Positions 1 to 64,000 are shown, counted from the stretch's first letter. The stretch is DNA of 64,000 bases from Dehalococcoidia bacterium (GCA_965207225.1 CBDBLV010000004.1:1-64000); one strand, 5' to 3'. Numbers and translations: made by a program. Notes: generated from the sequence alone by a model not told the origin.

Positions 1-1
1 G

Positions 2-85
2 GCCGAAACTAACCTTGACCGAGAGGGTCTCCAGAAGCTCTTGGACAGGCTTGAGCAACTGGGGCCTCCAGAGGATGAGCAATGA
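2..85 (+). CDS. 3' end of an upstream gene (partial), possibly a CapH/XRE-like HTH regulator
   Basis: Open frame AETNLDREGLQKLLDRLEQLGPPEDEQ* ends at TGA 83-85, overlapping the ATG at 82 (ATGA). Identity is inferred only from the usual pairing of an HTH gene with an IrrE peptidase. Confidence 0.4.
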   Translation, partial: AETNLDREGLQKLLDRLEQLGPPEDEQ

Positions 86-825
86 AGGATTACCGAAGCC
101 CAAATGGAGAGCGGCGGCTCTGGTTTGAAGAGAGCGAGATTGAGGAGATCATGACACATGAGCTTCAACAGTGTGAGATGTTCCCAAGCGCTGCTATTCC
201 TCTGGTGGATGTGGAAGCCTTCTTGGAGTTGCATCTTCAAGTTAGGCTTGACCTATATTGCGAACTACGTCCTGGTTTGCTGGGAGTCAGCACATTCATC
301 GCCGGGCAGCAGCCCGTGGTTGAAATCAATCGGGACCTCACAGAGCAAGCGAACGAGAATGCCAGCCCAACTGGGCTTCTAGGGAGGTGGCGGGCCACGT
401 TGGCACATGAGGCCGCCCACGTGATCCTGCATAGACAACTCGTCGAGCGACCACAGGGACAAGGGACACTGTTCTCTCAAGGGGTGGAATCGAAGGTGGA
501 GACGACTACGACGAGATGCCTAGAACGTCACATCTGGTTTGCCCGGGGCACGGGCGACTGGAAAGAAGTACAGGCCAATCTGGGAATGGCAGCCTTGCTA
601 ATGCCAAGCGGTCCATTCACCGACCTAGCGAGACTCATTGTGGGAGCCAGACCAGCAAACGATCTTCTAGCCTATATTCCAGCAAGAGACACGCAAGCGT
701 ACGCTGGTCTGATCCGAGAGTTGTCTAGACGATGCCAAGTCTCTCAAGAAGCCGCCGGTATTCGTCTGAGCACTCTGGGATTGACTCGTTCTTCGAGTGA
801 ACCAATGTTGGGGTTGGCACCATAG
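82..825 (+). CDS. ImmA/IrrE (CapP-like) zinc metallo-endopeptidase
   Basis: RWRATLAHEAAHV (HExxH) and WKEVQANLGMAALLMP, both typical of DUF955/IrrE peptidases. Confidence 0.85.
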   Translation: MKDYRSPNGERRLWFEESEIEEIMTHELQQCEMFPSAAIPLVDVEAFLELHLQVRLDLYCELRPGLLGVSTFIAGQQPVVEINRDLTEQANENASPTGLLGRWRATLAHEAAHVILHRQLVERPQGQGTLFSQGVESKVETTTTRCLERHIWFARGTGDWKEVQANLGMAALLMPSGPFTDLARLIVGARPANDLLAYIPARDTQAYAGLIRELSRRCQVSQEAAGIRLSTLGLTRSSSEPMLGLAP

Positions 826-922
826 ACTAGAAGGGAGTGTGTATGAGCGGGAGTAGGCGTTGAGAGCAGTGGCTTAGGGTAGAAGCCGGACGAGCCTTTC
901 CAGAATATCACGGAGGTTTCCC

Positions 923-1165
923 ATGACAACAGGAAGGTACGAATTCAAAGTCAACGGGGTTGAGTTCAGGACGGACACTCCTGAGCTGACTGCATCCCAG
1001 ATTCTGGCGATTGCCATTGAGGGCAAAGCGGTTCCTAATCCTAAAGGAGCAGACACATACATTCTGCGCGGTGACAAGGGTGAGTACCAGGGAGGTACCC
1101 GGATTGACCTAACGGTCGACAACGTGTTCATAACCGTGCCGACAGGACCCACGCCTGTGGCATGA
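923..1165 (+). CDS. Ubiquitin-like (multiubiquitin/beta-grasp) protein, BubA/BilA-like
   Basis: 80 aa with FKVNG..LTASQILAIA..IDL...F pattern of multiubiquitin domains; GGAGG RBS; directly upstream of E2 and E1 genes. Confidence 0.75.
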   Translation: MTTGRYEFKVNGVEFRTDTPELTASQILAIAIEGKAVPNPKGADTYILRGDKGEYQGGTRIDLTVDNVFITVPTGPTPVA

Positions 1166-1178
1166 GTGGAGGTGAGGC

Positions 1179-1556
1179 TTGGCACCCAACGACATAAGTC
1201 GGGTCCAGTCAGAACTGGAGGAGTTAGGATACGCTCCTACACTACACAATTGGAAGCATGGTGTCGTTGTCGAATTCGACTACACCGTCGAGGTTGGCAC
1301 TCACACGGGACAGATGTTTAGGCTCGGTATGAGCTTTCAAGAGCAGGGCTATTCGGAATACCCTCCTCACTGGATACACGTGAGCCCTCCTGTGGATGAT
1401 GGCCTGGGTGGTGTACAGGAGCGATACCAAACTGCGGATGGTCGGGAGTGGATTGCCTTAAGCAGACCCCCCAGCGATATATGGGACAATCTGCCGGTCA
1501 AGAACATGAGGCACTACCTTGACGAGCATATACGGCGATTCTGGAGTCGGATGTGA
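1179..1556 (+). CDS. Prokaryotic E2/UBC-like protein (family E, BubB-like), cysteine-free
   Basis: YSEYPPHWIHV and WIALSRPPSDIW motifs; no Cys in 125 aa; TTG start after GGAGGTGAGG. Confidence 0.75.
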   Translation: MAPNDISRVQSELEELGYAPTLHNWKHGVVVEFDYTVEVGTHTGQMFRLGMSFQEQGYSEYPPHWIHVSPPVDDGLGGVQERYQTADGREWIALSRPPSDIWDNLPVKNMRHYLDEHIRRFWSRM

Positions 1557-3019
1557 TCTTTGACGTTGCTATGCTCGCTGAAGTTGATGGAGTGGCGATA
1601 GGTCACTTGCTTCAGCATTACAGGCACGGCGAGGGCCAAGAAGACTTGTGCTTCGCTTTGTGGCGACCATCGATAGGGAGCAGTAAGTACTCCGGGATCA
1701 TCTACCGGGTCATCCTGCCTCAGCATGAAGACCGTGAATTGCACGGCAACGCCAGCTTCCAGCCTGCATACCTCACTCGGGCTCTTGATATGGCACGACA
1801 AGAGAAGGCAGGGTTGGCATTTATGCACAGCCATCCCAGTCAGGGATGGCAGGGAATGAGTGGATCTGATGTGAGAGCCGAACGAGATGTTCTTGCGTAT
1901 CCGGCTGGCGCTACTGGACTTCCACTGCTTGGCCTCACTGTCGGTACCGACGGCTACTGGAGCGCTCGATTCTGGGAGCGGGCCGAGGGAGAGATGATGA
2001 GGCGGGAATGTGAGAGGGTCAGAGTTGTAGGAGCCGATTCTTATCGAGTGTACTTCGACAACAGAATTTTCCCGCCACCTGATCGAAGTGAAGTTCTCAA
2101 GCGCACCATCGACACTTGGGGAGAAGAGGCCCAACAGAACATCGCACGCCTGAAGGTAGGGATTGTTGGTTTGGGAAGCGTGGGATGTATCGTCGCTGAA
2201 GGCCTTGCCAGAATCGGCATATCAAGTTTCACACTGATCGACCATGATCTAGTAGAAGAACACAATCTCGACCGGCTACTATACTCTACGGAACGTGATA
2301 TCGGGACACATAAGGTTGATTTAGCGAACCGGAAGATACGACGACACGCTACAGCCAAGGACGTCCAAGTAATTGCCTTGCCAATGTCGATTCGAGAGCG
2401 AACCGCCTACAAGGCAGCCATTGACTGCGATCTACTATTCAGTTGCGTTGACCGTCCAGTCGGGCGAGATGTGCTCAACTATATTGCTTATACCCATTTG
2501 ATTCCGGTTATAGATGGGGGCGTGGATGCTGGTCCTCTCAACAGCCATCTTCTCCTAACACACTGGCGGGCTCACTTGGTAGGTCCGGGTAATCAGTGCA
2601 TGCGCTGCATCGGTCAATACAGCACGAGTGATGTCTCAATGGAGTTGGACGGATCACTTGATGACCCTTCTTACATTACTGCTTTACCAGCCGAAGTTCG
2701 GATGAACAACCAGAATGTATTCCCTTTCAGTCTTGGAGTAGCAAGCATGCAACTGAACTTGATGCTCAGGTATATCCTAGCCCAAGACTGGTGGCCCGCC
2801 ATCAAGCAACAGGACTATCGATTTGTTACACAAGATATTGGTTTCCCGACCGGAAGTTGCCGCCCAAATTGCGAGTTTCCTTCACGGGTTGCTTTGGGAG
2901 ACTCAATTGCTCCATTCTACTTGGTGGAAAAGACAAAGACTCACAGATACTCCCCGAAGTCAATTCTGTATACATGCCTTAGCCGGGTAAGAGCGTTTCT
3001 GAGAGGTAGGCGCAACTGA
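1553..3019 (+). CDS. JAB/MPN peptidase domain fused to ThiF/E1 adenylation domain (BubCD-like)
   Basis: N-terminal EDLCF...HSHPSQGWQGMSGSD (JAB motif); ThiF motifs VGLGSVG, IDHDLVEEHNLDRL, FSCVD, CMRC; GTGA overlap with the E2 gene. Confidence 0.85.
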   Translation: MIFDVAMLAEVDGVAIGHLLQHYRHGEGQEDLCFALWRPSIGSSKYSGIIYRVILPQHEDRELHGNASFQPAYLTRALDMARQEKAGLAFMHSHPSQGWQGMSGSDVRAERDVLAYPAGATGLPLLGLTVGTDGYWSARFWERAEGEMMRRECERVRVVGADSYRVYFDNRIFPPPDRSEVLKRTIDTWGEEAQQNIARLKVGIVGLGSVGCIVAEGLARIGISSFTLIDHDLVEEHNLDRLLYSTERDIGTHKVDLANRKIRRHATAKDVQVIALPMSIRERTAYKAAIDCDLLFSCVDRPVGRDVLNYIAYTHLIPVIDGGVDAGPLNSHLLLTHWRAHLVGPGNQCMRCIGQYSTSDVSMELDGSLDDPSYITALPAEVRMNNQNVFPFSLGVASMQLNLMLRYILAQDWWPAIKQQDYRFVTQDIGFPTGSCRPNCEFPSRVALGDSIAPFYLVEKTKTHRYSPKSILYTCLSRVRAFLRGRRN

Positions 3020-3079
3020 TAGTGCATACCTATTCCAGTACACTAAGGGCCGGTGGTAGAATACCCTGAGGAGTATACC

Positions 3080-5830
3080 ATGCCTCCACGTAGGAGATCA
3101 CCACAATCCAAGCGTCCCATTGAGTCCTATGACCACCGGGACAAGGAAAGACTGAACAACCCACCCGTCGGACTAGTCACGCCGGAGACTGACCGGGACG
3201 CGGGACGGAAGACCTACGCCTACGACCCCCATCTGGACCCGCAGCTCCAGTGGGCGGGAAAGGCGGAGCATACCTCCTTTCAGGTTCCCACGGTCTCTCT
3301 CCATGTACACGAGCGCATCGACCCCCGCACCATCATTGAGGCTACCCGCAGGCGCAACGGCAACGGCGCTCCGGTACAGGGCAGTCTCTTTGAGCTGCCG
3401 GAGGAGAACCCCCCGGTCCGCAACGCCATCGAGTTCTACCAGCACCGTCACAACTGGACCAACCGCCTCGTAGCTGGCGATAGCCTATTGGTGATGAACA
3501 GCCTGCTGGGGAAGGAGGGCATGGCCGGCAAAGTGCAGATGGTCTACATCGACCCTCCTTATGGAATCCGGTATGGCTCTAACTTCCAGCCTTTCGTGAA
3601 CCGTCGAGACGTGAAGGATGGCAAGGATGAGGACCTGACCCAGGAGCCGGAAACCATTAAGGCCTTCCGCGACACCTGGGAACTAGGCATCCACTCCTAT
3701 CTGTCCTATCTACGGGACCGTCTGCTGCTAGCGCGGGAGATGCTAAGTGAGACAGGTAGCGTTTTCGTGCAGATTTCCGACGAGAACGTCCATCTGGTTC
3801 GAGAACTCATGGATGAGATTCTTGGCCCCGAACAGTTCATGTCTCTTATATCGTTCAGGACAAAGATCCCACTGAACGCAGCCTTCTTGCCCAATATAGC
3901 AGATTTCTTGATTTGGTATGCCAAAGACAAGGATAAGGTAAAGTTCCGACGGTTGTTCACAACTCGTAATTTCGGTGAGGAAACACAATTCTCTAACGCA
4001 CAGCTGGAGGATGGCGCTGTAACAAAGGCATCTGAAGTGCCCGAATCTGAAATCGAGTCTACTCGCTACTTCACCCTCATTGATCTCATGGCAACCGGTT
4101 ATACCGAATCATGCCACTTTGAGTTTTTCCTAGAAGGAAGGAGAGCGTACCCCAACCCTACTACAAGCTGGAAGACTACACCTGAAGGAATGCAGCGACT
4201 GATTGCCGCCAACAGGGTCCGATGGCAAAGGACTGTGCCAAGATATGTCTTTTTCGCAGACGACTACCCTGTCATGCAAATCACCAACCAATGGACAGAT
4301 ACGCAGGGGGCAGTTGGCAAAACATTCGCCGTCCAAACCTCCTCAAAGGTCATTGAGCGTTGTCTCCTGATGACTACCGACCCTGGCGACTTGGTGTTCG
4401 ACCCTACCTGCGGCTCCGGCACCACCGCCCATGTCGCCGAGCAATGGGGCCGTCGCTGGATCACGTGCGATACATCCCGTGTGGCGATAGCTCTTGCCAA
4501 GCAGCGATTGGTGACCGCCCTTTACGACTACTATGAGTTGGCCCATCCAAGCGAGGGAGTGGGTAGCGGCTTCAACTACAAGACTGTCCCCCACATCACT
4601 TTGGGTTCCATCGCTAACAACCCCGACATCAAAGAGGGCATGACCCAAGAGGACATCGACAAGGCCATCGCCCGCCACGCTCCCCAGGAGACACTGTACG
4701 ACCAGCCTTTGGTGGACACGGGCAAAAGGCGGGTGACCGGTCCCTTCAGTGTCGAGGCTGTCCCCGCACCGGCGGTCAAGCCCATCGACGACATTGACGT
4801 TGCCGAGCCGCTGCCCGCCGATGACACGGTGGCCCGCTCTGGCGAAACACTGCGCCAGTCAGACTGGCGGGAGGAGCTGCTAAAGACGGGCATCCGTGGT
4901 AAGGCAGGGCAGTTCATTCGCTTCGCCAGGTTGGAGCCTTTGCCGGACCATCGCCATCTACACGCCGATGGCGAGTCGTTGCCCAACGCCGACGGCGCCC
5001 AGAGCATTCGGGAAGGCCCAGCGCGGGCATCACAGCGTGTTGTCGTATCTTTCGGACCTGAGCACGCGCCGTTGGAGCCGCGTCAGGTGAACCAAGCCTT
5101 GCAGGAAGCCGAAACCCTAAGGCCGAGTCCTCGTATCATCGTCTTCGCTGCCTTCCAGTTCGACCCCGAAGCAGCGAAAGACATCGACGAAACCAACTGG
5201 CCCGGCATGACCCTGCTGAAGGCGCAAATGAATGCTGACCTACTCACTGAGGATCTGAAGCGCAAGCGAGCGAGCAATGAGAGCTTCTGGCTCATCGGCC
5301 AGCCGGATGTGCAGGTTGAGGCCATCGCTAATGGTAAAGACGCGGGAAAGCGCCGCGTTAGTGTCCAGGGGTTCGATTACTACAACACCAAGAGCGGCGA
5401 TGTGGAGTCGGGTGGACAGGACAAGATAGCGATGTGGATGCTAGACACGGACTACGACGGTCGCAGCCTTTATCCTCGGCAAGTGTTCTTTCCCATGTCT
5501 GGCAGCAACGATGGATGGACTCGCCTGGTCAGGAACCTCAAAGCGGAGATAGACGAGGAGCTAATCGAGGCTTATCGGGGCACCCTATCTCTGCCCTTCG
5601 AGCCGGGAGAGAATCGGCGGATAGCGGTCAAGATCATCGACGACCGGGGTATCGAGAGCCTGAAGGTGATTGGGTTGGACGCCGAACCTAAAGTAACGAA
5701 GTCCAGTAGAACTCTGGAGGATATTTTCGTAGCGCGCTTCAATGACATCCCTCAAGAGGAATGGGATCGGCTGCCGCACGACTTGATTGACAACCTGGAT
5801 CACTACACCGCTGGCGCGGATCGTCGATGA
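3080..5830 (+). CDS. mod: Type III R-M adenine methyltransferase (Mod) with a C-terminal VapB-like antitoxin extension
   Basis: YIDPPYG catalytic motif and FDPTCGSGTT SAM motif; ATG 3080 follows GAGGAG; the usual end (GIESLKVI) is followed by ~50 extra aa ending EEWDRLPHDLIDNLDHYTAG. Confidence 0.9.
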   Translation: MPPRRRSPQSKRPIESYDHRDKERLNNPPVGLVTPETDRDAGRKTYAYDPHLDPQLQWAGKAEHTSFQVPTVSLHVHERIDPRTIIEATRRRNGNGAPVQGSLFELPEENPPVRNAIEFYQHRHNWTNRLVAGDSLLVMNSLLGKEGMAGKVQMVYIDPPYGIRYGSNFQPFVNRRDVKDGKDEDLTQEPETIKAFRDTWELGIHSYLSYLRDRLLLAREMLSETGSVFVQISDENVHLVRELMDEILGPEQFMSLISFRTKIPLNAAFLPNIADFLIWYAKDKDKVKFRRLFTTRNFGEETQFSNAQLEDGAVTKASEVPESEIESTRYFTLIDLMATGYTESCHFEFFLEGRRAYPNPTTSWKTTPEGMQRLIAANRVRWQRTVPRYVFFADDYPVMQITNQWTDTQGAVGKTFAVQTSSKVIERCLLMTTDPGDLVFDPTCGSGTTAHVAEQWGRRWITCDTSRVAIALAKQRLVTALYDYYELAHPSEGVGSGFNYKTVPHITLGSIANNPDIKEGMTQEDIDKAIARHAPQETLYDQPLVDTGKRRVTGPFSVEAVPAPAVKPIDDIDVAEPLPADDTVARSGETLRQSDWREELLKTGIRGKAGQFIRFARLEPLPDHRHLHADGESLPNADGAQSIREGPARASQRVVVSFGPEHAPLEPRQVNQALQEAETLRPSPRIIVFAAFQFDPEAAKDIDETNWPGMTLLKAQMNADLLTEDLKRKRASNESFWLIGQPDVQVEAIANGKDAGKRRVSVQGFDYYNTKSGDVESGGQDKIAMWMLDTDYDGRSLYPRQVFFPMSGSNDGWTRLVRNLKAEIDEELIEAYRGTLSLPFEPGENRRIAVKIIDDRGIESLKVIGLDAEPKVTKSSRTLEDIFVARFNDIPQEEWDRLPHDLIDNLDHYTAGADRR

Positions 5831-6246
5831 CTGAAATCTTCGTGGACACCGCATATCTCATAGCCCTAGCCAGGCGTCACGACCAATGGCACGACACGGC
5901 GCTCGCCGCTCGGAATAGACTTGGTGAAGTACCCTTGGTGACGACAGACGAGGTGCTCACTGAGTTCTTGACTGCGATGTCGAACGCCGGTCCGGGGTTG
6001 CGAGGGGACGCCGCGGGTACGGTCAGAGAGATCCTGGAGGCCGGCGCAATTAGAATTGTAGCTCAGACACGCCAGTCCTTCCTTGAAGGGCTCGACAGAT
6101 ACGAGAAGCGTCTCGATAAAGACTATAGCCTTCAGGACTGCATCTCTATGAATGTGATGGAGGCAGAGGGAATTACCGAGATTCTCACCAGCGACCACAA
6201 CTTCGAGCAGGAAGGCTTTACCATCCTGATGAAGCAGGACAGGTAG
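5827..6246 (+). CDS. vapC: PIN-domain (VapC) ribonuclease toxin
   Basis: IFVDTAYLIAL, TTDEVLTEF, YSLQDCISM and LTSDHNFEQEGF acidic PIN motifs; ATGA overlap with mod. Confidence 0.9.
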   Translation: MTEIFVDTAYLIALARRHDQWHDTALAARNRLGEVPLVTTDEVLTEFLTAMSNAGPGLRGDAAGTVREILEAGAIRIVAQTRQSFLEGLDRYEKRLDKDYSLQDCISMNVMEAEGITEILTSDHNFEQEGFTILMKQDR

Positions 6247-6254
6247 GGGCCGCG

Positions 6255-9059
6255 ATGGAACAGTCAACGATAGACCGGCTCATCATCAACAAGCCGTATG
6301 AGGAGCCGAAGGAGTACTGGAACTACAATCGGGAGACACGTAAGTTCTGTCGGAAACCTGGCCGCCGTCCTGCGGGCTACCTGATAGCGTCTGGGGACTC
6401 CAAGACTTTCGACGATCCAGGTGTCTTCGTCGAAATCCCTCTGGTCAACCAGATACGGCCGCGGGTAAAGGATTGGAGTGACGCCGGGTATCCTGGCGTC
6501 ACCGCCATCACCAAGCGCCTGTTGGAGCACTGGACAGACCCGGAAGAATTCGAGAGCCGTCGATTCTTCTTCTGTCAGATCGAAGCTGCCGAGACGCTCA
6601 TCTGGCTCGCCGAAGCCCCAGACAGCGAGAAGGTAGGCATCGACATCCCTGGCGACGGTGGAGAGTTCTGGCGCCTATGCGCCAAGATGGCCACCGGGAC
6701 GGGCAAGACCGTTGTAATGGCGATGCTCATTGCTTGGCACATCTTGAACAAGGTCTCATATCCCCAGGACACCCGGTTCGCCAAGAACGTGCTGGTGGTT
6801 GCCCCTGGACTCACCATCAGGAGCCGTCTTGCGGTCCTGGAACCATCCCACGAGGACAACTACTACGAGGCTTTCCGTGTTGTACCTTCATCCCTACTGG
6901 ACCGGCTCCGCCAAGGGAAGGTCATTGTCCGAAACTGGCACGCCCTCAACTGGGAGACCGAGGATCAGATTAGGAGAAAGCGGAGCGTGGACAAGCGCGG
7001 GGCAAAGAGTGACGAAGCCTACGTTCGCGATGTGCTGGGCGACATGGCCGGAGCACGAAACCTGCTAGTCATCAACGATGAGGCGCACCATGCCTGGAGA
7101 GTGCCCGCCGAGTCCAAGGTGAAGGGCGTTGCCAAGGCGGACATCGAGGAGGCGACCAAGTGGGTTGGCGGCCTGGACCGGATTCATCGAGCGCGGGGCA
7201 TCCTCACTTGCTTTGACTTCTCGGCCACACCCTTTGCTCCTTCCGGCAAGAGGAGTTCCGAAGAAGCGCTGTTCGACTGGATAGTAAGTGACTTTGGACT
7301 GAACGACGCCATCGAGTCCGGGTTGGTCAAGACGCCGAGGGTCGTGATTCGGGACGACACACCGGTTGATGCCAAGACCTACAGGTCGCGCCTCTACCAC
7401 ATCTACAACGACCCGGAGGTGAAGGACGATCTGAATCGCCGTGCCCAGCCCCACGAACCGTTGCCCGACTTAGTGACCAATGGATACTATCTGCTTGGCT
7501 ATGACTGGAGAGAGGCCGCCAGAGAGTGGCAAGAAGCCAAGCTCAAGACACCACCGGTAATGATCACCGTCGCCAACCGCACTGAGACCGCAGCCAGAGT
7601 CAAACACGCCTTTGACCGCAAGCGAGTCCTTATAGACGAGCTCTGTGACCCGGACCGTACGTTGCACATCGACTCCGGCGTTCTGAAGAGAGCCGAAGAG
7701 TCCGAGGAACCGATAGCCGAGATCATGCCGGACGATGAGGATGAATCTGACAACGGTGCTGTCAGTCCCAAGCTCACTAGAGACCAGATGGCCGAGCAGT
7801 TGCGAAAGATGGTGGACACCGTGGGACGGCCCGGGCAGCCCGGTGAGCGGGTACAGAACGTCATTTCAGTGGGAATGCTCTCCGAGGGCTGGGACGCCAA
7901 GACCGTGACACACATCATGGGTCTGAGGGCCTTCACCAGCCAACTGTTGTGCGAGCAGGTGGTCGGGCGAGGTCTCAGGCGCACGTCTTACGATGTGAAT
8001 CCAGAGACAGAGATGTTTGACCCTGAGTACGTCAACATTTTCGGTGTGCCGTTCACCTTCCTTCCCCACGAAGGGGGCGAGAGTGGGCCTCCGAAGCCTC
8101 CCTCACCCAAGACGGCTATTGAGCCAGTACCGGAAAAGGCCCCGTTCGAGATCAAGTGGCCCAACATCATCCGCATTGAGCATGTCTATCGCCCCAGACT
8201 GACCTTGGATTGGAATCAGGTAGAACGTTTGGAGCTCAATGCCAGTGAAACGGCGCAAGTGGCCGAGCTTGCCCCGGTAGTGGATGGCAAGCCCGACGTG
8301 TCCAAGCTGACCAGCATCGACCTAGAGGCGTTGGCCCACGAGTACCGGACTCAGAAGATAATTTTCGAGACCGCACGGGACGTGTTTGACCTGATGAAGC
8401 CGTCCTGGGCAGGGAGCCGTGAGTCGCTCATCGCCCAGTTGGTGAAGCTGGTAGAGCAGTTCCTTCTATCGGGCAGCCTGGGTATTACTCCTCCCCTCTT
8501 CTATCAGGACGACATGCGCCGTCGCCTTATGATCACATTAAACATGACGAAGGTGGTGCAGCACGTATGGGATGCTGTCCGCGTCGAGAACACGGAACGA
8601 CTTGAGCCGGTGTTCGACCGCGACCACCCAATACGCTCTACTGCGAACATGGCAACCTGGTACACAGGCAAGCCGTGCAACCTAACGGACCGCAGCCATA
8701 TCAACATGTGCGTCTACGACAGCACTTGGGAAGCCTCGGAAGCTTTTGAGTTGGATTACAACCGTCTAGTGAATGCCTGGGTCAAGAACGACCACCTGGG
8801 CTTCGAGGTGCTCTACGTCTACCGTGGTGTGGTGCGGAAGTACCGACCGGATTTCATCATTCGCCTGAGATCAGGAAACACGCTGATCCTGGAGACCAAG
8901 GGGCAACCAGATGAGCAAAGCTACTCAAAGCACCGCGCTCTGGAGCAATGGATTGAGGCCGTCAACCAGCACGGCGGATTCGGCCGCTGGTCAGCAGATG
9001 TTTCTTATAGCCCAGGGGACATCAAGGACATCTTGGCGAAGCACGGTGCTGTCGAATGA
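6255..9059 (+). CDS. res: Type III restriction endonuclease Res subunit (SF2 helicase plus PD-(D/E)xK nuclease)
   Basis: KMATGTGKT, INDEAHH, FSATP, QVVGRGLRR; C-terminal YRPDFII...ILETKG. Confidence 0.9.
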   Translation: MEQSTIDRLIINKPYEEPKEYWNYNRETRKFCRKPGRRPAGYLIASGDSKTFDDPGVFVEIPLVNQIRPRVKDWSDAGYPGVTAITKRLLEHWTDPEEFESRRFFFCQIEAAETLIWLAEAPDSEKVGIDIPGDGGEFWRLCAKMATGTGKTVVMAMLIAWHILNKVSYPQDTRFAKNVLVVAPGLTIRSRLAVLEPSHEDNYYEAFRVVPSSLLDRLRQGKVIVRNWHALNWETEDQIRRKRSVDKRGAKSDEAYVRDVLGDMAGARNLLVINDEAHHAWRVPAESKVKGVAKADIEEATKWVGGLDRIHRARGILTCFDFSATPFAPSGKRSSEEALFDWIVSDFGLNDAIESGLVKTPRVVIRDDTPVDAKTYRSRLYHIYNDPEVKDDLNRRAQPHEPLPDLVTNGYYLLGYDWREAAREWQEAKLKTPPVMITVANRTETAARVKHAFDRKRVLIDELCDPDRTLHIDSGVLKRAEESEEPIAEIMPDDEDESDNGAVSPKLTRDQMAEQLRKMVDTVGRPGQPGERVQNVISVGMLSEGWDAKTVTHIMGLRAFTSQLLCEQVVGRGLRRTSYDVNPETEMFDPEYVNIFGVPFTFLPHEGGESGPPKPPSPKTAIEPVPEKAPFEIKWPNIIRIEHVYRPRLTLDWNQVERLELNASETAQVAELAPVVDGKPDVSKLTSIDLEALAHEYRTQKIIFETARDVFDLMKPSWAGSRESLIAQLVKLVEQFLLSGSLGITPPLFYQDDMRRRLMITLNMTKVVQHVWDAVRVENTERLEPVFDRDHPIRSTANMATWYTGKPCNLTDRSHINMCVYDSTWEASEAFELDYNRLVNAWVKNDHLGFEVLYVYRGVVRKYRPDFIIRLRSGNTLILETKGQPDEQSYSKHRALEQWIEAVNQHGGFGRWSADVSYSPGDIKDILAKHGAVE

Positions 9060-9754
9060 TCTGGGCACCCAATGTGGAGAATGCATCAGAAGTCGTTAAG
9101 GCAGCGTTGGCCGATATTGAGGCCGACGAAAGGCAACTGATCGCCAGTTCAGGTGAGATGTTCAAAGCCGACGGTGGTGCAGTTTATGGATTTGACCTCT
9201 TAGCGAATGCTGCCATAAATCGCGCCTTGGCCCTGTCTTCAGGCTTCAGGACATTGATCCTTGAACGGAATCTCGTTTGTGCAGGATCCCTAGTCCGGCT
9301 GCAACTGGATACCTCGCTCCGCCTATACGCCGGCTTCATTGTAGAGAAGCCACATGATTTCGCTATCAAAGTATTCGCGGGTAAGAACATCAGAAGGTTG
9401 AAAGACAAAGATGGCAACTCCATGACTGATCGGTACCTGGTTGAGAAACTGGCGAAGCAATATCCTTGGATCGAATCAGTTTACGAACGGGCGTCAGACT
9501 ACGTGCACCTGTCTGGTACCCATATCCTAAGTTCCGTGGAACTCATCGACAAACAGTCAGATGTTATAGGCTTGAAGGCTAGCTTCCTCGACAAGCCACT
9601 TTCAGACGACATCTATATTGATGCCATAAATGCATTCAGGCAATGCACACGCATCGTTGCTGACCATATTGAAGGTTGGATATGGACCAAGAATAATCCG
9701 GAAAAGATTGCCTCATTAACGGAGATGCGAGAACGGGAAAGTCATGGCATCTAG
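9056..9754 (+). CDS. Helical protein, putative HEPN/DUF5677-like
   Basis: AGSLVRLQLD and YERASDYVH (R-x5-H) pattern; ATGA overlap with res; AT-richer than res. Confidence 0.5.
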   Translation: MIWAPNVENASEVVKAALADIEADERQLIASSGEMFKADGGAVYGFDLLANAAINRALALSSGFRTLILERNLVCAGSLVRLQLDTSLRLYAGFIVEKPHDFAIKVFAGKNIRRLKDKDGNSMTDRYLVEKLAKQYPWIESVYERASDYVHLSGTHILSSVELIDKQSDVIGLKASFLDKPLSDDIYIDAINAFRQCTRIVADHIEGWIWTKNNPEKIASLTEMRERESHGI

Positions 9755-9934
9755 TTGGAGGCTCAACTTCTTCGCAATGGTTCTTGAACCGAGGTCGCAT
9801 CCCTGCATACGTATGCATCCCCAACTCAACCATCGACGCTCGGCTCACAGGTTGCAAGGCCGGATGAATGCCTAGTTCTGTATGACTTCGCCGTCTGCTT
9901 AGGGGATGACTAGATTGGGACTTCCCATCGAAAA

Positions 9935-9984
9935 GTTCGCAGTTTAGTAGGCTTTGGCCCACCAGACTTGACGAAATCAAGAAC
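9935..9984 (+). other. attL of the serine-recombinase integrative element
   Basis: Core GCCCACCAG (9957-9965) recurs at 29110-29118; arm GACTTGACGAAATCAAGAAC (9965-9984) is a 19/20 inverted match to 29088-29107. Confidence 0.85.
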
Positions 9985-10014
9985 TTTCCGCCTGTCTTTC
10001 AAGTTGGAGGTGTA

Positions 10015-11046
10015 ATGGGGCGGCTTAAGTTGCCGATAGGGAATGATCACGGAAGACACCACGTCACGTTAGTCGGCCTCGTAGTGGTCCTCTCCGTCAT
10101 GTCCCTGGCCGCATGTACTGACGAGTCGTCCACGCCGACCGACACCCCCACACCGATGCCCTCGGCAACGCCTACTCCCACGCCGACCGACACCCCTACA
10201 CCGGTGCCCTCGGCAACGCCTACTCCCACGCCGACTCACACGCCCACTCCAACCCCGACTGTTACGCCGACACCGACCAATACTCCCACGCCTACCGCGA
10301 CCCCGACTGCCGAGGAGATCATCCTGAATACGCCGGTAGAGATGCCGAGGGCGATGATGTTCGCCATGTGGAGTTGGGATGAGACAACAGATGAGATCAT
10401 CGTGACGGTCGAATTCCAAAACGACATTGAGTATAGGGGCGACCATGGCCTCTACTTCATCGCTTGCACGCCGTTCGCCATCGGCAAAACCGGCGCATAC
10501 TTCGGCTTGCAGACTGACGTGAACACAGGCCCCATCGGAGGCTGGCGCAACATAGGCAAGGGAGCCATTTTCTCCGTGTGGGATGTCCCGAGCGACAAAG
10601 GAGTTCGCGGTCCTGAAGACTCTTGGGTCGAGCAAGGAGACTACGAGGGTGATTTCCTTAGCGTGAGAAGGCCTTACGATTGGGGAGTTGGGCAGTACAC
10701 CCTGCGTATATCTGCCGAAGAGACTGATGAGGAAGGGCGCTGGTTTGGCTATTACGTTAACGACCTGTGGATAGGCTCTCTAAGAGTCCCGCTGGCCAAT
10801 GGTGGCGCAAGGATACAACCCTACTGCGGTAGCACCATAGAGGTCTACGGCGGCCCGCCCATAAAGCCCTCGGCCATCCCCTACTGGAACATCGTCGTGG
10901 CCCCACCGCAGGCGGACGGCCAGACCGCCGACCTGACGGAGACCTTTTATCCCGAGAACGTGGAGAGTCTCAGGAACACGCTCATCACTCGTGAGGATGT
11001 TGGGGTCCGCTTCGAGGTCGGGCTAGACTACATCGCGCATGAGTAG
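10015..11046 (+). CDS. Lipoprotein with Pro/Thr linker and C-terminal beta-rich (DUF3472-like) domain
   Basis: Lipobox SLAAC, PT repeats, GAYFGLQT...GAIFSVWD. Confidence 0.7.
10132..10310 (+). repeat. 48-bp tandem coding repeat (TPTDTPTP[M/V]PSATPTP)
   Basis: Near-identical units start at 10132 and 10180; a third, degenerating unit starts at 10228. Confidence 0.85.
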
Positions 11047-11333
11047 AGGCTGTAATGGCCCTGTAGTGGAGCACCGGGCCTACGGACGAACTGTCCCTAC
11101 TGCAATCGGCGAGGGCATCCATCGACGTTCGAGCGGGCAACCGAGAACTTCCGACTTTATGTTCGAAGCTGGAGGTTTAGGACCGGATACCGCGGCGAGG
11201 AAGTGTTGGATGACCAGGCCGGTCCTACTTCAATGAAGCCTCAGGGGGCGGTTCGCGGTTCTTGTAGCTCGCTAGACCCTCAATGCCAATGTGCTCTATA
11301 CTGCCACCAATATTGTACAGCGGCAGGAGGGAG

Positions 11334-11560
11334 ATGCCTACGCTCAATTTCAAGGGCAAGCAGCATATCTACGTCCATCACCTGACCGTCCCCTACCGGC
11401 CCTTATAGTTGAACGATGGCAGGGTCTCTCAACTCTCTTGCAGTTGATGACAACCTGATCATTGATGGGGATGACCTCCACACGCTGAAGGCCCTGTTGC
11501 CACACTACGGCCCGGTCGATAGCGAGGGTCTGGAGCGCCATGACAAATGGCTCGGCATGA
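11334..11560 (+). pseudogene. Remnant of a second type III Mod gene
   Basis: MPTLNFKGKQHIYVHHLTVPYRPL* (TAG 11406), then a frameshift to DDNLIIDGDDLHTLKALLPHY/GPVDSEGLERHDKWLGM; the DPPY region is missing. Confidence 0.75.
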
Positions 11561-11635
11561 TAGATACAATACAAGAACCCGGACGAACTGGTGAACTAGA
11601 GGATAATCGTAGTGTGCGAAAGGGAGAGAAACACC

Positions 11636-11908
11636 TTGCCGAAATCGAGACAACCACGCGATACATACAGATACACCTTGCGGGGCAAGAATAACGAAAT
11701 CTTGTACTATGGGATCACGACGGACCCCAACCGCAGAGCCGCCGAGCACAAGAGGAACGGCAACCCAGGCAAGATGCGCATCGAAGGCCCACGGGCAACG
11801 AAAGGCACGGCCTTGAAATGGGAGCCAGAGCGCATAATTCAATACAGGAAGCGTAATGGGCCTGATACGTTGAACAACCGAACGTTTCGAATCCGGCGCG
11901 GCTTCTAA
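11636..11908 (+). CDS. Small GIY-YIG-like nuclease
   Basis: TYRYTL...LYYGITTDPNRRAAEH pattern; probable TTG start at 11636. Confidence 0.65.
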   Translation: MPKSRQPRDTYRYTLRGKNNEILYYGITTDPNRRAAEHKRNGNPGKMRIEGPRATKGTALKWEPERIIQYRKRNGPDTLNNRTFRIRRGF

Positions 11909-11967
11909 TCGGCAGAGGACGCTGTGTCTGACCAGCAGGTCTCCAAAGTGATCGACGCTCTCCAGCG

Positions 11968-12341
11968 GTACACGTGACGGTAAGCATCAGGAATCCGGCT
12001 GAGCCGGAGCGAGTCTGGGAAGTTTGTTCCTAGTCGACACTGGCGCGACCGATTGTCTCGTGCCAAGGCACCATCTGGAGTCAATAGGTCTCGCGCCCGA
12101 GGGTCACAGGGTGTACGAGTTGGCCGACGGGAGCGAAACCCGCCTAGGTGTCGCCGTAGCACGGGTGGAGTTCATGGGAGAGTTCGTTGGAGCAACGGTC
12201 GTGTTCGGCGAACCAGAAGCCGAGCCGTTGCTCGGAGTGACCGCCTTGGAGTAGGTAGGGATCGAAGTGGATCCGCGCAACCAGACGCTCAAGCGGCTGC
12301 CCGCAGTGCGATTGAAATGTTCAGGGCGGCGTACCAGCTAG
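11968..12341 (+). pseudogene. Clan AA aspartic protease (AF_0612-like) pseudogene
   Basis: VHVTVSIRNP... then a frameshift near 12020 to FLVDTGATD...ELADG...PLLGVTALE*VGIEVDPRNQTLKRLP; in-frame TAG at 12252; 5' truncated. Confidence 0.8.
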
Positions 12342-12351
12342 TCCAACAGTC

Positions 12352-14859
12352 GTGGAACCGGTCCAGGGGAACGATAAGGGAATCGCAGTGCCCAACGGAG
12401 GTGAACATTACGAACGCCTAGGCGTCTGTCCGTTATGTGGAAGTCCCAGAATTCGCATCAGGCGGAGGAGACACCATCGCCTGCTGTGGAGATGTCGCAG
12501 ATGCAACCGAGTGTTCGGGACCCCCAAGGTAGCTCAGCACATCATCCCGCCGGGACACGATGGAAGCGGCCTTGTCCATGCCGAATCAATCCCACAGATG
12601 GAAAGACGTGCCAGGCGGCACAATACACGAGGCATCCGACGTTCATTCACCCGGACAGCTGCTACTGCTGCGGTCTTGGTCCTTCTGCTGGGGGCTGTTG
12701 GGTACCTGATCTTCATCGCTGAGCTTGGGCGCGACAGTGGTGGGATTGATCAACGCCCCGGTTTGGATGAATCTCTCCCGTCGGTCGGTCTTCAGTCTCC
12801 AACTCCCAATAGCACAGTTGCGAATTGGGCCACTTCAGGCTCGCCCACAACGGCAAGAACTGTTCAGGTCGTCACGGCTACGACGACGCTACCCTCCAGC
12901 ACTCCCGGGCCATCCAACACGCCTGCTCTTCTGCCGACCGTCACAGCCGCGCCAGTACCCTCGGCAACTCCAACGCATATGCCGACTACCACAGCCACGC
13001 CAGTGCCCCCAGCGACGCCAACGCACATGCCGACGGCTACGGTCACGCCAATGCCCTCAGCGACACCAACGCACATGCCGACGGCCACTCCTCACCCTAG
13101 TTTGACCTCCATACATGACACCCAGCACGCCCGATGGCTGGAAGGAGTCAACCCTGTCCTGGCCCGCCAGATTTTCAACTTGGCATGGGCCCGCGCGGAC
13201 GGACTTTCTGATCCGGAACGCTCAACCATAGAGAAGTTGATCTACATTGGTGCTGGCAGGTTTGCCGACCTGGAGGCGGTCTTACGTTTGCCCTGGGTGC
13301 AAGATTCTATCTCTCGGGTGGAATACAATACCATTGATAGGCTTACGGTGTTCAAGTATGAAGATCCGGCAAACCTATCGACAGTCGTCGCTCTACCCTG
13401 GGTGCAAGACTCTATCTCGAAGGTCGAGCACGACATCATCGACTGGCTCGCAAGTGTCGAATACCACGACCCGCAAGCGGTGTCTGCGATTCTCGCAATG
13501 CCATTTCTGAGTTCTCCTGATACCACCGATGTGTTGGCCTTACAGGGAATGTACTCTATGGGGGCAGGGAGACTCTCGGCCCTTATGGAACATTCCGTTT
13601 TCCGAGAAGGGATAACTGAGGCTGAAACAACACTGATTGCCGCCGTGGGCACTCTCGACAACACCGACGAGATGAGGAGGGTGCTGGAGCCTGGAGCAGC
13701 ATCCATTGAAACCGAGACCCCTGGCACGCGCCTAACTCCTGATCTGAGAGTCAGCATCGTTCGCACCGATAGCCAGTCCAGGCCGGGCACCATGGAGGCG
13801 ACGCGAAACTTGATAGAGTTTGCTGAGGACACAATGGGGCTGCCTCTGCCGGTAAACCACGTGATTATCGTCCTGAATGAACATGCGACCGACCATGGCA
13901 TTGATGCCGCAGGGCTCGCCCATGGCTTTGCCTTTAGCTTCCGGCCTGAGTACGAACAACGGCGGGGGTGGGACACTGCCGAACTCCAGTATCTTGACCA
14001 AGGCTTCCTCCATGAGACCGCCCACTACTATTGGATAGGCAACGAGGGCTGGATGGACGAAGGGCTGGCCAACATAATCGAATACATGTACAGCAGAAGG
14101 AGCGGATTGAGCCGGGGCCAGTTGCAGCCCTCGCGCGGGGACTGTGAGGCCCACGATCTGGCAATGATCTCAGAATGGGACCCTGCCCCAGGCGACTCAG
14201 AGTACGGCTGCACCTACTACCTAGGGCAGCTATTCTTCCAAGAATTGCTTGAAAGCGCGGGTGCAGGTGCATTCAGCGTCGGGCTGAAGGAACTCTACCA
14301 GTTATCTTTGGAAGAGCAAGCGGCGGGCCGCCCTGCCGGCATCGCTCAGGTTCGGCAGGTCTTTGGCGAACAGACTGCAATCATTGATCGGCATTGGTCG
14401 GGCGGGTTGAACGCCCCGGAGAACCGTCCCTTTGATGAAGGCATAGAGCGCACTATGCACGACCTGATTGAATGGGTCCAATACCCGACGTATGAAGGAC
14501 GCTCTGTCAGCTTTGAAGTGGCGCTGCTGGGCGATTCAATCTTGGGAGGGAGTGACCCTAGCTCCAGCCTGCATTTTTTGTTGTCGGGTGCAGACAGTTA
14601 CGACTTTGTAGGTTGGATACTTTCGCCAGGACCTGGATGGGTTCTCCAGGACCCCGGCGATGTGGTCGCCATTACGTATAGCTACGTCAACACTGCGGAA
14701 ATGCGGTCGTTCATCGTAGAGTTTCCTTTCCCTCAAAAACTGGACGGACCCCCGTCGGATTATGTTGTTGAAGTGCTGGGGTTTCAAGATGCCAGCGGCA
14801 CGCCGACAATTGGGGAAGACATCGACCTTCTAGGTTATGCCCGTATTCGGGTGCCCTAG
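12352..14859 (+). CDS. Membrane-anchored gluzincin/M1-like metallopeptidase with N-terminal Zn ribbon and PT linker
   Basis: CPLC..CRRC, one TM helix, 16-aa PT repeats, HETAHYYW...WMDEGLA (HExxH plus downstream E). Confidence 0.7.
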   Translation: MEPVQGNDKGIAVPNGGEHYERLGVCPLCGSPRIRIRRRRHHRLLWRCRRCNRVFGTPKVAQHIIPPGHDGSGLVHAESIPQMERRARRHNTRGIRRSFTRTAATAAVLVLLLGAVGYLIFIAELGRDSGGIDQRPGLDESLPSVGLQSPTPNSTVANWATSGSPTTARTVQVVTATTTLPSSTPGPSNTPALLPTVTAAPVPSATPTHMPTTTATPVPPATPTHMPTATVTPMPSATPTHMPTATPHPSLTSIHDTQHARWLEGVNPVLARQIFNLAWARADGLSDPERSTIEKLIYIGAGRFADLEAVLRLPWVQDSISRVEYNTIDRLTVFKYEDPANLSTVVALPWVQDSISKVEHDIIDWLASVEYHDPQAVSAILAMPFLSSPDTTDVLALQGMYSMGAGRLSALMEHSVFREGITEAETTLIAAVGTLDNTDEMRRVLEPGAASIETETPGTRLTPDLRVSIVRTDSQSRPGTMEATRNLIEFAEDTMGLPLPVNHVIIVLNEHATDHGIDAAGLAHGFAFSFRPEYEQRRGWDTAELQYLDQGFLHETAHYYWIGNEGWMDEGLANIIEYMYSRRSGLSRGQLQPSRGDCEAHDLAMISEWDPAPGDSEYGCTYYLGQLFFQELLESAGAGAFSVGLKELYQLSLEEQAAGRPAGIAQVRQVFGEQTAIIDRHWSGGLNAPENRPFDEGIERTMHDLIEWVQYPTYEGRSVSFEVALLGDSILGGSDPSSSLHFLLSGADSYDFVGWILSPGPGWVLQDPGDVVAITYSYVNTAEMRSFIVEFPFPQKLDGPPSDYVVEVLGFQDASGTPTIGEDIDLLGYARIRVP

Positions 14860-14889
14860 TCAAAACCATGCTTGGGGCACCTATGGAAA

Positions 14890-15288
14890 CTATGGTGCTG
14901 GCACGAAACGTATCAGTCCGGTCTTTCCGCTTACCGTCATTTCGAACTGGCAAAGAACGTCCCGTCCGACGATGGCGTCCCAAGGATGCCCCATTCGTCT
15001 GAGCGGCACTCCAACGACGGGCGAGGGAACGGCGACATCCAACGACGGTATGTATAGGTCCGCTCTGAACTTAGGGTATTCACCCGTGCCAGTCGCTCCG
15101 GTCACCTCGTGCGTTCCTTGCTCGGACAGTTGCAGCGATGTAGCGAAAGCGATGTCAATACACGAAATACCGGCCCCTGTGTCCAGCAATGCCAGCCCGC
15201 CTCTCCCTGCTACGACTACGCGGATGGGAGGCCCGTCCCACCTAAGCAGTTCTGGAGAAACCCGGTACTGAACTGGTCCCGTAATCAT
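14890..15288 (-). CDS. Retropepsin-like aspartyl protease
   Basis: ALLDTGAGISCID and AIVGRDVL; ATG 15288 overlaps the upstream stop (ATGA). Confidence 0.85.
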   Translation of the reverse strand: MITGPVQYRVSPELLRWDGPPIRVVVAGRGGLALLDTGAGISCIDIAFATSLQLSEQGTHEVTGATGTGEYPKFRADLYIPSLDVAVPSPVVGVPLRRMGHPWDAIVGRDVLCQFEMTVSGKTGLIRFVPAP

Positions 15289-15533
15289 TGACTGTAGGAG
15301 AGGATGTATGCCTCCGACCCCACCCGGCGAATCAGGCATTCTAGGTCGTTCAGCCCGAGTTGCCGCGCCGCTTCCACCGCATGGTCGTAGGACTCATAGC
15401 CGTCTCCCACCAGCTTCGAGTCGTAGATGACGACCCACTGGCCTAGGTAGTCGCGTTCCAAATCCCCCCGCATCCGATGGTAAGCTATCAACTGGTCGAT
15501 CATCGGATGTTTAAGTCTCTCGGCAGTTACCAT
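15285..15533 (-). CDS. DUF5678-like small protein
   Basis: LERDYLGQWVVIYDSKLVG...YDHAVEAA...IRRVG pattern, coupled to the aspartyl protease. Confidence 0.7.
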   Translation of the reverse strand: MVTAERLKHPMIDQLIAYHRMRGDLERDYLGQWVVIYDSKLVGDGYESYDHAVEAARQLGLNDLECLIRRVGSEAYILSYSQ

Positions 15534-15741
15534 AGCAGTTCTCCGGTGAGAATGATTATTGGCAGACCCAACTAGGTTGTATCTTACACACCTAGCAATC
15601 CTCTGACAATCTGATTACAAAGGCCCGCAATGGACTGGAGGCGTGAATGTGAGGCGACGATGTGCTGTCTATCTGAATCTCGAAGCCGACTTTTCCGTCA
15701 AGTTGATCAGTGCCGACAACTCCTTCTGCTCTCCTTGATGT

Positions 15742-16185
15742 ATGTCTCTCTCAGAACACCAGCTGCTCGACGCCCTGAGCCGGATGCCCTTCGTCTAATC
15801 GACGGAGCTGGCCCTCATCCTGGGGGAGCCACACGCGACCGTCCACCGCTATCTCACCGAGCTGCTGGCCGACGGCGTCGTGGGGAAGGCCACCCACGGC
15901 ACTGTCCACCTGCCGTCGAGCGGGAGGTACTTCATCACCGCCAACGGCATCAGGGAGGCCGCCGATCTCCTGAACTTCGACACGCCCTCGGACTTCGTGC
16001 GGGCCTACCCCATGTCCAGGGAGTGGCTGACGCTGCTCCTGCGCAGGATGGACGCCGTGGCCGCCGTCTACCGCCTCGCCGCCTCGATGTCCCCTGGCAT
16101 CGACGGGCTCCGTTCCCGCGTGGAGTTCCACCGCATGGGACGCTTCGACGCCACCATCACTATCCGTGAGGGCCGGAGATTCTGA
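15742..16185 (+). pseudogene. Truncated paralogous copy of the replication-relaxation gene
   Basis: MSLSEHQLLDALSRMPFV*STEL... aligns with 17667-~18090; TAA at 15796 where the long copy has GAA; ends after RFDATITI. Confidence 0.85.
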
Positions 16186-16287
16186 ATTACTCTTCGTCCA
16201 GTCATCCTAGGCGCATTGCTCAGCATCGCGGCTGTCTGCCACAGGCGGGAAAGGCCATTTTCAACGACTCTAATCCTGGCGGCGACC

Positions 16288-16743
16288 CTAAAGGGAAAAC
16301 TCCACTTTGCCGATGATTGCTCCGATGGACTGTGAGTCTGATTTGTACAGGGTTACGCAGAATCCTAGCTTTCGATAGAAGGTTTCGAGTTTTGGAAAGT
16401 GGTCTCTGTCGATCCTAGCAAGCTCCCCCCAAAGCACGTGATTGCCCCGTTTCCTACATTCGCGGATTATCTCCTGGACCAGCATCGTGCCTATCCCTCG
16501 GCTTTCCACGAATGGGTTCACCCTTACATCCAAGAGTTTTGCCATTTCAAGCAATCTTCCTTGTCTGTCGTGGGTTAGAACGGAAGCTTCAGACAACCCT
16601 CCAGTGACAGATACTGGTCTACAGAACCATTCTACGAGCCCTAGCTCGTCCTCATGCTGAAAGACTCTAAAAGACGCGCCGTAACGATCAGACCAATCGA
16701 ACTGTCGAACAGCGCCCTCAGAATATAGGTCAATACCTCGCAC
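16288..16743 (-). CDS. GNAT-family acetyltransferase
   Basis: VNPFVESRGIGTMLV and FYRKLGF motifs. Confidence 0.8.
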   Translation of the reverse strand: MRGIDLYSEGAVRQFDWSDRYGASFRVFQHEDELGLVEWFCRPVSVTGGLSEASVLTHDRQGRLLEMAKLLDVRVNPFVESRGIGTMLVQEIIRECRKRGNHVLWGELARIDRDHFPKLETFYRKLGFCVTLYKSDSQSIGAIIGKVEFSL

Positions 16744-17001
16744 TAGTGTCTTCTACCTCCTTCTTCCAATAACATCCCATGTGCTTGGAACAGTTGACAA
16801 GGCCAGAGATAATGGTCTATGAGTGATGAATCAGGTACCCGCTGAGCGGGCGCTGCGCTAATGCTCGGCGCACGGTACGCTCAATTGTACGGGTGAATAG
16901 CCCGAAGGTAATCACGTACAAGAACTTCAACGTGATTGCCGGGGGCTGCGATTGGGTACAGCGTCACTGTGTCACTCATGACGTGCTTCAGGCTATCACA
17001 G

Positions 17002-17499
17002 TCAGGGCGACTGAAATAAGGCGTCCATCACGTCACCAGCATCCACGCCGGTACCAAATAGGATCCAGCAACCGGCCGCGGCCAATCCCCGTACATCGTC
17101 GTCGGTCATCGCGTCTATGAACGATCGATCGAATTCAGGGTCGGACAGCATTAGTGCCCGAAGAGCCGTCGCGCTTATGGCCTCGTATGCCGCGACGCAC
17201 TGCTGAACTACCGTCGCCTCAGACGAAGTCGCTGCCCCCGGAGGTCCTGACACTCCCGGTTCTCCCTGCCGTCCGGGTGGTCCAGCCGGACCGGGAACAC
17301 CGGGGTCTCCTTGTCGCCCGTCCAATCCCCGCGGGCCTTGCGGCCCCGGAGGGCCTTCAGGGATTTCGATCTGCGCCACTTCGGTTTGAACGATTTGCCG
17401 GATGTCATTTTCGTCTAGGTTGGGTGCGCATGCGGCAAGTGTTAGAGTCGCAATCGCGACGAGTATGAGGGTTCTCACGAGAGGTCCTTTAAACAGCAA
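17002..17499 (-). CDS. Collagen-like lipoprotein
   Basis: Lipobox TLAAC; 14 consecutive G-X-Y triplets (GPPGPQGPR...GPPGAA). Confidence 0.8.
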
Positions 17500-19282
17500 G
17501 GTTGTGGATTCTGCAACTTACTTCCCAATGTAACACTCCTCTAGCCTTGCGTTCGGACCGCCGACCTTACATGCGACGTTCTTCCCGTTCACAATTGGAT
17601 AGTGGGCAAATGCCGACTACAGCAGGAGGCGGATACTACACAGCGAAGGAGTGAGAACCTCAAAAATTGGCACTCTCTGACCGACAATTGCTCGACGCCC
17701 TCAGCCGGATGCCGTTCGTCGAATCGACGGAGCTGGCGCTCATCCTGGGCGAGCCCCACGCGACCGTCCACCGCAGGCTGTCCGAGTTGCTGGCCGACGG
17801 TATCGTCGGGAAGGTCACTCACGGCACCGTGCACCTGCCGTCGAGCGGGAGATACTGCCTGACGGCCAACGGAGTCAAAGAGACTGCCGAGGTCTTGGAC
17901 TTTGCCACGCCCTCTGACTTCGTGCGGGCCTATCCGATGTCCAAGGAGTGGCTGACCCTGCTGTTGCGCAGAATGGACGCTGTTGCCTCCTTCTACCGCC
18001 TTGCCGCCACCATGTCACCCGGAACGGACGGACAACGGTCCCGCGTGGAGTTCCACCGCAGGGGGCGCTTCGACGCCACCATCACCCTCCACGACGGCCG
18101 GGACTTCGGCATCGTCCGCCAGGGCCTGGCCCTGCGCAGACGCTCCCTCCACGACCGACTGCGGACCTTGGCGCACTACGACCACAGCCGCCGCCCCGGA
18201 ATTGTGCTGATCCTGGTTCCCAGCGACTGGGAGGAGCGGCTGACGGCGCGGTTCTGCGAGGGCATCGACCTGGAGGAGTACTATGTGGCCGCCGAGTCGC
18301 GGGCCGCGTTGGAACGGCGGGACCGGCGCCTGTGGTGCGCCACCTCGTGGACGGGCGGCATCACCTTCCGTACGCTGGAGGCTGTGATGTCCCAAGGCAG
18401 TCGCGGCGGGAAGTCATCCTCCGGGCCGGAGCGCAAACGGGCCTCCCTGCCCGACCCTGAACGCATGACGCAGGCTGCGCCGGCCTTCGGCATCAGTCCG
18501 TCGGAGAAGCGCACCCTTGACCTCGTCTCCGACCACCCGATGATCCCCCGCGAGCACCTGGCCACCTGGGTCGGCGTCTCCGAGGGAAGGGTCAGCCAGA
18601 TGATGCATAACTTGGTGAAGACCTGGGGCCTGGTGGAGCGTCACGGCAAACGGGGTGACGTGCGCTACACCCTGTCCGACGAGGGGATACGCTACGTGAC
18701 CTACCGGGACCGGGCCGAGCTGCCCACCACGCGGGGCATCTGGAGCACGGAGCTGACTGCTGACAAAGATGGTCGCACCCGTCACGTGGGCCACCGCATC
18801 GAGACGTGGGCGCGGCAGACGAAGCACGCCGACGGCATCACGTGGTTCCTGTCGAAGCTCCAGGCCGAGACCCGTACCGACCCCGACAGCGCGCTGGTGT
18901 GGGTTGTCCCCACGGCCCGGTCCGACCGGGCCTACAACTGGGGCCGCTCCGCCATCGCCCCCGACGCCGTGGGGCAGCTTCTCGCCGAGGGCCATCCTGT
19001 GCCCTTCTACCTTGAGCACGAACTCAGAGCCCGTCACCCCAGGGGAGTGATCGCCCGCTTGGACCCCTACGAAGACTACTACTGGTCGAATGAGCAGAAA
19101 GAGGACCTGCCGCCGTTCCCCGTCACGCTGTTCGTCGTGGACACCGAGGAGGTGGAGGAGACCTACGTGAGCACGGCAGGCCGGATGTGTCGTTACCCAA
19201 GATCTTTGAGCCAGGTTACCCACGAACATTGAGCCACCCTGAACGCCGATGATACGGATTATGACAGGATGCTATCGGCGGT

Positions 19283-20077
19283 TCAATCACCTCCCTTCTT
19301 GCCGAGGATTTTGGCCACTTTGCCCAGTAGGGCGCGGTGAGGAGAGAGCCTCTCCCGGTAGCTGGTGCCCTCGATGACGATCTGGTAGCTGGTGTTGGCC
19401 AGACGGTCCAGGGCGCTGTTGCCCAGGATGGGATCGTTGAAGAGGCCGAGCCACTCCTCGATGGCGCGGTTGGAGGTGATGACGAAGCTGGAGGCCCGAT
19501 GCTTGCCGACGATGAGCTGGTAGAGGTCCGATGACTGTTGTGCGTTGAGACGGTGCAGGCCCAGGTCGTCGAGGATGAGCAGGTCGGGGGAGAGGAAGGA
19601 GCGGAAGGCTTTGTCCACCGAGTTGTCCACCCTGGCTTGGGACATGGCTTTGAAGAAGTCGTATGCGTGGATGAAGCGGACGGAGTATCCGGCTCTGACG
19701 GCGGCGTAGCCGAGGGCCTGGGCCAGGAAGCTCTTGCCGACGCCCGCCGGTCCCATGAGCAGGACGTGCTCGTGCCTGGGGATGAAGTCCAGGGAGAAGG
19801 CGGCGTCAAGGAGGCGGCGGTCCAGGGTGATTTCGGACGTCCAGTCGAAGTCCTCCAGGCGGCAGGTCTCCTCGAAGCCGGCCCGGTTCAGGCGGGTCTC
19901 GATGCGCCGGTTCTCCCTGCGGCTGACCTCGTCGGCTAGGATGATCTCCAGGAAGGCGGCATAGTCCAACTGGTCCCTTCGGGCCAGGGCGATGCGCTCG
20001 GGCAGGGTGTCCAGCATGCCGCTGAGCTTGAGGGTCTTGAGCAGCGGGGCCAGATCGACGTTGCGGTTGCGGGTCAT
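19283..20077 (-). CDS. istB: IS21 helper ATPase IstB
   Basis: GPAGVGKS Walker A, LLILDDLG Walker B, ITSNR, ALDRL. Confidence 0.95.
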   Translation of the reverse strand: MTRNRNVDLAPLLKTLKLSGMLDTLPERIALARRDQLDYAAFLEIILADEVSRRENRRIETRLNRAGFEETCRLEDFDWTSEITLDRRLLDAAFSLDFIPRHEHVLLMGPAGVGKSFLAQALGYAAVRAGYSVRFIHAYDFFKAMSQARVDNSVDKAFRSFLSPDLLILDDLGLHRLNAQQSSDLYQLIVGKHRASSFVITSNRAIEEWLGLFNDPILGNSALDRLANTSYQIVIEGTSYRERLSPHRALLGKVAKILGKKGGD

Positions 20078-21654
20078 AGCGTAACTCCTTCGGTTGGGTG
20101 ATGGCCGTTGACCAGGGCGAAGACGGAGCCGGGCCTGGCGAAGCGCCCCGGCGGTATGAGGTCGGCAAGGGGCGGCGCATCCTGCTGCTCCAGGGCTTCA
20201 ACCAGGATGCGCTCGACGCGGTGCACGTCGATGAGGTCCACGTCCAAGGCCTTGCGGCAGGCGTCGTTCAGCCGGTCGGGGGTGTAGCGCTGGGCGAGGC
20301 GGAGCAGCTTGTGTCCCTGCCGCACCTTGGCCCAAGGCGTGGGGCCTTCGAAGAGCCGGTCGGCGAAGGCGGCCACCGCCTCTCCCAGCTCCGCCGCGCT
20401 CTGCTTGATCTTGTCGGGCCCTCGCAGGGTGTAGGCGATGAACTCCTTTGGGTAGTCGTCGGTGTCGGTGGAGCGTTTGCCCCTGGGCTGACGGGGATGG
20501 ACCTTGATCAGCTTGCCCCGGTGGTAGATGCGCACCAGCTTGCTGTCCAGCGCGATCTCCACCTGCTGCCCCGGAGGGCACAGGGCCGACGGCACCGAGT
20601 AGAGGGCGTGCTGGCAGGTCACGTGGTGGTCGCGCTGCACCTTGGCGTTGCGCCAGCGGGTAACCTCGTAGGGATCGCCGTCCCAGGGCAGCAACGTCTG
20701 GCGCTCCTCTGTGTCGAAGACCTCCACGGGCTTGCGCCTGGTGGTGCCGTGCACCCGCTGTCCGGCCACCTCACGGCACCAGTGGAGCGCTTCCTTCCGC
20801 ATGTGAGGCAGGTCCCTGAAGGAGGCTCCCTTGAAGAAGCGCTCTCTCACGTACTGGACTCCCCGCTCCACCTTGGGCTTATCCCTGGGGTGGCGCACCC
20901 GGGCCGGGTCGGTGATGAAGCCCCGGCGCTGCGAGTACTCCAGGAAGCCCCTGGTCAGCCTGGGGTGCAGGGCGTCGGCCCCGGCCACCGCCGCCGGGAA
21001 GTTGTCGATGACCAGGTACTTGGGTATGCCGTCGAAGAAAGCCCAGGCCGCCTCCAGTCCGGCGACCACGTCCTCCAGCTTCTGCCCGTGGGTGGGCCAG
21101 ACGAAGCTGTGCCGCGAGTAGGCCAGCACCACGATCAGCGCCCACACCGTCCGGCGGCGTCCCGTCTCCGGGTCCTCCAGCGGCCCCAGCCGACCGAAGT
21201 CCAGCTCCGCCACCTCGCCCGGAGGACTCTCCTCCATCCGCACCGTCCGAAGACTGCGGCCTCGCCAGTTGCGGCGGGCCACGAAGCGCTGTAACGACGA
21301 ATAGGGCACATCGCAGCCCCGCTCCAAGAGCAACTCCCGGATGCGGGTCAGTTGCAGCCGGTCCCCGATGAGCCACTGCTGAATCTGGTCGGCCCAGGGG
21401 GACAGCCTCTCCTCTATGGGCATCTTGGTCTGCCGCGGTCCCGCACGGCCGATGGCCGCCAGCTTGCTCAGCTGCTCCTCGCTGGGACCCGGTCCGTCCC
21501 GGGACAGCCCCAACCTCTCCGCCGAGGAGATGTATTTGACCACCGTGTTCCGGGACAGGCCCGTCCCAGTCGCTATGTGGCGCTGGCTCTCTCCAGCCTG
21601 CCAGCGCCGGATGACTTCTTCTATCTCCACTCTGAGTACCTCCTTGTAGGCCAT
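20074..21654 (-). CDS. istA: IS21 transposase IstA
   Basis: N-terminal HTH; DDE motifs ELDFG, VIDN, KPKVERGV; RVHGTT. Confidence 0.95.
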   Translation of the reverse strand: MAYKEVLRVEIEEVIRRWQAGESQRHIATGTGLSRNTVVKYISSAERLGLSRDGPGPSEEQLSKLAAIGRAGPRQTKMPIEERLSPWADQIQQWLIGDRLQLTRIRELLLERGCDVPYSSLQRFVARRNWRGRSLRTVRMEESPPGEVAELDFGRLGPLEDPETGRRRTVWALIVVLAYSRHSFVWPTHGQKLEDVVAGLEAAWAFFDGIPKYLVIDNFPAAVAGADALHPRLTRGFLEYSQRRGFITDPARVRHPRDKPKVERGVQYVRERFFKGASFRDLPHMRKEALHWCREVAGQRVHGTTRRKPVEVFDTEERQTLLPWDGDPYEVTRWRNAKVQRDHHVTCQHALYSVPSALCPPGQQVEIALDSKLVRIYHRGKLIKVHPRQPRGKRSTDTDDYPKEFIAYTLRGPDKIKQSAAELGEAVAAFADRLFEGPTPWAKVRQGHKLLRLAQRYTPDRLNDACRKALDVDLIDVHRVERILVEALEQQDAPPLADLIPPGRFARPGSVFALVNGHHPTEGVTL

Positions 21655-22518
21655 CGCGGCACCTCCTTATCAAGTGCTGCAATGGTCTAAGCTGGGGCGC
21701 TCAGGGTGGCTCAAAGACCCTGGTTATCTGGCTCAATGTTAGTGGGTATTGTGGCTCAATGTTCCTGGGTATTGACAGATGCACCGGATGTCGCTGCCCG
21801 TCCTGGTATCCTGCATCCCTGTGCTTAGCACCACGGGGATACTGGGGAAGTCCTGGCGCCCCCTGTGGGCGCCGTCCTCCCCCCGGCTGAGGCTGTCCCA
21901 GCTGCGTGATTACGTGTACGACCCGCTGTACCACCGGATGCGTCCGACTCCTCCTGTAGGGGCGTCCAATAGGAGGGGACATAGATAGCGTCGATGCAAC
22001 GCTATCTGCCCTCCCTGCCGTCTGGGGGGCGCAAAACGGTACAAGTTGTACCTCCGGCGGGTTCCTGAAATACCCAAGACCGGTCATATTCCCCTGTTCC
22101 AGCTACGAAACGGGCTGCAACGTCCTCGACCGGTCAACGGCAAAAAATGCAAGTTGGGGAGAAGCTGTGCTAAAGTTAGGTAGCGCTCCGGAGACGCCAA
22201 AATTGCACTTTTGCCACTCTGACCGGTCAGCCGTTTCAGAGGGATGTAGGTATGGATGCGCTCGTGAAGCGTCCATGAGGAGCAAAATCGGCGCTCCGGC
22301 GGCGTCCGCGGCCCATGCTGGCCCACCGGAAATTGCAGGAATTGAGGTGGGGAAGCATGACGCGAAATGGGGTGGTGGGTAGGAGCGGACATTTCGGGCC
22401 ACGCAGGTTTGGATTTATGCAATATTTCGGGGTCTTGACGGAAAATGGTGACCGGTCGCCGTCAAGGGCCAGTTCCACCGAAAATTGCAGAAATGGCCCA
22501 CCCCTGTAGAGGACGAAG

Positions 22519-22959
22519 ATGACCTCTCGGAAGTCGAAGACGAAATCGAGGGCCGGAGACGGCAAGCCCGACCAGAAGTGGGTCGTGGAGTACCTCGTCC
22601 AGCGGGAGGGACAGCGCAGGACGGCGGCCCTCCTGGGGGTGAACCGGAAGACGGTGGCGCTGGCGCTGGGCCGTGAGCGGCTGACGGGGAAGATGGCCCT
22701 GGCCGTGCAGCGATTCATGGCCGGCCTGGACGATCCTGACGGGGAGAGGACGACGCCCCTGGACAGGCTGGAGTCGAGGATGCGGCAGGCGATCAGAGGG
22801 GTGGATGATCTCAGGAACCTCGTGGATGACCTGACGGAGCGCGTGGAGGCCCTGGAGGCGGCGCGGGAGCAGGAGGACGATGCCGAGGGCGGTGGGCTGC
22901 GGCTGTTCAGCCGGTGGCGGAAACGCGATGCTGAGAGCAAGGACAGGCGCGATGGCTGA
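22519..22959 (+). CDS. HTH plus coiled-coil hypothetical protein
   Basis: QRRTAALLGVNRKTVALAL HTH-like segment and heptad region. Confidence 0.6.
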   Translation: MTSRKSKTKSRAGDGKPDQKWVVEYLVQREGQRRTAALLGVNRKTVALALGRERLTGKMALAVQRFMAGLDDPDGERTTPLDRLESRMRQAIRGVDDLRNLVDDLTERVEALEAAREQEDDAEGGGLRLFSRWRKRDAESKDRRDG

Positions 22960-23386
22960 GCGGGTTCGCTGGGTGGCGAAGGCGGAGGCGGCGCGGGAGA
23001 TGGAGGTCTCCATCTCGACCCTCGACCGGATGATACGGCGGGGAGAGGTCGAGGTGCGCAGAGAGGGCCGTAGGGTCTACGTGCGAATGGAGGGGCCGGA
23101 GCGGGTGAGCGACGAGGAGCTGCTGCGCCGGGCTCTGGCACGGGAGGGGAAGCTTGGGCGGAGGCTGTTGGAGCTGGACCGGCGGGCGCAGGCGTTGGAG
23201 CGGGAACGGGACGAGGCGGTGTACGCCGCATCAGCCGACCGGCAGGCGTATGAGGAGATGGAGGAGCAGTACGAGAAGGAGCGCGACGCCCGCAGAGGCA
23301 TGAGGCGGTTGGCCGTCAGGCTCGGCCTTGCCGTGGTCGTGCTGCTCTCCGTCGTGGGGCTGCTCGTGTGGCGACTGGTCGCGTAG
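22952..23386 (+). CDS. Excisionase/MerR-like HTH protein with coiled coil and C-terminal TM helix
   Basis: KAEAAREMEVSISTLDRMIRRGEV...GRRVYV; hydrophobic C-terminus. Confidence 0.65.
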   Translation: MAERVRWVAKAEAAREMEVSISTLDRMIRRGEVEVRREGRRVYVRMEGPERVSDEELLRRALAREGKLGRRLLELDRRAQALERERDEAVYAASADRQAYEEMEEQYEKERDARRGMRRLAVRLGLAVVVLLSVVGLLVWRLVA

Positions 23387-23442
23387 AAGGAGGTAAGGCA
23401 TCGTGTCATGGATGCAATCTGGCGTCCCCAAACCCTTAGAGC

Positions 23443-26109
23443 ATGACGAGACCTGACATGAGACGACACGACCCCATTGTCGCCGAGAGCGCCCGGCTCT
23501 ATCGCATACTCGCTGTTGGGCCTGTGCGTGTAAGGCTGACCGGTGAAACACTCACCATCGAGGGACGCCTGGGCGGAGCGTCCAACGAGGTGCCCGCCGG
23601 AGCCATCGACTCGATTGCCGTTCGACCTTCGTTGTTCTGGCATCGGCTGACCATCCGGTTGGGAGACGGAACCGAGCGCTCAGTCGGAGGACTTGACGAG
23701 AGGGAAGCCATACGGGTCCGGGAAGCGGTGCTGGCGAGCACCGTTGAGGTCGCCAAGGTGCTGAGTCCAAAATTGAAGCGGCTTGATGAGCAGGTTCGGC
23801 AACACTTCGGCACCGACCGCTACGCCCGCTACAGCGACTCCCGAAGCATCCACGAGGCCCTGGCGCCGGTCCTACGGGAATGCAGGGCACTCACCCGGAA
23901 GCGTCTCAACCATGAAGCGGCGGAGGCGGCCGGGCGGCTTGCGCCTCTCGAACCGTTCGAGGGGTTCGAGGCGGCGAGAGGGCGTGCGAACAGCATCTAC
24001 ATTTCGAACACCACGCCCACTGTGCAGACAGCCGCGTCAGAGACGCTGGGTAACCCTCTCACGGATGAACAGGCGGAAGCCGTCGCCACCGACGAGGACG
24101 CAACCCTTGTGCTCGCGGGCGCTGGAATGGGAAAGACTTCGGTCATTGTCGGCAAGGTCGCACATCTCGTCCGCAACCTGGGAGTCTCCCCGAACGAGGT
24201 GCTGGTCTTGGCCTTCAACCGCAAGGCGGCCGACGAGATAAGAGGACGGCTCAAGGGCGACCTCTCGGCGGCGCATGTCCACACCTTCCACAGCTTCGGT
24301 CGCCGCGTCATAGCCGAGTCCGAGTCCGCTCCCACCATATCGAAGCTGGCCGAGGACGAACTCGCGCTGAGGCGCGCCGTTGACGACACCATCGGCGAGC
24401 TCCTCAGCGACCCGGAGCAGTCGAGGGCCGTCATCGACTTCATCGTCTACCACCACGCGCCCTACAGATCGGCCTTTGAGTTCGCCACCCTCGACGAGTA
24501 CGAGGAGTACGTCCGCGAAGTAGAGTTGCGGACGCTGAGTGGGGATCTGGTCAAGAGCTTCGAGGAACTGGCCATCGCCAACTTCCTGACGGAACACGGC
24601 GTCGAGTTCCGGTACGAGATAGCGACGGAGACGCAGCAACATCGGCAGTACCAGCCGGACTTCTTTCTGCCCGGCCACGACATCTACATCGAGCACTTCG
24701 CGCTCAACGAACGGGGCCGCCCCCCTCCCGGCTGGAGAGGATACGCGGAGGGTGTCGAGTGGAAGAGGAGCATCCACCGTCAACGCGGCTCGACGCTGGT
24801 GGAGACCTACAGCTGGCAACACCGGCGGGGCATCCTGCTAGAGACGCTGCGAACGCGTCTTGAGGAGGCCGGGGTGCATTTCGAGCAGGTACCGCGCCAA
24901 ACCCTGGTGCGGCAACTCGCCCAGGAGCAGACCTCGTGGCTGACGGGGCTACTGGCGACCTTTCTGAACCACGTCAAGAGCGGCGGCCTGTCGCCAGAGA
25001 CGCTTCGCGCCCGCGCCGGTGAGAGCGGGGGCCGCCGGCGCAATGAGAGCTTCCTTGCCGTCTTCGAGCAGGTGCGGGACCGCTACCAGAAGCTTTTAGC
25101 TGACGAGAGGGCGTTGGACTTCCACGACCTCATCAACGTGGCCGCAGAACACATCCGCGAGGGCCGATGGAAGTCCGAATACCGGTCTGTGCTGGTGGAT
25201 GAGTTCCAAGACATATCCGCCGGAAGGATGGCGTTCATCCAGGCCCTTCGCGGCCAGGACGTAGCCTACTTCCTAGTCGGAGACGATTGGCAGTCGATCT
25301 ACAGGTTCGCGGGGAGCGACGTCGGTCTCCTGCGGGGTTGCGGCGAATTGCTCGGCTATGTGGAGCAGCGGACGCTGAGCCGCACATTCCGGTTCGGCGA
25401 CGGCATTCTTGGCCCTTCGACCGAGTTCGTGAAGCGGAACCCGGAGCAAACCCAGAGACCCTTGCTGTCCGCCAGCGGTGCGGAGGATGAAGGCATCACT
25501 ATCGTCGCCGACGCCAGTCCCGTAGGCGGGGTGGCGCGGGCTTTGCAGGACATCGAGGCAAGGGCTAAGGGCAGGCCGAGCAGCGTCCTGGCGCTGGGAC
25601 GCTATCGCCAGGGCCGCGAGGTGGTCCATTCGATTCGGCGGAGCAGGTCGCTGCGAGTGGAGTTCAGCACAGTTCACAGAGCAAAGGGCCGCGAGGCCGA
25701 TTACGTAATCGTGCTCGACCTCAACGACGGCCGCTATGGGTTCCCCTCGAAGGTGGAGGACGATCCGCTGCTGGAGCTCGTGCTGCCCCCGGTCTCAGGG
25801 GGAGCGTACCCGTTCGCAGAGGAGCGTCGTCTCTTCTATGTGGCGATGACCCGGGCGCGGATCGGCGCCTACCTCGTGACCGATCCTGTGCGGCCATCCC
25901 AGTTTGTGACGGAACTGTTGAGGGAATCCGACGACCTGCGGCAGATCGGCGAACTTGCAACGAAGTGTCCACGTTGCGGCAGGGGCGTACTCCAGGTGAT
26001 CAATGGCAGACGCGGTCGCTTCTGGGGCTGCACTGAGTACCGGTCCACGCCGCCATGCCGATACACCAGGGACATTGAGGGAGAAACTGCCTATAGAAGG
26101 CGGGCATGA
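23443..26109 (+). CDS. helD: UvrD/helicase IV (HelD)-like SF1 helicase with inserted PD-(D/E)xK-like domain and C-terminal Zn ribbon
   Basis: AGAGMGKT, VDEFQD, GDDWQSIYRF, HRAKGRE, EERRLFYVAMTRA; YQPDFFL...IEHF; CPRC...FWGC...C. Confidence 0.85.
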   Translation: MTRPDMRRHDPIVAESARLYRILAVGPVRVRLTGETLTIEGRLGGASNEVPAGAIDSIAVRPSLFWHRLTIRLGDGTERSVGGLDEREAIRVREAVLASTVEVAKVLSPKLKRLDEQVRQHFGTDRYARYSDSRSIHEALAPVLRECRALTRKRLNHEAAEAAGRLAPLEPFEGFEAARGRANSIYISNTTPTVQTAASETLGNPLTDEQAEAVATDEDATLVLAGAGMGKTSVIVGKVAHLVRNLGVSPNEVLVLAFNRKAADEIRGRLKGDLSAAHVHTFHSFGRRVIAESESAPTISKLAEDELALRRAVDDTIGELLSDPEQSRAVIDFIVYHHAPYRSAFEFATLDEYEEYVREVELRTLSGDLVKSFEELAIANFLTEHGVEFRYEIATETQQHRQYQPDFFLPGHDIYIEHFALNERGRPPPGWRGYAEGVEWKRSIHRQRGSTLVETYSWQHRRGILLETLRTRLEEAGVHFEQVPRQTLVRQLAQEQTSWLTGLLATFLNHVKSGGLSPETLRARAGESGGRRRNESFLAVFEQVRDRYQKLLADERALDFHDLINVAAEHIREGRWKSEYRSVLVDEFQDISAGRMAFIQALRGQDVAYFLVGDDWQSIYRFAGSDVGLLRGCGELLGYVEQRTLSRTFRFGDGILGPSTEFVKRNPEQTQRPLLSASGAEDEGITIVADASPVGGVARALQDIEARAKGRPSSVLALGRYRQGREVVHSIRRSRSLRVEFSTVHRAKGREADYVIVLDLNDGRYGFPSKVEDDPLLELVLPPVSGGAYPFAEERRLFYVAMTRARIGAYLVTDPVRPSQFVTELLRESDDLRQIGELATKCPRCGRGVLQVINGRRGRFWGCTEYRSTPPCRYTRDIEGETAYRRRA

Positions 26110-26298
26110 GGGGCGAAGAGAAGCACACCTTCTCCCAGTTTCACGACGCTCTGACTCTCCTAGCCTCGTACTGACTGCCCGATTCACGCGTCCCCAACCG
26201 CTGCCAGGGTGTCGTGAATCCCTTGCACCAAGGTATCCTATGGCCTACAATAGGATGGGAGGCAACGTTCCCCATTTTGGAGTCCACGGAGGGTTGAG

Positions 26299-27147
26299 AT
26301 GATACGACAGCGATTGGGTCTATTGGCCGTGCTAGCAGCTGTTGCGGTAACGGGGCTGGCTGTAGCCTGCACCGACGATTCGTCCGCCGTCGAGGACGCG
26401 ATGATGGAAGAGTTGAACGCCATTAGCGCAACAACGGACCAGCTATCCCAATCGCTGGAACAGGCGCAGTCTGCGGCTGCTGATTCTGACGGAGGCATAC
26501 TGGTGACTGGGGAGGGCCGTCTCAGTGTGGAGCCGGACATGGCGGTGCTTAACATTGGCATCGAAGCACAGGCAGAGACTGTCTCTCAGGCGAGAACCGA
26601 TGCCGCTGAGGCCATGTCGAGTGTTGTGGCAGCCGTCAAGACGCGGGGCCTGTCCGACACAGACATTCAGACCATGTCGTTCAACATCAGACCGGAGTAC
26701 CGGTATGAGGAGATCGAACGAGACGGCAGCTACGTGAGTGAGCGGAAGCTCGTCGGCTATGTCGTCAGCAACTTTGCAATGATCAAGATACGCGACCTGG
26801 ACGCCGTTGGACCCATCATCGACGAAGTGGCGGAGGCCGGGGGCGACCTTGCCAGAGTCAACGGGATCAGCTTCACCGTGGAAGACCCGGAGCCCTTCAT
26901 GGAGGAACTCCGAAGCGAGGCTTTTGAGGAGGCGAAGACCAAGGCGGATCAGCTTGCGGGCTTGGCTGGCGTGACGCTCGGCCAAGCCCTGTCGATAAGC
27001 GAGTCCGCCGCGGCGGACGGCTTGCCTGGCTCCGATCTTGACTTCCTGCGCCAGATAGTTGCCTACGACTACGAGAGCAGCCCTATCAGCGGCGGGGAGA
27101 CGGAGCTTAGTCTGACGGTCAGAGTCCGGTTTGCCCTAGAGCCGTAG
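26299..27147 (+). CDS. SIMPL (DUF541) domain lipoprotein
   Basis: LAVAC lipobox; VTGEG..V.PD.A, DIQT, AKTKADQLA..AGV.LG. Confidence 0.85.
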   Translation: MIRQRLGLLAVLAAVAVTGLAVACTDDSSAVEDAMMEELNAISATTDQLSQSLEQAQSAAADSDGGILVTGEGRLSVEPDMAVLNIGIEAQAETVSQARTDAAEAMSSVVAAVKTRGLSDTDIQTMSFNIRPEYRYEEIERDGSYVSERKLVGYVVSNFAMIKIRDLDAVGPIIDEVAEAGGDLARVNGISFTVEDPEPFMEELRSEAFEEAKTKADQLAGLAGVTLGQALSISESAAADGLPGSDLDFLRQIVAYDYESSPISGGETELSLTVRVRFALEP

Positions 27148-27486
27148 ATGAATGCAATGGAAGCAAGGACGGCGGCAATGGCGAGGACGAAGACCAAGCG
27201 ATGGGACCCATCGGAGCATCTGGAAACCGCAGAGGAGATGGCAGCCTACCTGAACGCCGCCCTGGAAGAAGGCGACATGCGGCTGATCCTGGCAACGCTG
27301 GGGGACATCGCCCGCGCCCGGAGGATGGCGGTGGTGGCGCAGGAGACGGGGCTTGGCAGGGAAAGCCTTTACAAATCGCTGTCAACCGAGGGGAACCCGG
27401 AGTTCATCACCATCTTGAAGGTGATGCGCGCCGTGGGACTCAGACTTCAGGCCGCAGTGGTGCCTGAAGCGAACGACGCCGCCTGA
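27148..27486 (+). CDS. Addiction-module antidote protein (HI1420-like HTH), orphan
   Basis: WDPSEHL..AAYLNAALE.GD..LGDIARAR..GLGRESLYKSLS..GNP. Confidence 0.85.
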   Translation: MNAMEARTAAMARTKTKRWDPSEHLETAEEMAAYLNAALEEGDMRLILATLGDIARARRMAVVAQETGLGRESLYKSLSTEGNPEFITILKVMRAVGLRLQAAVVPEANDAA

Positions 27487-27545
27487 GAGCGTCGCAGTGA
27501 CGGACGACACGACTGAGGGAACAGACGATTCCAGAGGAGGACGAC

Positions 27546-29174
27546 ATGACGAAGAAGCACCTACAGCCCCTGACGCCGGCGGCCCTGTACGCCAGGGTGT
27601 CCAGCGACCGACAGGACGTGGACCTGTCCGTGGCGGCCCAGCTGCGGGCGCTCAAGGAGTACGCGAAGGCCAACGGCTACTCCGTGGCCAGGGAGTACAT
27701 CGACGAGGCCGAGAGCGGCCGGGTAGCCGACCGGCCCCAGTTCCGGGAGATGATCGCAGAAGGCTCCAAGCCCCAGGCTCCTTTTGAGGTGATTTTGGTC
27801 TGGAAGTTTTCAAGGTTCACCCGCAAGCGGGAGCACGCCGTGGCCTTCAAGTCCCAGCTCAGGCGCAAGGGCATCCGGGTGGTGTCCATTACCGAACAGG
27901 CCGAGGACAACGCCACCGGCAGGCTGTTGGAGGGCATCATCGAGTCAGTGGACGAATACTACAGTGAGAATCTTGCACAGGAGGTCGTCAGGGGGATGCG
28001 GGAGGCCGCATCGAGAGGCTTCTTCCTGGGTTCCAAGGCCCCCTTCGGCTACCGGAAGATCAAGGTGCAGGACGGACCCAAGGAGCGTCCCTCGCTGGAG
28101 GTGGACCCGGCCACGGCCCCCGTGGTGAAGGAGATATTCGAGAAGTCGCTCCAGGGCCACGGCCTGAAGGAGCTGTGCAGGGAGCTGAACGAGCGGGGCG
28201 TCACCAACCGGGGCAAGCGCTGGTACAAGGGCGGTCTCCACTACGTGCTGCGAAACGAAGCCTATACGGGAACAGCCGTGTGGGGAGTCAAAGGCAAGAA
28301 CGAGAAGGCCCAGGACCCGGTGAAGGTCGAGGGAGCGTGGCCCGCCCTGGTGTCGAAGGAGCTGTACGACGAGGTGCAGCGGGCGATGAGCGAGCGGGCC
28401 CCGAAGGTGCAGAGGCCCGGCAGAGTGGGGAGCCAGTACCTGCTGAGCGGGCTGCTCAAGTGCGGTGTGTGCGGCAGGCCCTACTCGGCCCAGGGAGCCA
28501 AGAGCGGCCAGTTCGCCTACTACATCTGCGGGACGCTGTTCCGGGAGGGAGCGGGGACGTGCAGCGCCCGCTACCTGAACGCTTCCAGGGTGGAGGAGTT
28601 CGTGGTGGAGAAGATCAGGGAGCGCATCCTCACCGAGGAGACCATCGTGGAGCTGGTGCAGCTTGTGGCGGAGGAGATCGACGCGATGGCCGGTGAGCTT
28701 GCAGGGAGGCTGGAGTCTGTGGAGGCGGAGCTGTCCGACGTGCAGAGGCGTCTGGGGAAGCTCTACGAGGCCATCGAGATGAGCGACCTGACACTGGAGG
28801 TGCTGTCGCCCCGCATCATGTCCCTGCGGCACCGTGAGGAGCAGTTGGAGGCTGCCAGAGAGGACGCCGAGACCCAGCTTGAGCGGCGGAGAGTCGCTCT
28901 GCCCGACACCGAGGAGATCGCGCGGTACGTGGCGGACTTCCGGGAGTTCCTGAAGGAGGGAACGATACCGGAGCGCAAGGCGCTCATTCGCAACTTCGTT
29001 GAGGGCATCGAGGTGGTGGGAGACGAGGCGACGTTGACGTACACGGTGCCCATGCCCAGGGACGGGGTGACCAGGGAGTCGGCCTCGGTTCTTGATTTCG
29101 TCCAGTCCAGCCCACCAGTGTATGTTCAAGGCCCGAGAGGGCTCGAACTCCTCCGGTTGTGTCAATGCGAATGA
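27546..29174 (+). CDS. Large serine recombinase (integrase)
   Basis: ALYARVSS catalytic Ser, SRFTR, PFGY, LSGLLKCGVCG...YYIC Zn ribbon, coiled coil. Confidence 0.95.
   Translation: MTKKHLQPLTPAALYARVSSDRQDVDLSVAAQLRALKEYAKANGYSVAREYIDEAESGRVADRPQFREMIAEGSKPQAPFEVILVWKFSRFTRKREHAVAFKSQLRRKGIRVVSITEQAEDNATGRLLEGIIESVDEYYSENLAQEVVRGMREAASRGFFLGSKAPFGYRKIKVQDGPKERPSLEVDPATAPVVKEIFEKSLQGHGLKELCRELNERGVTNRGKRWYKGGLHYVLRNEAYTGTAVWGVKGKNEKAQDPVKVEGAWPALVSKELYDEVQRAMSERAPKVQRPGRVGSQYLLSGLLKCGVCGRPYSAQGAKSGQFAYYICGTLFREGAGTCSARYLNASRVEEFVVEKIRERILTEETIVELVQLVAEEIDAMAGELAGRLESVEAELSDVQRRLGKLYEAIEMSDLTLEVLSPRIMSLRHREEQLEAAREDAETQLERRRVALPDTEEIARYVADFREFLKEGTIPERKALIRNFVEGIEVVGDEATLTYTVPMPRDGVTRESASVLDFVQSSPPVYVQGPRGLELLRLCQCE
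29088..29137 (+). other. attR of the integrative element (inside the 3' end of the integrase gene)
   Basis: Arm GTTCTTGATTTCGTCCAGTC (29088-29107) plus core GCCCACCAG (29110-29118). Confidence 0.85.
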
Positions 29175-29252
29175 GGCGCGTCTATGGCATTGGACTCATT
29201 AATTGTGCCCTACCATTAAGACCGAACGAGGCTGACTCGCGCCCAGATCCAC

Positions 29253-31022
29253 TTAAAACAACCCTTCGACGTTATCCCGCAGGTTCTGCCACCATCCCCG
29301 GTCCGACCCGCGGTCCGGCACGAAATGGACCCAGTATGTCCCATCCTCCTCCACCTTGAGCCGTCCTCCCAATGCCAGTCGCTTGCCCAGGGAGATTTCT
29401 TCGAAGGGACCTATCGGTACGCGAACTATAACCTGTTGCACGTATTCCCCTCGGTCAATCTCCAGCACCAACATGTCGATTTCCCTGGACACCAGCGTGC
29501 CTCTGACCGCCACGCACCCTTCGCGGAACAAGTCTCCGGCCACCGCGATTTGCGCGGGTGTGGGAATTGGGAGAGAGTTCAAGGGACACGGTTTTTCGCG
29601 AGGCGAGACCACGTCGAGGCTGAACAGGATAATCAAAACAAGGATCCCTACAACCCCCACGCATATCAACCATTTGAAGCACCTGCAGAGGCATCCACTA
29701 CCCTTAGCCTCCTCCTCAACCGCCTCCTCCATCCTGTATGTCTGATACCCTGCAGACTCCACCACTGCCGGGGCTGCCAGAAAGCTGCTCTGCACCTCCA
29801 GTTCACTTGCGACCTTTTCACTCTCGTCGGCGGTCACGCGGTGCCCGACTTGCTCCGGTCGGTCGATATCTGACGATTCCAGGTCGAGCTGCTCGAGCAG
29901 ACGGAGTTCCTCTTCATAGCCCCACTGCGCCGCCGCCTTTGCAGCATCCTCCGACCGCCCCGTCAGCCACCACTCCACCGCGTGCATGAAGGCGTGATAG
30001 GCCGCGTCCAGGTCGGCGCCCCGTAGAGAGGATTCACCACGGGACCTAAACCAGGGCGGAGCCGACGCGGCAACGTTTAGCCACGGCTGGGCCACATTAA
30101 ACGCGATCCCATAGGGCAACATGGGATCTGACTGGCTCCGAACACCGATCGAGGCGGATCCGGCTATGGACTCTTTCCAGCCAAGCCATCGGCTTATCTC
30201 CAGTGCACCAGCCGGAGTTGGCTTCAGCATGCCTGTCATCGGCATAGTCATCTGCACTGTAACAAACGAGTACATGAGACCCACAAACACGCCGATCAGG
30301 GCGTTCGCCCACCACTGGTCCAGCCATAGAGCCGCCCAGAACCCGAGGCCAACACCTGTCAAGATGGAAGCGACCATCCACCATAGACCTCCGTCATCGG
30401 AGTTATTCCTCCTGACCCGCACCGGGTTGTCCTGGAAAAGGCCGCGGTGCTGGAGGTAGTCCCCAATCTGGTCACCGATGGCATCGAAGCGCTTGCGTAT
30501 CGCTTCATCCAATGCATTAATTGTTGTTGGGCGCGACGGGAGGCTGTCGCAGATGGTCTGTTCCCAGACGTACTGCGTCAGGCCTTGTCGGGACAGCCGA
30601 TACAGGAAGCCGACCCTTGTTCCGACGGCCTCTATTCGCAAAGTGCCGCGCTGGCACATCTCGAAGATGGATGCCAGAATCGTTGGGCTCCAAATTGCGT
30701 GGCCTTCCAGGGCAGATACAGCCGCCGCGGGCATCGAGCTGGGCAGCCGGGTCCCGGAATACGATGAGCTCGGCTGCGGGGGTCGGTACTTGGGCCACAA
30801 CCACAGCAAAATTATGAGGAGCTGCGCTACGACTACGCCTATCGTGCGGAAGCCCCAGGCCGTCAACTGCCTCCAGTCCATCTCCCGGAGGTCGGGAAAG
30901 CCGCTTTCGGCGATGGCACCGCCCGGGTCCAGCGCAAACAGCAAGCCGATAGCGGCAAGGGCTGCCAACGCCGTTAATATACTCACAATGGCCCACATTT
31001 CCTGAACAGTGCTCCCCGTCAT
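29253..31022 (-). CDS. DUF2207-like membrane protein with C-terminal OB-like domain
   Basis: Several TM helices; PAAAVSAL..ILASIFEMCQRG and MLPYGIAF motifs. Confidence 0.6.
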   Translation of the reverse strand: MTGSTVQEMWAIVSILTALAALAAIGLLFALDPGGAIAESGFPDLREMDWRQLTAWGFRTIGVVVAQLLIILLWLWPKYRPPQPSSSYSGTRLPSSMPAAAVSALEGHAIWSPTILASIFEMCQRGTLRIEAVGTRVGFLYRLSRQGLTQYVWEQTICDSLPSRPTTINALDEAIRKRFDAIGDQIGDYLQHRGLFQDNPVRVRRNNSDDGGLWWMVASILTGVGLGFWAALWLDQWWANALIGVFVGLMYSFVTVQMTMPMTGMLKPTPAGALEISRWLGWKESIAGSASIGVRSQSDPMLPYGIAFNVAQPWLNVAASAPPWFRSRGESSLRGADLDAAYHAFMHAVEWWLTGRSEDAAKAAAQWGYEEELRLLEQLDLESSDIDRPEQVGHRVTADESEKVASELEVQSSFLAAPAVVESAGYQTYRMEEAVEEEAKGSGCLCRCFKWLICVGVVGILVLIILFSLDVVSPREKPCPLNSLPIPTPAQIAVAGDLFREGCVAVRGTLVSREIDMLVLEIDRGEYVQQVIVRVPIGPFEEISLGKRLALGGRLKVEEDGTYWVHFVPDRGSDRGWWQNLRDNVEGLF

Positions 31023-31098
31023 GAGGGGCCAGACTATGATGGAGTAGTTGCTGCCCTAGGTTGACTGACCCATATCCTATAATAAGACCTGCCGCCAG

Positions 31099-31143
31099 AA
31101 AGTTCGCAATTTAGTCTTACACGGCCCACCTATGTCTGATAAC
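31099..31143 (+). other. Second, apparently empty attB-like site
   Basis: AAAGTTCGCAATTTAGT-N7-GGCCCACC matches AAAGTTCGCAGTTTAGT-N7-GGCCCACC at 9932-9963. Confidence 0.65.
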
Positions 31144-31196
31144 CCATAGATGGATCACGAGGCTGAGCGCGTGCAGGACGGAATCGAGTAGGGATA

Positions 31197-31667
31197 ATGC
31201 CCGACAAAACCTCCAAGAAGAAGCTGATGGGATCCATGAAGAGGGTTACGTTAGCCGATGGCACAGAGGTTGTGCTGCTTTCCGGTGGCAATCCGCAGAT
31301 TGCAAAGTCCGACGGCGATGCCCCGGTGCAGGCCTATATAGCGGCGATGCCGGGCTGGAAGAGTGAGTTGGGGCGACGTCTGGACAATCTGATAGTGCGT
31401 GCGGTTCCGGGCGTTAAGAAGGCCGTACGGTGGAATTCGCCGTGGTATGGGGTGGAGGGGAAGGGATGGTTTGCGAGTTATCACGTGTTCGCGAAGTACG
31501 TGAAAGTGACCTTTTTGAACGGGGCGATGTTGAGTCCCGAGCCTCCGGGCTCGGGGAAGGACCCTGACTCTCGCTGGATGGATATCTACGAAGAGGGGTT
31601 TGATGAAGGACAGATGGTGCAGTGGATTCGGCAAGCAGCTTCACTGCCGGGGTGGCAGGGGTTTTGA
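31197..31667 (+). CDS. DUF1801 family protein
   Basis: LLSGGNPQIAK.DGDAPVQAYIAAMPGWK...AVRWNSPWYG. Confidence 0.8.
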   Translation: MPDKTSKKKLMGSMKRVTLADGTEVVLLSGGNPQIAKSDGDAPVQAYIAAMPGWKSELGRRLDNLIVRAVPGVKKAVRWNSPWYGVEGKGWFASYHVFAKYVKVTFLNGAMLSPEPPGSGKDPDSRWMDIYEEGFDEGQMVQWIRQAASLPGWQGF

Positions 31668-31948
31668 CATAGCGAGAAGTACGGGTCTGAGCTTGCACGC
31701 AAATTGCAGAGTCGACAGGTAGTGGGCCGCAGGGAAGATTTACGAAGGCCTCAGGCGGCAGGGACAGGTCGGAGCTTTTGCAGGCGTTGAACGTAGCCCC
31801 GAGCCGGCGGCATTATCTCAAAGCACTTCGAACAACCCATCCTGAAGAGAATTTGCGAAATCCTCCTGGGTTTACGAAAGGTTTACAATACTCTTCTTAC
31901 GGGTCGGTCTACAGACCCTGAGGGCCGACTCCAACGAAGGTCCCTGAT

Positions 31949-33595
31949 TTGGAAATTCAAAGCGCCGTCTTATCAGTTGGGCTGCTTATAGTAGCTGCGA
32001 AGCTGCTGGAAGGCATCTTCAGGCGCTTCAAGCTGAATGCCATCTTTGCCTATGCGATAGCCGGGCTTGTCCTCGGGCCAGTCGGCGGGTTGGTTGAAGA
32101 CAGTTCGGAGTTGGACCTAATCCTGGGCCTGGGAATCTTCATCTTTTTCTTCCTTATCGGGCTGGAGGAGTTGGACATCAGAGGCTTCGTGGCGGCCATC
32201 CGGGGACGCTTGTTCCTGGCTTCAGTTTTATCGGTGGCCATATCGCTTCTAATTTCCCTGGCGGTAACGACAGACTTCCTGTTTGACCTGCACTTAGACC
32301 TGGATTTCACGCAGGCCCTGGGCCTTGCCGGTGTATTGTCGTTGTCAAGCCTGGGACTCGTGGCAAAGGTGCTGATTGACGAAGGGAGGCTGAAGGAGCG
32401 CGTGGGCGTGCAGATCTTCACAGCAGTAATCATCGCCGAGCTGATCGCGCTATTTGTCGTGGGTTTCACTATCAGCGAACACTTCGGATCTGAAGAAAAC
32501 GGCCGGGGCCTAAGCTGGGTCAGTGTATCGGTCCTTGTAGGGCAGATTCTCGGGTTTGCCATTGTCACATGGCTAGTTTCGACACTGATGTTGCCAAGAG
32601 TGATAGTGCTGCTACACCGGTTCCTAAGGGTGCCTCAGCTTTCATTTGGGCTTCTGCTCGGCGGACTTTTCCTGGTTGTGGTTGCTGCCGAGGCGGCCGG
32701 GCTCCACGGGTCTATCGGGGCTTTACTGTTTGGAGCGGCGCTGTCGACGCTGCCCTACCAGGTGAGGCGCGACATCATGCCCGGGATGCGGGGCACGGCC
32801 GAGGGGTTGTTCGTTCCGCTGTTTTTCGCCTCTGCAGGTCTACATCTGAATCTCGAGTTCCTCGATCTTCCCTGGGAGACCGTGCTCGCTTTGGCTCTCG
32901 TGCCTCTTGGAGGCAAATTCGTAGCGGCGTTTGTCAGCGCGTACATCACCCGCCTGAATGCACCCTTTGCCACCGCGATGGGGCTGATGGCCAAGGGCGT
33001 GGCAGAGATTGCCCTTCTGTTAGTGTTGCTGAAGTCGGGAGCTATAGGCGATGGTGTCTTCTCCCTGCTAGTGCTGGTGATGTTTGGATATATCCTTCTA
33101 ACTCCGATGGGGATCAGCTTTTCCCTTCGGAGAACCCGACTCTCTGAGGAAATAGTGCCATCAGGGCAAACGCCTCCATCGTTGGACCGGTTTGCCCTGG
33201 AGGGCATCAGAGTAAAGGATATCCTGGACCGGTCTCGCAGATACCCTGAACCCACACTTACTGTCAAAGCGTTTATCGAGAGCTGGATGCTGCCGCAGCA
33301 GCATGACTACGTAGTTGCGGACAAGGAAAGGTGCGCGGGCATAGTCTCATTAAGTATGCTGCGCTATCTCCCACGGGGAGAGTGGGACCGGACTGAGCTT
33401 AGTCAAGTGTTGCGCCGCAACACTCCGACCGCAAATCCGGATGAATTTCTGGAAGACGCACTACAGCGTATGACTGAGAATTCGCTGACCGTGCTCCCTG
33501 TGATCGAGACGAAGACGGGTAACTTCATGGGTACGATTTCAAGCCACGAAGTGTTGGAATTGGTGGTGCTCACGGCCACGGGCCACGAAAATTGA
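31949..33595 (+). CDS. Cation:proton antiporter (CPA2) with C-terminal CBS pair
   Basis: About 12 TM helices, LFVPLFFAS.GL, C-terminal CBS-like repeats. Confidence 0.85.
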   Translation: MEIQSAVLSVGLLIVAAKLLEGIFRRFKLNAIFAYAIAGLVLGPVGGLVEDSSELDLILGLGIFIFFFLIGLEELDIRGFVAAIRGRLFLASVLSVAISLLISLAVTTDFLFDLHLDLDFTQALGLAGVLSLSSLGLVAKVLIDEGRLKERVGVQIFTAVIIAELIALFVVGFTISEHFGSEENGRGLSWVSVSVLVGQILGFAIVTWLVSTLMLPRVIVLLHRFLRVPQLSFGLLLGGLFLVVVAAEAAGLHGSIGALLFGAALSTLPYQVRRDIMPGMRGTAEGLFVPLFFASAGLHLNLEFLDLPWETVLALALVPLGGKFVAAFVSAYITRLNAPFATAMGLMAKGVAEIALLLVLLKSGAIGDGVFSLLVLVMFGYILLTPMGISFSLRRTRLSEEIVPSGQTPPSLDRFALEGIRVKDILDRSRRYPEPTLTVKAFIESWMLPQQHDYVVADKERCAGIVSLSMLRYLPRGEWDRTELSQVLRRNTPTANPDEFLEDALQRMTENSLTVLPVIETKTGNFMGTISSHEVLELVVLTATGHEN

Positions 33596-33620
33596 TTCCG
33601 AAGCGCAACCGCCCGCACTC

Positions 33621-34016
33621 TTAGATTATTCTTGAGACTCTTGCCAGGTGGCCCATGCGGCCAAACATCAACGTTGACACTTTGTCTCCAAAAAAGATGA
33701 CTTGATACGGCAGTGCTGTTTGCTGATTCGCTCCGAGCTTTGTTTTCCAGGCCTCCAGCAGCACCATTGCGCCGAGATTCACATTGAGCATTGAGAATTG
33801 GGAATTCTGGTGTATAGTGGGCCAAGCAATGTCCTTGCTCCCGTCCATCTGAGGTGGCAATAGGGATGAGACTTGCCCCAGCGATACCCCGAGGATACCT
33901 TCCTCGGTGAGTGCATCAATAGCACTTAGTGCAAATTCGGTGGTCGCAGGGACAAGAAAGGAGCGATGCCCCAAAAGGCAATTTAATCGCTTCAGGGTAA
34001 AGGACATGACAACCAC
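33621..34016 (-). CDS. Hypothetical protein
   Basis: 131-aa ORF filling an intergenic gap; no recognisable motif. Confidence 0.3.
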   Translation of the reverse strand: MVVMSFTLKRLNCLLGHRSFLVPATTEFALSAIDALTEEGILGVSLGQVSSLLPPQMDGSKDIAWPTIHQNSQFSMLNVNLGAMVLLEAWKTKLGANQQTALPYQVIFFGDKVSTLMFGRMGHLARVSRII

Positions 34017-34031
34017 GCTTACAGGACTACC

Positions 34032-35687
34032 TTGCTGAATAGCATATCGCCACGTGTTTCGGAATACGGTATAAGTGGCGTACGCGGCGATGTTCTTGGC
34101 GGCGTCACTGCGGCAATAGTAAGTCTGCCGGTAGCATTAGCCTTCGGACTGGCGGCGGGGCTTGGCCCCGCCGCCGGCATTTATGGCGCGATTTCGGTGG
34201 GATTCTTTGCCGCCGTGTTTGGGGGCACCAAATCTCTAATTTCAGGCCCGACGGGTTCGATGACGGTGGCAATGGCTGTCATTGTCGAGACGAGTGCGGA
34301 CAATATCGCAGAGGCCTTCACCATTGTCGTCATGGCGGGGATGTTCCAGATCCTGTTCGGGCTGCTCAGGATCGGCCGGTTCGTCACGTACACGCCCTAT
34401 TCCGTGATTTCGGGATTCATGACGGGTGTCGGGGTGATCATCATCCTGGTGCAAACGTTGCCATTCATGGGGGCAGAGGTAGCAACGGGCGGCCCGATAG
34501 GCACTCTGCGGAATATCACTTCGATATTTGACGAATTCGAGAGCAATGCACTCGGGATAGCTGCAATTACCCTGGTCGTGGCCATACTGTGGCCAAACAA
34601 GTTCGACAAATATCTTCCCTCTACGCTTGTCGCCCTGGGAGTCGGGACGTTGGTTAGCGTGGTATGGCTCACCCAGGCCCCCACGATCGGGACCATCCCA
34701 ACGGACCTGCCGTCCTTCGCAATGCCGGACTTTGCACCCGACACCCTGGTACGCTCCATAGAGCCGGCGATAGTCATTGCGCTGGTTGGATCGGCGGACA
34801 CGCTGCTTACGGCGCTGGTTGCGGACTCGATGACCCGTTCCCGGCACGATCCCAGCAGAGAGTTGCTGTCCCAGGGTATTGGCAACGTATTCACCGCCTT
34901 CATACGTGGGCTACCCGGGTCGGGGGCCACGCCGAGCACGGTAGCAAACGTCCGGGCAGGGGGCCGAACCTTTGTATCTGGAGTGGTGTCGGTGGGGATC
35001 CTGGTGGTGCTGGTCCTGATGCTGGGAGAGTACGTGGCGTCGATTCCTAACGCAGTGCTGGCGGGGATCCTCGTGAAGGTGGCGCTTGACACCATAGACT
35101 GGCGGTTCGTGACCCGCATACACCGGGTCCAAAAGGAACACATGGTAGTCATGCTCCTCACCCTTGGACTTACGGTCTTCCTAGACCTGGTTGCGGCGGT
35201 TGCGGTGGGTATGATTGCGGCTGCGGTGACCAGCGCAAGGCAGTTCGAGAGACTGGAAATGGACAGCGTAGTGTCCGTGCCGATTCTCGACCAGGTGTTT
35301 TTCGGGACTCTGGATGAAGAGGACGACTTAGACGAATACACTGCGAGGGTTGGGCTGGTTGCGCTTAGGGGCACATTTACTGTGGCATCCTCCAGCAAGC
35401 TCATCGATACGATAGGCGAAGACATCAGGGAGCACGAAGTGGTCATCTTAGACTTCACCGACACCGTCTATATCGACGACAGTGCGGCCCTGGTGGTTGA
35501 ACAGCTGATTGAGACGTCCTTTAACTACGACACGCAGTGCATCATCATGGGGCTCCAGGGGACACCAGCACAGAACTTGCAGGGCCTGAACGTCTTGAAG
35601 CAGGTACCGCCAGACCAAATAGTGGAAGATAGGGACCAGGCGAGAGCGGTTGCTGCGAGGCTGCTGGCACAGAAGGCTACTACCTAA
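34032..35687 (+). CDS. SulP/SLC26 anion (bicarbonate/sulfate) transporter with STAS domain
   Basis: GDVLGGVTAAIVSLPVALAFG, ISGPTG, ELLSQGIGN; STAS VILDFTDTVYIDDSA. Confidence 0.9.
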   Translation: MLNSISPRVSEYGISGVRGDVLGGVTAAIVSLPVALAFGLAAGLGPAAGIYGAISVGFFAAVFGGTKSLISGPTGSMTVAMAVIVETSADNIAEAFTIVVMAGMFQILFGLLRIGRFVTYTPYSVISGFMTGVGVIIILVQTLPFMGAEVATGGPIGTLRNITSIFDEFESNALGIAAITLVVAILWPNKFDKYLPSTLVALGVGTLVSVVWLTQAPTIGTIPTDLPSFAMPDFAPDTLVRSIEPAIVIALVGSADTLLTALVADSMTRSRHDPSRELLSQGIGNVFTAFIRGLPGSGATPSTVANVRAGGRTFVSGVVSVGILVVLVLMLGEYVASIPNAVLAGILVKVALDTIDWRFVTRIHRVQKEHMVVMLLTLGLTVFLDLVAAVAVGMIAAAVTSARQFERLEMDSVVSVPILDQVFFGTLDEEDDLDEYTARVGLVALRGTFTVASSSKLIDTIGEDIREHEVVILDFTDTVYIDDSAALVVEQLIETSFNYDTQCIIMGLQGTPAQNLQGLNVLKQVPPDQIVEDRDQARAVAARLLAQKATT

Positions 35688-35744
35688 CACAGTATCGGCG
35701 CAGCTCCCCTGAGCTTTAAGACTGCGGTTGTAGCCGGCTCAGTT

Positions 35745-36278
35745 CTAGCCCTTGATCCTGAGGGGCAGGCCCGCCGTCATGAAGTAGACAACGTCGGCTT
35801 CCGCGGCGATGAGGCGGTTGACACGACCCAGTTCATCGGTAAAGACCCTGCCTAGTTCCGTAGTCGCAACGAGACCCAACCCCACCTCATTGGAGACGAC
35901 TATCCAGGAAGCATGTCCTCTCCCGTAAGCCTCCAGTAAATCTTCCACATCAGATGGAATGTCGCGACGGTTGGATCGGATGTCGGGCGTACTGTGGAGG
36001 AGGTTGCTGACCCAGAGGGTGAGGCAGTCCAGGACCACCGTATCGTACTCTCCCAGGGCGGGGGCAAGGGCTGCAGTGAGTTCCAGGGGCTCTTCCAGGG
36101 TGTCCCAATGGTCGGGGCGGCTTTCTCGGTGAGCCTGGATGCGGGCTTCCATCTCCGGGTCAAGGGGTTCTGCGGTGGCCAGGAAAAGGACGCGATCGGC
36201 AGGTGCTGCGAGTTCCTGGGCGAATGAACTCTTGCCAGAGCGAATACCACCAAGGATGAGGGTCAACTGCTTGGTCAT
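35745..36278 (-). CDS. cobU: Adenosylcobinamide kinase/phosphate guanylyltransferase
   Basis: GGIRSGKS, RIQAHRESR, DCLTLW, VSNEVGLG, AGLP. Confidence 0.95.
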   Translation of the reverse strand: MTKQLTLILGGIRSGKSSFAQELAAPADRVLFLATAEPLDPEMEARIQAHRESRPDHWDTLEEPLELTAALAPALGEYDTVVLDCLTLWVSNLLHSTPDIRSNRRDIPSDVEDLLEAYGRGHASWIVVSNEVGLGLVATTELGRVFTDELGRVNRLIAAEADVVYFMTAGLPLRIKG

Positions 36279-36323
36279 ATAAAGCTCCTCATTTGCTCCC
36301 TGTCTGGATCCGTAAACTCTGAT

Positions 36324-37085
36324 TCACCAAAGATGTGGTTGGAACAGCCAAGAAAACTGTTCATAGAGGACCAGGCCAGTCAATAGAACCGAGACCTCAG
36401 TCAATTCGTTAACTGCGCCGTAGGTGTCCCCAGTCATTCCGCCCAGGAGTCGGGAAGTGAAGCGTCCTATTGCGAGGGCCACGACCAGGGCCACAGCGGC
36501 CAGAACAAGGCCTCCGAGCCCGAGAATCAGCACTCCGACAGCCGCTGCGATACCCAGCCCTAGCGCGTCCATCCACCATCTTGTCTGCACCTTAAATGAA
36601 GTACCGAGTCCCTGGTCTCGGGCATATTTGAAAACGATTATGGTGAGAAGCATTCCGGCACGAGAGAGAGCTGGAAACAAGACAAAGAGTTCGGTTCGCA
36701 TTTCGGTGTCGACGGATGCGAGGAGGGCCCATTTGAAGATAAGAAGCGTAGCACCGCCGATAACCGCAAAGGCGCCAACGTGGGGGTCGCGGAGTATTTC
36801 CAAGCGCCTTTCGCGGGAGTAGGCGCCGAAAAGGGCATCGCAGGAATCCAGGAAACCCTCGGTGTGAAGGGCTCGGGTGAGTACGAGCAGAGCGATGACG
36901 AGAAGGGCCCCGACCACGAATGGCGGCAGGACCATGCTTACGGCTAAGTCCAGACCTGCGAGTATTCCTCCCAGCCCAAGCCCTACCAAGGGGAAATATG
37001 CTCTTGTGCGACCCATGGGCCGGAGGTCACGGAAGCCTACGGGGAAGATGGTCAGGAAGGAGACTGCCAGTCGGAGGCTTGTCAC
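36324..37085 (-). CDS. cobS: Cobalamin synthase
   Basis: FLTIFP, LHTEGFLDSCDA, RDPHVGAF, GGMTGDTYGA. Confidence 0.95.
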   Translation of the reverse strand: MTSLRLAVSFLTIFPVGFRDLRPMGRTRAYFPLVGLGLGGILAGLDLAVSMVLPPFVVGALLVIALLVLTRALHTEGFLDSCDALFGAYSRERRLEILRDPHVGAFAVIGGATLLIFKWALLASVDTEMRTELFVLFPALSRAGMLLTIIVFKYARDQGLGTSFKVQTRWWMDALGLGIAAAVGVLILGLGGLVLAAVALVVALAIGRFTSRLLGGMTGDTYGAVNELTEVSVLLTGLVLYEQFSWLFQPHLW

Positions 37086-37090
37086 GTGGG

Positions 37091-38167
37091 TTAGATAACT
37101 TGGGCTGTGGTCTTGCGATTAGAGACACCAGCTTCGGAGAAGGATGCCATATCCGACAGACATGCGGCAGCGGCTTCGATTATGGGCATGGCGAGAGCCG
37201 CACCCGTACCCTCCCCAAGTCGCATGTCAAGGTCCAGTACGGGGCTCAGGCCGAGGTGAGAGAGAACTGCACTATGACCTTTTTCTGCTGAGAGATGGGC
37301 GGCAACCATGTAGTCTCGGGTGTGGGGGCAGAGGCAGTGGGCGATAAGGGCGGCGGCACCGGAGACGAATCCATCCAGCACGATGACTCGTCGGGCGGAA
37401 GAGGCTCCCAGAATGACGCCAGCGAGGACGCCGATTTCGAAGCCGCCCACCTTGGTCAGGATACCGAAGGGGTCGTCGGGGCTTGGTTGGTTGGTGCGCA
37501 GTGTTTGCTCAACTACGTTGATTTTGTGCTTAAGTTCATGGTCGTTACGACCCGTGCCCCGACCCGTTGTTTCTTCAGGTGGCCTTCCAGTCATGGCCGA
37601 TGTTATTGCGCTGGAGGCGGTTGTGTTGCCGATACCCATGTCGCCCGTGCCGATCAGGTCAGCGCCCCTGTAGGCTGCCTCGAGGGCAAATTGAAAGCCG
37701 GCGGTGAGGCAGTGTCGGGCCTGGGTACGAGTCATGGCGGGGCCTGACGAGATGTCGGCGGTTCCGGGGCCAGAGCGAACCGACCTCAAGTGCGAGTGGT
37801 CGGGGAGTGGTTGGGCAGTGCCTGCGTCTACGATTACCAGTTCTATACCTGAGCGTCGGGCTATTGCGTTTATGGCCGCTCCACCTGCAAGGAAGTTGAG
37901 CACCATCTGTCGGGTGACTTCCTGGGGGTAACCTGTGACGCCTTGCTTGACGACGCCGTGATCACCAGCAGCCACTATGATGGTCTTTCCTCGTATGGTC
38001 GGAGATTCCGTGCCGAATACGCCGGCTAATTGGATGGATAACTCTTCCAACCTCCCCAGGCTTCCGGGAGGCTTAGTCAGTTGAGATTGTCGGGACCGGG
38101 CGGCGGTTATGGCATCGGAGTCGGCGGGGGTGATGCTTGAGATGATCTGGTCGAGGTCGGGGGTCAA
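37091..38167 (-). CDS. cobT: Nicotinate-nucleotide:DMB phosphoribosyltransferase
   Basis: LTKPPGSLGRLE, AGDHGV, MGIGNTT, MRLGEGTGA; TTG start at 38167 overlaps the cobO stop. Confidence 0.95.
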   Translation of the reverse strand: MTPDLDQIISSITPADSDAITAARSRQSQLTKPPGSLGRLEELSIQLAGVFGTESPTIRGKTIIVAAGDHGVVKQGVTGYPQEVTRQMVLNFLAGGAAINAIARRSGIELVIVDAGTAQPLPDHSHLRSVRSGPGTADISSGPAMTRTQARHCLTAGFQFALEAAYRGADLIGTGDMGIGNTTASSAITSAMTGRPPEETTGRGTGRNDHELKHKINVVEQTLRTNQPSPDDPFGILTKVGGFEIGVLAGVILGASSARRVIVLDGFVSGAAALIAHCLCPHTRDYMVAAHLSAEKGHSAVLSHLGLSPVLDLDMRLGEGTGAALAMPIIEAAAACLSDMASFSEAGVSNRKTTAQVI

Positions 38168-38739
38168 AACTCTATACCCTTCTGGGCGACGATGCCATGA
38201 TCTTCGTAGGGGTGCTTGATAACGTTCATTTCGGTGACGAGGTCGGCGCAATCAATGATTTCCTGGGGGGCATAGCGGCCGGTGATTATCACGTGCATTT
38301 TGGGCGGTTTCTGCCTGAGGGTTTCGACGACCTCTTCAATCGGGACCCAGCCGTAGTGCATGGGGTAGGTGAATTCATCGAGGACGATGATGTCTTCTGC
38401 GCCCTCCAGGATGGCCTTTTTACAGCGGTCCCAGAGCGCCACTGCCATCTCCGTGGTCTGGTCCATGTCTTTGGATAGCCAGGTAAAGCCGTCGCCAAAG
38501 GACTCCATGGGAATGCTGAGCTTGGCCGCGGCCCGGTTTTCTCCGAAGCGAGCACCCGTGTGCTTGATGAACTGGAACATCCTGACCTTAAAGTCCCGTC
38601 CCCAAGCCCGAAATATAACGCCCAGGGCGGCTGTGGTCTTGCCTTTTCCGTTACCGGTGTTCACGATGATCAGGCCGGTGCGGCCGCGGCGTCGCCTGGC
38701 AGGCCTTTCAGGGACTAAAGAAGGGTCCAGGGTGTTCAT
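38164..38739 (-). CDS. cobO: Cob(I)yrinic acid a,c-diamide adenosyltransferase
   Basis: TGNGKGKTTAALG, QFIK, VLDE, TGR, ADLVTEM..KHP, GIEF. Confidence 0.95.
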   Translation of the reverse strand: MNTLDPSLVPERPARRRRGRTGLIIVNTGNGKGKTTAALGVIFRAWGRDFKVRMFQFIKHTGARFGENRAAAKLSIPMESFGDGFTWLSKDMDQTTEMAVALWDRCKKAILEGAEDIIVLDEFTYPMHYGWVPIEEVVETLRQKPPKMHVIITGRYAPQEIIDCADLVTEMNVIKHPYEDHGIVAQKGIEF

Positions 38740-39644
38740 TGCTCTCCTCCCTTCTCATACGACTGGCGGCTGTTTGACTCCAGGAAACACGGGTCGGAAA
38801 TGGATTCGGGCGAGAAAGGGGTGAATTGGCCGTTGGCAGGGGAGTGTTCTTCCACCGGACCGATCAGGCTCAGGGTCAGAGCCCCCGCTATCGGGTCCCG
38901 GTAGACTGATACGTTCACGCCGAAAGAAGACGCTATGGTGCGAGGGGTGAGGACATCCTCCGGGGAGCCCTGGGCGAGGACTCTGCCATCTTTCATTAGG
39001 ACTAGACGGTCGCAGTATCGGGCTGCCAACTGGAGATCATGAATGGCAGCGATTGCGGTCAAGCCGCCGTCCACAAGCTTGCGAACGAGACCGATGACCT
39101 TGAGCTGATGCAGGATATCCAGATTGGACGTTGGCTCGTCGAGAAGGAGGACACGGGGTTGCTGGGCGAGAGCCCGGGACACGAAGATGCGCTGACGCTC
39201 GCCGCCGGACAGGGTGTCGAGGGTCCTGTCGGTGAATTGTTCAGTCTCGGTGAGGCGCATTGCCTCCCTGGCAACGAGATTATCCTTCTTGCCCTCGATC
39301 TGGAGTCGGCCCATGTGGGGATACCTGCCCATCAGCACCAGCTCCAGGGCAGTAAAGCCCTGGGTGTAGGGTGCGATCTGAGGAACGATAGCAAGGGCCC
39401 GGGCAATGTCCCTGGGCGTGGCATGCTTCAGGTCAGAGCCTTCCAACAGCACAACGCCTTCGCTGTAACTCAGAATGCCTGCTATTACCCTGAGCAAGGT
39501 GGTCTTGCCCGCACCGTTAGGGCCTATAAGCCCCACGAGCTGGCCCCGTTCGGCGCTAAGGTCTACACAGTCTAGAAGGGTCTGTGCGTCAACCTCGTAA
39601 TGGAGGTCTTTAGCGCTTACGGGTCGATTTTCTGTGTCTGCCAT
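38736..39644 (-). CDS. btuD: Corrinoid ABC transporter ATPase
   Basis: GPNGAGKT, LSGGERQR, LLLDEPT; operon context. Confidence 0.85.
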   Translation of the reverse strand: MADTENRPVSAKDLHYEVDAQTLLDCVDLSAERGQLVGLIGPNGAGKTTLLRVIAGILSYSEGVVLLEGSDLKHATPRDIARALAIVPQIAPYTQGFTALELVLMGRYPHMGRLQIEGKKDNLVAREAMRLTETEQFTDRTLDTLSGGERQRIFVSRALAQQPRVLLLDEPTSNLDILHQLKVIGLVRKLVDGGLTAIAAIHDLQLAARYCDRLVLMKDGRVLAQGSPEDVLTPRTIASSFGVNVSVYRDPIAGALTLSLIGPVEEHSPANGQFTPFSPESISDPCFLESNSRQSYEKGGEQ

Positions 39645-39651
39645 GGCAAAG

Positions 39652-40866
39652 CTACTCGGCCAAGCTGAACTGGTAGTCTATGGGTTCGGTGAACAGGTCG
39701 GGCCAGAGGAGTCGGGCCAATTCCTCGGCGCCCAGTATGTTCCAGTGGGAGAGGGTGGTGAAGTGCTTGCTCTCGACTATGTGGACCTGGCCATTCTTGA
39801 TGGCCGGGACTTCAGCGAGGGCTTCGTTATCCAAGAGGCTCTGGCGAAAGTCTCCGGCGCCGAACTCGGGAGGTTGGGGAATGATCACTATGTCAGGGGC
39901 CATGGAGATGACACCTTCCAGGCTAGTGGTCGCATTGGCAACAATTCCCGCTTCTTCAGCGGCATTTATACCTCCTGCGGCAGTGATAACACCACCTTCC
40001 GTGGAATCAGCGCCGGCGGTCCAAATACTATCGGAATACCGGGTCAGGGCCAGGACACGGGGCTTGGGGACAGCGGGGGCGGTTGTGGCGACCAATGAGT
40101 GATATCTTGCCCCTACTTCCGCAGCGAACTCGACTGCGCGTTGCTCTTCACCAAGGATGTAGCCCATCAGGAGTATATTATCGATCCTCTCTGCGGGGCC
40201 TTGTACGAGATCGGTCTGGATGACTGGGATGTCGAGCCTAGATAGAGCATCGATTCCCTCGGCTGAGAAGAAGGGGCTGGTAACCACGACGTCGGGGGTG
40301 AGGGCGATGATGGTCTCGGGGTCTCTCGTAATCACCGGGAGGGCCTGCACCAAGGAGGCCACATTCGAAAATGTGGCGTTTTTGGTCGGATCTCCCACGC
40401 CGACCAGCCTAGACAAAGGAATTAGGGATACGGCTAATTCGTCGTGCCCGACGGAGGCGGTGATGAGCCTCAGAGGCTTATTTTGGATCGTGACGAGACC
40501 GTTAAGCCCCTCAACTTCGCGAGGCCAGCCGAAGTTGGTCGGGTCGACTATACCGGAGACGCCTTCAAAGTAGGACACCAGAGGTACGGGAGTGGAAGTA
40601 GGCACGGGCGTGGGCACAGAGGTAGGCGTTGGCGCCGGTACAGAGGTAGGAACAGGTGTCGGGTTGGAGGGCAAGGCCGTAGTCGGATTTGGCGTCGATG
40701 TAGGGGCAGGAGCTGCAGTTGGCGAAAGGACCGCGGTCGGGGCAGCGGTGGGTGGGGGAGGAGAGGTTGGGGCTGGAGTCGGGGTCGCGGATGTACACGC
40801 GGCCAACAACAGAACCATCAGGACAACCAGGGACACGATGGGCATTAAGAAACGCTTAGACGACAA
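39652..40866 (-). CDS. btuF: Corrinoid ABC transporter substrate-binding lipoprotein with PT linker
   Basis: LLAAC lipobox; periplasmic-binding motifs ETIIALTPDVV and VPAIKNGQV. Confidence 0.8.
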   Translation of the reverse strand: MSSKRFLMPIVSLVVLMVLLLAACTSATPTPAPTSPPPPTAAPTAVLSPTAAPAPTSTPNPTTALPSNPTPVPTSVPAPTPTSVPTPVPTSTPVPLVSYFEGVSGIVDPTNFGWPREVEGLNGLVTIQNKPLRLITASVGHDELAVSLIPLSRLVGVGDPTKNATFSNVASLVQALPVITRDPETIIALTPDVVVTSPFFSAEGIDALSRLDIPVIQTDLVQGPAERIDNILLMGYILGEEQRAVEFAAEVGARYHSLVATTAPAVPKPRVLALTRYSDSIWTAGADSTEGGVITAAGGINAAEEAGIVANATTSLEGVISMAPDIVIIPQPPEFGAGDFRQSLLDNEALAEVPAIKNGQVHIVESKHFTTLSHWNILGAEELARLLWPDLFTEPIDYQFSLAE

Positions 40867-40893
40867 GGTAGCTCCTTTCCAATTTTTGAATTC

Positions 40894-41973
40894 TCATAGT
40901 GAGTAGACCTGTCGTTTGTTCTTTATCAGCAAAAATATGAAAAAGGGAGCGCCGACGAAGGCGGTGATGATGCTTACAGGGAGCTCGGCGGGCTGGATGA
41001 CGGTACGGGCGACGGTGTCGGCGAGGATGACGAAAGCAGCTCCGCCGAGGGCGCTCATGGGGACGAGTACACGGTGGTCGGGGCCGAGGACGAGGCGAAG
41101 GATATGGGGTGTGACAAGGCCGACAAAGGCAATAGTGCCACTAACAGCGACGGCAGACCCCGTGACTAGGGCGGCGGCCCCAAGGAGAGTCACGCGTGTG
41201 ACGCCGACGCGTATGCCCATTGAGCGGGCTTCGTCATCACCGAGTGTAAGGAGGTTGAGGTCGCGAGCCATGATCGCTATCACTGCGGTCCCGGCCAAAA
41301 TCAGGGGAGCGGATATACGGACGTGTTCCCAGGAACGGGAGTCGAGGCCTCCGGCGAGCCAGAAGAGGATCTCCCGGAGCGCTCCATTGTCGGGGAGGAG
41401 GATGATAATGGCGGAGACGATGGCACCCAGGAAGGCATTGACTGCGACGCCGGCCAGGAGAAGAGTAGCCATGGAGAAACGACCTCCGACCGCGGCTATG
41501 CCGTATACGAGGAAGGAGGCCCCCAAGGCACCCACGAACGCAAAGGCCGGAAGGGCAAGGAAGAATAGGCTAGTAATCCCCGTGGCGATGGCAACAACTG
41601 CGCCAACGGCGCCGCCTGCGGAAACGCCGATTATCCCGGGGTCGGCCATAGGATTGCGGAAAAGACCCTGCATGGTGGCACCGGCTACGCCGAGGGCCAT
41701 ACCGACAAGGGCCCCGACCGCGATTCTAGGGAGGCGGATTTGTTCGATTACGAGAAGTTCGGTGCGGGTGAAGGAGGCAAAATCCAGCCCAATGTAGGAC
41801 AGGATAACGGAGGCAACGCGATCAGTGGAGATGTTAACCGGGCCCAGGCTCAGGGACGCCAGCGCAGTTCCGAACACGAGGAGAAGGATGACGGAAGAGC
41901 TGGCTGTCAATCGGGTCACTACTCCCGACTGACGGTAGCTACGCAGTGCATTCGCACCGACAACTCGAATCAA
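40894..41973 (-). CDS. btuC: Corrinoid ABC transporter permease (FecCD family)
   Basis: IRLPR, QGLFRNPMADPGIIGVSAG, LGDDEARSMG, IAFVGL. Confidence 0.85.
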   Translation of the reverse strand: MIRVVGANALRSYRQSGVVTRLTASSSVILLLVFGTALASLSLGPVNISTDRVASVILSYIGLDFASFTRTELLVIEQIRLPRIAVGALVGMALGVAGATMQGLFRNPMADPGIIGVSAGGAVGAVVAIATGITSLFFLALPAFAFVGALGASFLVYGIAAVGGRFSMATLLLAGVAVNAFLGAIVSAIIILLPDNGALREILFWLAGGLDSRSWEHVRISAPLILAGTAVIAIMARDLNLLTLGDDEARSMGIRVGVTRVTLLGAAALVTGSAVAVSGTIAFVGLVTPHILRLVLGPDHRVLVPMSALGGAAFVILADTVARTVIQPAELPVSIITAFVGAPFFIFLLIKNKRQVYSL

Positions 41974-42077
41974 AAAGACCTCCTGCGGTTCTCCGCTAGA
42001 GGTCTCGATGTGCGCTGGTCGGGATTGTTCCCTGGACTCGAGGGACCCTCTCTGAGGCGGAGAGTGGTCACCTTCCG

Positions 42078-42245
42078 TTCAGGCAGGTCTCCTGACTTGC
42101 GGGTTGGGTCTGTGCCCCGATCCCTTCCCACCGGCGTACCGGCAGTGGTCTCGGGCCAAGTTCCCCGCTTACAGTGGCGCTACCGTGGCGGTCTTTCACC
42201 GCCTTCCCTATTCTCCCTGGGCGGGCACCTGAACGGGCAGTGTAT
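42078..42245 (-). ncRNA. Cobalamin (AdoCbl) riboswitch
   Basis: Minus strand reads AGGTGC...AATAGGGAAggcGGTGAAAgACCgccACGGtagCGCCACTGTAA...CCACTG...GGGAAGG...AAGTCAGGAGACCTGCC (B12 box), upstream of the btu-cob operon. Confidence 0.95.
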
Positions 42246-42500
42246 ATGTTTTTGAGTTGCGGGGTATGATAGGGGTGCCGTGAGAGCGTGTCAATGGCCA
42301 GTTAGGGCGAGATGCGAGCCTGAAGGGACTACATTGCATTACATAACGTTCGTTGCTGCCCATTTTCGGACGGATAAATTCGAGGCGGAAACGAAATGAT
42401 GTCGGATTGTGGGTTGAGGGCAATGGAGGGAAGCCAATGATAGACTACCCCGATCCATTCGAGGTGTTAAGTGTCGAGATTGGGAGGGCATTGCACTGAG

Positions 42501-43016
42501 ATGGATGTATATGTGCTAAGACACGGAGTCGCGGACGAGAGGGACTTCCGGAAATATCCCGACGATGACTTACGTCCCCTGATTCCGGAGGGCGTCGACA
42601 AGCTTAGGCGACAGACCAAGGGCTTGAAAGAGATGGGATTGTCGGTAGACCTGGTGATCTCCAGCCCCCTGGTTAGGGCAGTGCAAACGGCCGAAATAGC
42701 CATGGAAGGACTGGGTATTACCAACGAGTTGGCATATTCGGAGAGCTTAGTGCCGGAGGCGCACCCCTATCTCCTGATGGAGGAGTTGGGCAACAAATAC
42801 TCGACCCAAGACAAGGTAATGGTGGTGGGACACGAGCCTCATATGAGCAGCTTTGTGTCGATGGTTGTGAGCGGAGATCCGAACGGGCTTATCCGCTTGA
42901 AGAAGGGCGCTTTGTGCAAGCTGAGGATTCCGAGGCTGGACGGAGTCAGGTCGGGTTGGCTGGAGTGGCTCATGACCCCAGACCAGATGATCAAGATGGG
43001 TGAAGGGCAAGTTTGA
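42501..43016 (+). CDS. sixA: Phosphohistidine phosphatase SixA
   Basis: LRHG, DDLRPL, SSPLVRAVQTA, VGHEP, LKKG. Confidence 0.9.
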   Translation: MDVYVLRHGVADERDFRKYPDDDLRPLIPEGVDKLRRQTKGLKEMGLSVDLVISSPLVRAVQTAEIAMEGLGITNELAYSESLVPEAHPYLLMEELGNKYSTQDKVMVVGHEPHMSSFVSMVVSGDPNGLIRLKKGALCKLRIPRLDGVRSGWLEWLMTPDQMIKMGEGQV

Positions 43017-43127
43017 GGATAGAAGTCGAGGTAAGTTAGGTTACATAACGCACAATTGATACGAGAGAATGTAGAAGAGTAGGGCGAGCGGCAAAAGTGA
43101 CAAGGAATCAAGTGCTGAAGGCAACAG

Positions 43128-44054
43128 ATGACGGCCAGAAATTTACCGACTGAGGAAGAGGTTCTGGGTTATGCTGAGAGCTACTCCAACTGGGGCCGGT
43201 GGGGGCCGGACGACCAATTGGGGACACTAAACCTAGTGACGGCTGAGAAACGTCTGCAGGCTTCTCGGTTGGTGAAAGAGGGCGTTTCCGTCTCCTGCTC
43301 CTGGACCATCTCGCCAGACCTGCCGGGGGAAACGATGTCGCAGGTGCTGCACTACATGACGGCGACGGGGGAAGCTGGTCAGGAGGCAGAGGAATCGGGG
43401 GACTTTATGGGGATTGCCTATCACGGCAACACCATCACTCACGTGGATGCGCTTTGCCACATCTTTTCCGGCGGGAAGATGTACAACGGATTCCCGGCCA
43501 AGCTGGTGAATAGCGAGTCGGGAGCAGAGGTGGAGTCGGTGGAGTTGCTGGCGCAGGGGGTCGTCACCCGGGGCGTGCTACTGGACATTCCTCGGCTTCG
43601 CGGGGAGCGATACCTCGATGGCCCGGACCCAATCTTACCTGACGAGCTTGAAGAGGCAGAGAAGGCCCAGGGGGTGAAAGTGGAGTCAGGGGACGTTTTG
43701 CTCATTCGGACGGGTCACCTGGCGAGGTGCTATGCGGGGGAATTGTCGGCGTCGGATGATCCGAGGCCCGGGCCACATGCCTCCTGCATACCGTGGTGGA
43801 GAGAGCGAGACATAGCCATGCTGGCGGGAGACCAATCCAACGAGGTGTTTCCATCGGGATACGAGGGCATAAGGTCGCCAAACCATTCGATTGCTCTGCC
43901 TCACCTGGGGCTGTGGCTGATAGACAATGCCAACCTGGAGGACCTGGCCGAGGCCTGCGCCCAGCGCAGGCGGTGGGAATTTATGATGGTCATTGCGCCA
44001 CTCAGATTCAAGAACGCCACCGGATCTCCGGCCAATCCACTCGCAATTTTCTAG
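43128..44054 (+). CDS. Cyclase family (kynurenine formamidase-like) metal-dependent hydrolase
   Basis: NWGRWGPDDQLGTLN, HGNTITHVDALCH, RGVLLDIP, TGSPANP. Confidence 0.9.
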   Translation: MTARNLPTEEEVLGYAESYSNWGRWGPDDQLGTLNLVTAEKRLQASRLVKEGVSVSCSWTISPDLPGETMSQVLHYMTATGEAGQEAEESGDFMGIAYHGNTITHVDALCHIFSGGKMYNGFPAKLVNSESGAEVESVELLAQGVVTRGVLLDIPRLRGERYLDGPDPILPDELEEAEKAQGVKVESGDVLLIRTGHLARCYAGELSASDDPRPGPHASCIPWWRERDIAMLAGDQSNEVFPSGYEGIRSPNHSIALPHLGLWLIDNANLEDLAEACAQRRRWEFMMVIAPLRFKNATGSPANPLAIF

Positions 44055-44099
44055 CCGAGAGTATGGGTTAGAAGGTTCGTCAAACAAAGGGCCAATGCC

Positions 44100-44540
44100 A
44101 TGCGAATGACCAATGAAGAAGTGAAGCAATACCTGGATGAGCCCCGAATAGCTAGAGTAGCGTCGAACAGCCCAAGCGGGTATCCGTACTTGGTGGCTAC
44201 ATGGTATGCGTACGAGGATTGTGAACTGTACTTCTTCTGTGGGAGGCGAGCGCCGAGGGCGTCGGCGCTGCAGGAGGACCCGAAGATGGTCTTCCTAATC
44301 GACGATGACCATTACCCGTACAAGCACGTGACGATTCATGGGATTGGTCACTTGGAGGAGTCGCAGGCAAGGACCGATGAGTACGTCGAGAGGATAAGCA
44401 TCAAGTATCTCGGGCCTGATATGGGTCTCAAGTACGCGGAGTCTCTAAGGAGTTCAATCGACCCGGTTCTCATTAGGGTGGAGATAACCAAGCTGATTTC
44501 GTGGGACTACTTCACGGGTGGCTACAGGACCAAGGCCTAG
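44100..44540 (+). CDS. Pyridoxamine 5'-phosphate oxidase-like (PPOX class, possibly F420-binding) protein
   Basis: GYPYLVATWY, LQEDP, PYKHVTIHG, KYLG, SWDY. Confidence 0.8.
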   Translation: MRMTNEEVKQYLDEPRIARVASNSPSGYPYLVATWYAYEDCELYFFCGRRAPRASALQEDPKMVFLIDDDHYPYKHVTIHGIGHLEESQARTDEYVERISIKYLGPDMGLKYAESLRSSIDPVLIRVEITKLISWDYFTGGYRTKA

Positions 44541-44576
44541 GGGCGTGGGCGTACAAGTCCCGGTGACGGCGGTGGG

Positions 44577-46979
44577 ATGAAGACGGCTCTGGGCGGCATA
44601 CGCATCCTGGACATGGCTAGGGCGGAGGGCCAGTTTTGCGGTCGGGTACTGGCGGATGTCGGGGCGGAGGTGATCAAGGTGGAGCCGCCGGAGGGAGACC
44701 CGGCACGACGAGAGCTACCCTTGATGGCAGGTAGGTTGGAAGGTGAGTCGGGGCTGGGGTTCATTCATTTCAACACGAACAAAAAGAGCGTCGTACTTGA
44801 CCTGAACACAACCGAGGGCCAGTCACAACTCCTCCGGTTGGCATGTACTGCGGATGCGGTCATAGAGACCGGGGGGGAATCGTGGATTAACTACGCTATG
44901 CTGGAAGAGGCGAATCCGGGGCTGGTTCGGGTTTCGATCTCGGGGTTCGGGTTGGAGGGGCCGCACAGCAGGTGGAAGGCACCGAGCATCGTGGTGTCGG
45001 CAATGGGCGGGATCATGTACCTGTGTGGGTCGCCGGAGAAGGCACCTCTCGCAGAGCCCGAATACCAGCGGTTTCACCTAGCGTCGACGTTTGCGGCATA
45101 TGGGCTTCTACTGGCGTTGAGGGCTCGGGAGGGGAGTGGGAGAGGGCAGCGTGTTGAGGTATCGTGCCAGGAGGTAAATGCGTCCCAGCAGCACGTGGTG
45201 GTGAACTACGGTGCCAATGCGGCGGTACTGGTGCGAGAGGGAAACCGGGGGCCGTTGGGTGGGGGGATGCCGGAGGGGGTATATCCGGGGAGCGACGGCT
45301 TTTGCCACGTGGTGATAATCCCCCGGGGGCACTGGCGGAGCCTGCTAGAGTGGATGGGCAATCCCGAGCCCTTGACAGACCCGATCTGGGAAAACAGGCA
45401 CGTGCGCAACGCCAACCTGAACTTTATTGAGCCTCCGGTTCTAGACTTCATGAAAGGGCTGACCAAGGAGCAGCTGTTCAGGCAGGGACAGGACCGTAGG
45501 GTGCCGATTGGGCCTATCAACCGTCCGGATGAGTTCACCCGGGACCCGTATGCCGCAGAGCGAGGGGTGTTTCTTGAGGTGGAGAGGCAGGGATCGGGAC
45601 GATGCATACAGGTCGGGAGCCCATTCAGGATGAGTGAGACCCCGGGTGCGATATTCGCCCCGGCCCCGCGCCTGGGGGAGCACAACGAAGAGATTTTGGG
45701 GGGCACAGCCTTGCAAGAGCCCCAGAAGCAGTCGACTGCAGGCAATCCTCGTCGAGCAAACAAAGCTGGGACCGGGTTGCCGTTGGAAGGCATCCGGGTG
45801 TTGGACTTCACCTTTGCGATTGCCGGGCCGGTGCTGACGCAGCTGCTGGGGGAGAACGGGGCCGAGGTGATAAAGGTGGAGTCGGAGGCGAGGCAACAGA
45901 GGGGTCGGGCGCGGGAGGGGCTGGACCCGAAGGTGGTCCTACAGCAGAGGGTCACCTTTGCCGACGTGAACCGCAACAAGCTCAGCGTTACAGTGAATAT
46001 GGGTAAGGAGGAAGGGCGGGAGGTGATCCGGAGGTTGGCCCCGCTATGCGATGTGGTGGTGGAGAACTTCAGTCCCCGGGTTATGGACAGGTGGGACTTC
46101 GGATACGAGCAATTGAAGGAGCTGCGGCGGGACATCATCATGGCCCGGCTGCCGGCTTTCGGGCTATCTGGGTACCACCGAGACTACCTGGGTATGGCTT
46201 CCATAGCCATGAGCATCACGGGGCTTTACCACCTGTGGTCGTATCCCGACGAGCCAGAACCCGCCGGCCCTCCCGTCTGGACGCCCGACTATCTGAGCGC
46301 GGCCATGGGCAGCGTAGCTATCGTGGCTGCGCTGCGGCATCGGGACCGTACAGGAGAGGGGCAACTGATAGAGCTGGCGCAGACTGAAGCCCTGGCCTCG
46401 ATTCTAGGTGCAGAGTACATGGACTATCTTGTCAACGGTTCAGTGAGTGAGCCGATGGGCAATAGACACTCGTGGATGGCGCCGCACGGGGCGTACAGGT
46501 GCAAGGGCGAGGATGCCTGGTGCGTAATTGCGATCGGGAGTGAGGAGGAGTGGGAGAATCTGTGTTGGGTGATGGGGAGCCCGGTATGGTCTCGGGAGGA
46601 TAAGTTTGGGGACATGGCGAGCCGGCATGCAAATCAGGACGAGCTGGATGCGAGGATAGAGGAGTGGACTCGAGAGAGGACGCCGGAGTCGGTGGTTGAG
46701 ACACTGCAGGGAGTCGGGGTGGGGGCTGGGGTGGTGCAGGACGGGAAGAGGCTATTCAATGATCCACATCTGAGGGCTCGGGGGTTCTTCACTCCCTTAG
46801 ATGATCCGGGCACCGGGTCGATGGACTATCCGGGGCCATACATACGGCTATCAGATACGCCGGGTCGAGTGGAGAGGTGTCACGGGTTTGGGGAGGACAA
46901 CTTGTACGTGTTTGGGGATCTACTTGACATGCCGGTGGCGGAGGTGGAGAGGCTGGCGAAGATTGGGGTGTTGGCCTAG
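44577..46979 (+). CDS. Tandem (two-domain) family III CoA-transferase (CaiB/BaiF)
   Basis: Two CaiB repeats: GAEVIKVEPP...NTNKKS and GAEVIKVES...NRNKLS; WTPDY Asp in the second repeat. Confidence 0.9.
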   Translation: MKTALGGIRILDMARAEGQFCGRVLADVGAEVIKVEPPEGDPARRELPLMAGRLEGESGLGFIHFNTNKKSVVLDLNTTEGQSQLLRLACTADAVIETGGESWINYAMLEEANPGLVRVSISGFGLEGPHSRWKAPSIVVSAMGGIMYLCGSPEKAPLAEPEYQRFHLASTFAAYGLLLALRAREGSGRGQRVEVSCQEVNASQQHVVVNYGANAAVLVREGNRGPLGGGMPEGVYPGSDGFCHVVIIPRGHWRSLLEWMGNPEPLTDPIWENRHVRNANLNFIEPPVLDFMKGLTKEQLFRQGQDRRVPIGPINRPDEFTRDPYAAERGVFLEVERQGSGRCIQVGSPFRMSETPGAIFAPAPRLGEHNEEILGGTALQEPQKQSTAGNPRRANKAGTGLPLEGIRVLDFTFAIAGPVLTQLLGENGAEVIKVESEARQQRGRAREGLDPKVVLQQRVTFADVNRNKLSVTVNMGKEEGREVIRRLAPLCDVVVENFSPRVMDRWDFGYEQLKELRRDIIMARLPAFGLSGYHRDYLGMASIAMSITGLYHLWSYPDEPEPAGPPVWTPDYLSAAMGSVAIVAALRHRDRTGEGQLIELAQTEALASILGAEYMDYLVNGSVSEPMGNRHSWMAPHGAYRCKGEDAWCVIAIGSEEEWENLCWVMGSPVWSREDKFGDMASRHANQDELDARIEEWTRERTPESVVETLQGVGVGAGVVQDGKRLFNDPHLRARGFFTPLDDPGTGSMDYPGPYIRLSDTPGRVERCHGFGEDNLYVFGDLLDMPVAEVERLAKIGVLA

Positions 46980-48193
46980 CCTGCAGAGGCCAGATCAAGC
47001 CTCGGGGGGAGGGTGACGGGGCCGGAGGCCCGGGAGGGAAGGAGGACGGTGGCAGTGCCGATGGCTGTGACCTCATCCCGGTGGTCTTCGACCTTGATAT
47101 TGATTGTCACGCGATGTTCACTATCTTTGACCTCTTTGCCGGCCACTTGACCCTTGACCCACACGGTGTCTCCGATGTAGACGAAGCGGCGGACCTGGCT
47201 ATCGAGGGATACGAGCCAAGCGTCGTCGCCCATCCAGTCGGTGACTAGATGGGCAAGCCAGGCGACGCGCTGCTCTCCGAAATCGTAGGGGTGGGGGTTT
47301 CCGGTAAGGCGGGCGATATGCTCGTCCCAATGGACGGACTCGGCGATATCCGGGACGCCGTCCGCGTTTACGACATAGGCCCTGGGGTGGGCTTTGCGCC
47401 ATTGATAGGCAAGGCGATGAGCACCTGGAAAGAGCATGGCGAGGCCGTTGCCCATCTTCCAATTGACCATATCTGTAACGGTGAGCGGGCCCTTGATAAG
47501 GGGAGGGAGGGTGTCGCCGGGGTTGACGTCTTCCCAATAGCGAGGTTGGCTGCCGCGTCGGGCTTCGGACTCGTAGGCCTTGTCGAGGCACTCAATGTCC
47601 TCGGGGGTATAGGCCTGCTTTTCGTAGTGGGCGTATTTCTTGCGCTCACCCCACTTCTTCTGCCTGCCACCTCGGAACTCCTTCTCGTCCGCCACGACTA
47701 CCAAGTCGCCGTGCTGGTTTTTGAACTCTTGCCTAATGACCTCTACTAGAGCTCTGCCGCCGGTGAAGGAGCTACGTTTCTCCTGGAAGTCCTGGCGGAA
47801 GCGCCGGGCTGACAGGGTGTCGCCGGGGTAGATGGGCCTGAGCCAGTAGATGGTCTCTCCGATATACCAGGAGTGGATGCCGCTAAGGGGGTCCCGGGAG
47901 TTGATGCGGTCCTGCTCAGTCCAGTCCCGGGGCTCGGGATTGCCGGTGCTGCGATAGAAGAGGGGTGGAGCTATCATGCCGCCCCATCGGGTCTCGGGGC
48001 CGTAGTTGCGGTCGCAGAAGAGGGGGTTGTCGTCACCCGTGCCATGGGAGAAATGGCGGATAGCGTCAGACGTTACGAACTCATTGAAAGGCTGGTGTAC
48101 CTTGAGTGGAGCGCCGATCCTGCTGCGGGCGAGGGCCAGCATTTCGTCGGTGATTACCCGCTCTTCCTCTTTTGTAGAGACTTGTTGCTCCAT
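46976..48193 (-). CDS. Double-hotdog MaoC/FAS1-like dehydratase
   Basis: DAIRHFSHGTGDDNPLF, IAPP, YWEDV.PGD.LP, WMGDDAWL, YIGDT. Confidence 0.8.
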   Translation of the reverse strand: MEQQVSTKEEERVITDEMLALARSRIGAPLKVHQPFNEFVTSDAIRHFSHGTGDDNPLFCDRNYGPETRWGGMIAPPLFYRSTGNPEPRDWTEQDRINSRDPLSGIHSWYIGETIYWLRPIYPGDTLSARRFRQDFQEKRSSFTGGRALVEVIRQEFKNQHGDLVVVADEKEFRGGRQKKWGERKKYAHYEKQAYTPEDIECLDKAYESEARRGSQPRYWEDVNPGDTLPPLIKGPLTVTDMVNWKMGNGLAMLFPGAHRLAYQWRKAHPRAYVVNADGVPDIAESVHWDEHIARLTGNPHPYDFGEQRVAWLAHLVTDWMGDDAWLVSLDSQVRRFVYIGDTVWVKGQVAGKEVKDSEHRVTINIKVEDHRDEVTAIGTATVLLPSRASGPVTLPPRLDLASAG

Positions 48194-48212
48194 GATTCCC
48201 TCGATAGGGTCG

Positions 48213-49490
48213 TTAGACGTCGAGTTCCTTCAATGCACCCGAGACGGCCCGCTCTTCCATTATGACGGCTCCTTCACCAACGAGTTCAAGCACTCTTTCT
48301 CGGGAGAAACCCAGCAGGTCCCGGAGCACCGGGACGGAATGCTCTCCCAATAGGGGGGCGTGGTCTTTGGCCCCGGAACGCGAACCTGAGAATCTGAAAG
48401 GAGAGTTGAGGACTTTGACGGGACCGAGCACGGGATCTTCGACTTCAGCCAGCAGGCCGCGCTCTTCGGTTCTCGGGTCTGCAAGAACGTCCTGAATGGA
48501 AAGGACCTCGCTGCCGACGACACCTCCAGCGTCAGTGAAGGCGTGGACGGCGTCCTTTACGGAGGGGAATGTCAGGACCCATTCTTCGATGAGGGAATCG
48601 ACCTCTCTCCAGCGCAGCTCGCGGTCCGGAGGGGTGAGGAATCGAGGGTTGGAGGCGAGGTCGGGTCTGCCCATTACCCTTGTCAGGTTCTCCCAGCCTT
48701 CCTGGGTGACTGCTGCCAGGGTGACGTAGCCGTCCCGGGCCTTGTAGATGCCGTGGACGTTGACCACGGGTCTGCTCTTCTTGGGGAGTTGCTGCCCTCC
48801 GCTGATCAGCAGGTATTCGAAGGCCCATTCGTTTTGCCATATAAGGGAGTCGACAAGGGAAAGATCAACGTGCTCTCCTTTGCCGGTAACCGACCTTCTG
48901 TAAAGGGCGGCGCAAATGGCCCCGAAGGCGTGGGATCCCCCGACGGTATCTCCCACAGCAGTGCCGACGAGCCTGGGCCGGCCGTCGGCGTCTCCGTTAA
49001 GGTGGGCGACGCCGCTCATAGCCTGGGCGGTGTGGTCGGCGGCGGGGCGGTTGACGTAGCTCCCGGTCTGACCGTAGCCGGATATGGAGCACATGATAAT
49101 ACCGGGATTGGTCAGGGACAGGGAAGGGTAGTCCAGGCCGAGGCGGGCCATAACGCCCGGCCTGTAGTTTTCGACTACCACGTCACAGAGGTCGGCCAGA
49201 TCCCTTGCTATAACCTTGCCTGACGGCAAACGGAGGTCCAGGCAAAGGCCTTTCTTGCCGACGTTGTGCTGCATGAAGTAGCCGCTGATGCCCTCCTCGG
49301 TGACGTACATGAAGTCCCGGGACTGGTCGCCTGGCGGGGGTTCGATCTTGATTACCTCGGCGCCGAGATCGCAGAGGAGCCGGGTGCAGAAGGGGCCGGC
49401 GAGGGCCCGGGTAAAGTCGAGGACTCTCACGCCTGAGAGTAGTCCGGCGGCGTTTGGAGTTGGGGTCGGGCGCACCAGGATATTCCTTAC
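48213..49490 (-). CDS. Family III CoA-transferase (CaiB/BaiF); start approximate
   Basis: RVLDFTRALAGP, LGAEVIKIEPP, VVENYRPG, AVGDTVGG, APLLGEH. Confidence 0.9.
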   Translation of the reverse strand, partial: VRNILVRPTPTPNAAGLLSGVRVLDFTRALAGPFCTRLLCDLGAEVIKIEPPPGDQSRDFMYVTEEGISGYFMQHNVGKKGLCLDLRLPSGKVIARDLADLCDVVVENYRPGVMARLGLDYPSLSLTNPGIIMCSISGYGQTGSYVNRPAADHTAQAMSGVAHLNGDADGRPRLVGTAVGDTVGGSHAFGAICAALYRRSVTGKGEHVDLSLVDSLIWQNEWAFEYLLISGGQQLPKKSRPVVNVHGIYKARDGYVTLAAVTQEGWENLTRVMGRPDLASNPRFLTPPDRELRWREVDSLIEEWVLTFPSVKDAVHAFTDAGGVVGSEVLSIQDVLADPRTEERGLLAEVEDPVLGPVKVLNSPFRFSGSRSGAKDHAPLLGEHSVPVLRDLLGFSRERVLELVGEGAVIMEERAVSGALKELDV

Positions 49491-49580
49491 AAGATCTCGG
49501 TCTGTACTTACACAGTTGCCGGTATTATATAGTGGCGAAAGTTCCCAAACCCACGGTCGGCCCAGTCCCATTCCACAAAG

Positions 49581-51782
49581 ATGCTGAAAAAGACCATTGA
49601 ACCCCTTGAGCTTCTGAAGTCCCGGTTTGGATATGACCAGTTCTGGCCACTTCAGGAGGAGATAATCGGAAGTGTGTTGAAGGGTAAGGACTGCCTGGCG
49701 TTGATGCCGACGGGCGGAGGGAAGTCGCTGTGCTACCAGTTGCCGGCCCTAATGGTTCCTGGGGTGACACTGGTGGTGTCACCGCTGATAGCGTTGATGA
49801 AGGACCAAGTTGACGCTCTGAATGCAAATGGGATCCCGGCGCGGTTTATAAATAGCTCGATGTCGGGGGGTGAGATAGAGCAGGCGCAGCGGGAAGTGAG
49901 GGCCGGGCTGGTGAAGCTGCTCTACGTGGCGCCGGAGCGGCTCCCGGGGCCCGGGTTCCGGCGTTTCCTGATGGACCTGAAACTCAGCCTAATTGCAGTG
50001 GACGAGGCGCATTGCATTTCCGAGTGGGGCCACGAGTTCCGACCCGACTACCGTAACCTGGTTGATCTGAGGCGGGACTTTTCCTCGGTGCCGGTGATTG
50101 CGTTGACTGCCACGGCTACGGAGCGGGTACGGGATGACATCATCGAGCAGTTGGAATTGCAGAGAGGTCGGGTGTTCAGGTCGAGTTTCAACAGGGCCAA
50201 CCTGAGCTATTCTGTGCGGCCAAAGGCGGACTCCTGGGACGGACTAGTGTCGCTGCTGGAGAAGTACCGGGGCCAGCCCAGCATTATCTATTGCTTCTCG
50301 CGGCAGGAGACGGAGGAACTGGCTGGCAGGCTCAACAGGATGGAGTTTTCTGCAGCGCCATATCATGCAGGGCTTGATGCGGGGACGAGGAGACGGGCAC
50401 AGGACGATTTCATACGAGACAAAACTCCCATAATCGTGGCCACGATTGCCTTCGGGATGGGGATAGACAAGCCCGACGTGCGGCTGGTGGTGCACTACAG
50501 CATGCCGAAGTCGGTGGAGGGGTATTACCAGGAGACGGGTCGGGCGGGGAGGGATGGGTTGCCCAGCGAATGTGTGCTGTTTTTCTCGCTCGGGGACAGG
50601 GTGCGGCAGGACTACTTCGTCGGGCAGATTCAAGACGAGGTAGAGCGACGCAACGCCCGCGAAAAGCTGGACAGGATGGTGGACTACGCTCAGCTACCTA
50701 CGTGCAGGCGCAGCTATCTCCTGGAATACTTCGGAGAAAAATGGGGAGAGGAGAGCTGCGAGGCCTGTGATGTGTGCCTGGACCCGAGTCGGGAGTTTGA
50801 CGGGACGGAGATTGCACAGAAGATCTTGTCGGCGGTGGTGAAGACCGAAGAGAGGTTTGGGGCGACCCATGTTATCAACGTGCTAGTCGGGAGCAGGGAT
50901 AAGAGGGTGTTCAGGTTCGGGCATCACGATCTGAGCGTGTACGGGATAGTTAAGGAGTTCAGCAGGGAGCAATTGAAGGAGATTATCGGTCAGCTTCGGG
51001 CGAAAGGGTTGATGGTGAGGAATGAGGGTGAATTACCGACCTTGTCCGTTTCGGGCGAGGGATGGGAGGTGCTGAGGGGCAATGAGAGGGTGGTGTTGAT
51101 GAAGCCGGTGGACCGGGTTAGACCGAGCCGCTCGACGGTGCGGGAAGTGATGACGCAATACGACAAGGGACTGTTTGAAGAGTTGAGGGTTCTGCGCAGG
51201 CGGCTGGCCGAGGAGCGGAACGTGCCGCCCTACGTGGTTTTCGGGGATGTTCCCCTGAGGCACATGGCGGCGACATATCCTCGGAGCCGAGAGGAGTTTG
51301 CACGGATCCACGGAGTCGGGGAGGCGAAACTGGATGAGTATGGGCCGGAGTTCGTGGAGGTGATCCGGGGGTACGTGGAGGCGAACGGGATAGAAGTGCC
51401 AGCGGGGCCTGTTCCGCTGTTTCGTGATGAGGGTCGGGGGAGTGGGACATTCAGTGACGGAGTGTTAAGCAATACGTACGAGAGAACCCGAGAGATGGTC
51501 GAGGAAGGGATGACTTTGGACGAAATTGGGGAGAGTCGGGGGCTGGCGCGGAATACGGTAATCGGACATCTTGAGAGAATAGCGCGGCAGGGTGTGTCCC
51601 TTGACCTGGCTCGTATCCTTCCGGACGCGCAGAGATTTGCCAGGATAGAGCAGGCGTTTCAGCAGTCGGGGGGCGTGCTCCTCACGCCGGTCAAGGAGAT
51701 TCTCGGGGACGAATATGACTACGAAGAACTGAAGCTGGCTCGAATTCAGCTGTTTCAGACCGGAAAGCTGCCCAGTGATTAG
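49581..51782 (+). CDS. recQ: ATP-dependent DNA helicase RecQ
   Basis: MPTGGGKSLCYQ, VDEAHCISEWGHEFRP, QETGRAGRDG, RQC Zn site, HRDC and C-terminal HTH. Confidence 0.97.
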   Translation: MLKKTIEPLELLKSRFGYDQFWPLQEEIIGSVLKGKDCLALMPTGGGKSLCYQLPALMVPGVTLVVSPLIALMKDQVDALNANGIPARFINSSMSGGEIEQAQREVRAGLVKLLYVAPERLPGPGFRRFLMDLKLSLIAVDEAHCISEWGHEFRPDYRNLVDLRRDFSSVPVIALTATATERVRDDIIEQLELQRGRVFRSSFNRANLSYSVRPKADSWDGLVSLLEKYRGQPSIIYCFSRQETEELAGRLNRMEFSAAPYHAGLDAGTRRRAQDDFIRDKTPIIVATIAFGMGIDKPDVRLVVHYSMPKSVEGYYQETGRAGRDGLPSECVLFFSLGDRVRQDYFVGQIQDEVERRNAREKLDRMVDYAQLPTCRRSYLLEYFGEKWGEESCEACDVCLDPSREFDGTEIAQKILSAVVKTEERFGATHVINVLVGSRDKRVFRFGHHDLSVYGIVKEFSREQLKEIIGQLRAKGLMVRNEGELPTLSVSGEGWEVLRGNERVVLMKPVDRVRPSRSTVREVMTQYDKGLFEELRVLRRRLAEERNVPPYVVFGDVPLRHMAATYPRSREEFARIHGVGEAKLDEYGPEFVEVIRGYVEANGIEVPAGPVPLFRDEGRGSGTFSDGVLSNTYERTREMVEEGMTLDEIGESRGLARNTVIGHLERIARQGVSLDLARILPDAQRFARIEQAFQQSGGVLLTPVKEILGDEYDYEELKLARIQLFQTGKLPSD

Positions 51783-51838
51783 CTGAACGCAAATTATATG
51801 GAAGTCCGGCTTGGGATTAATCAGATAGGAGTTACGTA

Positions 51839-52813
51839 ATGACAGTAGCGAGTGGGTCAAGGACGCTGAAGGTGGGGTTGATGCTGCCTCAGACGGAGGG
51901 GCTTCGGGGGTCGGGGGTGAGGGGATGGGAGGAAGTCAAGGAGATGGCACTGCTGGCGGAGGAGGTTGGGTTTGACTCGGTGTGGTTGGTGGACCACTTG
52001 CTGTACAAACTGGAAGGGGAGGAGCAGGCGCGGGGCGTGTGGGAGTGCTGGTCACTGGTGTCGGCTGTGGCGGCGATAACGGAGAGGGTGGAAATAGGAA
52101 CACTGGTGATGGCGATGGGATGGCGGAACCCTGCGCTCTTGGCAAAGATGGCATCTACGGTGGAGGAAATCAGCGGAGGGAGGCTGATACTGGGGCTCGG
52201 GTCCGGGTACCACAAGTTTGAGTACGAAGCCTTCGGCTACGCCTTTGACTACAAGGTGAGTCGATTCGAGGAGGCTATTCAGATAATTCATGGGTTGCTC
52301 CGGAATGGATACGTAGACTTCGAGGGTCGGTTCCACAGTGCGAAGCAGTGTGAACTGAGGCCGCTCGGGCCGAGGGAGGGGGGGCCGCCCATCCTGATAG
52401 GAGCGAGCGCACCCCGAATGTTGGCCGTGGCAGCGAAATACGCGGACGCCTGGAACGCCTACTACGACGATACATCGAACAGCGTTGAGGGCGCGGTAAA
52501 GTTGCGTTCAGTGGTAGATGAGGCTTGTCGTAAGGAGGATCGAGGGCCGGGCACGCTTGAGCGCACGGTTGCGGTGTTGATAGCAGAAGCGTCGGCGGAC
52601 CCGTGGTGGGACCGGATGCCATCGGACCAGATGAGGGACCAGTCGCCGCTGATACCCCTGGCCGGGCCCCCGGATGAGATAGCCGGCATACTCCGGGAAT
52701 ACGAGCGAGAAGGCGTAACGCACATCCAGATCTGCATGGAACCGACGACCGTCAAGACAATAGAGCAGCTCGTACCGGTGCTGGAGGAGTTGGACAAGCT
52801 GAGCGCGGGTTAG
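51839..52813 (+). CDS. LLM-class flavin/F420-dependent oxidoreductase
   Basis: AEEVGFDSVWLVDH, RNPALLAKMA, SGGRLILGLGSG. Confidence 0.9.
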   Translation: MTVASGSRTLKVGLMLPQTEGLRGSGVRGWEEVKEMALLAEEVGFDSVWLVDHLLYKLEGEEQARGVWECWSLVSAVAAITERVEIGTLVMAMGWRNPALLAKMASTVEEISGGRLILGLGSGYHKFEYEAFGYAFDYKVSRFEEAIQIIHGLLRNGYVDFEGRFHSAKQCELRPLGPREGGPPILIGASAPRMLAVAAKYADAWNAYYDDTSNSVEGAVKLRSVVDEACRKEDRGPGTLERTVAVLIAEASADPWWDRMPSDQMRDQSPLIPLAGPPDEIAGILREYEREGVTHIQICMEPTTVKTIEQLVPVLEELDKLSAG

Positions 52814-54885
52814 TCGAGGTGGTCTAGGGCGGGGTCGGACATTGCGCGTTCTACGAAGCGGTCGGCGTCCTCTTCGAGGATCAAACGCTCTTCGAGCAGG
52901 CGTTGGCAAGCCAATGTGACGAGTCGGACGTAGCGGGCACGAGAAACATAGCGTTCTTCAATCGAGAGCCGCGGATCTCCTTTGGCAATGCGCTCTTCCC
53001 GGGTATTTGCGAAGGGGAGATAGCTACCGTAGACGGCGGCCATGGCATTCCCGGCTTGGCCAGGCAGCCTGAAGTTCCAGCCGGTGTAAGTGGCCAGTGG
53101 GACCTCGAGTTCAGGGCCTCGAATTCCGGGCACATCGTTACCATCTGCGTCGACGTGGGGGACAAGGACGGTGTATTGTCGACTCTTGTCTTCCACCGGG
53201 GGTTCGACGGAGAGAATGCCGTTGTCGAATTCCGGGCCGTGGTCTTGGACGTAGAGTCGGTTGGGAGCGGATGGGGGGTTGACGCCGAGGATGGCCGGGA
53301 ATGCGGTGGTGACGGTTTCGGCGGGGACGGAGTTCTCTGAGTCGCGAGTGGGGACGCGGCTATCGGGGGGTACGGCCCCATCCGTTACCCAGGCGTCCAG
53401 GTTATCCAGCATAGCGCGGAGTAAGGCGGTGACGTTGAGCGGGTTGGTGGGGTGCTTGAAGGAAGCGTAGTCGGGGCCTTCGATGTGGTCGGGGCTGTGC
53501 TCCGCAGAGGCGAACAGGTAGATGCGTGAGCGCTCGTGGTCGGGGAGGTCGTTGCCGAGGGAATCGGTGTGGACGAGGGAGCCGCGGCGCTGCCAGTACT
53601 CGGAGGCGGACTGGGTGTGGATGACGAGGGGGTCGGTCTCGGGGCGCTTAAGGATTCCGTCGGTCTTCTCGGTTATGGCGTCGGTGGTGACGGAATAGGC
53701 ATGGGGGAACTGGTCGGAAGGGTAAAGGTGGTCGTAGTGCTGTCTCGGGTACCTGCCGGGCTGGGAGAAGCGGTAGTTGACGAATACGCGGCCTCCTCCC
53801 GAGACAAAGGGTGAAATGCCGGCAAAGACCTGCCTCCCTTCAGCATCTTCGTTGAAGCCCCGGTAGGTGAATTCCCGAAGAAAGCGAGCGCTCTGGGAGC
53901 AGCCCCAGCCGTAGACTTTTTCGATGCCTGCGCCGTTGTCGCGGACGGGGTTGGGCTGACCTGCGGAGTCGGAATCGGCGTTGAGGAGGAAGGATATGAG
54001 GTCACGGAGACCGGTGAAGCCGAGTCCCATGACCAAGGGGTCTTTGGCCGTGTAGACGAGCTCGTAGATCCAGCCGGGCTTGAATCCTTCGGGGAGGTAG
54101 ACGTCGGTGGGGGAGGGGATGGGGTTGCCCGAGGCGTCGGGCTTGGCGAACTGCCAGGCTTCGGGAGGGATGGGGATGCGGGGGTCGGTCTCGTAGTTGC
54201 GGTAGGTGAAGACGGCTTCGGAGGTATCGAGGGAGGCGGGCGCATAGGCCCGGGTGTAGGCGTTGCCGCTGAGGGGCATGGAGACTATCGTGGAGGCAGA
54301 GTCGAGCTTTGTGAGGGCGTCACCGGGGGAGAACTCAGTACGGACGGGCCCAGTGATGGGCGTGCCGTTCATGGAGGCCACCGGCAGGCGCATGGCCATG
54401 CGGTTGTCGCCGGGAAGTATGTCTCCCTGCCAGCCTGACCAAAGGACTGTGTAGCCCCGACGCATCAGGAAGCCGTTACCGGCGTCGTCGACAGATGTTG
54501 GGTCGTCGACCTGAGGTGCGTCGTTGAGGAAATGGACGAGTAGCTTAGTGCCGCGGTTATTGACGTCGTACACCAGGCGTCGGTTGCCGCGAGCCATGTT
54601 CATGGGTTTGAGCATGAAGAAATCGGTGGAGTATTCGACTAGGCCGTCTGCATTGCGCTGAGCGTGTTCGATGTCTATGACGGAGGAGAAGGCAGGGGAG
54701 TTCGGGTTGACGGCGAAGTCGACGCGGCCGACGAGCTTTTCATAGGGGCCAACATCTCCGAAGGCGATGCCTGCTGCGAAGGGGACTCGGGAGTGGATTT
54801 GGAGTCTGATTTGGATGGGGTTGGCGTCTGGCAAGAGATAGTCCTCCTGGTGGGAGTCGAGTGCGAGTACGAGGAAGTGTACCAC
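52810..54885 (-). CDS. Alpha/beta hydrolase domain-containing protein; start uncertain
   Basis: VNNRG, WSGWQGD, GCSQSARFLR nucleophile elbow, EYWQRRGSL, YTGWN, DPRLSIEERY. Confidence 0.8.
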   Translation of the reverse strand: MVHFLVLALDSHQEDYLLPDANPIQIRLQIHSRVPFAAGIAFGDVGPYEKLVGRVDFAVNPNSPAFSSVIDIEHAQRNADGLVEYSTDFFMLKPMNMARGNRRLVYDVNNRGTKLLVHFLNDAPQVDDPTSVDDAGNGFLMRRGYTVLWSGWQGDILPGDNRMAMRLPVASMNGTPITGPVRTEFSPGDALTKLDSASTIVSMPLSGNAYTRAYAPASLDTSEAVFTYRNYETDPRIPIPPEAWQFAKPDASGNPIPSPTDVYLPEGFKPGWIYELVYTAKDPLVMGLGFTGLRDLISFLLNADSDSAGQPNPVRDNGAGIEKVYGWGCSQSARFLREFTYRGFNEDAEGRQVFAGISPFVSGGGRVFVNYRFSQPGRYPRQHYDHLYPSDQFPHAYSVTTDAITEKTDGILKRPETDPLVIHTQSASEYWQRRGSLVHTDSLGNDLPDHERSRIYLFASAEHSPDHIEGPDYASFKHPTNPLNVTALLRAMLDNLDAWVTDGAVPPDSRVPTRDSENSVPAETVTTAFPAILGVNPPSAPNRLYVQDHGPEFDNGILSVEPPVEDKSRQYTVLVPHVDADGNDVPGIRGPELEVPLATYTGWNFRLPGQAGNAMAAVYGSYLPFANTREERIAKGDPRLSIEERYVSRARYVRLVTLACQRLLEERLILEEDADRFVERAMSDPALDHLD

Positions 54886-54962
54886 CTAGTTGATCAGGGC
54901 ACTTTTGTGGATTTCGGAAAGCACCTATACTGGCCGCGTTCAATGTGTCGGCAGGATAAGGG

Positions 54963-55424
54963 ATGAAGAAGACCATTTACCTGGCGAACCCATACGGGTT
55001 TTCGGTGCAGCAGAAGTCTTTGCTGCTGCCGGAGTTGGTGGCGGCGCTGGAGGGGCTCGGTTTGGAGGTGTGGGAGCCGTTCGAGCGGAATAACCAGGTG
55101 GACTTTGCAGAGTCGGGGTGGGCGTACCGGATCGGGCAGGCGGACTTTCGGGATGTTGTGGAATCGGATGGGATATTTGCGGTGGTAAACGGCGTGCCGC
55201 CGGACGAGGGCGTGATGGTGGAGCTGGGGATGGCGATTGCTTTGAAGAAGCCGACGTTTCTCTTTCGGGATGACTTCCGGGGAGCGAGCGACAGCGGGGA
55301 ATATCCCCTGAACCTGATGCTGTTCACCGGTATGCCGCAAGAGGAATGGCGGGACTACTATTACACGTCTATCGAAGAACTGGCATCGAGGGAGAAGGCA
55401 CTGGCGCGGTGGGCGCAATCCTAG
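54963..55424 (+). CDS. Nucleoside 2-deoxyribosyltransferase family protein
   Basis: IYLANPYGF, PDEGVMVELGMA, NLML. Confidence 0.85.
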   Translation: MKKTIYLANPYGFSVQQKSLLLPELVAALEGLGLEVWEPFERNNQVDFAESGWAYRIGQADFRDVVESDGIFAVVNGVPPDEGVMVELGMAIALKKPTFLFRDDFRGASDSGEYPLNLMLFTGMPQEEWRDYYYTSIEELASREKALARWAQS

Positions 55425-55440
55425 ATATGGAGGAAACGAG

Positions 55441-57048
55441 ATGACCCGAGGCATGGTAGTAGCCCCACAACCCGAGGCGGTCGAGGCGGGAGCGGTGGTG
55501 CTCAAGGAGGGCGGCAATGCTATTGACGCCGGTATAGCCTGCGCGTTCGTGCAGGGGGTGGTGGACCCGCAGATGACTGGGATTGCAGGGTTCGGGAGCT
55601 TGCAAGCATATCTGCCGGGTGTTGGGGTGCATAAGTGCATCGACTTTCACGGGAAGGCGCCACTGGCTACAAAGCCGGATATGTGGGAAGACCTGATCGA
55701 AGGGGAGGCGCGGGACGGCTTCGGGTTCATCTTGAAGGGCAGGGTGAATGACCTCGGGTACCAATCGATCACGGTGCCCGGGAGCCTGAAGGCGTATGCG
55801 GAGGCGCACTCGGCGTGGGGTCGGGTGCCCTGGGCAGAGGTCATGGCCCCTGCCATCGAATATGCCAGAGAAGGGGTGTTGGTCCGGCCCCAGGTGTACG
55901 AGTGGTGGGTCAATGATGACCGGTTTGGCAGGGTGACGCCCGTGGAATTGCTTTCGTTGACGGAGTCAGGGAGGAGGATCTATTTCAACGGTGACGGGAA
56001 TGTGAAGAAGGTCGGGGAGCGGTTGGACAACCCGGACATGACGTCGGTGCTGGAGCACCTAGCGAGGGTCGGGGCTGATGATTTCTACACCGGGGAAATT
56101 GCATCGAAGATCGTGGCGGATATGGAGGCAAACGGGGGACTGATCTCGATGCAGGACCTGGTCGACTACCGGACCACACATTGCGAACCGCTACGCGGGT
56201 CATACCGGGGCTTCGACGTCGCTACGAACCAGCCCCCGGGCGGGGGAGTGCTGCTACTCCAGATGTTGAACGTGCTGGAAAACTTCGACCTGGCTGGAAT
56301 GGGCCACAACTCGGCGGAGTACGTGAGGACGGTTACGGAGGCAATGAAGCGGGCCACGGCGGACAAGGATGCGCATGTCGGGGATCCGGCGTTCGTGGAT
56401 GTACCCGCGGGTCGGCTGACGTCCAAGGAGCTGGGTCGGGAGTATGCAGATGCGATCAGGCGGGGTGAGAGAGGCAGGGTGGAGAGGATGAAAGAGGCAG
56501 TGGAGTCCAAGAGTACGACTCACGTGTGCGTGGTGGATGAGGAAGGGAATGCCTTTACGATGACTCACTCGCTGGGAATGCCGTCGGGTGTGATAACGGA
56601 GGGGCTGGGGTTCATGTACAACGGCTGCATGGCGGTGTTCGACCCGAGGCCGGGTCGGGCGGGGAGCCTGGCGCCGGGCAAGAGCCGGTTCTCTTCGATG
56701 TGCCCGACGATAGTGTTCCGGGACGGGTCGCCGTACGTGGTTATAGGGGCGCCGGGTGGTACGCAGATCACGATGGGTGTGCTGCAGGCGGTGCTGAATG
56801 TGCTGGACTTCGACATGTCGATGTCGGATGCGGTGTCGGCGGCGCGGTTCTCGGCAACGAGCAACCCGATCGATGTGAGCAACCGGATACCCAGGTTCGT
56901 GACCCGGGAGCTGGAGGATGAAGGGTACGAGGTTATCAGGTGGGCGGCGTCGTACGCCTTCGCCAGGGTGCACGGGATCAGGTTGGATGACGGGGTGTGG
57001 TCGGGTGGGGCGGACCCGGCAGGCGACGGGATGGCGCTGGGGGTATGA
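55441..57048 (+). CDS. ggt: Gamma-glutamyltransferase
   Basis: GGNAIDA, TVPG, catalytic TTH, SSMCPT, GAPGG, GGADP. Confidence 0.92.
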   Translation: MTRGMVVAPQPEAVEAGAVVLKEGGNAIDAGIACAFVQGVVDPQMTGIAGFGSLQAYLPGVGVHKCIDFHGKAPLATKPDMWEDLIEGEARDGFGFILKGRVNDLGYQSITVPGSLKAYAEAHSAWGRVPWAEVMAPAIEYAREGVLVRPQVYEWWVNDDRFGRVTPVELLSLTESGRRIYFNGDGNVKKVGERLDNPDMTSVLEHLARVGADDFYTGEIASKIVADMEANGGLISMQDLVDYRTTHCEPLRGSYRGFDVATNQPPGGGVLLLQMLNVLENFDLAGMGHNSAEYVRTVTEAMKRATADKDAHVGDPAFVDVPAGRLTSKELGREYADAIRRGERGRVERMKEAVESKSTTHVCVVDEEGNAFTMTHSLGMPSGVITEGLGFMYNGCMAVFDPRPGRAGSLAPGKSRFSSMCPTIVFRDGSPYVVIGAPGGTQITMGVLQAVLNVLDFDMSMSDAVSAARFSATSNPIDVSNRIPRFVTRELEDEGYEVIRWAASYAFARVHGIRLDDGVWSGGADPAGDGMALGV

Positions 57049-57055
57049 GGGAGGG

Positions 57056-57934
57056 CTATTCGTATTCACCTCCCCTTTCGTAGAAACGCTCGGAAGAGAT
57101 CGAGATGTCCCCAAGAGCCTCGTCAATTCCCACCTCGAGTATCGACCTACTGTATGAGTGCCTGCCCTCTGTGTTGTCGAAGAACTGACCAAGAGGAGAA
57201 ATCATCAAGTAGCTGCCAGTCATGAGTTCATTGTTTTCTGGCACCACTCTGACGCCTCGCCACTCGACGGTACGGTTGCGCTCTACGTATTGATTGAATT
57301 CATCCTCCGTGATTGAAAATTCATCGATGCGCTCGTCATTCTGCCGTTCTACCCGCAGCACCTGGAAAATCTTCCATCGCTCAGGATGGACGACACTGAT
57401 GAATTTCCGAAAATCTTCATGGCAATTGTAGCGGTTCACCACCGTGTTGATTTTTAGGCGAATACCTTGATCTTTGACCTGCTCACATACGCGCATGTAT
57501 GCGTCGGCGTCCATTGACTGGCCTCGCAAAGTGCGACCGATTTTTTTCTGCGTGTCGCAGTCTATGCTGTCTATGCTGAGGGCGAGGATATTAAGACATC
57601 CCGCCACTTCGTCCAGCCAATCATCCGTGATTTTCGATCCGTTGGTTACTATGGATGTCTGCAACCCGTTCTCACTAGCACGGCGGATTAGGGAAGGGAG
57701 CCAGCGACACAGTGTTGGCTCACCGCCAGCGAAGTTTATCTTTTTGATTTTGGTTTCTGCTATCAAGTCGATAAGTCTAAGCGCATCCGGTTCCTTCAGA
57801 TATTTCACATTCTGCATGTTCGGAAGATCGGGGAACGTTGCAAAACAAAAGCCGCACTTCATATTGCACGGCTTCCAAAGGTGGTAGTTGACTGTTGGAA
57901 CTAAAAAGACCTTGGGGCCGTTATGCACCTTCAT
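57056..57934 (-). CDS. Prokaryotic viperin (antiviral radical SAM enzyme)
   Basis: VNYHLWKPCNMKCGFCF, KINFAGGEP, KINTVV, RWKIFQVL, ENNELMTGSYLMI.P.G.FFDN, C-terminal RGG.Y; GGAGGTG RBS before ATG 57934. Confidence 0.92.
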   Translation of the reverse strand: MKVHNGPKVFLVPTVNYHLWKPCNMKCGFCFATFPDLPNMQNVKYLKEPDALRLIDLIAETKIKKINFAGGEPTLCRWLPSLIRRASENGLQTSIVTNGSKITDDWLDEVAGCLNILALSIDSIDCDTQKKIGRTLRGQSMDADAYMRVCEQVKDQGIRLKINTVVNRYNCHEDFRKFISVVHPERWKIFQVLRVERQNDERIDEFSITEDEFNQYVERNRTVEWRGVRVVPENNELMTGSYLMISPLGQFFDNTEGRHSYSRSILEVGIDEALGDISISSERFYERGGEYE

Positions 57935-58172
57935 TCTCACCTCCGACCCATATAGCGGCACCAGTCTTGGTGAAAAGACAGTTGCGACGACTCAAATGGT
58001 CGTGCGGCAGCACCGCCGGGTCTAGTATTAAGTCACATATAGTATAGAGGGGCACTACATACCAAGCAAGGGCACTACGGAGCAGACGGATTGACTTTGG
58101 CGGTATGAAGGCTGGCCGCTGGGGCCTCCCTGTTGCGCCAAAGGTTGAGACTTCTACAAGACGGGATGGCAA

Positions 58173-58613
58173 ATGCGCAAACAGTCTTCTAGTCCTATCA
58201 GTGAGTTCAGGCGGGCATTCTGGGCGTTATACGCTGAGAACTACCCGGAAGATGCGGCCAAGGCCGGTTGGCGACCGGGGTATGCCCGGAGCAATGTGTG
58301 GTTTGAGTCCGCGCACCCTGGAATTATCGTGTCGTTGTATCTGGCCCAGAAGGAAGTGGGCATATATTGCACTTCTCCGTGGGGAGCGCCGCAGGTGGAT
58401 GTCTTTCCCAACCTGGAGGGTTATGAAGAGGTGATGCGTCGGGAGCTGGGGGTGGAGGTCGGTCCTTCGAAGGACTTGTATGGGGCGGTGAAGGTCTGGC
58501 GGGTTGACACTCGGGATAGGGGGAACTGGGAGGCTATGGCGAGATGGATGCACCGGGAGTTGGAGGCGTACCTGGAGGTTATCGGGAGGGGGCCTGAAAG
58601 CCGGGCAGAGTAG
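58173..58613 (+). CDS. DUF4268-like protein
   Basis: FW...NVWF...VSLYL...GIY...DRGNWEAMARWM pattern. Confidence 0.6.
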   Translation: MRKQSSSPISEFRRAFWALYAENYPEDAAKAGWRPGYARSNVWFESAHPGIIVSLYLAQKEVGIYCTSPWGAPQVDVFPNLEGYEEVMRRELGVEVGPSKDLYGAVKVWRVDTRDRGNWEAMARWMHRELEAYLEVIGRGPESRAE

Positions 58614-58691
58614 CCTTCCCCAAGCGGGACTTTGTTCGGTGTGGGTTCTTTGAGGGCCTGGGTGACGAGTTATCAGTGCGTGTACCGCCCC

Positions 58692-58724
58692 CGCTCGACC
58701 CTTCGACTCCGCTCAGCGTGAGTG
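58692..58724 (+). repeat. REP-like short palindromic element
   Basis: CGCTC-GACCCTTCGACTCCGCTCAGCGT-GAGTG between convergent genes; resembles CCTTCGAC..GCTCAGG REP-type repeats. Confidence 0.45.
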
Positions 58725-58761
58725 GCCCCACCACTGGGGACTGGGTGGGAGCTCTACGCTG

Positions 58762-59988
58762 TCATTTGGCATCGCCGTTCCTGGGGCCACGGAGGCCGTG
58801 GATGGCAAGGGCGACAGGAGCGAGGAGAGCGCCGGTAAAGGCAATACAAAGGAGGGCGAGGCGGAGGTCGTCGGTGGCGTCCTGGACGTAGCCTACGATG
58901 AGGGGGCCGATGGCATTGCCCAACCAGATCGAAGTCTGCATGAAGGCGATACCCACGGCGACCTCACGGGGTCGGATGCCGGGGAGCTGGTAGACCATGA
59001 TCATAAGCAGCGGGAAATAGAGGTTGGCCACGCCTCGGGGGATGGAGAGGAGGATGAGGAAGAGGGGGGAGGTGATGAAGAGGAGGCCTCCGTTTACGGC
59101 GGCGGTGGAGAGGCCGGACAGGGCGAGGGTGGTGGTGCGGAACCTGTTGAAGAAGGGGATGACGTTGAAGAGGTAGACGGCTGCACCGGCTCCGAAGAGG
59201 CTGAGGCCGAAGACCGCGCCGGGTACATTGTCGGAAACCAGCAGTCCTTCTTCTGCATGGGTGGGCCAGAAGTGTTCGAAGGCGGAGCCGCCGATGGAAA
59301 CGGCGAACATGCCAAGGCCCATCAGCCACAATTGCTTGTACCTGAGTACGGAAAGCAGGGGATTCTCCTGCTGAGACTCGAGGCGGGTGTGGTATTCGCC
59401 GACATCCCGTTCTCGGCCGAGAACGGTCCAAGCTGCGGCGGTTGTCAGCCCAATGCCACCCATGACCATGAGTACCGGACGCCAACCCCCGAGGGCGCTG
59501 TTGAGAACGGGGGTGAGGAAGAATATGACGCCCATGATGAGGTCGATGGCGCCAAAGACTACGCCTGTGGTGACTTGCACTTTGCCGGGCGGCGACCACT
59601 GCTGGATGATGAGCGCCCTGGGCGACTGGTTGGCTATGAAGCTGATGCCAAGGCCAACGCGACCGATGACCAGGATGGCGAAGTTGGGGGCGAAGGCCTG
59701 TAGAAGGGTGAAACCGCCGATACCGAGGAAGGTGATGAAGGCAACGCGCCAGGGCCTGTACCGGGAGAGCCAGAGGTTGAGGGGGATGGCGAGGAAGAGG
59801 TTGCCGAAGACTACAGAGGCACCGAGCCAGCCTTGCTGGATTGATGAAAGGCCGAGCTCTTCGCTCATGTCCGGGAGGAGGAGGCCAATAACGAAAATGC
59901 TGGAGAGGGCCATAGCGACCCCCGTGGTCAGGTTGCCGACTACTATCCAGCGGCCTTTGAAGCTATCGACGTTCTGTTGGCTGGTCAA
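58762..59988 (-). CDS. MFS transporter
   Basis: About 12 TM helices; ILVIGRVGLG and AIGPLIVGYVQD. Confidence 0.9.
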   Translation of the reverse strand: MTSQQNVDSFKGRWIVVGNLTTGVAMALSSIFVIGLLLPDMSEELGLSSIQQGWLGASVVFGNLFLAIPLNLWLSRYRPWRVAFITFLGIGGFTLLQAFAPNFAILVIGRVGLGISFIANQSPRALIIQQWSPPGKVQVTTGVVFGAIDLIMGVIFFLTPVLNSALGGWRPVLMVMGGIGLTTAAAWTVLGRERDVGEYHTRLESQQENPLLSVLRYKQLWLMGLGMFAVSIGGSAFEHFWPTHAEEGLLVSDNVPGAVFGLSLFGAGAAVYLFNVIPFFNRFRTTTLALSGLSTAAVNGGLLFITSPLFLILLSIPRGVANLYFPLLMIMVYQLPGIRPREVAVGIAFMQTSIWLGNAIGPLIVGYVQDATDDLRLALLCIAFTGALLAPVALAIHGLRGPRNGDAK

Positions 59989-60098
59989 TTACCACCTTTA
60001 GGTGTTGCGGTTGTGCTACCTGCTCGGTAGATCCTCGACAAGGTCAGGTGAAACGGGCAAGCGTTGTGTCTTTGGGTGAATGGGTGGGCACTACTACA

Positions 60099-61154
60099 TT
60101 AGCGGAAGCTGGGGATGACCTCTTTGGCGAAGAGCTTCATGGAGTCGACGATCTTTTCGTGGGGGACGCGGCCGCCCATTTCGAACCAGAGGAGCATCTC
60201 ACCGACGGGGAGTTCGGAGCGGAACCAGTTGAGGCGCTCGATGGTCTTGTCGGGGGTGAGGTAGAGGTCGACGCCCTTCTTTACGATTTGTTCGTGAGAG
60301 TGCTCGTCGCGGGCCTCTTTAAAGTGGCGGTACTCGGGGACGGCGTCGATGGTGCGGGCCCCGGCGGGGGTACTGAGGTTGACCTTTAAGGCATCGAAGT
60401 AGTGGTCGACGCTGGGGCGGGTGGCGTCCTGGGCGGCGGCGACGGTCTCGGAGGTGAAGGTGGGCTGGAGGATCTTCATGAAGTCGGGCTTGGGGTCAAG
60501 GCCCGCTTCCTTTTCCACCTGGCGATATGTGGCGGCGCGCTCCTTGAGGGTGTCCATGGAAGTAAGGAACAGGCCGGCCATGACGCCCATGCGCCGCCTG
60601 GCGGCCATGTCGAAGACGCCCTGGCTGCCGCTGGCGGCCACGGTGAGGGGCGGATGGGGCTGCTGAACGGGTTTGGGGACGATGGAGGCCTCCCGGACCT
60701 GGAAGTGCTTGCCTTCGAAGGAGAAGTTGTCATGGGTCCAGGCACCCACGAGGACGTCGAGGGCTTCGGCGTAGCGCTCACGGCTGACCTCAGCCTTGAT
60801 CTTGAAGGGGTCGTAGAAGGTGAGAACGCCACGGCCCACGCCGAACTCAAGCCTGCCGTCGCTGAGGTTGTCGACCATGGCGCCTTCCTCGGCGTTGATG
60901 AGGGGGTCGTGCATGGGGATGATGTTGACGCCGAGGCCGATGCGCATCCGAGAGGTGCGCTGGGCGATGGCGGCGGCCATGATGTTGATGGAGGGCATGA
61001 TGCCGAGGGCAGCGTCGAAGTGGAGCTCGCCGAGCCAGACGGAGTCGAAGCCGAGGTCCTCGGCGAGCTCAATCTGGTAGAGGACTTCACGGTAGCGGTC
61101 AGCGGCGCTCTGGTCGGGGTGGCAGGGGATCTGGTAGAAGATGCCGAATTTCAT
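60099..61154 (-). CDS. LLM-class flavin-dependent oxidoreductase
   Basis: AEDLGFDSVWLGELHF, DNLSDGRLEFGVGRG, PKPVQQPHPP, LFAKEVIP. Confidence 0.9.
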   Translation of the reverse strand: MKFGIFYQIPCHPDQSAADRYREVLYQIELAEDLGFDSVWLGELHFDAALGIMPSINIMAAAIAQRTSRMRIGLGVNIIPMHDPLINAEEGAMVDNLSDGRLEFGVGRGVLTFYDPFKIKAEVSRERYAEALDVLVGAWTHDNFSFEGKHFQVREASIVPKPVQQPHPPLTVAASGSQGVFDMAARRRMGVMAGLFLTSMDTLKERAATYRQVEKEAGLDPKPDFMKILQPTFTSETVAAAQDATRPSVDHYFDALKVNLSTPAGARTIDAVPEYRHFKEARDEHSHEQIVKKGVDLYLTPDKTIERLNWFRSELPVGEMLLWFEMGGRVPHEKIVDSMKLFAKEVIPSFR

Positions 61155-61251
61155 GGGGTGTTCACCTCTTCTTTGGGGAACTCTGTGTGACTGATTGCCA
61201 GGAGCATGATTGAGGTACGGGCTGGGTCATCAGGGCCAAAGACCCCACCCC

Positions 61252-61279
61252 AGATTCCTCGCGGAGCATCGGAATGACA
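61252..61279 (+). repeat. REP-like repeat, copy 1
   Basis: AGATTCCTCGCGGAGCATCGGAATGACA; 24/28 identical to 63641-63668. Confidence 0.6.
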
Positions 61280-61296
61280 ATAAGCATGGGGCTCCT

Positions 61297-62772
61297 TTAG
61301 GGATAATACAACTGGCGGGCGGCGTGCTCCAACTCGGGGCGGAAGTCGGGGTGGGCGATGTTGATGAGGGCCTGGGCGCGTTCGCGCTGGGACTTGCCGA
61401 GAAGCCGGGCGACGCCGTATTCGGTGACTACGTAGTCGGCGAAGGTGCGGGGGATGGTGATGGCCGATCCCACTTCGTGCCGGGCCACGATCTTGGAAAC
61501 CGTACCTCCGAGGGCCGTGGAAGTGAGAAGGGTGATGCCGCGGCCACCTTCGGAGAGGACTGCGCCGATGTGAAGCTCGGGCTGGCCGCCGGTGCCGTTG
61601 TAGAGTCTGCCACCGAAGAGGGTCTCGGAGTTGATCTGGCCGGTGAGGTCGATAGAGACGGCGTTGTTGATGGCGACCTGGTTGGGGTTGGAGGCGATGT
61701 TGCGGATGTTGAGGATGTGATCGGCGTCCCATAGTTCGACGAGGGGGTTAAGGTGGGCGAAGGCGACCTCGTCGGGGGTGCTTCCCATGAGGCCCGAGAA
61801 GACGGTCTTGTCCTTATGAAGGACTTTACGGCTGCCGTTGACGATGCCCCTTTCGACGAGGGAGATGATGCCGGGGGCGGACATCTCGGCGTGCCAGCCG
61901 AGGTCCTTCTTGTCGTCAAATACGCCGAGGGTGGGGAGGTAGACGCCGGGGGTACCGACGCCGATCTGGAGGGAGTCGCCGTCGCGGATGAGGCCGTGGA
62001 CGTACCCGGCGATCTTGAGAATGGCGTCGGAGGGCGGGACCCAACCGGCCCAGCGGGCCCAGCTCCTGACCTGGGAGACATCGGCGTACATGAGGGCGGG
62101 GATGGCCTCCTGGCGCTGGTAGCCGGACATGAGGGGGGAGATTCGCTCGAGTTCGGACCTGAGCTCGCCTTCGGGGAGGGTATCGAGGAGCTTCTGGCCA
62201 TCTTCGAGGGAGAGGGCGGGAGGGGTGTGTGCGACGAAGCGGTCGATCTCCGAGACGTGGATGTAGTTGGCGCCGTAGGTGCGTATCTGGTTTTCGTCGA
62301 CCTGGGCGATAACGCGGGAGGCGTGGGCGGCGACGCGGCGCTTGTCCCATAGCTCGCCGCCGAAGCTGCAGAAGCCTCGTTGGTCGGGCGGGGAAGTGAC
62401 GATGAAAAGGTAGTCGACGGCCCGGGGCTGGCGGCCTTGTTCTTCGAAAGGCTTCAGGCCGGTAGAGAGGAGGGAGGGCTCAAAGTCGACATAACGCTGG
62501 TCGTGGGCGGGCCGCGCCACGTCGCCGAGGTAGAACATGATGGTGATGGGGAAGGAATTGTCCCATCCGGGCCGGAGCCAGCCGGGGTCGTAGTGGCAGC
62601 CGAGGAGGTGGAGCTTTACGTTGCACAACTCGTCACGACGGGCGGCGAGGGCGTCGAGGAGGCGGGTAGGCTCGGGGCTGACGGAGACGGTGACCTCATC
62701 GCCGGAGGAGATAGTGGAGACGGCATCCTCGGGGGAGACGAGGTTATTGCGGTAGTGTTGTCGCCAGTCCAT
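61297..62772 (-). CDS. 4-hydroxybutyrate CoA-transferase / acetyl-CoA hydrolase family
   Basis: LQIGVG, HAEM catalytic Glu, IDLTGQI, GTGGQ, VVTEYGVA, IAHPDFR. Confidence 0.9.
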   Translation of the reverse strand: MDWRQHYRNNLVSPEDAVSTISSGDEVTVSVSPEPTRLLDALAARRDELCNVKLHLLGCHYDPGWLRPGWDNSFPITIMFYLGDVARPAHDQRYVDFEPSLLSTGLKPFEEQGRQPRAVDYLFIVTSPPDQRGFCSFGGELWDKRRVAAHASRVIAQVDENQIRTYGANYIHVSEIDRFVAHTPPALSLEDGQKLLDTLPEGELRSELERISPLMSGYQRQEAIPALMYADVSQVRSWARWAGWVPPSDAILKIAGYVHGLIRDGDSLQIGVGTPGVYLPTLGVFDDKKDLGWHAEMSAPGIISLVERGIVNGSRKVLHKDKTVFSGLMGSTPDEVAFAHLNPLVELWDADHILNIRNIASNPNQVAINNAVSIDLTGQINSETLFGGRLYNGTGGQPELHIGAVLSEGGRGITLLTSTALGGTVSKIVARHEVGSAITIPRTFADYVVTEYGVARLLGKSQRERAQALINIAHPDFRPELEHAARQLYYP

Positions 62773-63059
62773 AGAAGGGGAAGGGAGAGGAGTCTCGGCA
62801 ATGTTAACACAGGACTGGCGCTCCAATGGGTCCAGTTATTCAGTTGTGAGGTTGGGGGGCGGGGGTTATGGGTGGGGGGCGGGCTCCTGTTGGCTTGGGG
62901 GATGGGCTAGGAGAGGTCGGAAGAGGGGAATGCCAGCGCCCCCTCATCGGCGTAAGCCGGGGCGTCGGGGGTCGGAACGTGGGCAATTGCCCGCCTGGGG
63001 AGACGGGCAATCTTCGCAAGGCCGGGTAGGGCGTTGCGGGCGTACCTCCGCGCAAAGGC

Positions 63060-63300
63060 GCGGGCATCCACAGCGGAAGGGAAAGCTCGCAAAGGGTTAG
63101 CTGTGGGAAATACATCTGCGGCGAGCCTGGGCAGGCATCCACGGCGGAGGGGGGCACTCGCGGGGGTTAGCCGTGGGAACATCTGCAGCGAGTCAAAGCA
63201 GGCATCCATCCGTACGCCTCGCTGGGCGCAGGTGGGGTCCTTCCGCGCCGAGGCGCGGGCATCCACGTCCGGATGGGGCAGCAGGGTTAGTTGCTGCTCC
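63060..63300. repeat. Degenerate ~70-bp tandem repeat with internal hairpins
   Basis: GC[A/G]GGCATCCA starts at 63060, 63131, 63198 and 63255; units 1-2 share CTCGC...GGGTTAGC[T/C]GTGGGAA..CATCTGC.GCGAG. Confidence 0.7.
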
Positions 63301-63640
63301 CGGGTGACGCCGGACGGCAGTGGTCGAGAGGGGGCGCTGGGCTTTGAACTTCCACGGGGGAAGGGTGAAGGGCCGAGGGACACGGTAGGTGGAAAGGGGG
63401 TAAGGAGGAGGCGCGTGTCGGCAGAGGGTCGGTCCCATACCGACCGGGTGCGACGGGGCCATGTGAGGCCATTGCGACTCATGGGACTCCTTTGGTCCTT
63501 TCCTGTATTGGTGGTCCGACATACAGGGCCGGTGCCACGAACATAGGTATAGCACATACATTTACCAAATCAATAGGTGGTAGAAGGGGTTTGGGGACAA
63601 AGGGAGGTGTGACAAGGAAAGATGTGGGTGGTCAAGTCCT

Positions 63641-63668
63641 AGATCCCTCGCGGGGCTTCGGGATGACA
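63641..63668 (+). repeat. REP-like repeat, copy 2
   Basis: AGATCCCTCGCGGGGCTTCGGGATGACA. Confidence 0.6.
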
Positions 63669-64000
63669 GGGAAGGAGGTGGGGGCGGTTGACGGCCGCGA
63701 GAGGTCCGTCGTGGGGCATTGGGATGAGAGGGGAGAAGGAATGACGGGTGTGGGGGGTTCCTATAGAATACGGCGGCTTGTTCCCGTTGGTTGAGAGGGG
63801 TGTGTGGAGAGGTCGGGTTGGGAAGCAGATAGTGCAGGGTGGAGGCCCGCAGAGAATGAAGCAGAGCCGTACTGCCTGGTTGACCCGCTCCCGTGCGCTG
63901 AGCTCGCTGGAGCATCGGGGGTGGAGGAGGCTGTGGTTCGTCAGCCAGCTTTGGCACCTGCCCTTCTGGATGGACTACATCATCCTGGGATGGGTGATCC

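Follow-up and report, generated by a model that had tools for sequence, protein, structure and literature searches.

A 64,000-nt stretch of a Dehalococcoidia genome (GCA_965207225.1, CBDBLV010000004.1:1-64000; hereafter the window) very probably carries an integrated island, type A, moved by a large serine recombinase (LSR) whose own gene contains the attachment site attP, with the C-terminal tail of the enzyme swapped on integration. The anatomy of the site and the exchange of the tail are almost certainly real. The mobile island comprises positions 9966-29118 (19,153 bp) and is flanked by the 9-bp repeat GCCCACCAG, present in direct orientation as the left crossover core (9957..9965, plus strand), which agrees with a tRNA 3' end (acceptor, discriminator A, CCA), and as the right core copy (29110..29118, plus strand). 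The P arm of attP (GTTCTTGATTTCGTCCAGTC; 29088..29107, plus strand) lies within the recombinase coding sequence, where it encodes VLDFVQS, and is found again, with one mismatch, on the minus strand (9965-9984). This second copy is the P' arm (GACTTGACGAAATCAAGAAC; 9965..9984, plus strand), an inverted match at 19/20 bases. When up to two mismatches are allowed, the arm has two matches in the window versus none in each of 100 dinucleotide shuffles. The attP thus assembled spans 50 bp, with two inverted 20-bp arms, a 10-bp spacer and a shared core of 8-9 bp, and covers codons 515-531 of the island's own recombinase gene; its length of about 50 bp, its inverted arms and its short central identity with attB are features of LSR attP sites. 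From the symmetry of the arms and spacer, its centre would be the CC at 29112-29113 (equivalent to 9959-9960). An earlier, sequence-only reading of this DNA had recognised the inverted arms, which stand, but had begun the right arm at 9966; it begins at 9965, because the G is shared. The same reading's 19,153-bp circle encoding 540 aa, against 542 aa in the integrated state, was reproduced on both counts by a computed join of 29118 to 9966. Across the source genome, 12 far ends and 13 integrase ends of such islands were found at up to three mismatches.

The recombinase gene as integrated (27546..29174, plus strand; 542 aa) was recognised by its Pfam domains and a YARVSS motif. It matches PF00239 (the N-terminal resolvase catalytic domain with the nucleophile serine; 1.4e-32, residues 12-158), PF07508 (1.1e-24) and PF13408 (3.4e-15), and the protein contains AALYARVSSDRQ. 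Among 110 aligned homologues, Y15, R17 and S19 are almost invariant, and the four cysteines of the zinc ribbon are invariant or almost so. The AlphaFold model of a 540-aa homologue (P0040) contains long helices at residues 364-412 and 417-448, and Foldseek aligned this model with the full-length SPbeta, Bxb1 and PhiC31 integrases with E values of 3e-19 to 1e-17. The protein combines a recombinase domain with a zinc ribbon carrying an inserted coiled coil, as LSRs do. By its domains and the modelled fold of its homologue it is a large serine recombinase, and attP × attB catalysis is predicted for it; what is observed directly are the recombination products, in the form of attL-like and attR-like joints, together with the empty site of a relative. 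Residues 506-540 of the P0040 model have pLDDT values of 28-51, below 50 by segment. These low values may stem from the alignment columns of that region, which consist mostly of non-native tails.

The crossover falls after codon 524, and the last 16 recombinase codons and the TAA stop therefore sit at the island's other end (9965..10015, plus strand), in frame with 27546-29117 only on the circular island. Residues 1-524 (27546-29117) belong to the island, whereas residues 525-542 (29118-29171) and the TGA at 29172-29174 come from the chromosomal flank, except for the core G at 29118; the integrated ORF ends in PPVYVQGPRGLELLRLCQCE. The proposal that attP lies within the recombinase 3' end and that integration replaces the C-terminus is supported by the island copies of the source genome. 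In all 11 paralogues (86-95% identity) the match ends at residues 524-531 of 542, and 12/12 integrase ends are conserved through ..S[SG]PP and then continue into unrelated tails of 2-30 aa, a 13th integrase copy being fused to a 1057-aa ORF; the complementary tail is found at 11/11 far ends. Among the 120 database homologues listed (of 850), the tails fall into classes set by the adjoining sequence; only six have the native 16-aa tail, and two more begin like the A' arm. Among 78 loci in metagenome-assembled genomes (MAGs), the single near-native case has an A'-arm start and a 13-aa tail. Tail length among homologues ranges from 0 to more than 30 aa, and as islands persist in the integrated state over this whole range, the tail cannot be essential for maintenance.

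At the far ends, the detached tail is conserved. All 11 sister far ends encode the 16-residue tail DL[IT]KSRTF-x-[LI]-x-[FLI]-x-L-[EDA]-[VL] with a stop at nucleotide offset 56. In frame 1 of the same 11 sequences, the first stop lies anywhere from offset 31 to none found, and in frame 0 it lies at offset 12, within the conserved arm, in 11/11. Over the 27 bases past the arm, the 55 pairs of far ends contain 366 differing codon pairs, of which 123 are synonymous; at the hydrophobic positions the second base T is constant and the Leu codons vary. Despite these base differences, 11/11 far ends keep the reading frame open, alternate their hydrophobic residues in the same way and stop at the same codon, and the sequence after the stop is unrelated between far-end subgroups. 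A related ..LT..RT[FIV].. tail is encoded by 14/15 far ends of a second island type (B) and by 3/3 far-arm junctions of a third (C), two of the latter being the same duplicated sequence. The more distant types B and C (56-60% identical) hold an equivalent tail of 14-21 residues with the RT[FIV] motif in common.

Because the first seven tail codons are the P' arm itself, their conservation may reflect a constraint on the DNA site, which leaves the last nine codons and the stop as free evidence. These codons bear on the idea that attP drifted into a dispensable gene 3' end and that the tail has no role, its similarity reflecting an extended DNA site or shared descent. Such an incidental overlap would fit the low pLDDT of the tail region, the persistence of islands whatever their tail, the arm-encoded codons and the close identity of the sister integrases, by which some of the similarity must be inherited. 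It nevertheless appears quite unlikely, since past the arm the frame, hydrophobic pattern and stop are kept in every far end while the bases differ and the sequence beyond the stop diverges, and since the distant types B and C hold an equivalent tail. We regard the detached tail as probably functional, and have low confidence in any particular function.

The empty-site allele that would be expected in relatives is present in the congener G008, where a tRNA-Met gene (L010:1418-1492) ends in GGCCCACCA and is directly followed by the homologue of window position 29126 onward. On this comparison, the true attB is the tRNA-Met 3' end. The sequence-only reading had instead taken the left flank (below 9957) as the host attB; this candidate was rejected, as the flank is the far arm of a type C island. 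Window positions 1-9965 are 100% identical over 9,965 bp to C5:1934428-1944392, with the same junction at C5:1944384. The end of this preceding island lies at 9910..9963 (minus strand; far arm 9925-9956), and its minus-strand codons and stop would complete the type C recombinase on its circle. On the other side, 29119..31022 is the chromosomal flank found directly behind tRNA-Met in the congener, where a gene for a DUF2207 membrane protein occupies 29253-31022 on the minus strand. In sequence, the crossover core is a copy of the 3' terminus of those tRNA genes that end in CCCACCA; 5/6 such genes in G000 bear a B or C island. Other island copies are located at tRNA-Ile, tRNA-Lys, tRNA-Val and a tRNA-Ala ending in GCTCCACCA. 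Three or more arm specificities use one common core. The window island is the outermost of a chain behind tRNA-Met that involves the three related LSR types A, B and C. On contig C5 the joints follow the order tRNA-Met, B, C, A, B, A, and the distal chromosomal flank lies at window position 29119; because the assembly breaks inside islands, this order is read within contigs and not across C5 and C4.

These breaks, together with the exact second copy of positions 1-9965 and an estimated contamination of 8% in the source genome, could be taken to mean that nothing has moved, the arms being those of an inversion switch or the joints being assembly artefacts in a repeat-rich genome. We consider this extremely improbable. 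The core flanked by the arms is direct rather than inverted, the site is empty in G008, both island joints are internal to the contig, and the same architecture is repeated in the 78 MAG loci, which belong to records of other Dehalococcoidia. In addition, a mismatch-free 245-nt contig piece spans 9942-10186 in all four sequencing runs searched, with only 24 letters on the left, although these runs may be the assembly's own sample. Regarding the circular form, the source genome and 11 family relatives yielded no circular junction and no full-length gene linked to an intact attP; the 401 genomes of the class contain two intact attP-like palindromes, neither with a long in-frame ORF through the site. 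Contigs of the four runs, from one sample, hold neither the attP joint nor the empty-site junction; as contigs drop rare forms, the lack of both in these runs weighs little.

Directly behind the detached tail lies the first cargo gene (10015..11046, plus strand), which encodes a putative lipoprotein of 343 aa with a LAAC lipobox, read from the translation, and a Thr/Pro-rich linker; its sole match, DUF3472, is weak. The variable cargo region (11047..17666) follows, with a GIY-YIG fragment (11612-11908), an ORF of 835 aa that matches no known family (12352-14859), a partial duplicate of the start of the Replic_Relax gene (15742-16160) and a GNAT acetyltransferase gene (16288-16743, minus strand). 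Cargo beyond the far end varies from island to island. The backbone common to sister islands includes the gene of a Replication-relaxation family protein with HTH domains (17667..19232, plus strand; PF13814, 45.6 bits versus a cut-off of 25.3); 10 sister copies match 17668-19187 at 78-85% identity. The backbone is interrupted by an IS21-family insertion (19188..21777, minus strand; istA 20074-21654, istB 19283-20077) that is 100% identical to four other copies; in the sister copies, 19187 directly abuts 21778. The conserved backbone upstream of the integrase (21778..27545) encodes a helicase that resembles UvrD/helicase IV and bears a Top1-type zinc ribbon (23443-26109), then a SIMPL/DUF541 protein (26299-27147) and lastly an antidote of the HI1420 type (27148-27486), preceded by two unknown ORFs (21701-23231, minus strand). 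Positions 21778-29118 are 87-89% identical to C5:1954729-1962021, C5:1983346-1990340 and C3:79566-86856. As candidates for the relaxase or replication initiator of an integrative mobilizable or replicative element, the island has the Replic_Relax protein and the UvrD-like helicase; no conjugation genes were found among the ORFs scanned, and no origin was recognised.

In the circular form, the integrase TAA (10013-10015) overlaps the lipoprotein ATG (10015-10017). The sequence-only reading had proposed a switch in which the 540-aa circle enzyme integrates, the swapped tail alters activity, stability or directionality, and the lipoprotein is coupled to integrase translation only on the circle. 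The overlap itself is present in the window, and stop and start abut at C5:1054263 and C5:2043316; the arrangement that would allow coupling is, however, confined to these 3/11 far ends (3/5 of those with the ..FKLEV tail), and the cargo behind the far end is not constant between islands. A switch would agree with the in-frame preservation of the detached tail and with the Mx8 integrase, a tyrosine enzyme whose new 3' end alters specificity without inactivation according to a review (PMC6070905), and the same possibility is raised for the recombinase DsiB in PMC3146451. On the other hand, the part of the P0040 model that folds with confidence does not extend to the tail, and the integrated tails of 2-30 aa in the source genome have no common feature, with which a defined isoform of the integrated state is hard to reconcile. 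Judged from these sequences, a switch of this kind seems unlikely.

The consequence could also lie in the mRNA and not in the protein, through a long hairpin of the two arms that forms only in the circle transcript, eight codons before the stop, and that might halt ribosomes, protect the 3' end of the message or end transcription. The 71-nt segment of the circular form has a folding energy of -32.1 kcal/mol and a stem about 20 bp long, compared with a shuffle mean of -14.0 (sd 2.6), whereas the integrated-form segment (-18.5) resembles its shuffles (-20.1, sd 3.1). Yet a palindromic attP gives a hairpin in any transcript, so that the structure may be a by-product, and it leaves unexplained why codons past the arm are conserved and the stop is fixed; we regard an RNA effect as very unlikely.

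Integration cuts the gene after codon 524, and the flanking sequence supplies a new tail. An uninterrupted coding sequence for the 540-aa protein therefore exists only on the excised circle or beside a sister far end. We propose that the tail would be translated on the circle and would aid the enzyme at that stage, in integration, stability or partner binding, and that the integrated enzyme, its folded core intact, would still work for excision.

A comparable arrangement was described for the ssrA islands of Dehalococcoides, in which the 3' end of the DsiB gene invariably lies across the att site and the C-terminus is divergent (McMurdie et al. 2011, PMC3146451). As the same paper proposes that the gene is fully functional maybe only on the circle or beside an island donating a 3' fragment, the in-gene att overlap and the circle-only completeness are already published for DsiB islands. 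Compared by that published description, the two groups of islands are alike in their probably identical bacterial class, in an LSR of about 540 aa nearest to CcrB, in the overlap of the recombinase gene with the att site and the divergent C-terminus, and in tandem stacking behind a single small RNA gene whose 3' end is repeated. They differ in the target, which is ssrA (the tmRNA gene) for DsiB and tRNA-Met here, with tRNA-Ile, Lys, Val and Ala elsewhere, and in orientation, as DsiB is on the reverse strand, like types B and C here, whereas the type A gene of the window is co-oriented with the tRNA. DsiB is further described as part of a six-gene module (DsiB, DsiA, RecF-like, ParB, Mom and an RNA polymerase-domain protein) on the reverse strand by attL; instead of these genes, the backbone here encodes the Replic_Relax protein and the UvrD-like helicase. 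None of DsiA, RecF, ParB and Mom was found in 21 ORFs scanned, and neither these ORFs nor the 15 of another scan gave a ParB- or Mom-type match or a further resolvase domain.

SCCmec CcrB, to which DsiB is likewise related (PMC3146451), is the top NCBIfam match of the window recombinase (E 9.9e-51). With 173 bits versus a CcrB cut-off of 900, the recombinase is not a member of that family; the 21 ORFs scanned include no CcrA-like partner, and the target is also unlike that of SCCmec. The integrases of PhiC31, Bxb1, SPbeta and Listeria A118/LI share with the window system the domain order, the fold and an attP of about 50 bp whose arms are inverted and whose central crossover is short, and classical phage LSRs share the location of the integrase gene at the element end. 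In those phages, attP generally lies beside the gene and not within it, and attB is generally found in protein-coding genes and not in tRNA genes. The titles and abstract openings of the papers found in literature searches mention no tRNA-targeting LSR and no in-gene attP for LSRs.

The integrase of Mx8 is a phage tyrosine recombinase, in contrast to the serine recombinase of the non-phage island described here, and the two differ in chemistry and site logic. In Mx8 intP/intX, attP is inside the integrase gene, which becomes recombinant on integration and acquires a different 3' end; the resulting integrase is reported as active with changed specificity (review PMC6070905). tRNA-targeted integration is ascribed to tyrosine integrases in the description of the Islander database (PMC4383910). 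Tyrosine-integrase tRNA islands resemble the islands described here in that the tRNA 3' end serves as attB and is restored by the incoming island, that a displaced repeat marks the far boundary and that several islands can be stacked at one tRNA, and they differ in the family of the recombinase.

The window holds a genuine mobile island whose circle-to-island anatomy is a known design in a new form. The 9-bp crossover core GCCCACCAG is found at 9957-9965 and 29110-29118, and ORF 27546-29174 contains, just before the second copy, the arm GTTCTTGATTTCGTCCAGTC (29088-29107), of which 9965-9984 is an inverted copy with one mismatch. At up to two mismatches, these two arms are the only matches in the window, with none in 100 shuffles. 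Joining 29118 to 9966 in silico yields a 50-bp site in which a 10-bp spacer separates the two arms; the length between the two joints is 19,153 bp, and the circle-form product has 540 aa. Its TAA (10013-10015) overlaps the ATG of ORF 10015-11046. The integrated ORF encodes 542 aa with the C-terminal end ..PPVYVQGPRGLELLRLCQCE. The sequence-only reading had placed an attP within the integrase gene and proposed that integration swaps its C-terminus. Every sequence feature it described (core copies, inverted arms, 540/542-aa ends, TAA/ATG overlap) is present, and the observation is confirmed by the reproduced sites, join and protein ends; the attP site itself stands, with its right arm corrected to start at 9965. 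As a whole, the interpretation built on these features holds in part.

The genome containing the window (4.03 Mb in five contigs, C1 to C5) has 41 matches to the window protein, among them 11 paralogues (86-95% identical) that stop aligning at residues 524-531 of 542. An arm scan with up to three mismatches identified 25 sites, namely 13 integrase ends and 12 far ends; four mismatches added 8 sites in unrelated contexts. Twelve integrase ends are conserved as far as ..S[SG]PP and continue into unrelated tails of 2 to 30 residues. The 13th (C5:1988772) has a damaged core and reads on into a 1057-aa ORF: at C5:1988772-1990343 and beyond, a type A recombinase with a degraded core (..CGGCCCAGTGAG..) is fused in frame to a P-loop protein.

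The same variety is seen beyond this genome. Among the best 120 of 850 database homologues, ..PP is followed by the native 16-aa tail in 6, a native-like start of other length in 2, the tail of a sister island type (..TVDRTVFE.WLG.L) in 23, about 30 aa of antisense of a convergent recombinase gene in 39, 0-3 aa in 7, a unique tail in 37 and a variant junction in 6. The arm is present in 78 of 80 loci from other Dehalococcoidia MAG records, with equally varied tails; a natural full-length gene with intact attP was found in none of the 80, and only L027 has an A'-type (type A far-end) arm after the core, with a tail that stops at 13 aa. A degenerate pattern for intact attP matched nothing in the window's genome or in 11 family genomes and two loci in 401 genomes of the class, neither with a long in-frame ORF across the site and thus neither a full-length example. 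These attP-like palindromes (L017:1501-1550 and L018, in G133 and G250), intact and from two other families of the class, may be relics. Four public runs of one sample, as short contigs only (63-77% of words), contained neither the back-joint 29118>9966 nor a bridging record. At joints between type A and the related type B islands, e.g. C3:24843 and C5:1962014, the two recombinase genes are often convergent and about 60 bp apart, so that the tail of each is read from the arm and antisense 3' end of the other (24-30 aa for A, about 50 aa for B).

The native tail, that is, the last 16 codons and stop left at the far end (9965-10015), is rejoined to the gene only on the circle. Eleven far ends were read in the integrase frame; the twelfth, C4:707137, lacks the core and was excluded. 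All 11 encode exactly 16 residues, with a stop at offset 56 (in nucleotides, counted from the core), and share the consensus DL[IT]KSRTF-x-[LI]-x-[FLI]-x-L-[EDA]-[VL]. The position of the first frame-1 stop ranges from offset 31 to none found, and in frame 0 a stop occurs at offset 12, within the conserved arm, in 11 of 11. Tail codons 1-7 say little, because the same bases form the P' arm. Codons 8-16, beyond the arm, contain many base differences and include several Leu codons, yet T is retained as the second base of every other codon; past the tail stop, the sequence is unrelated between subgroups of far ends. The more distant large serine recombinase (LSR) types of this genome, B (58-60% identity) and C (56-57%), have the same design as A. 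B genes are conserved up to ..VLSTVK-x-GG and variable afterwards, and 14 of the 15 B far ends read GGP-[EIK]LT[VI][GD]RT[VI]FE.. with a stop within 16-23 residues, the 15th being another kind of joint. All three junctions with a C far arm, two of which (the window's and C5:1944384) are one duplicated sequence, encode one shared 12-residue tail stretch. The motif ..T..RT[FIV].., present in all three types of tail, argues for homology of the native A, B and C tails.

ORF 27546-29174 has three LSR domains, PF00239 (1.4e-32), PF07508 (1.1e-24) and PF13408 (3.4e-15), as well as the serine motif YARVSS; the nearest NCBIfam model, CcrB, is matched with 173 bits, far under its cut-off of 900. An AlphaFold model of a 540-aa homologue (P0040), built with 110 aligned sequences, reached a mean pLDDT of 85 and a pTM of 0.65 and matched full-length SPbeta, Bxb1 and PhiC31 integrases with E values of 3e-19 to 1e-17. 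Strands 485-491 and 494-499 are the last elements modelled with confidence. Packing of the tail on the enzyme is unreadable in this model, since residues 506-540, with a short strand at 532-537, have a pLDDT of 28-51 (<50 by segment), a low value that may be due in part to the many non-native tails in the alignment; in a PDB sequence search, alignments reached residue 359 at most and never covered the tail. The model places the crossover (524/525) in a predicted C-terminal extension outside the folded core. Such a position would explain the survival of copies with any tail and suggests that the integrated enzyme can still act.

The core corresponds to the last bases of tRNA genes with encoded CCA. 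In a congener genome, G008, the tRNA-Met gene (L010:1418-1492) ends in GGCCCACCA with the homologue of window 29126 onward directly behind, and this locus is an empty site. Its upstream part corresponds to C5:1910511-1912002 (96%) and its downstream part to C4:29126-32598 (92%) in the window's genome, where the joints behind tRNA-Met on C5 read tRNA/B, B'/C, C'/A', A/B, B'/A' and so on (A, B and C for integrase-end arms, primed letters for far-end arms) and form a chain of islands. The left flank of the window's island belongs to this pattern: 9925-9956, previously taken as host DNA, forms the far arm of a type C island, whose own detached tail is found there on the minus strand. A tRNA 3' end as left flank was rejected on the same ground, and ARAGORN found no tRNA in the window. 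Positions 1-9965 are 100% identical to C5:1934428-1944392, and the end of C4 and the start of C3 are likewise island copies. The assembly therefore breaks within LSR islands, and a reading of the five contigs as replicons was rejected because contig ends are copies of islands. If C5 and C4 simply abut, the chain is about 194 kb long.

Six of the 49 tRNA genes in this genome end in CCCACCA, and at five of these six a B or C island adjoins the CCA directly; a tRNA-Ala gene whose core differs by one base is also occupied by an island. None of the 11 A far ends abuts a tRNA, their neighbours being B' (7), C' (3) and unknown sequence (1), which fits newer islands entering at the tRNA and older ones being pushed outward. 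We infer that the window's island is the oldest in the chain. At E <= 1e-100, 33 LSR matches were counted in this genome, compared with 0-8 in 11 family relatives. Two further observations concern tRNA sequence. In 23 of 78 related loci (L019-L098), GRYTMGRAC stands to the right of the core at a fixed offset, about 15 nt past the arm (near locus position 4590) and about 9-10 nt from the crossover centre, mirroring the T-loop on the tRNA side. Its copies are mostly GGAYTCGAACC, the antisense of the tRNA T-loop, and it may represent either the B' half-site of a natural attB or an arm belonging to another type of island. Among distant representatives (P0124-P0267), many LSRs at 35-55% identity end in ..GWTRTN.. 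or ..GTRTP..; these endings resemble antisense tRNA T-arms, which suggests that reading into tRNA genes is common to a broad LSR clade.

The island backbone (21778-29118) is 87-89% identical to three sister islands and encodes two unknown ORFs, a UvrD/helicase IV-like helicase with a Top1-type zinc ribbon, a SIMPL/DUF541 protein, an HI1420-type antidote and the recombinase. A Replic_Relax protein (17667-19232) is common to the sister islands, and the far-end half (9966 to about 17600) holds variable cargo, a putative lipoprotein first. The presence of helicase and Replic_Relax genes points to possible replication or mobilisation of the circle. An IS21-family element (istA, istB; 19188-21777) interrupts the backbone; it is 100% identical to copies at C5:1057953-1060543, C5:156759-159348, C5:1138597-1141186 and C1:67072-69661 and 99.3% identical to C4:696491-699082, and looks recently active. 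Window 15742-16160 partially duplicates the beginning of the Replic_Relax gene region (from 17668) and aligns with those same places in the sister islands at 80-88% identity. A 934-aa BPTD_3080-family restriction endonuclease (6255-9059; 1131 bits vs a cut-off of 800) is cargo of the preceding island, which is of type C.

In the circle-form transcript, the only one to contain both arms, a stem of about 20 bp folds at -32.1 kcal/mol compared with -14.0 (sd 2.6) for shuffles; the integrated-form segment without that stem gives -18.5 compared with -20.1. The sequence-only reading had also coupled the lipoprotein gene to integrase translation on the circle. The overlap exists in the window, but stop/start contact with the next gene is not a general feature, occurring in 3 of 11 far ends (the overlap in the window, and TAA directly followed by ATG in two sister copies). 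What the tail may do can now be put to a sharp test. One role, which we consider unlikely, is that of a context sensor in the island community. Each recombinase would draw its tail from its own far end (on the circle), from a sister far end (a near-native borrowed tail), from a convergent recombinase gene or from bare chromosome. In a chain that lies behind a single tRNA gene and is up to about 190 kb long, the neighbour-written C-terminus would then decide which joints recombine, and islands would move singly, move as composites or stay locked. Were this true, at least three LSR specificities on one tRNA-derived core would regulate one another via swapped gene ends.

Serine integrases are valued as one-way, factor-independent tools, and the natural control of their direction is a live question. 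The islands described here represent an LSR family whose own gene is rewritten by the reaction it catalyses, and such islands can account for much of a Dehalococcoidia genome and break up its assembly. A literature search covering titles and the beginnings of abstracts, with subscription journals and supplements outside its scope, returned no in-gene attP for LSRs and no tRNA-targeting LSR. For phage Mx8, a review (PMC6070905) reports that attP lies within int and that the recombinant gene acquires a new 3' end, which alters specificity. The closest system is that of the tandem islands behind the tmRNA gene of Dehalococcoides, with the 540-residue serine recombinase DsiB, as described by McMurdie et al. 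2011 (PMC3146451); the idea of the sequence-only reading is a rediscovery of the one published for this sister system. Beyond the published idea, the present data add direct evidence, from the sequences, for conservation of the detached tail as coding sequence. The native tail is now defined for three specificity types, so that a comparison with swapped and absent tails is possible; with the many natural "isoforms", the 2011 DsiB hypothesis can therefore be put directly to the test. In contrast to the DsiB islands, those described here have a different backbone, type A is co-oriented, three arm specificities share one core, and the targets are ordinary tRNA genes, so that the range of LSR targets now goes beyond the tmRNA gene.
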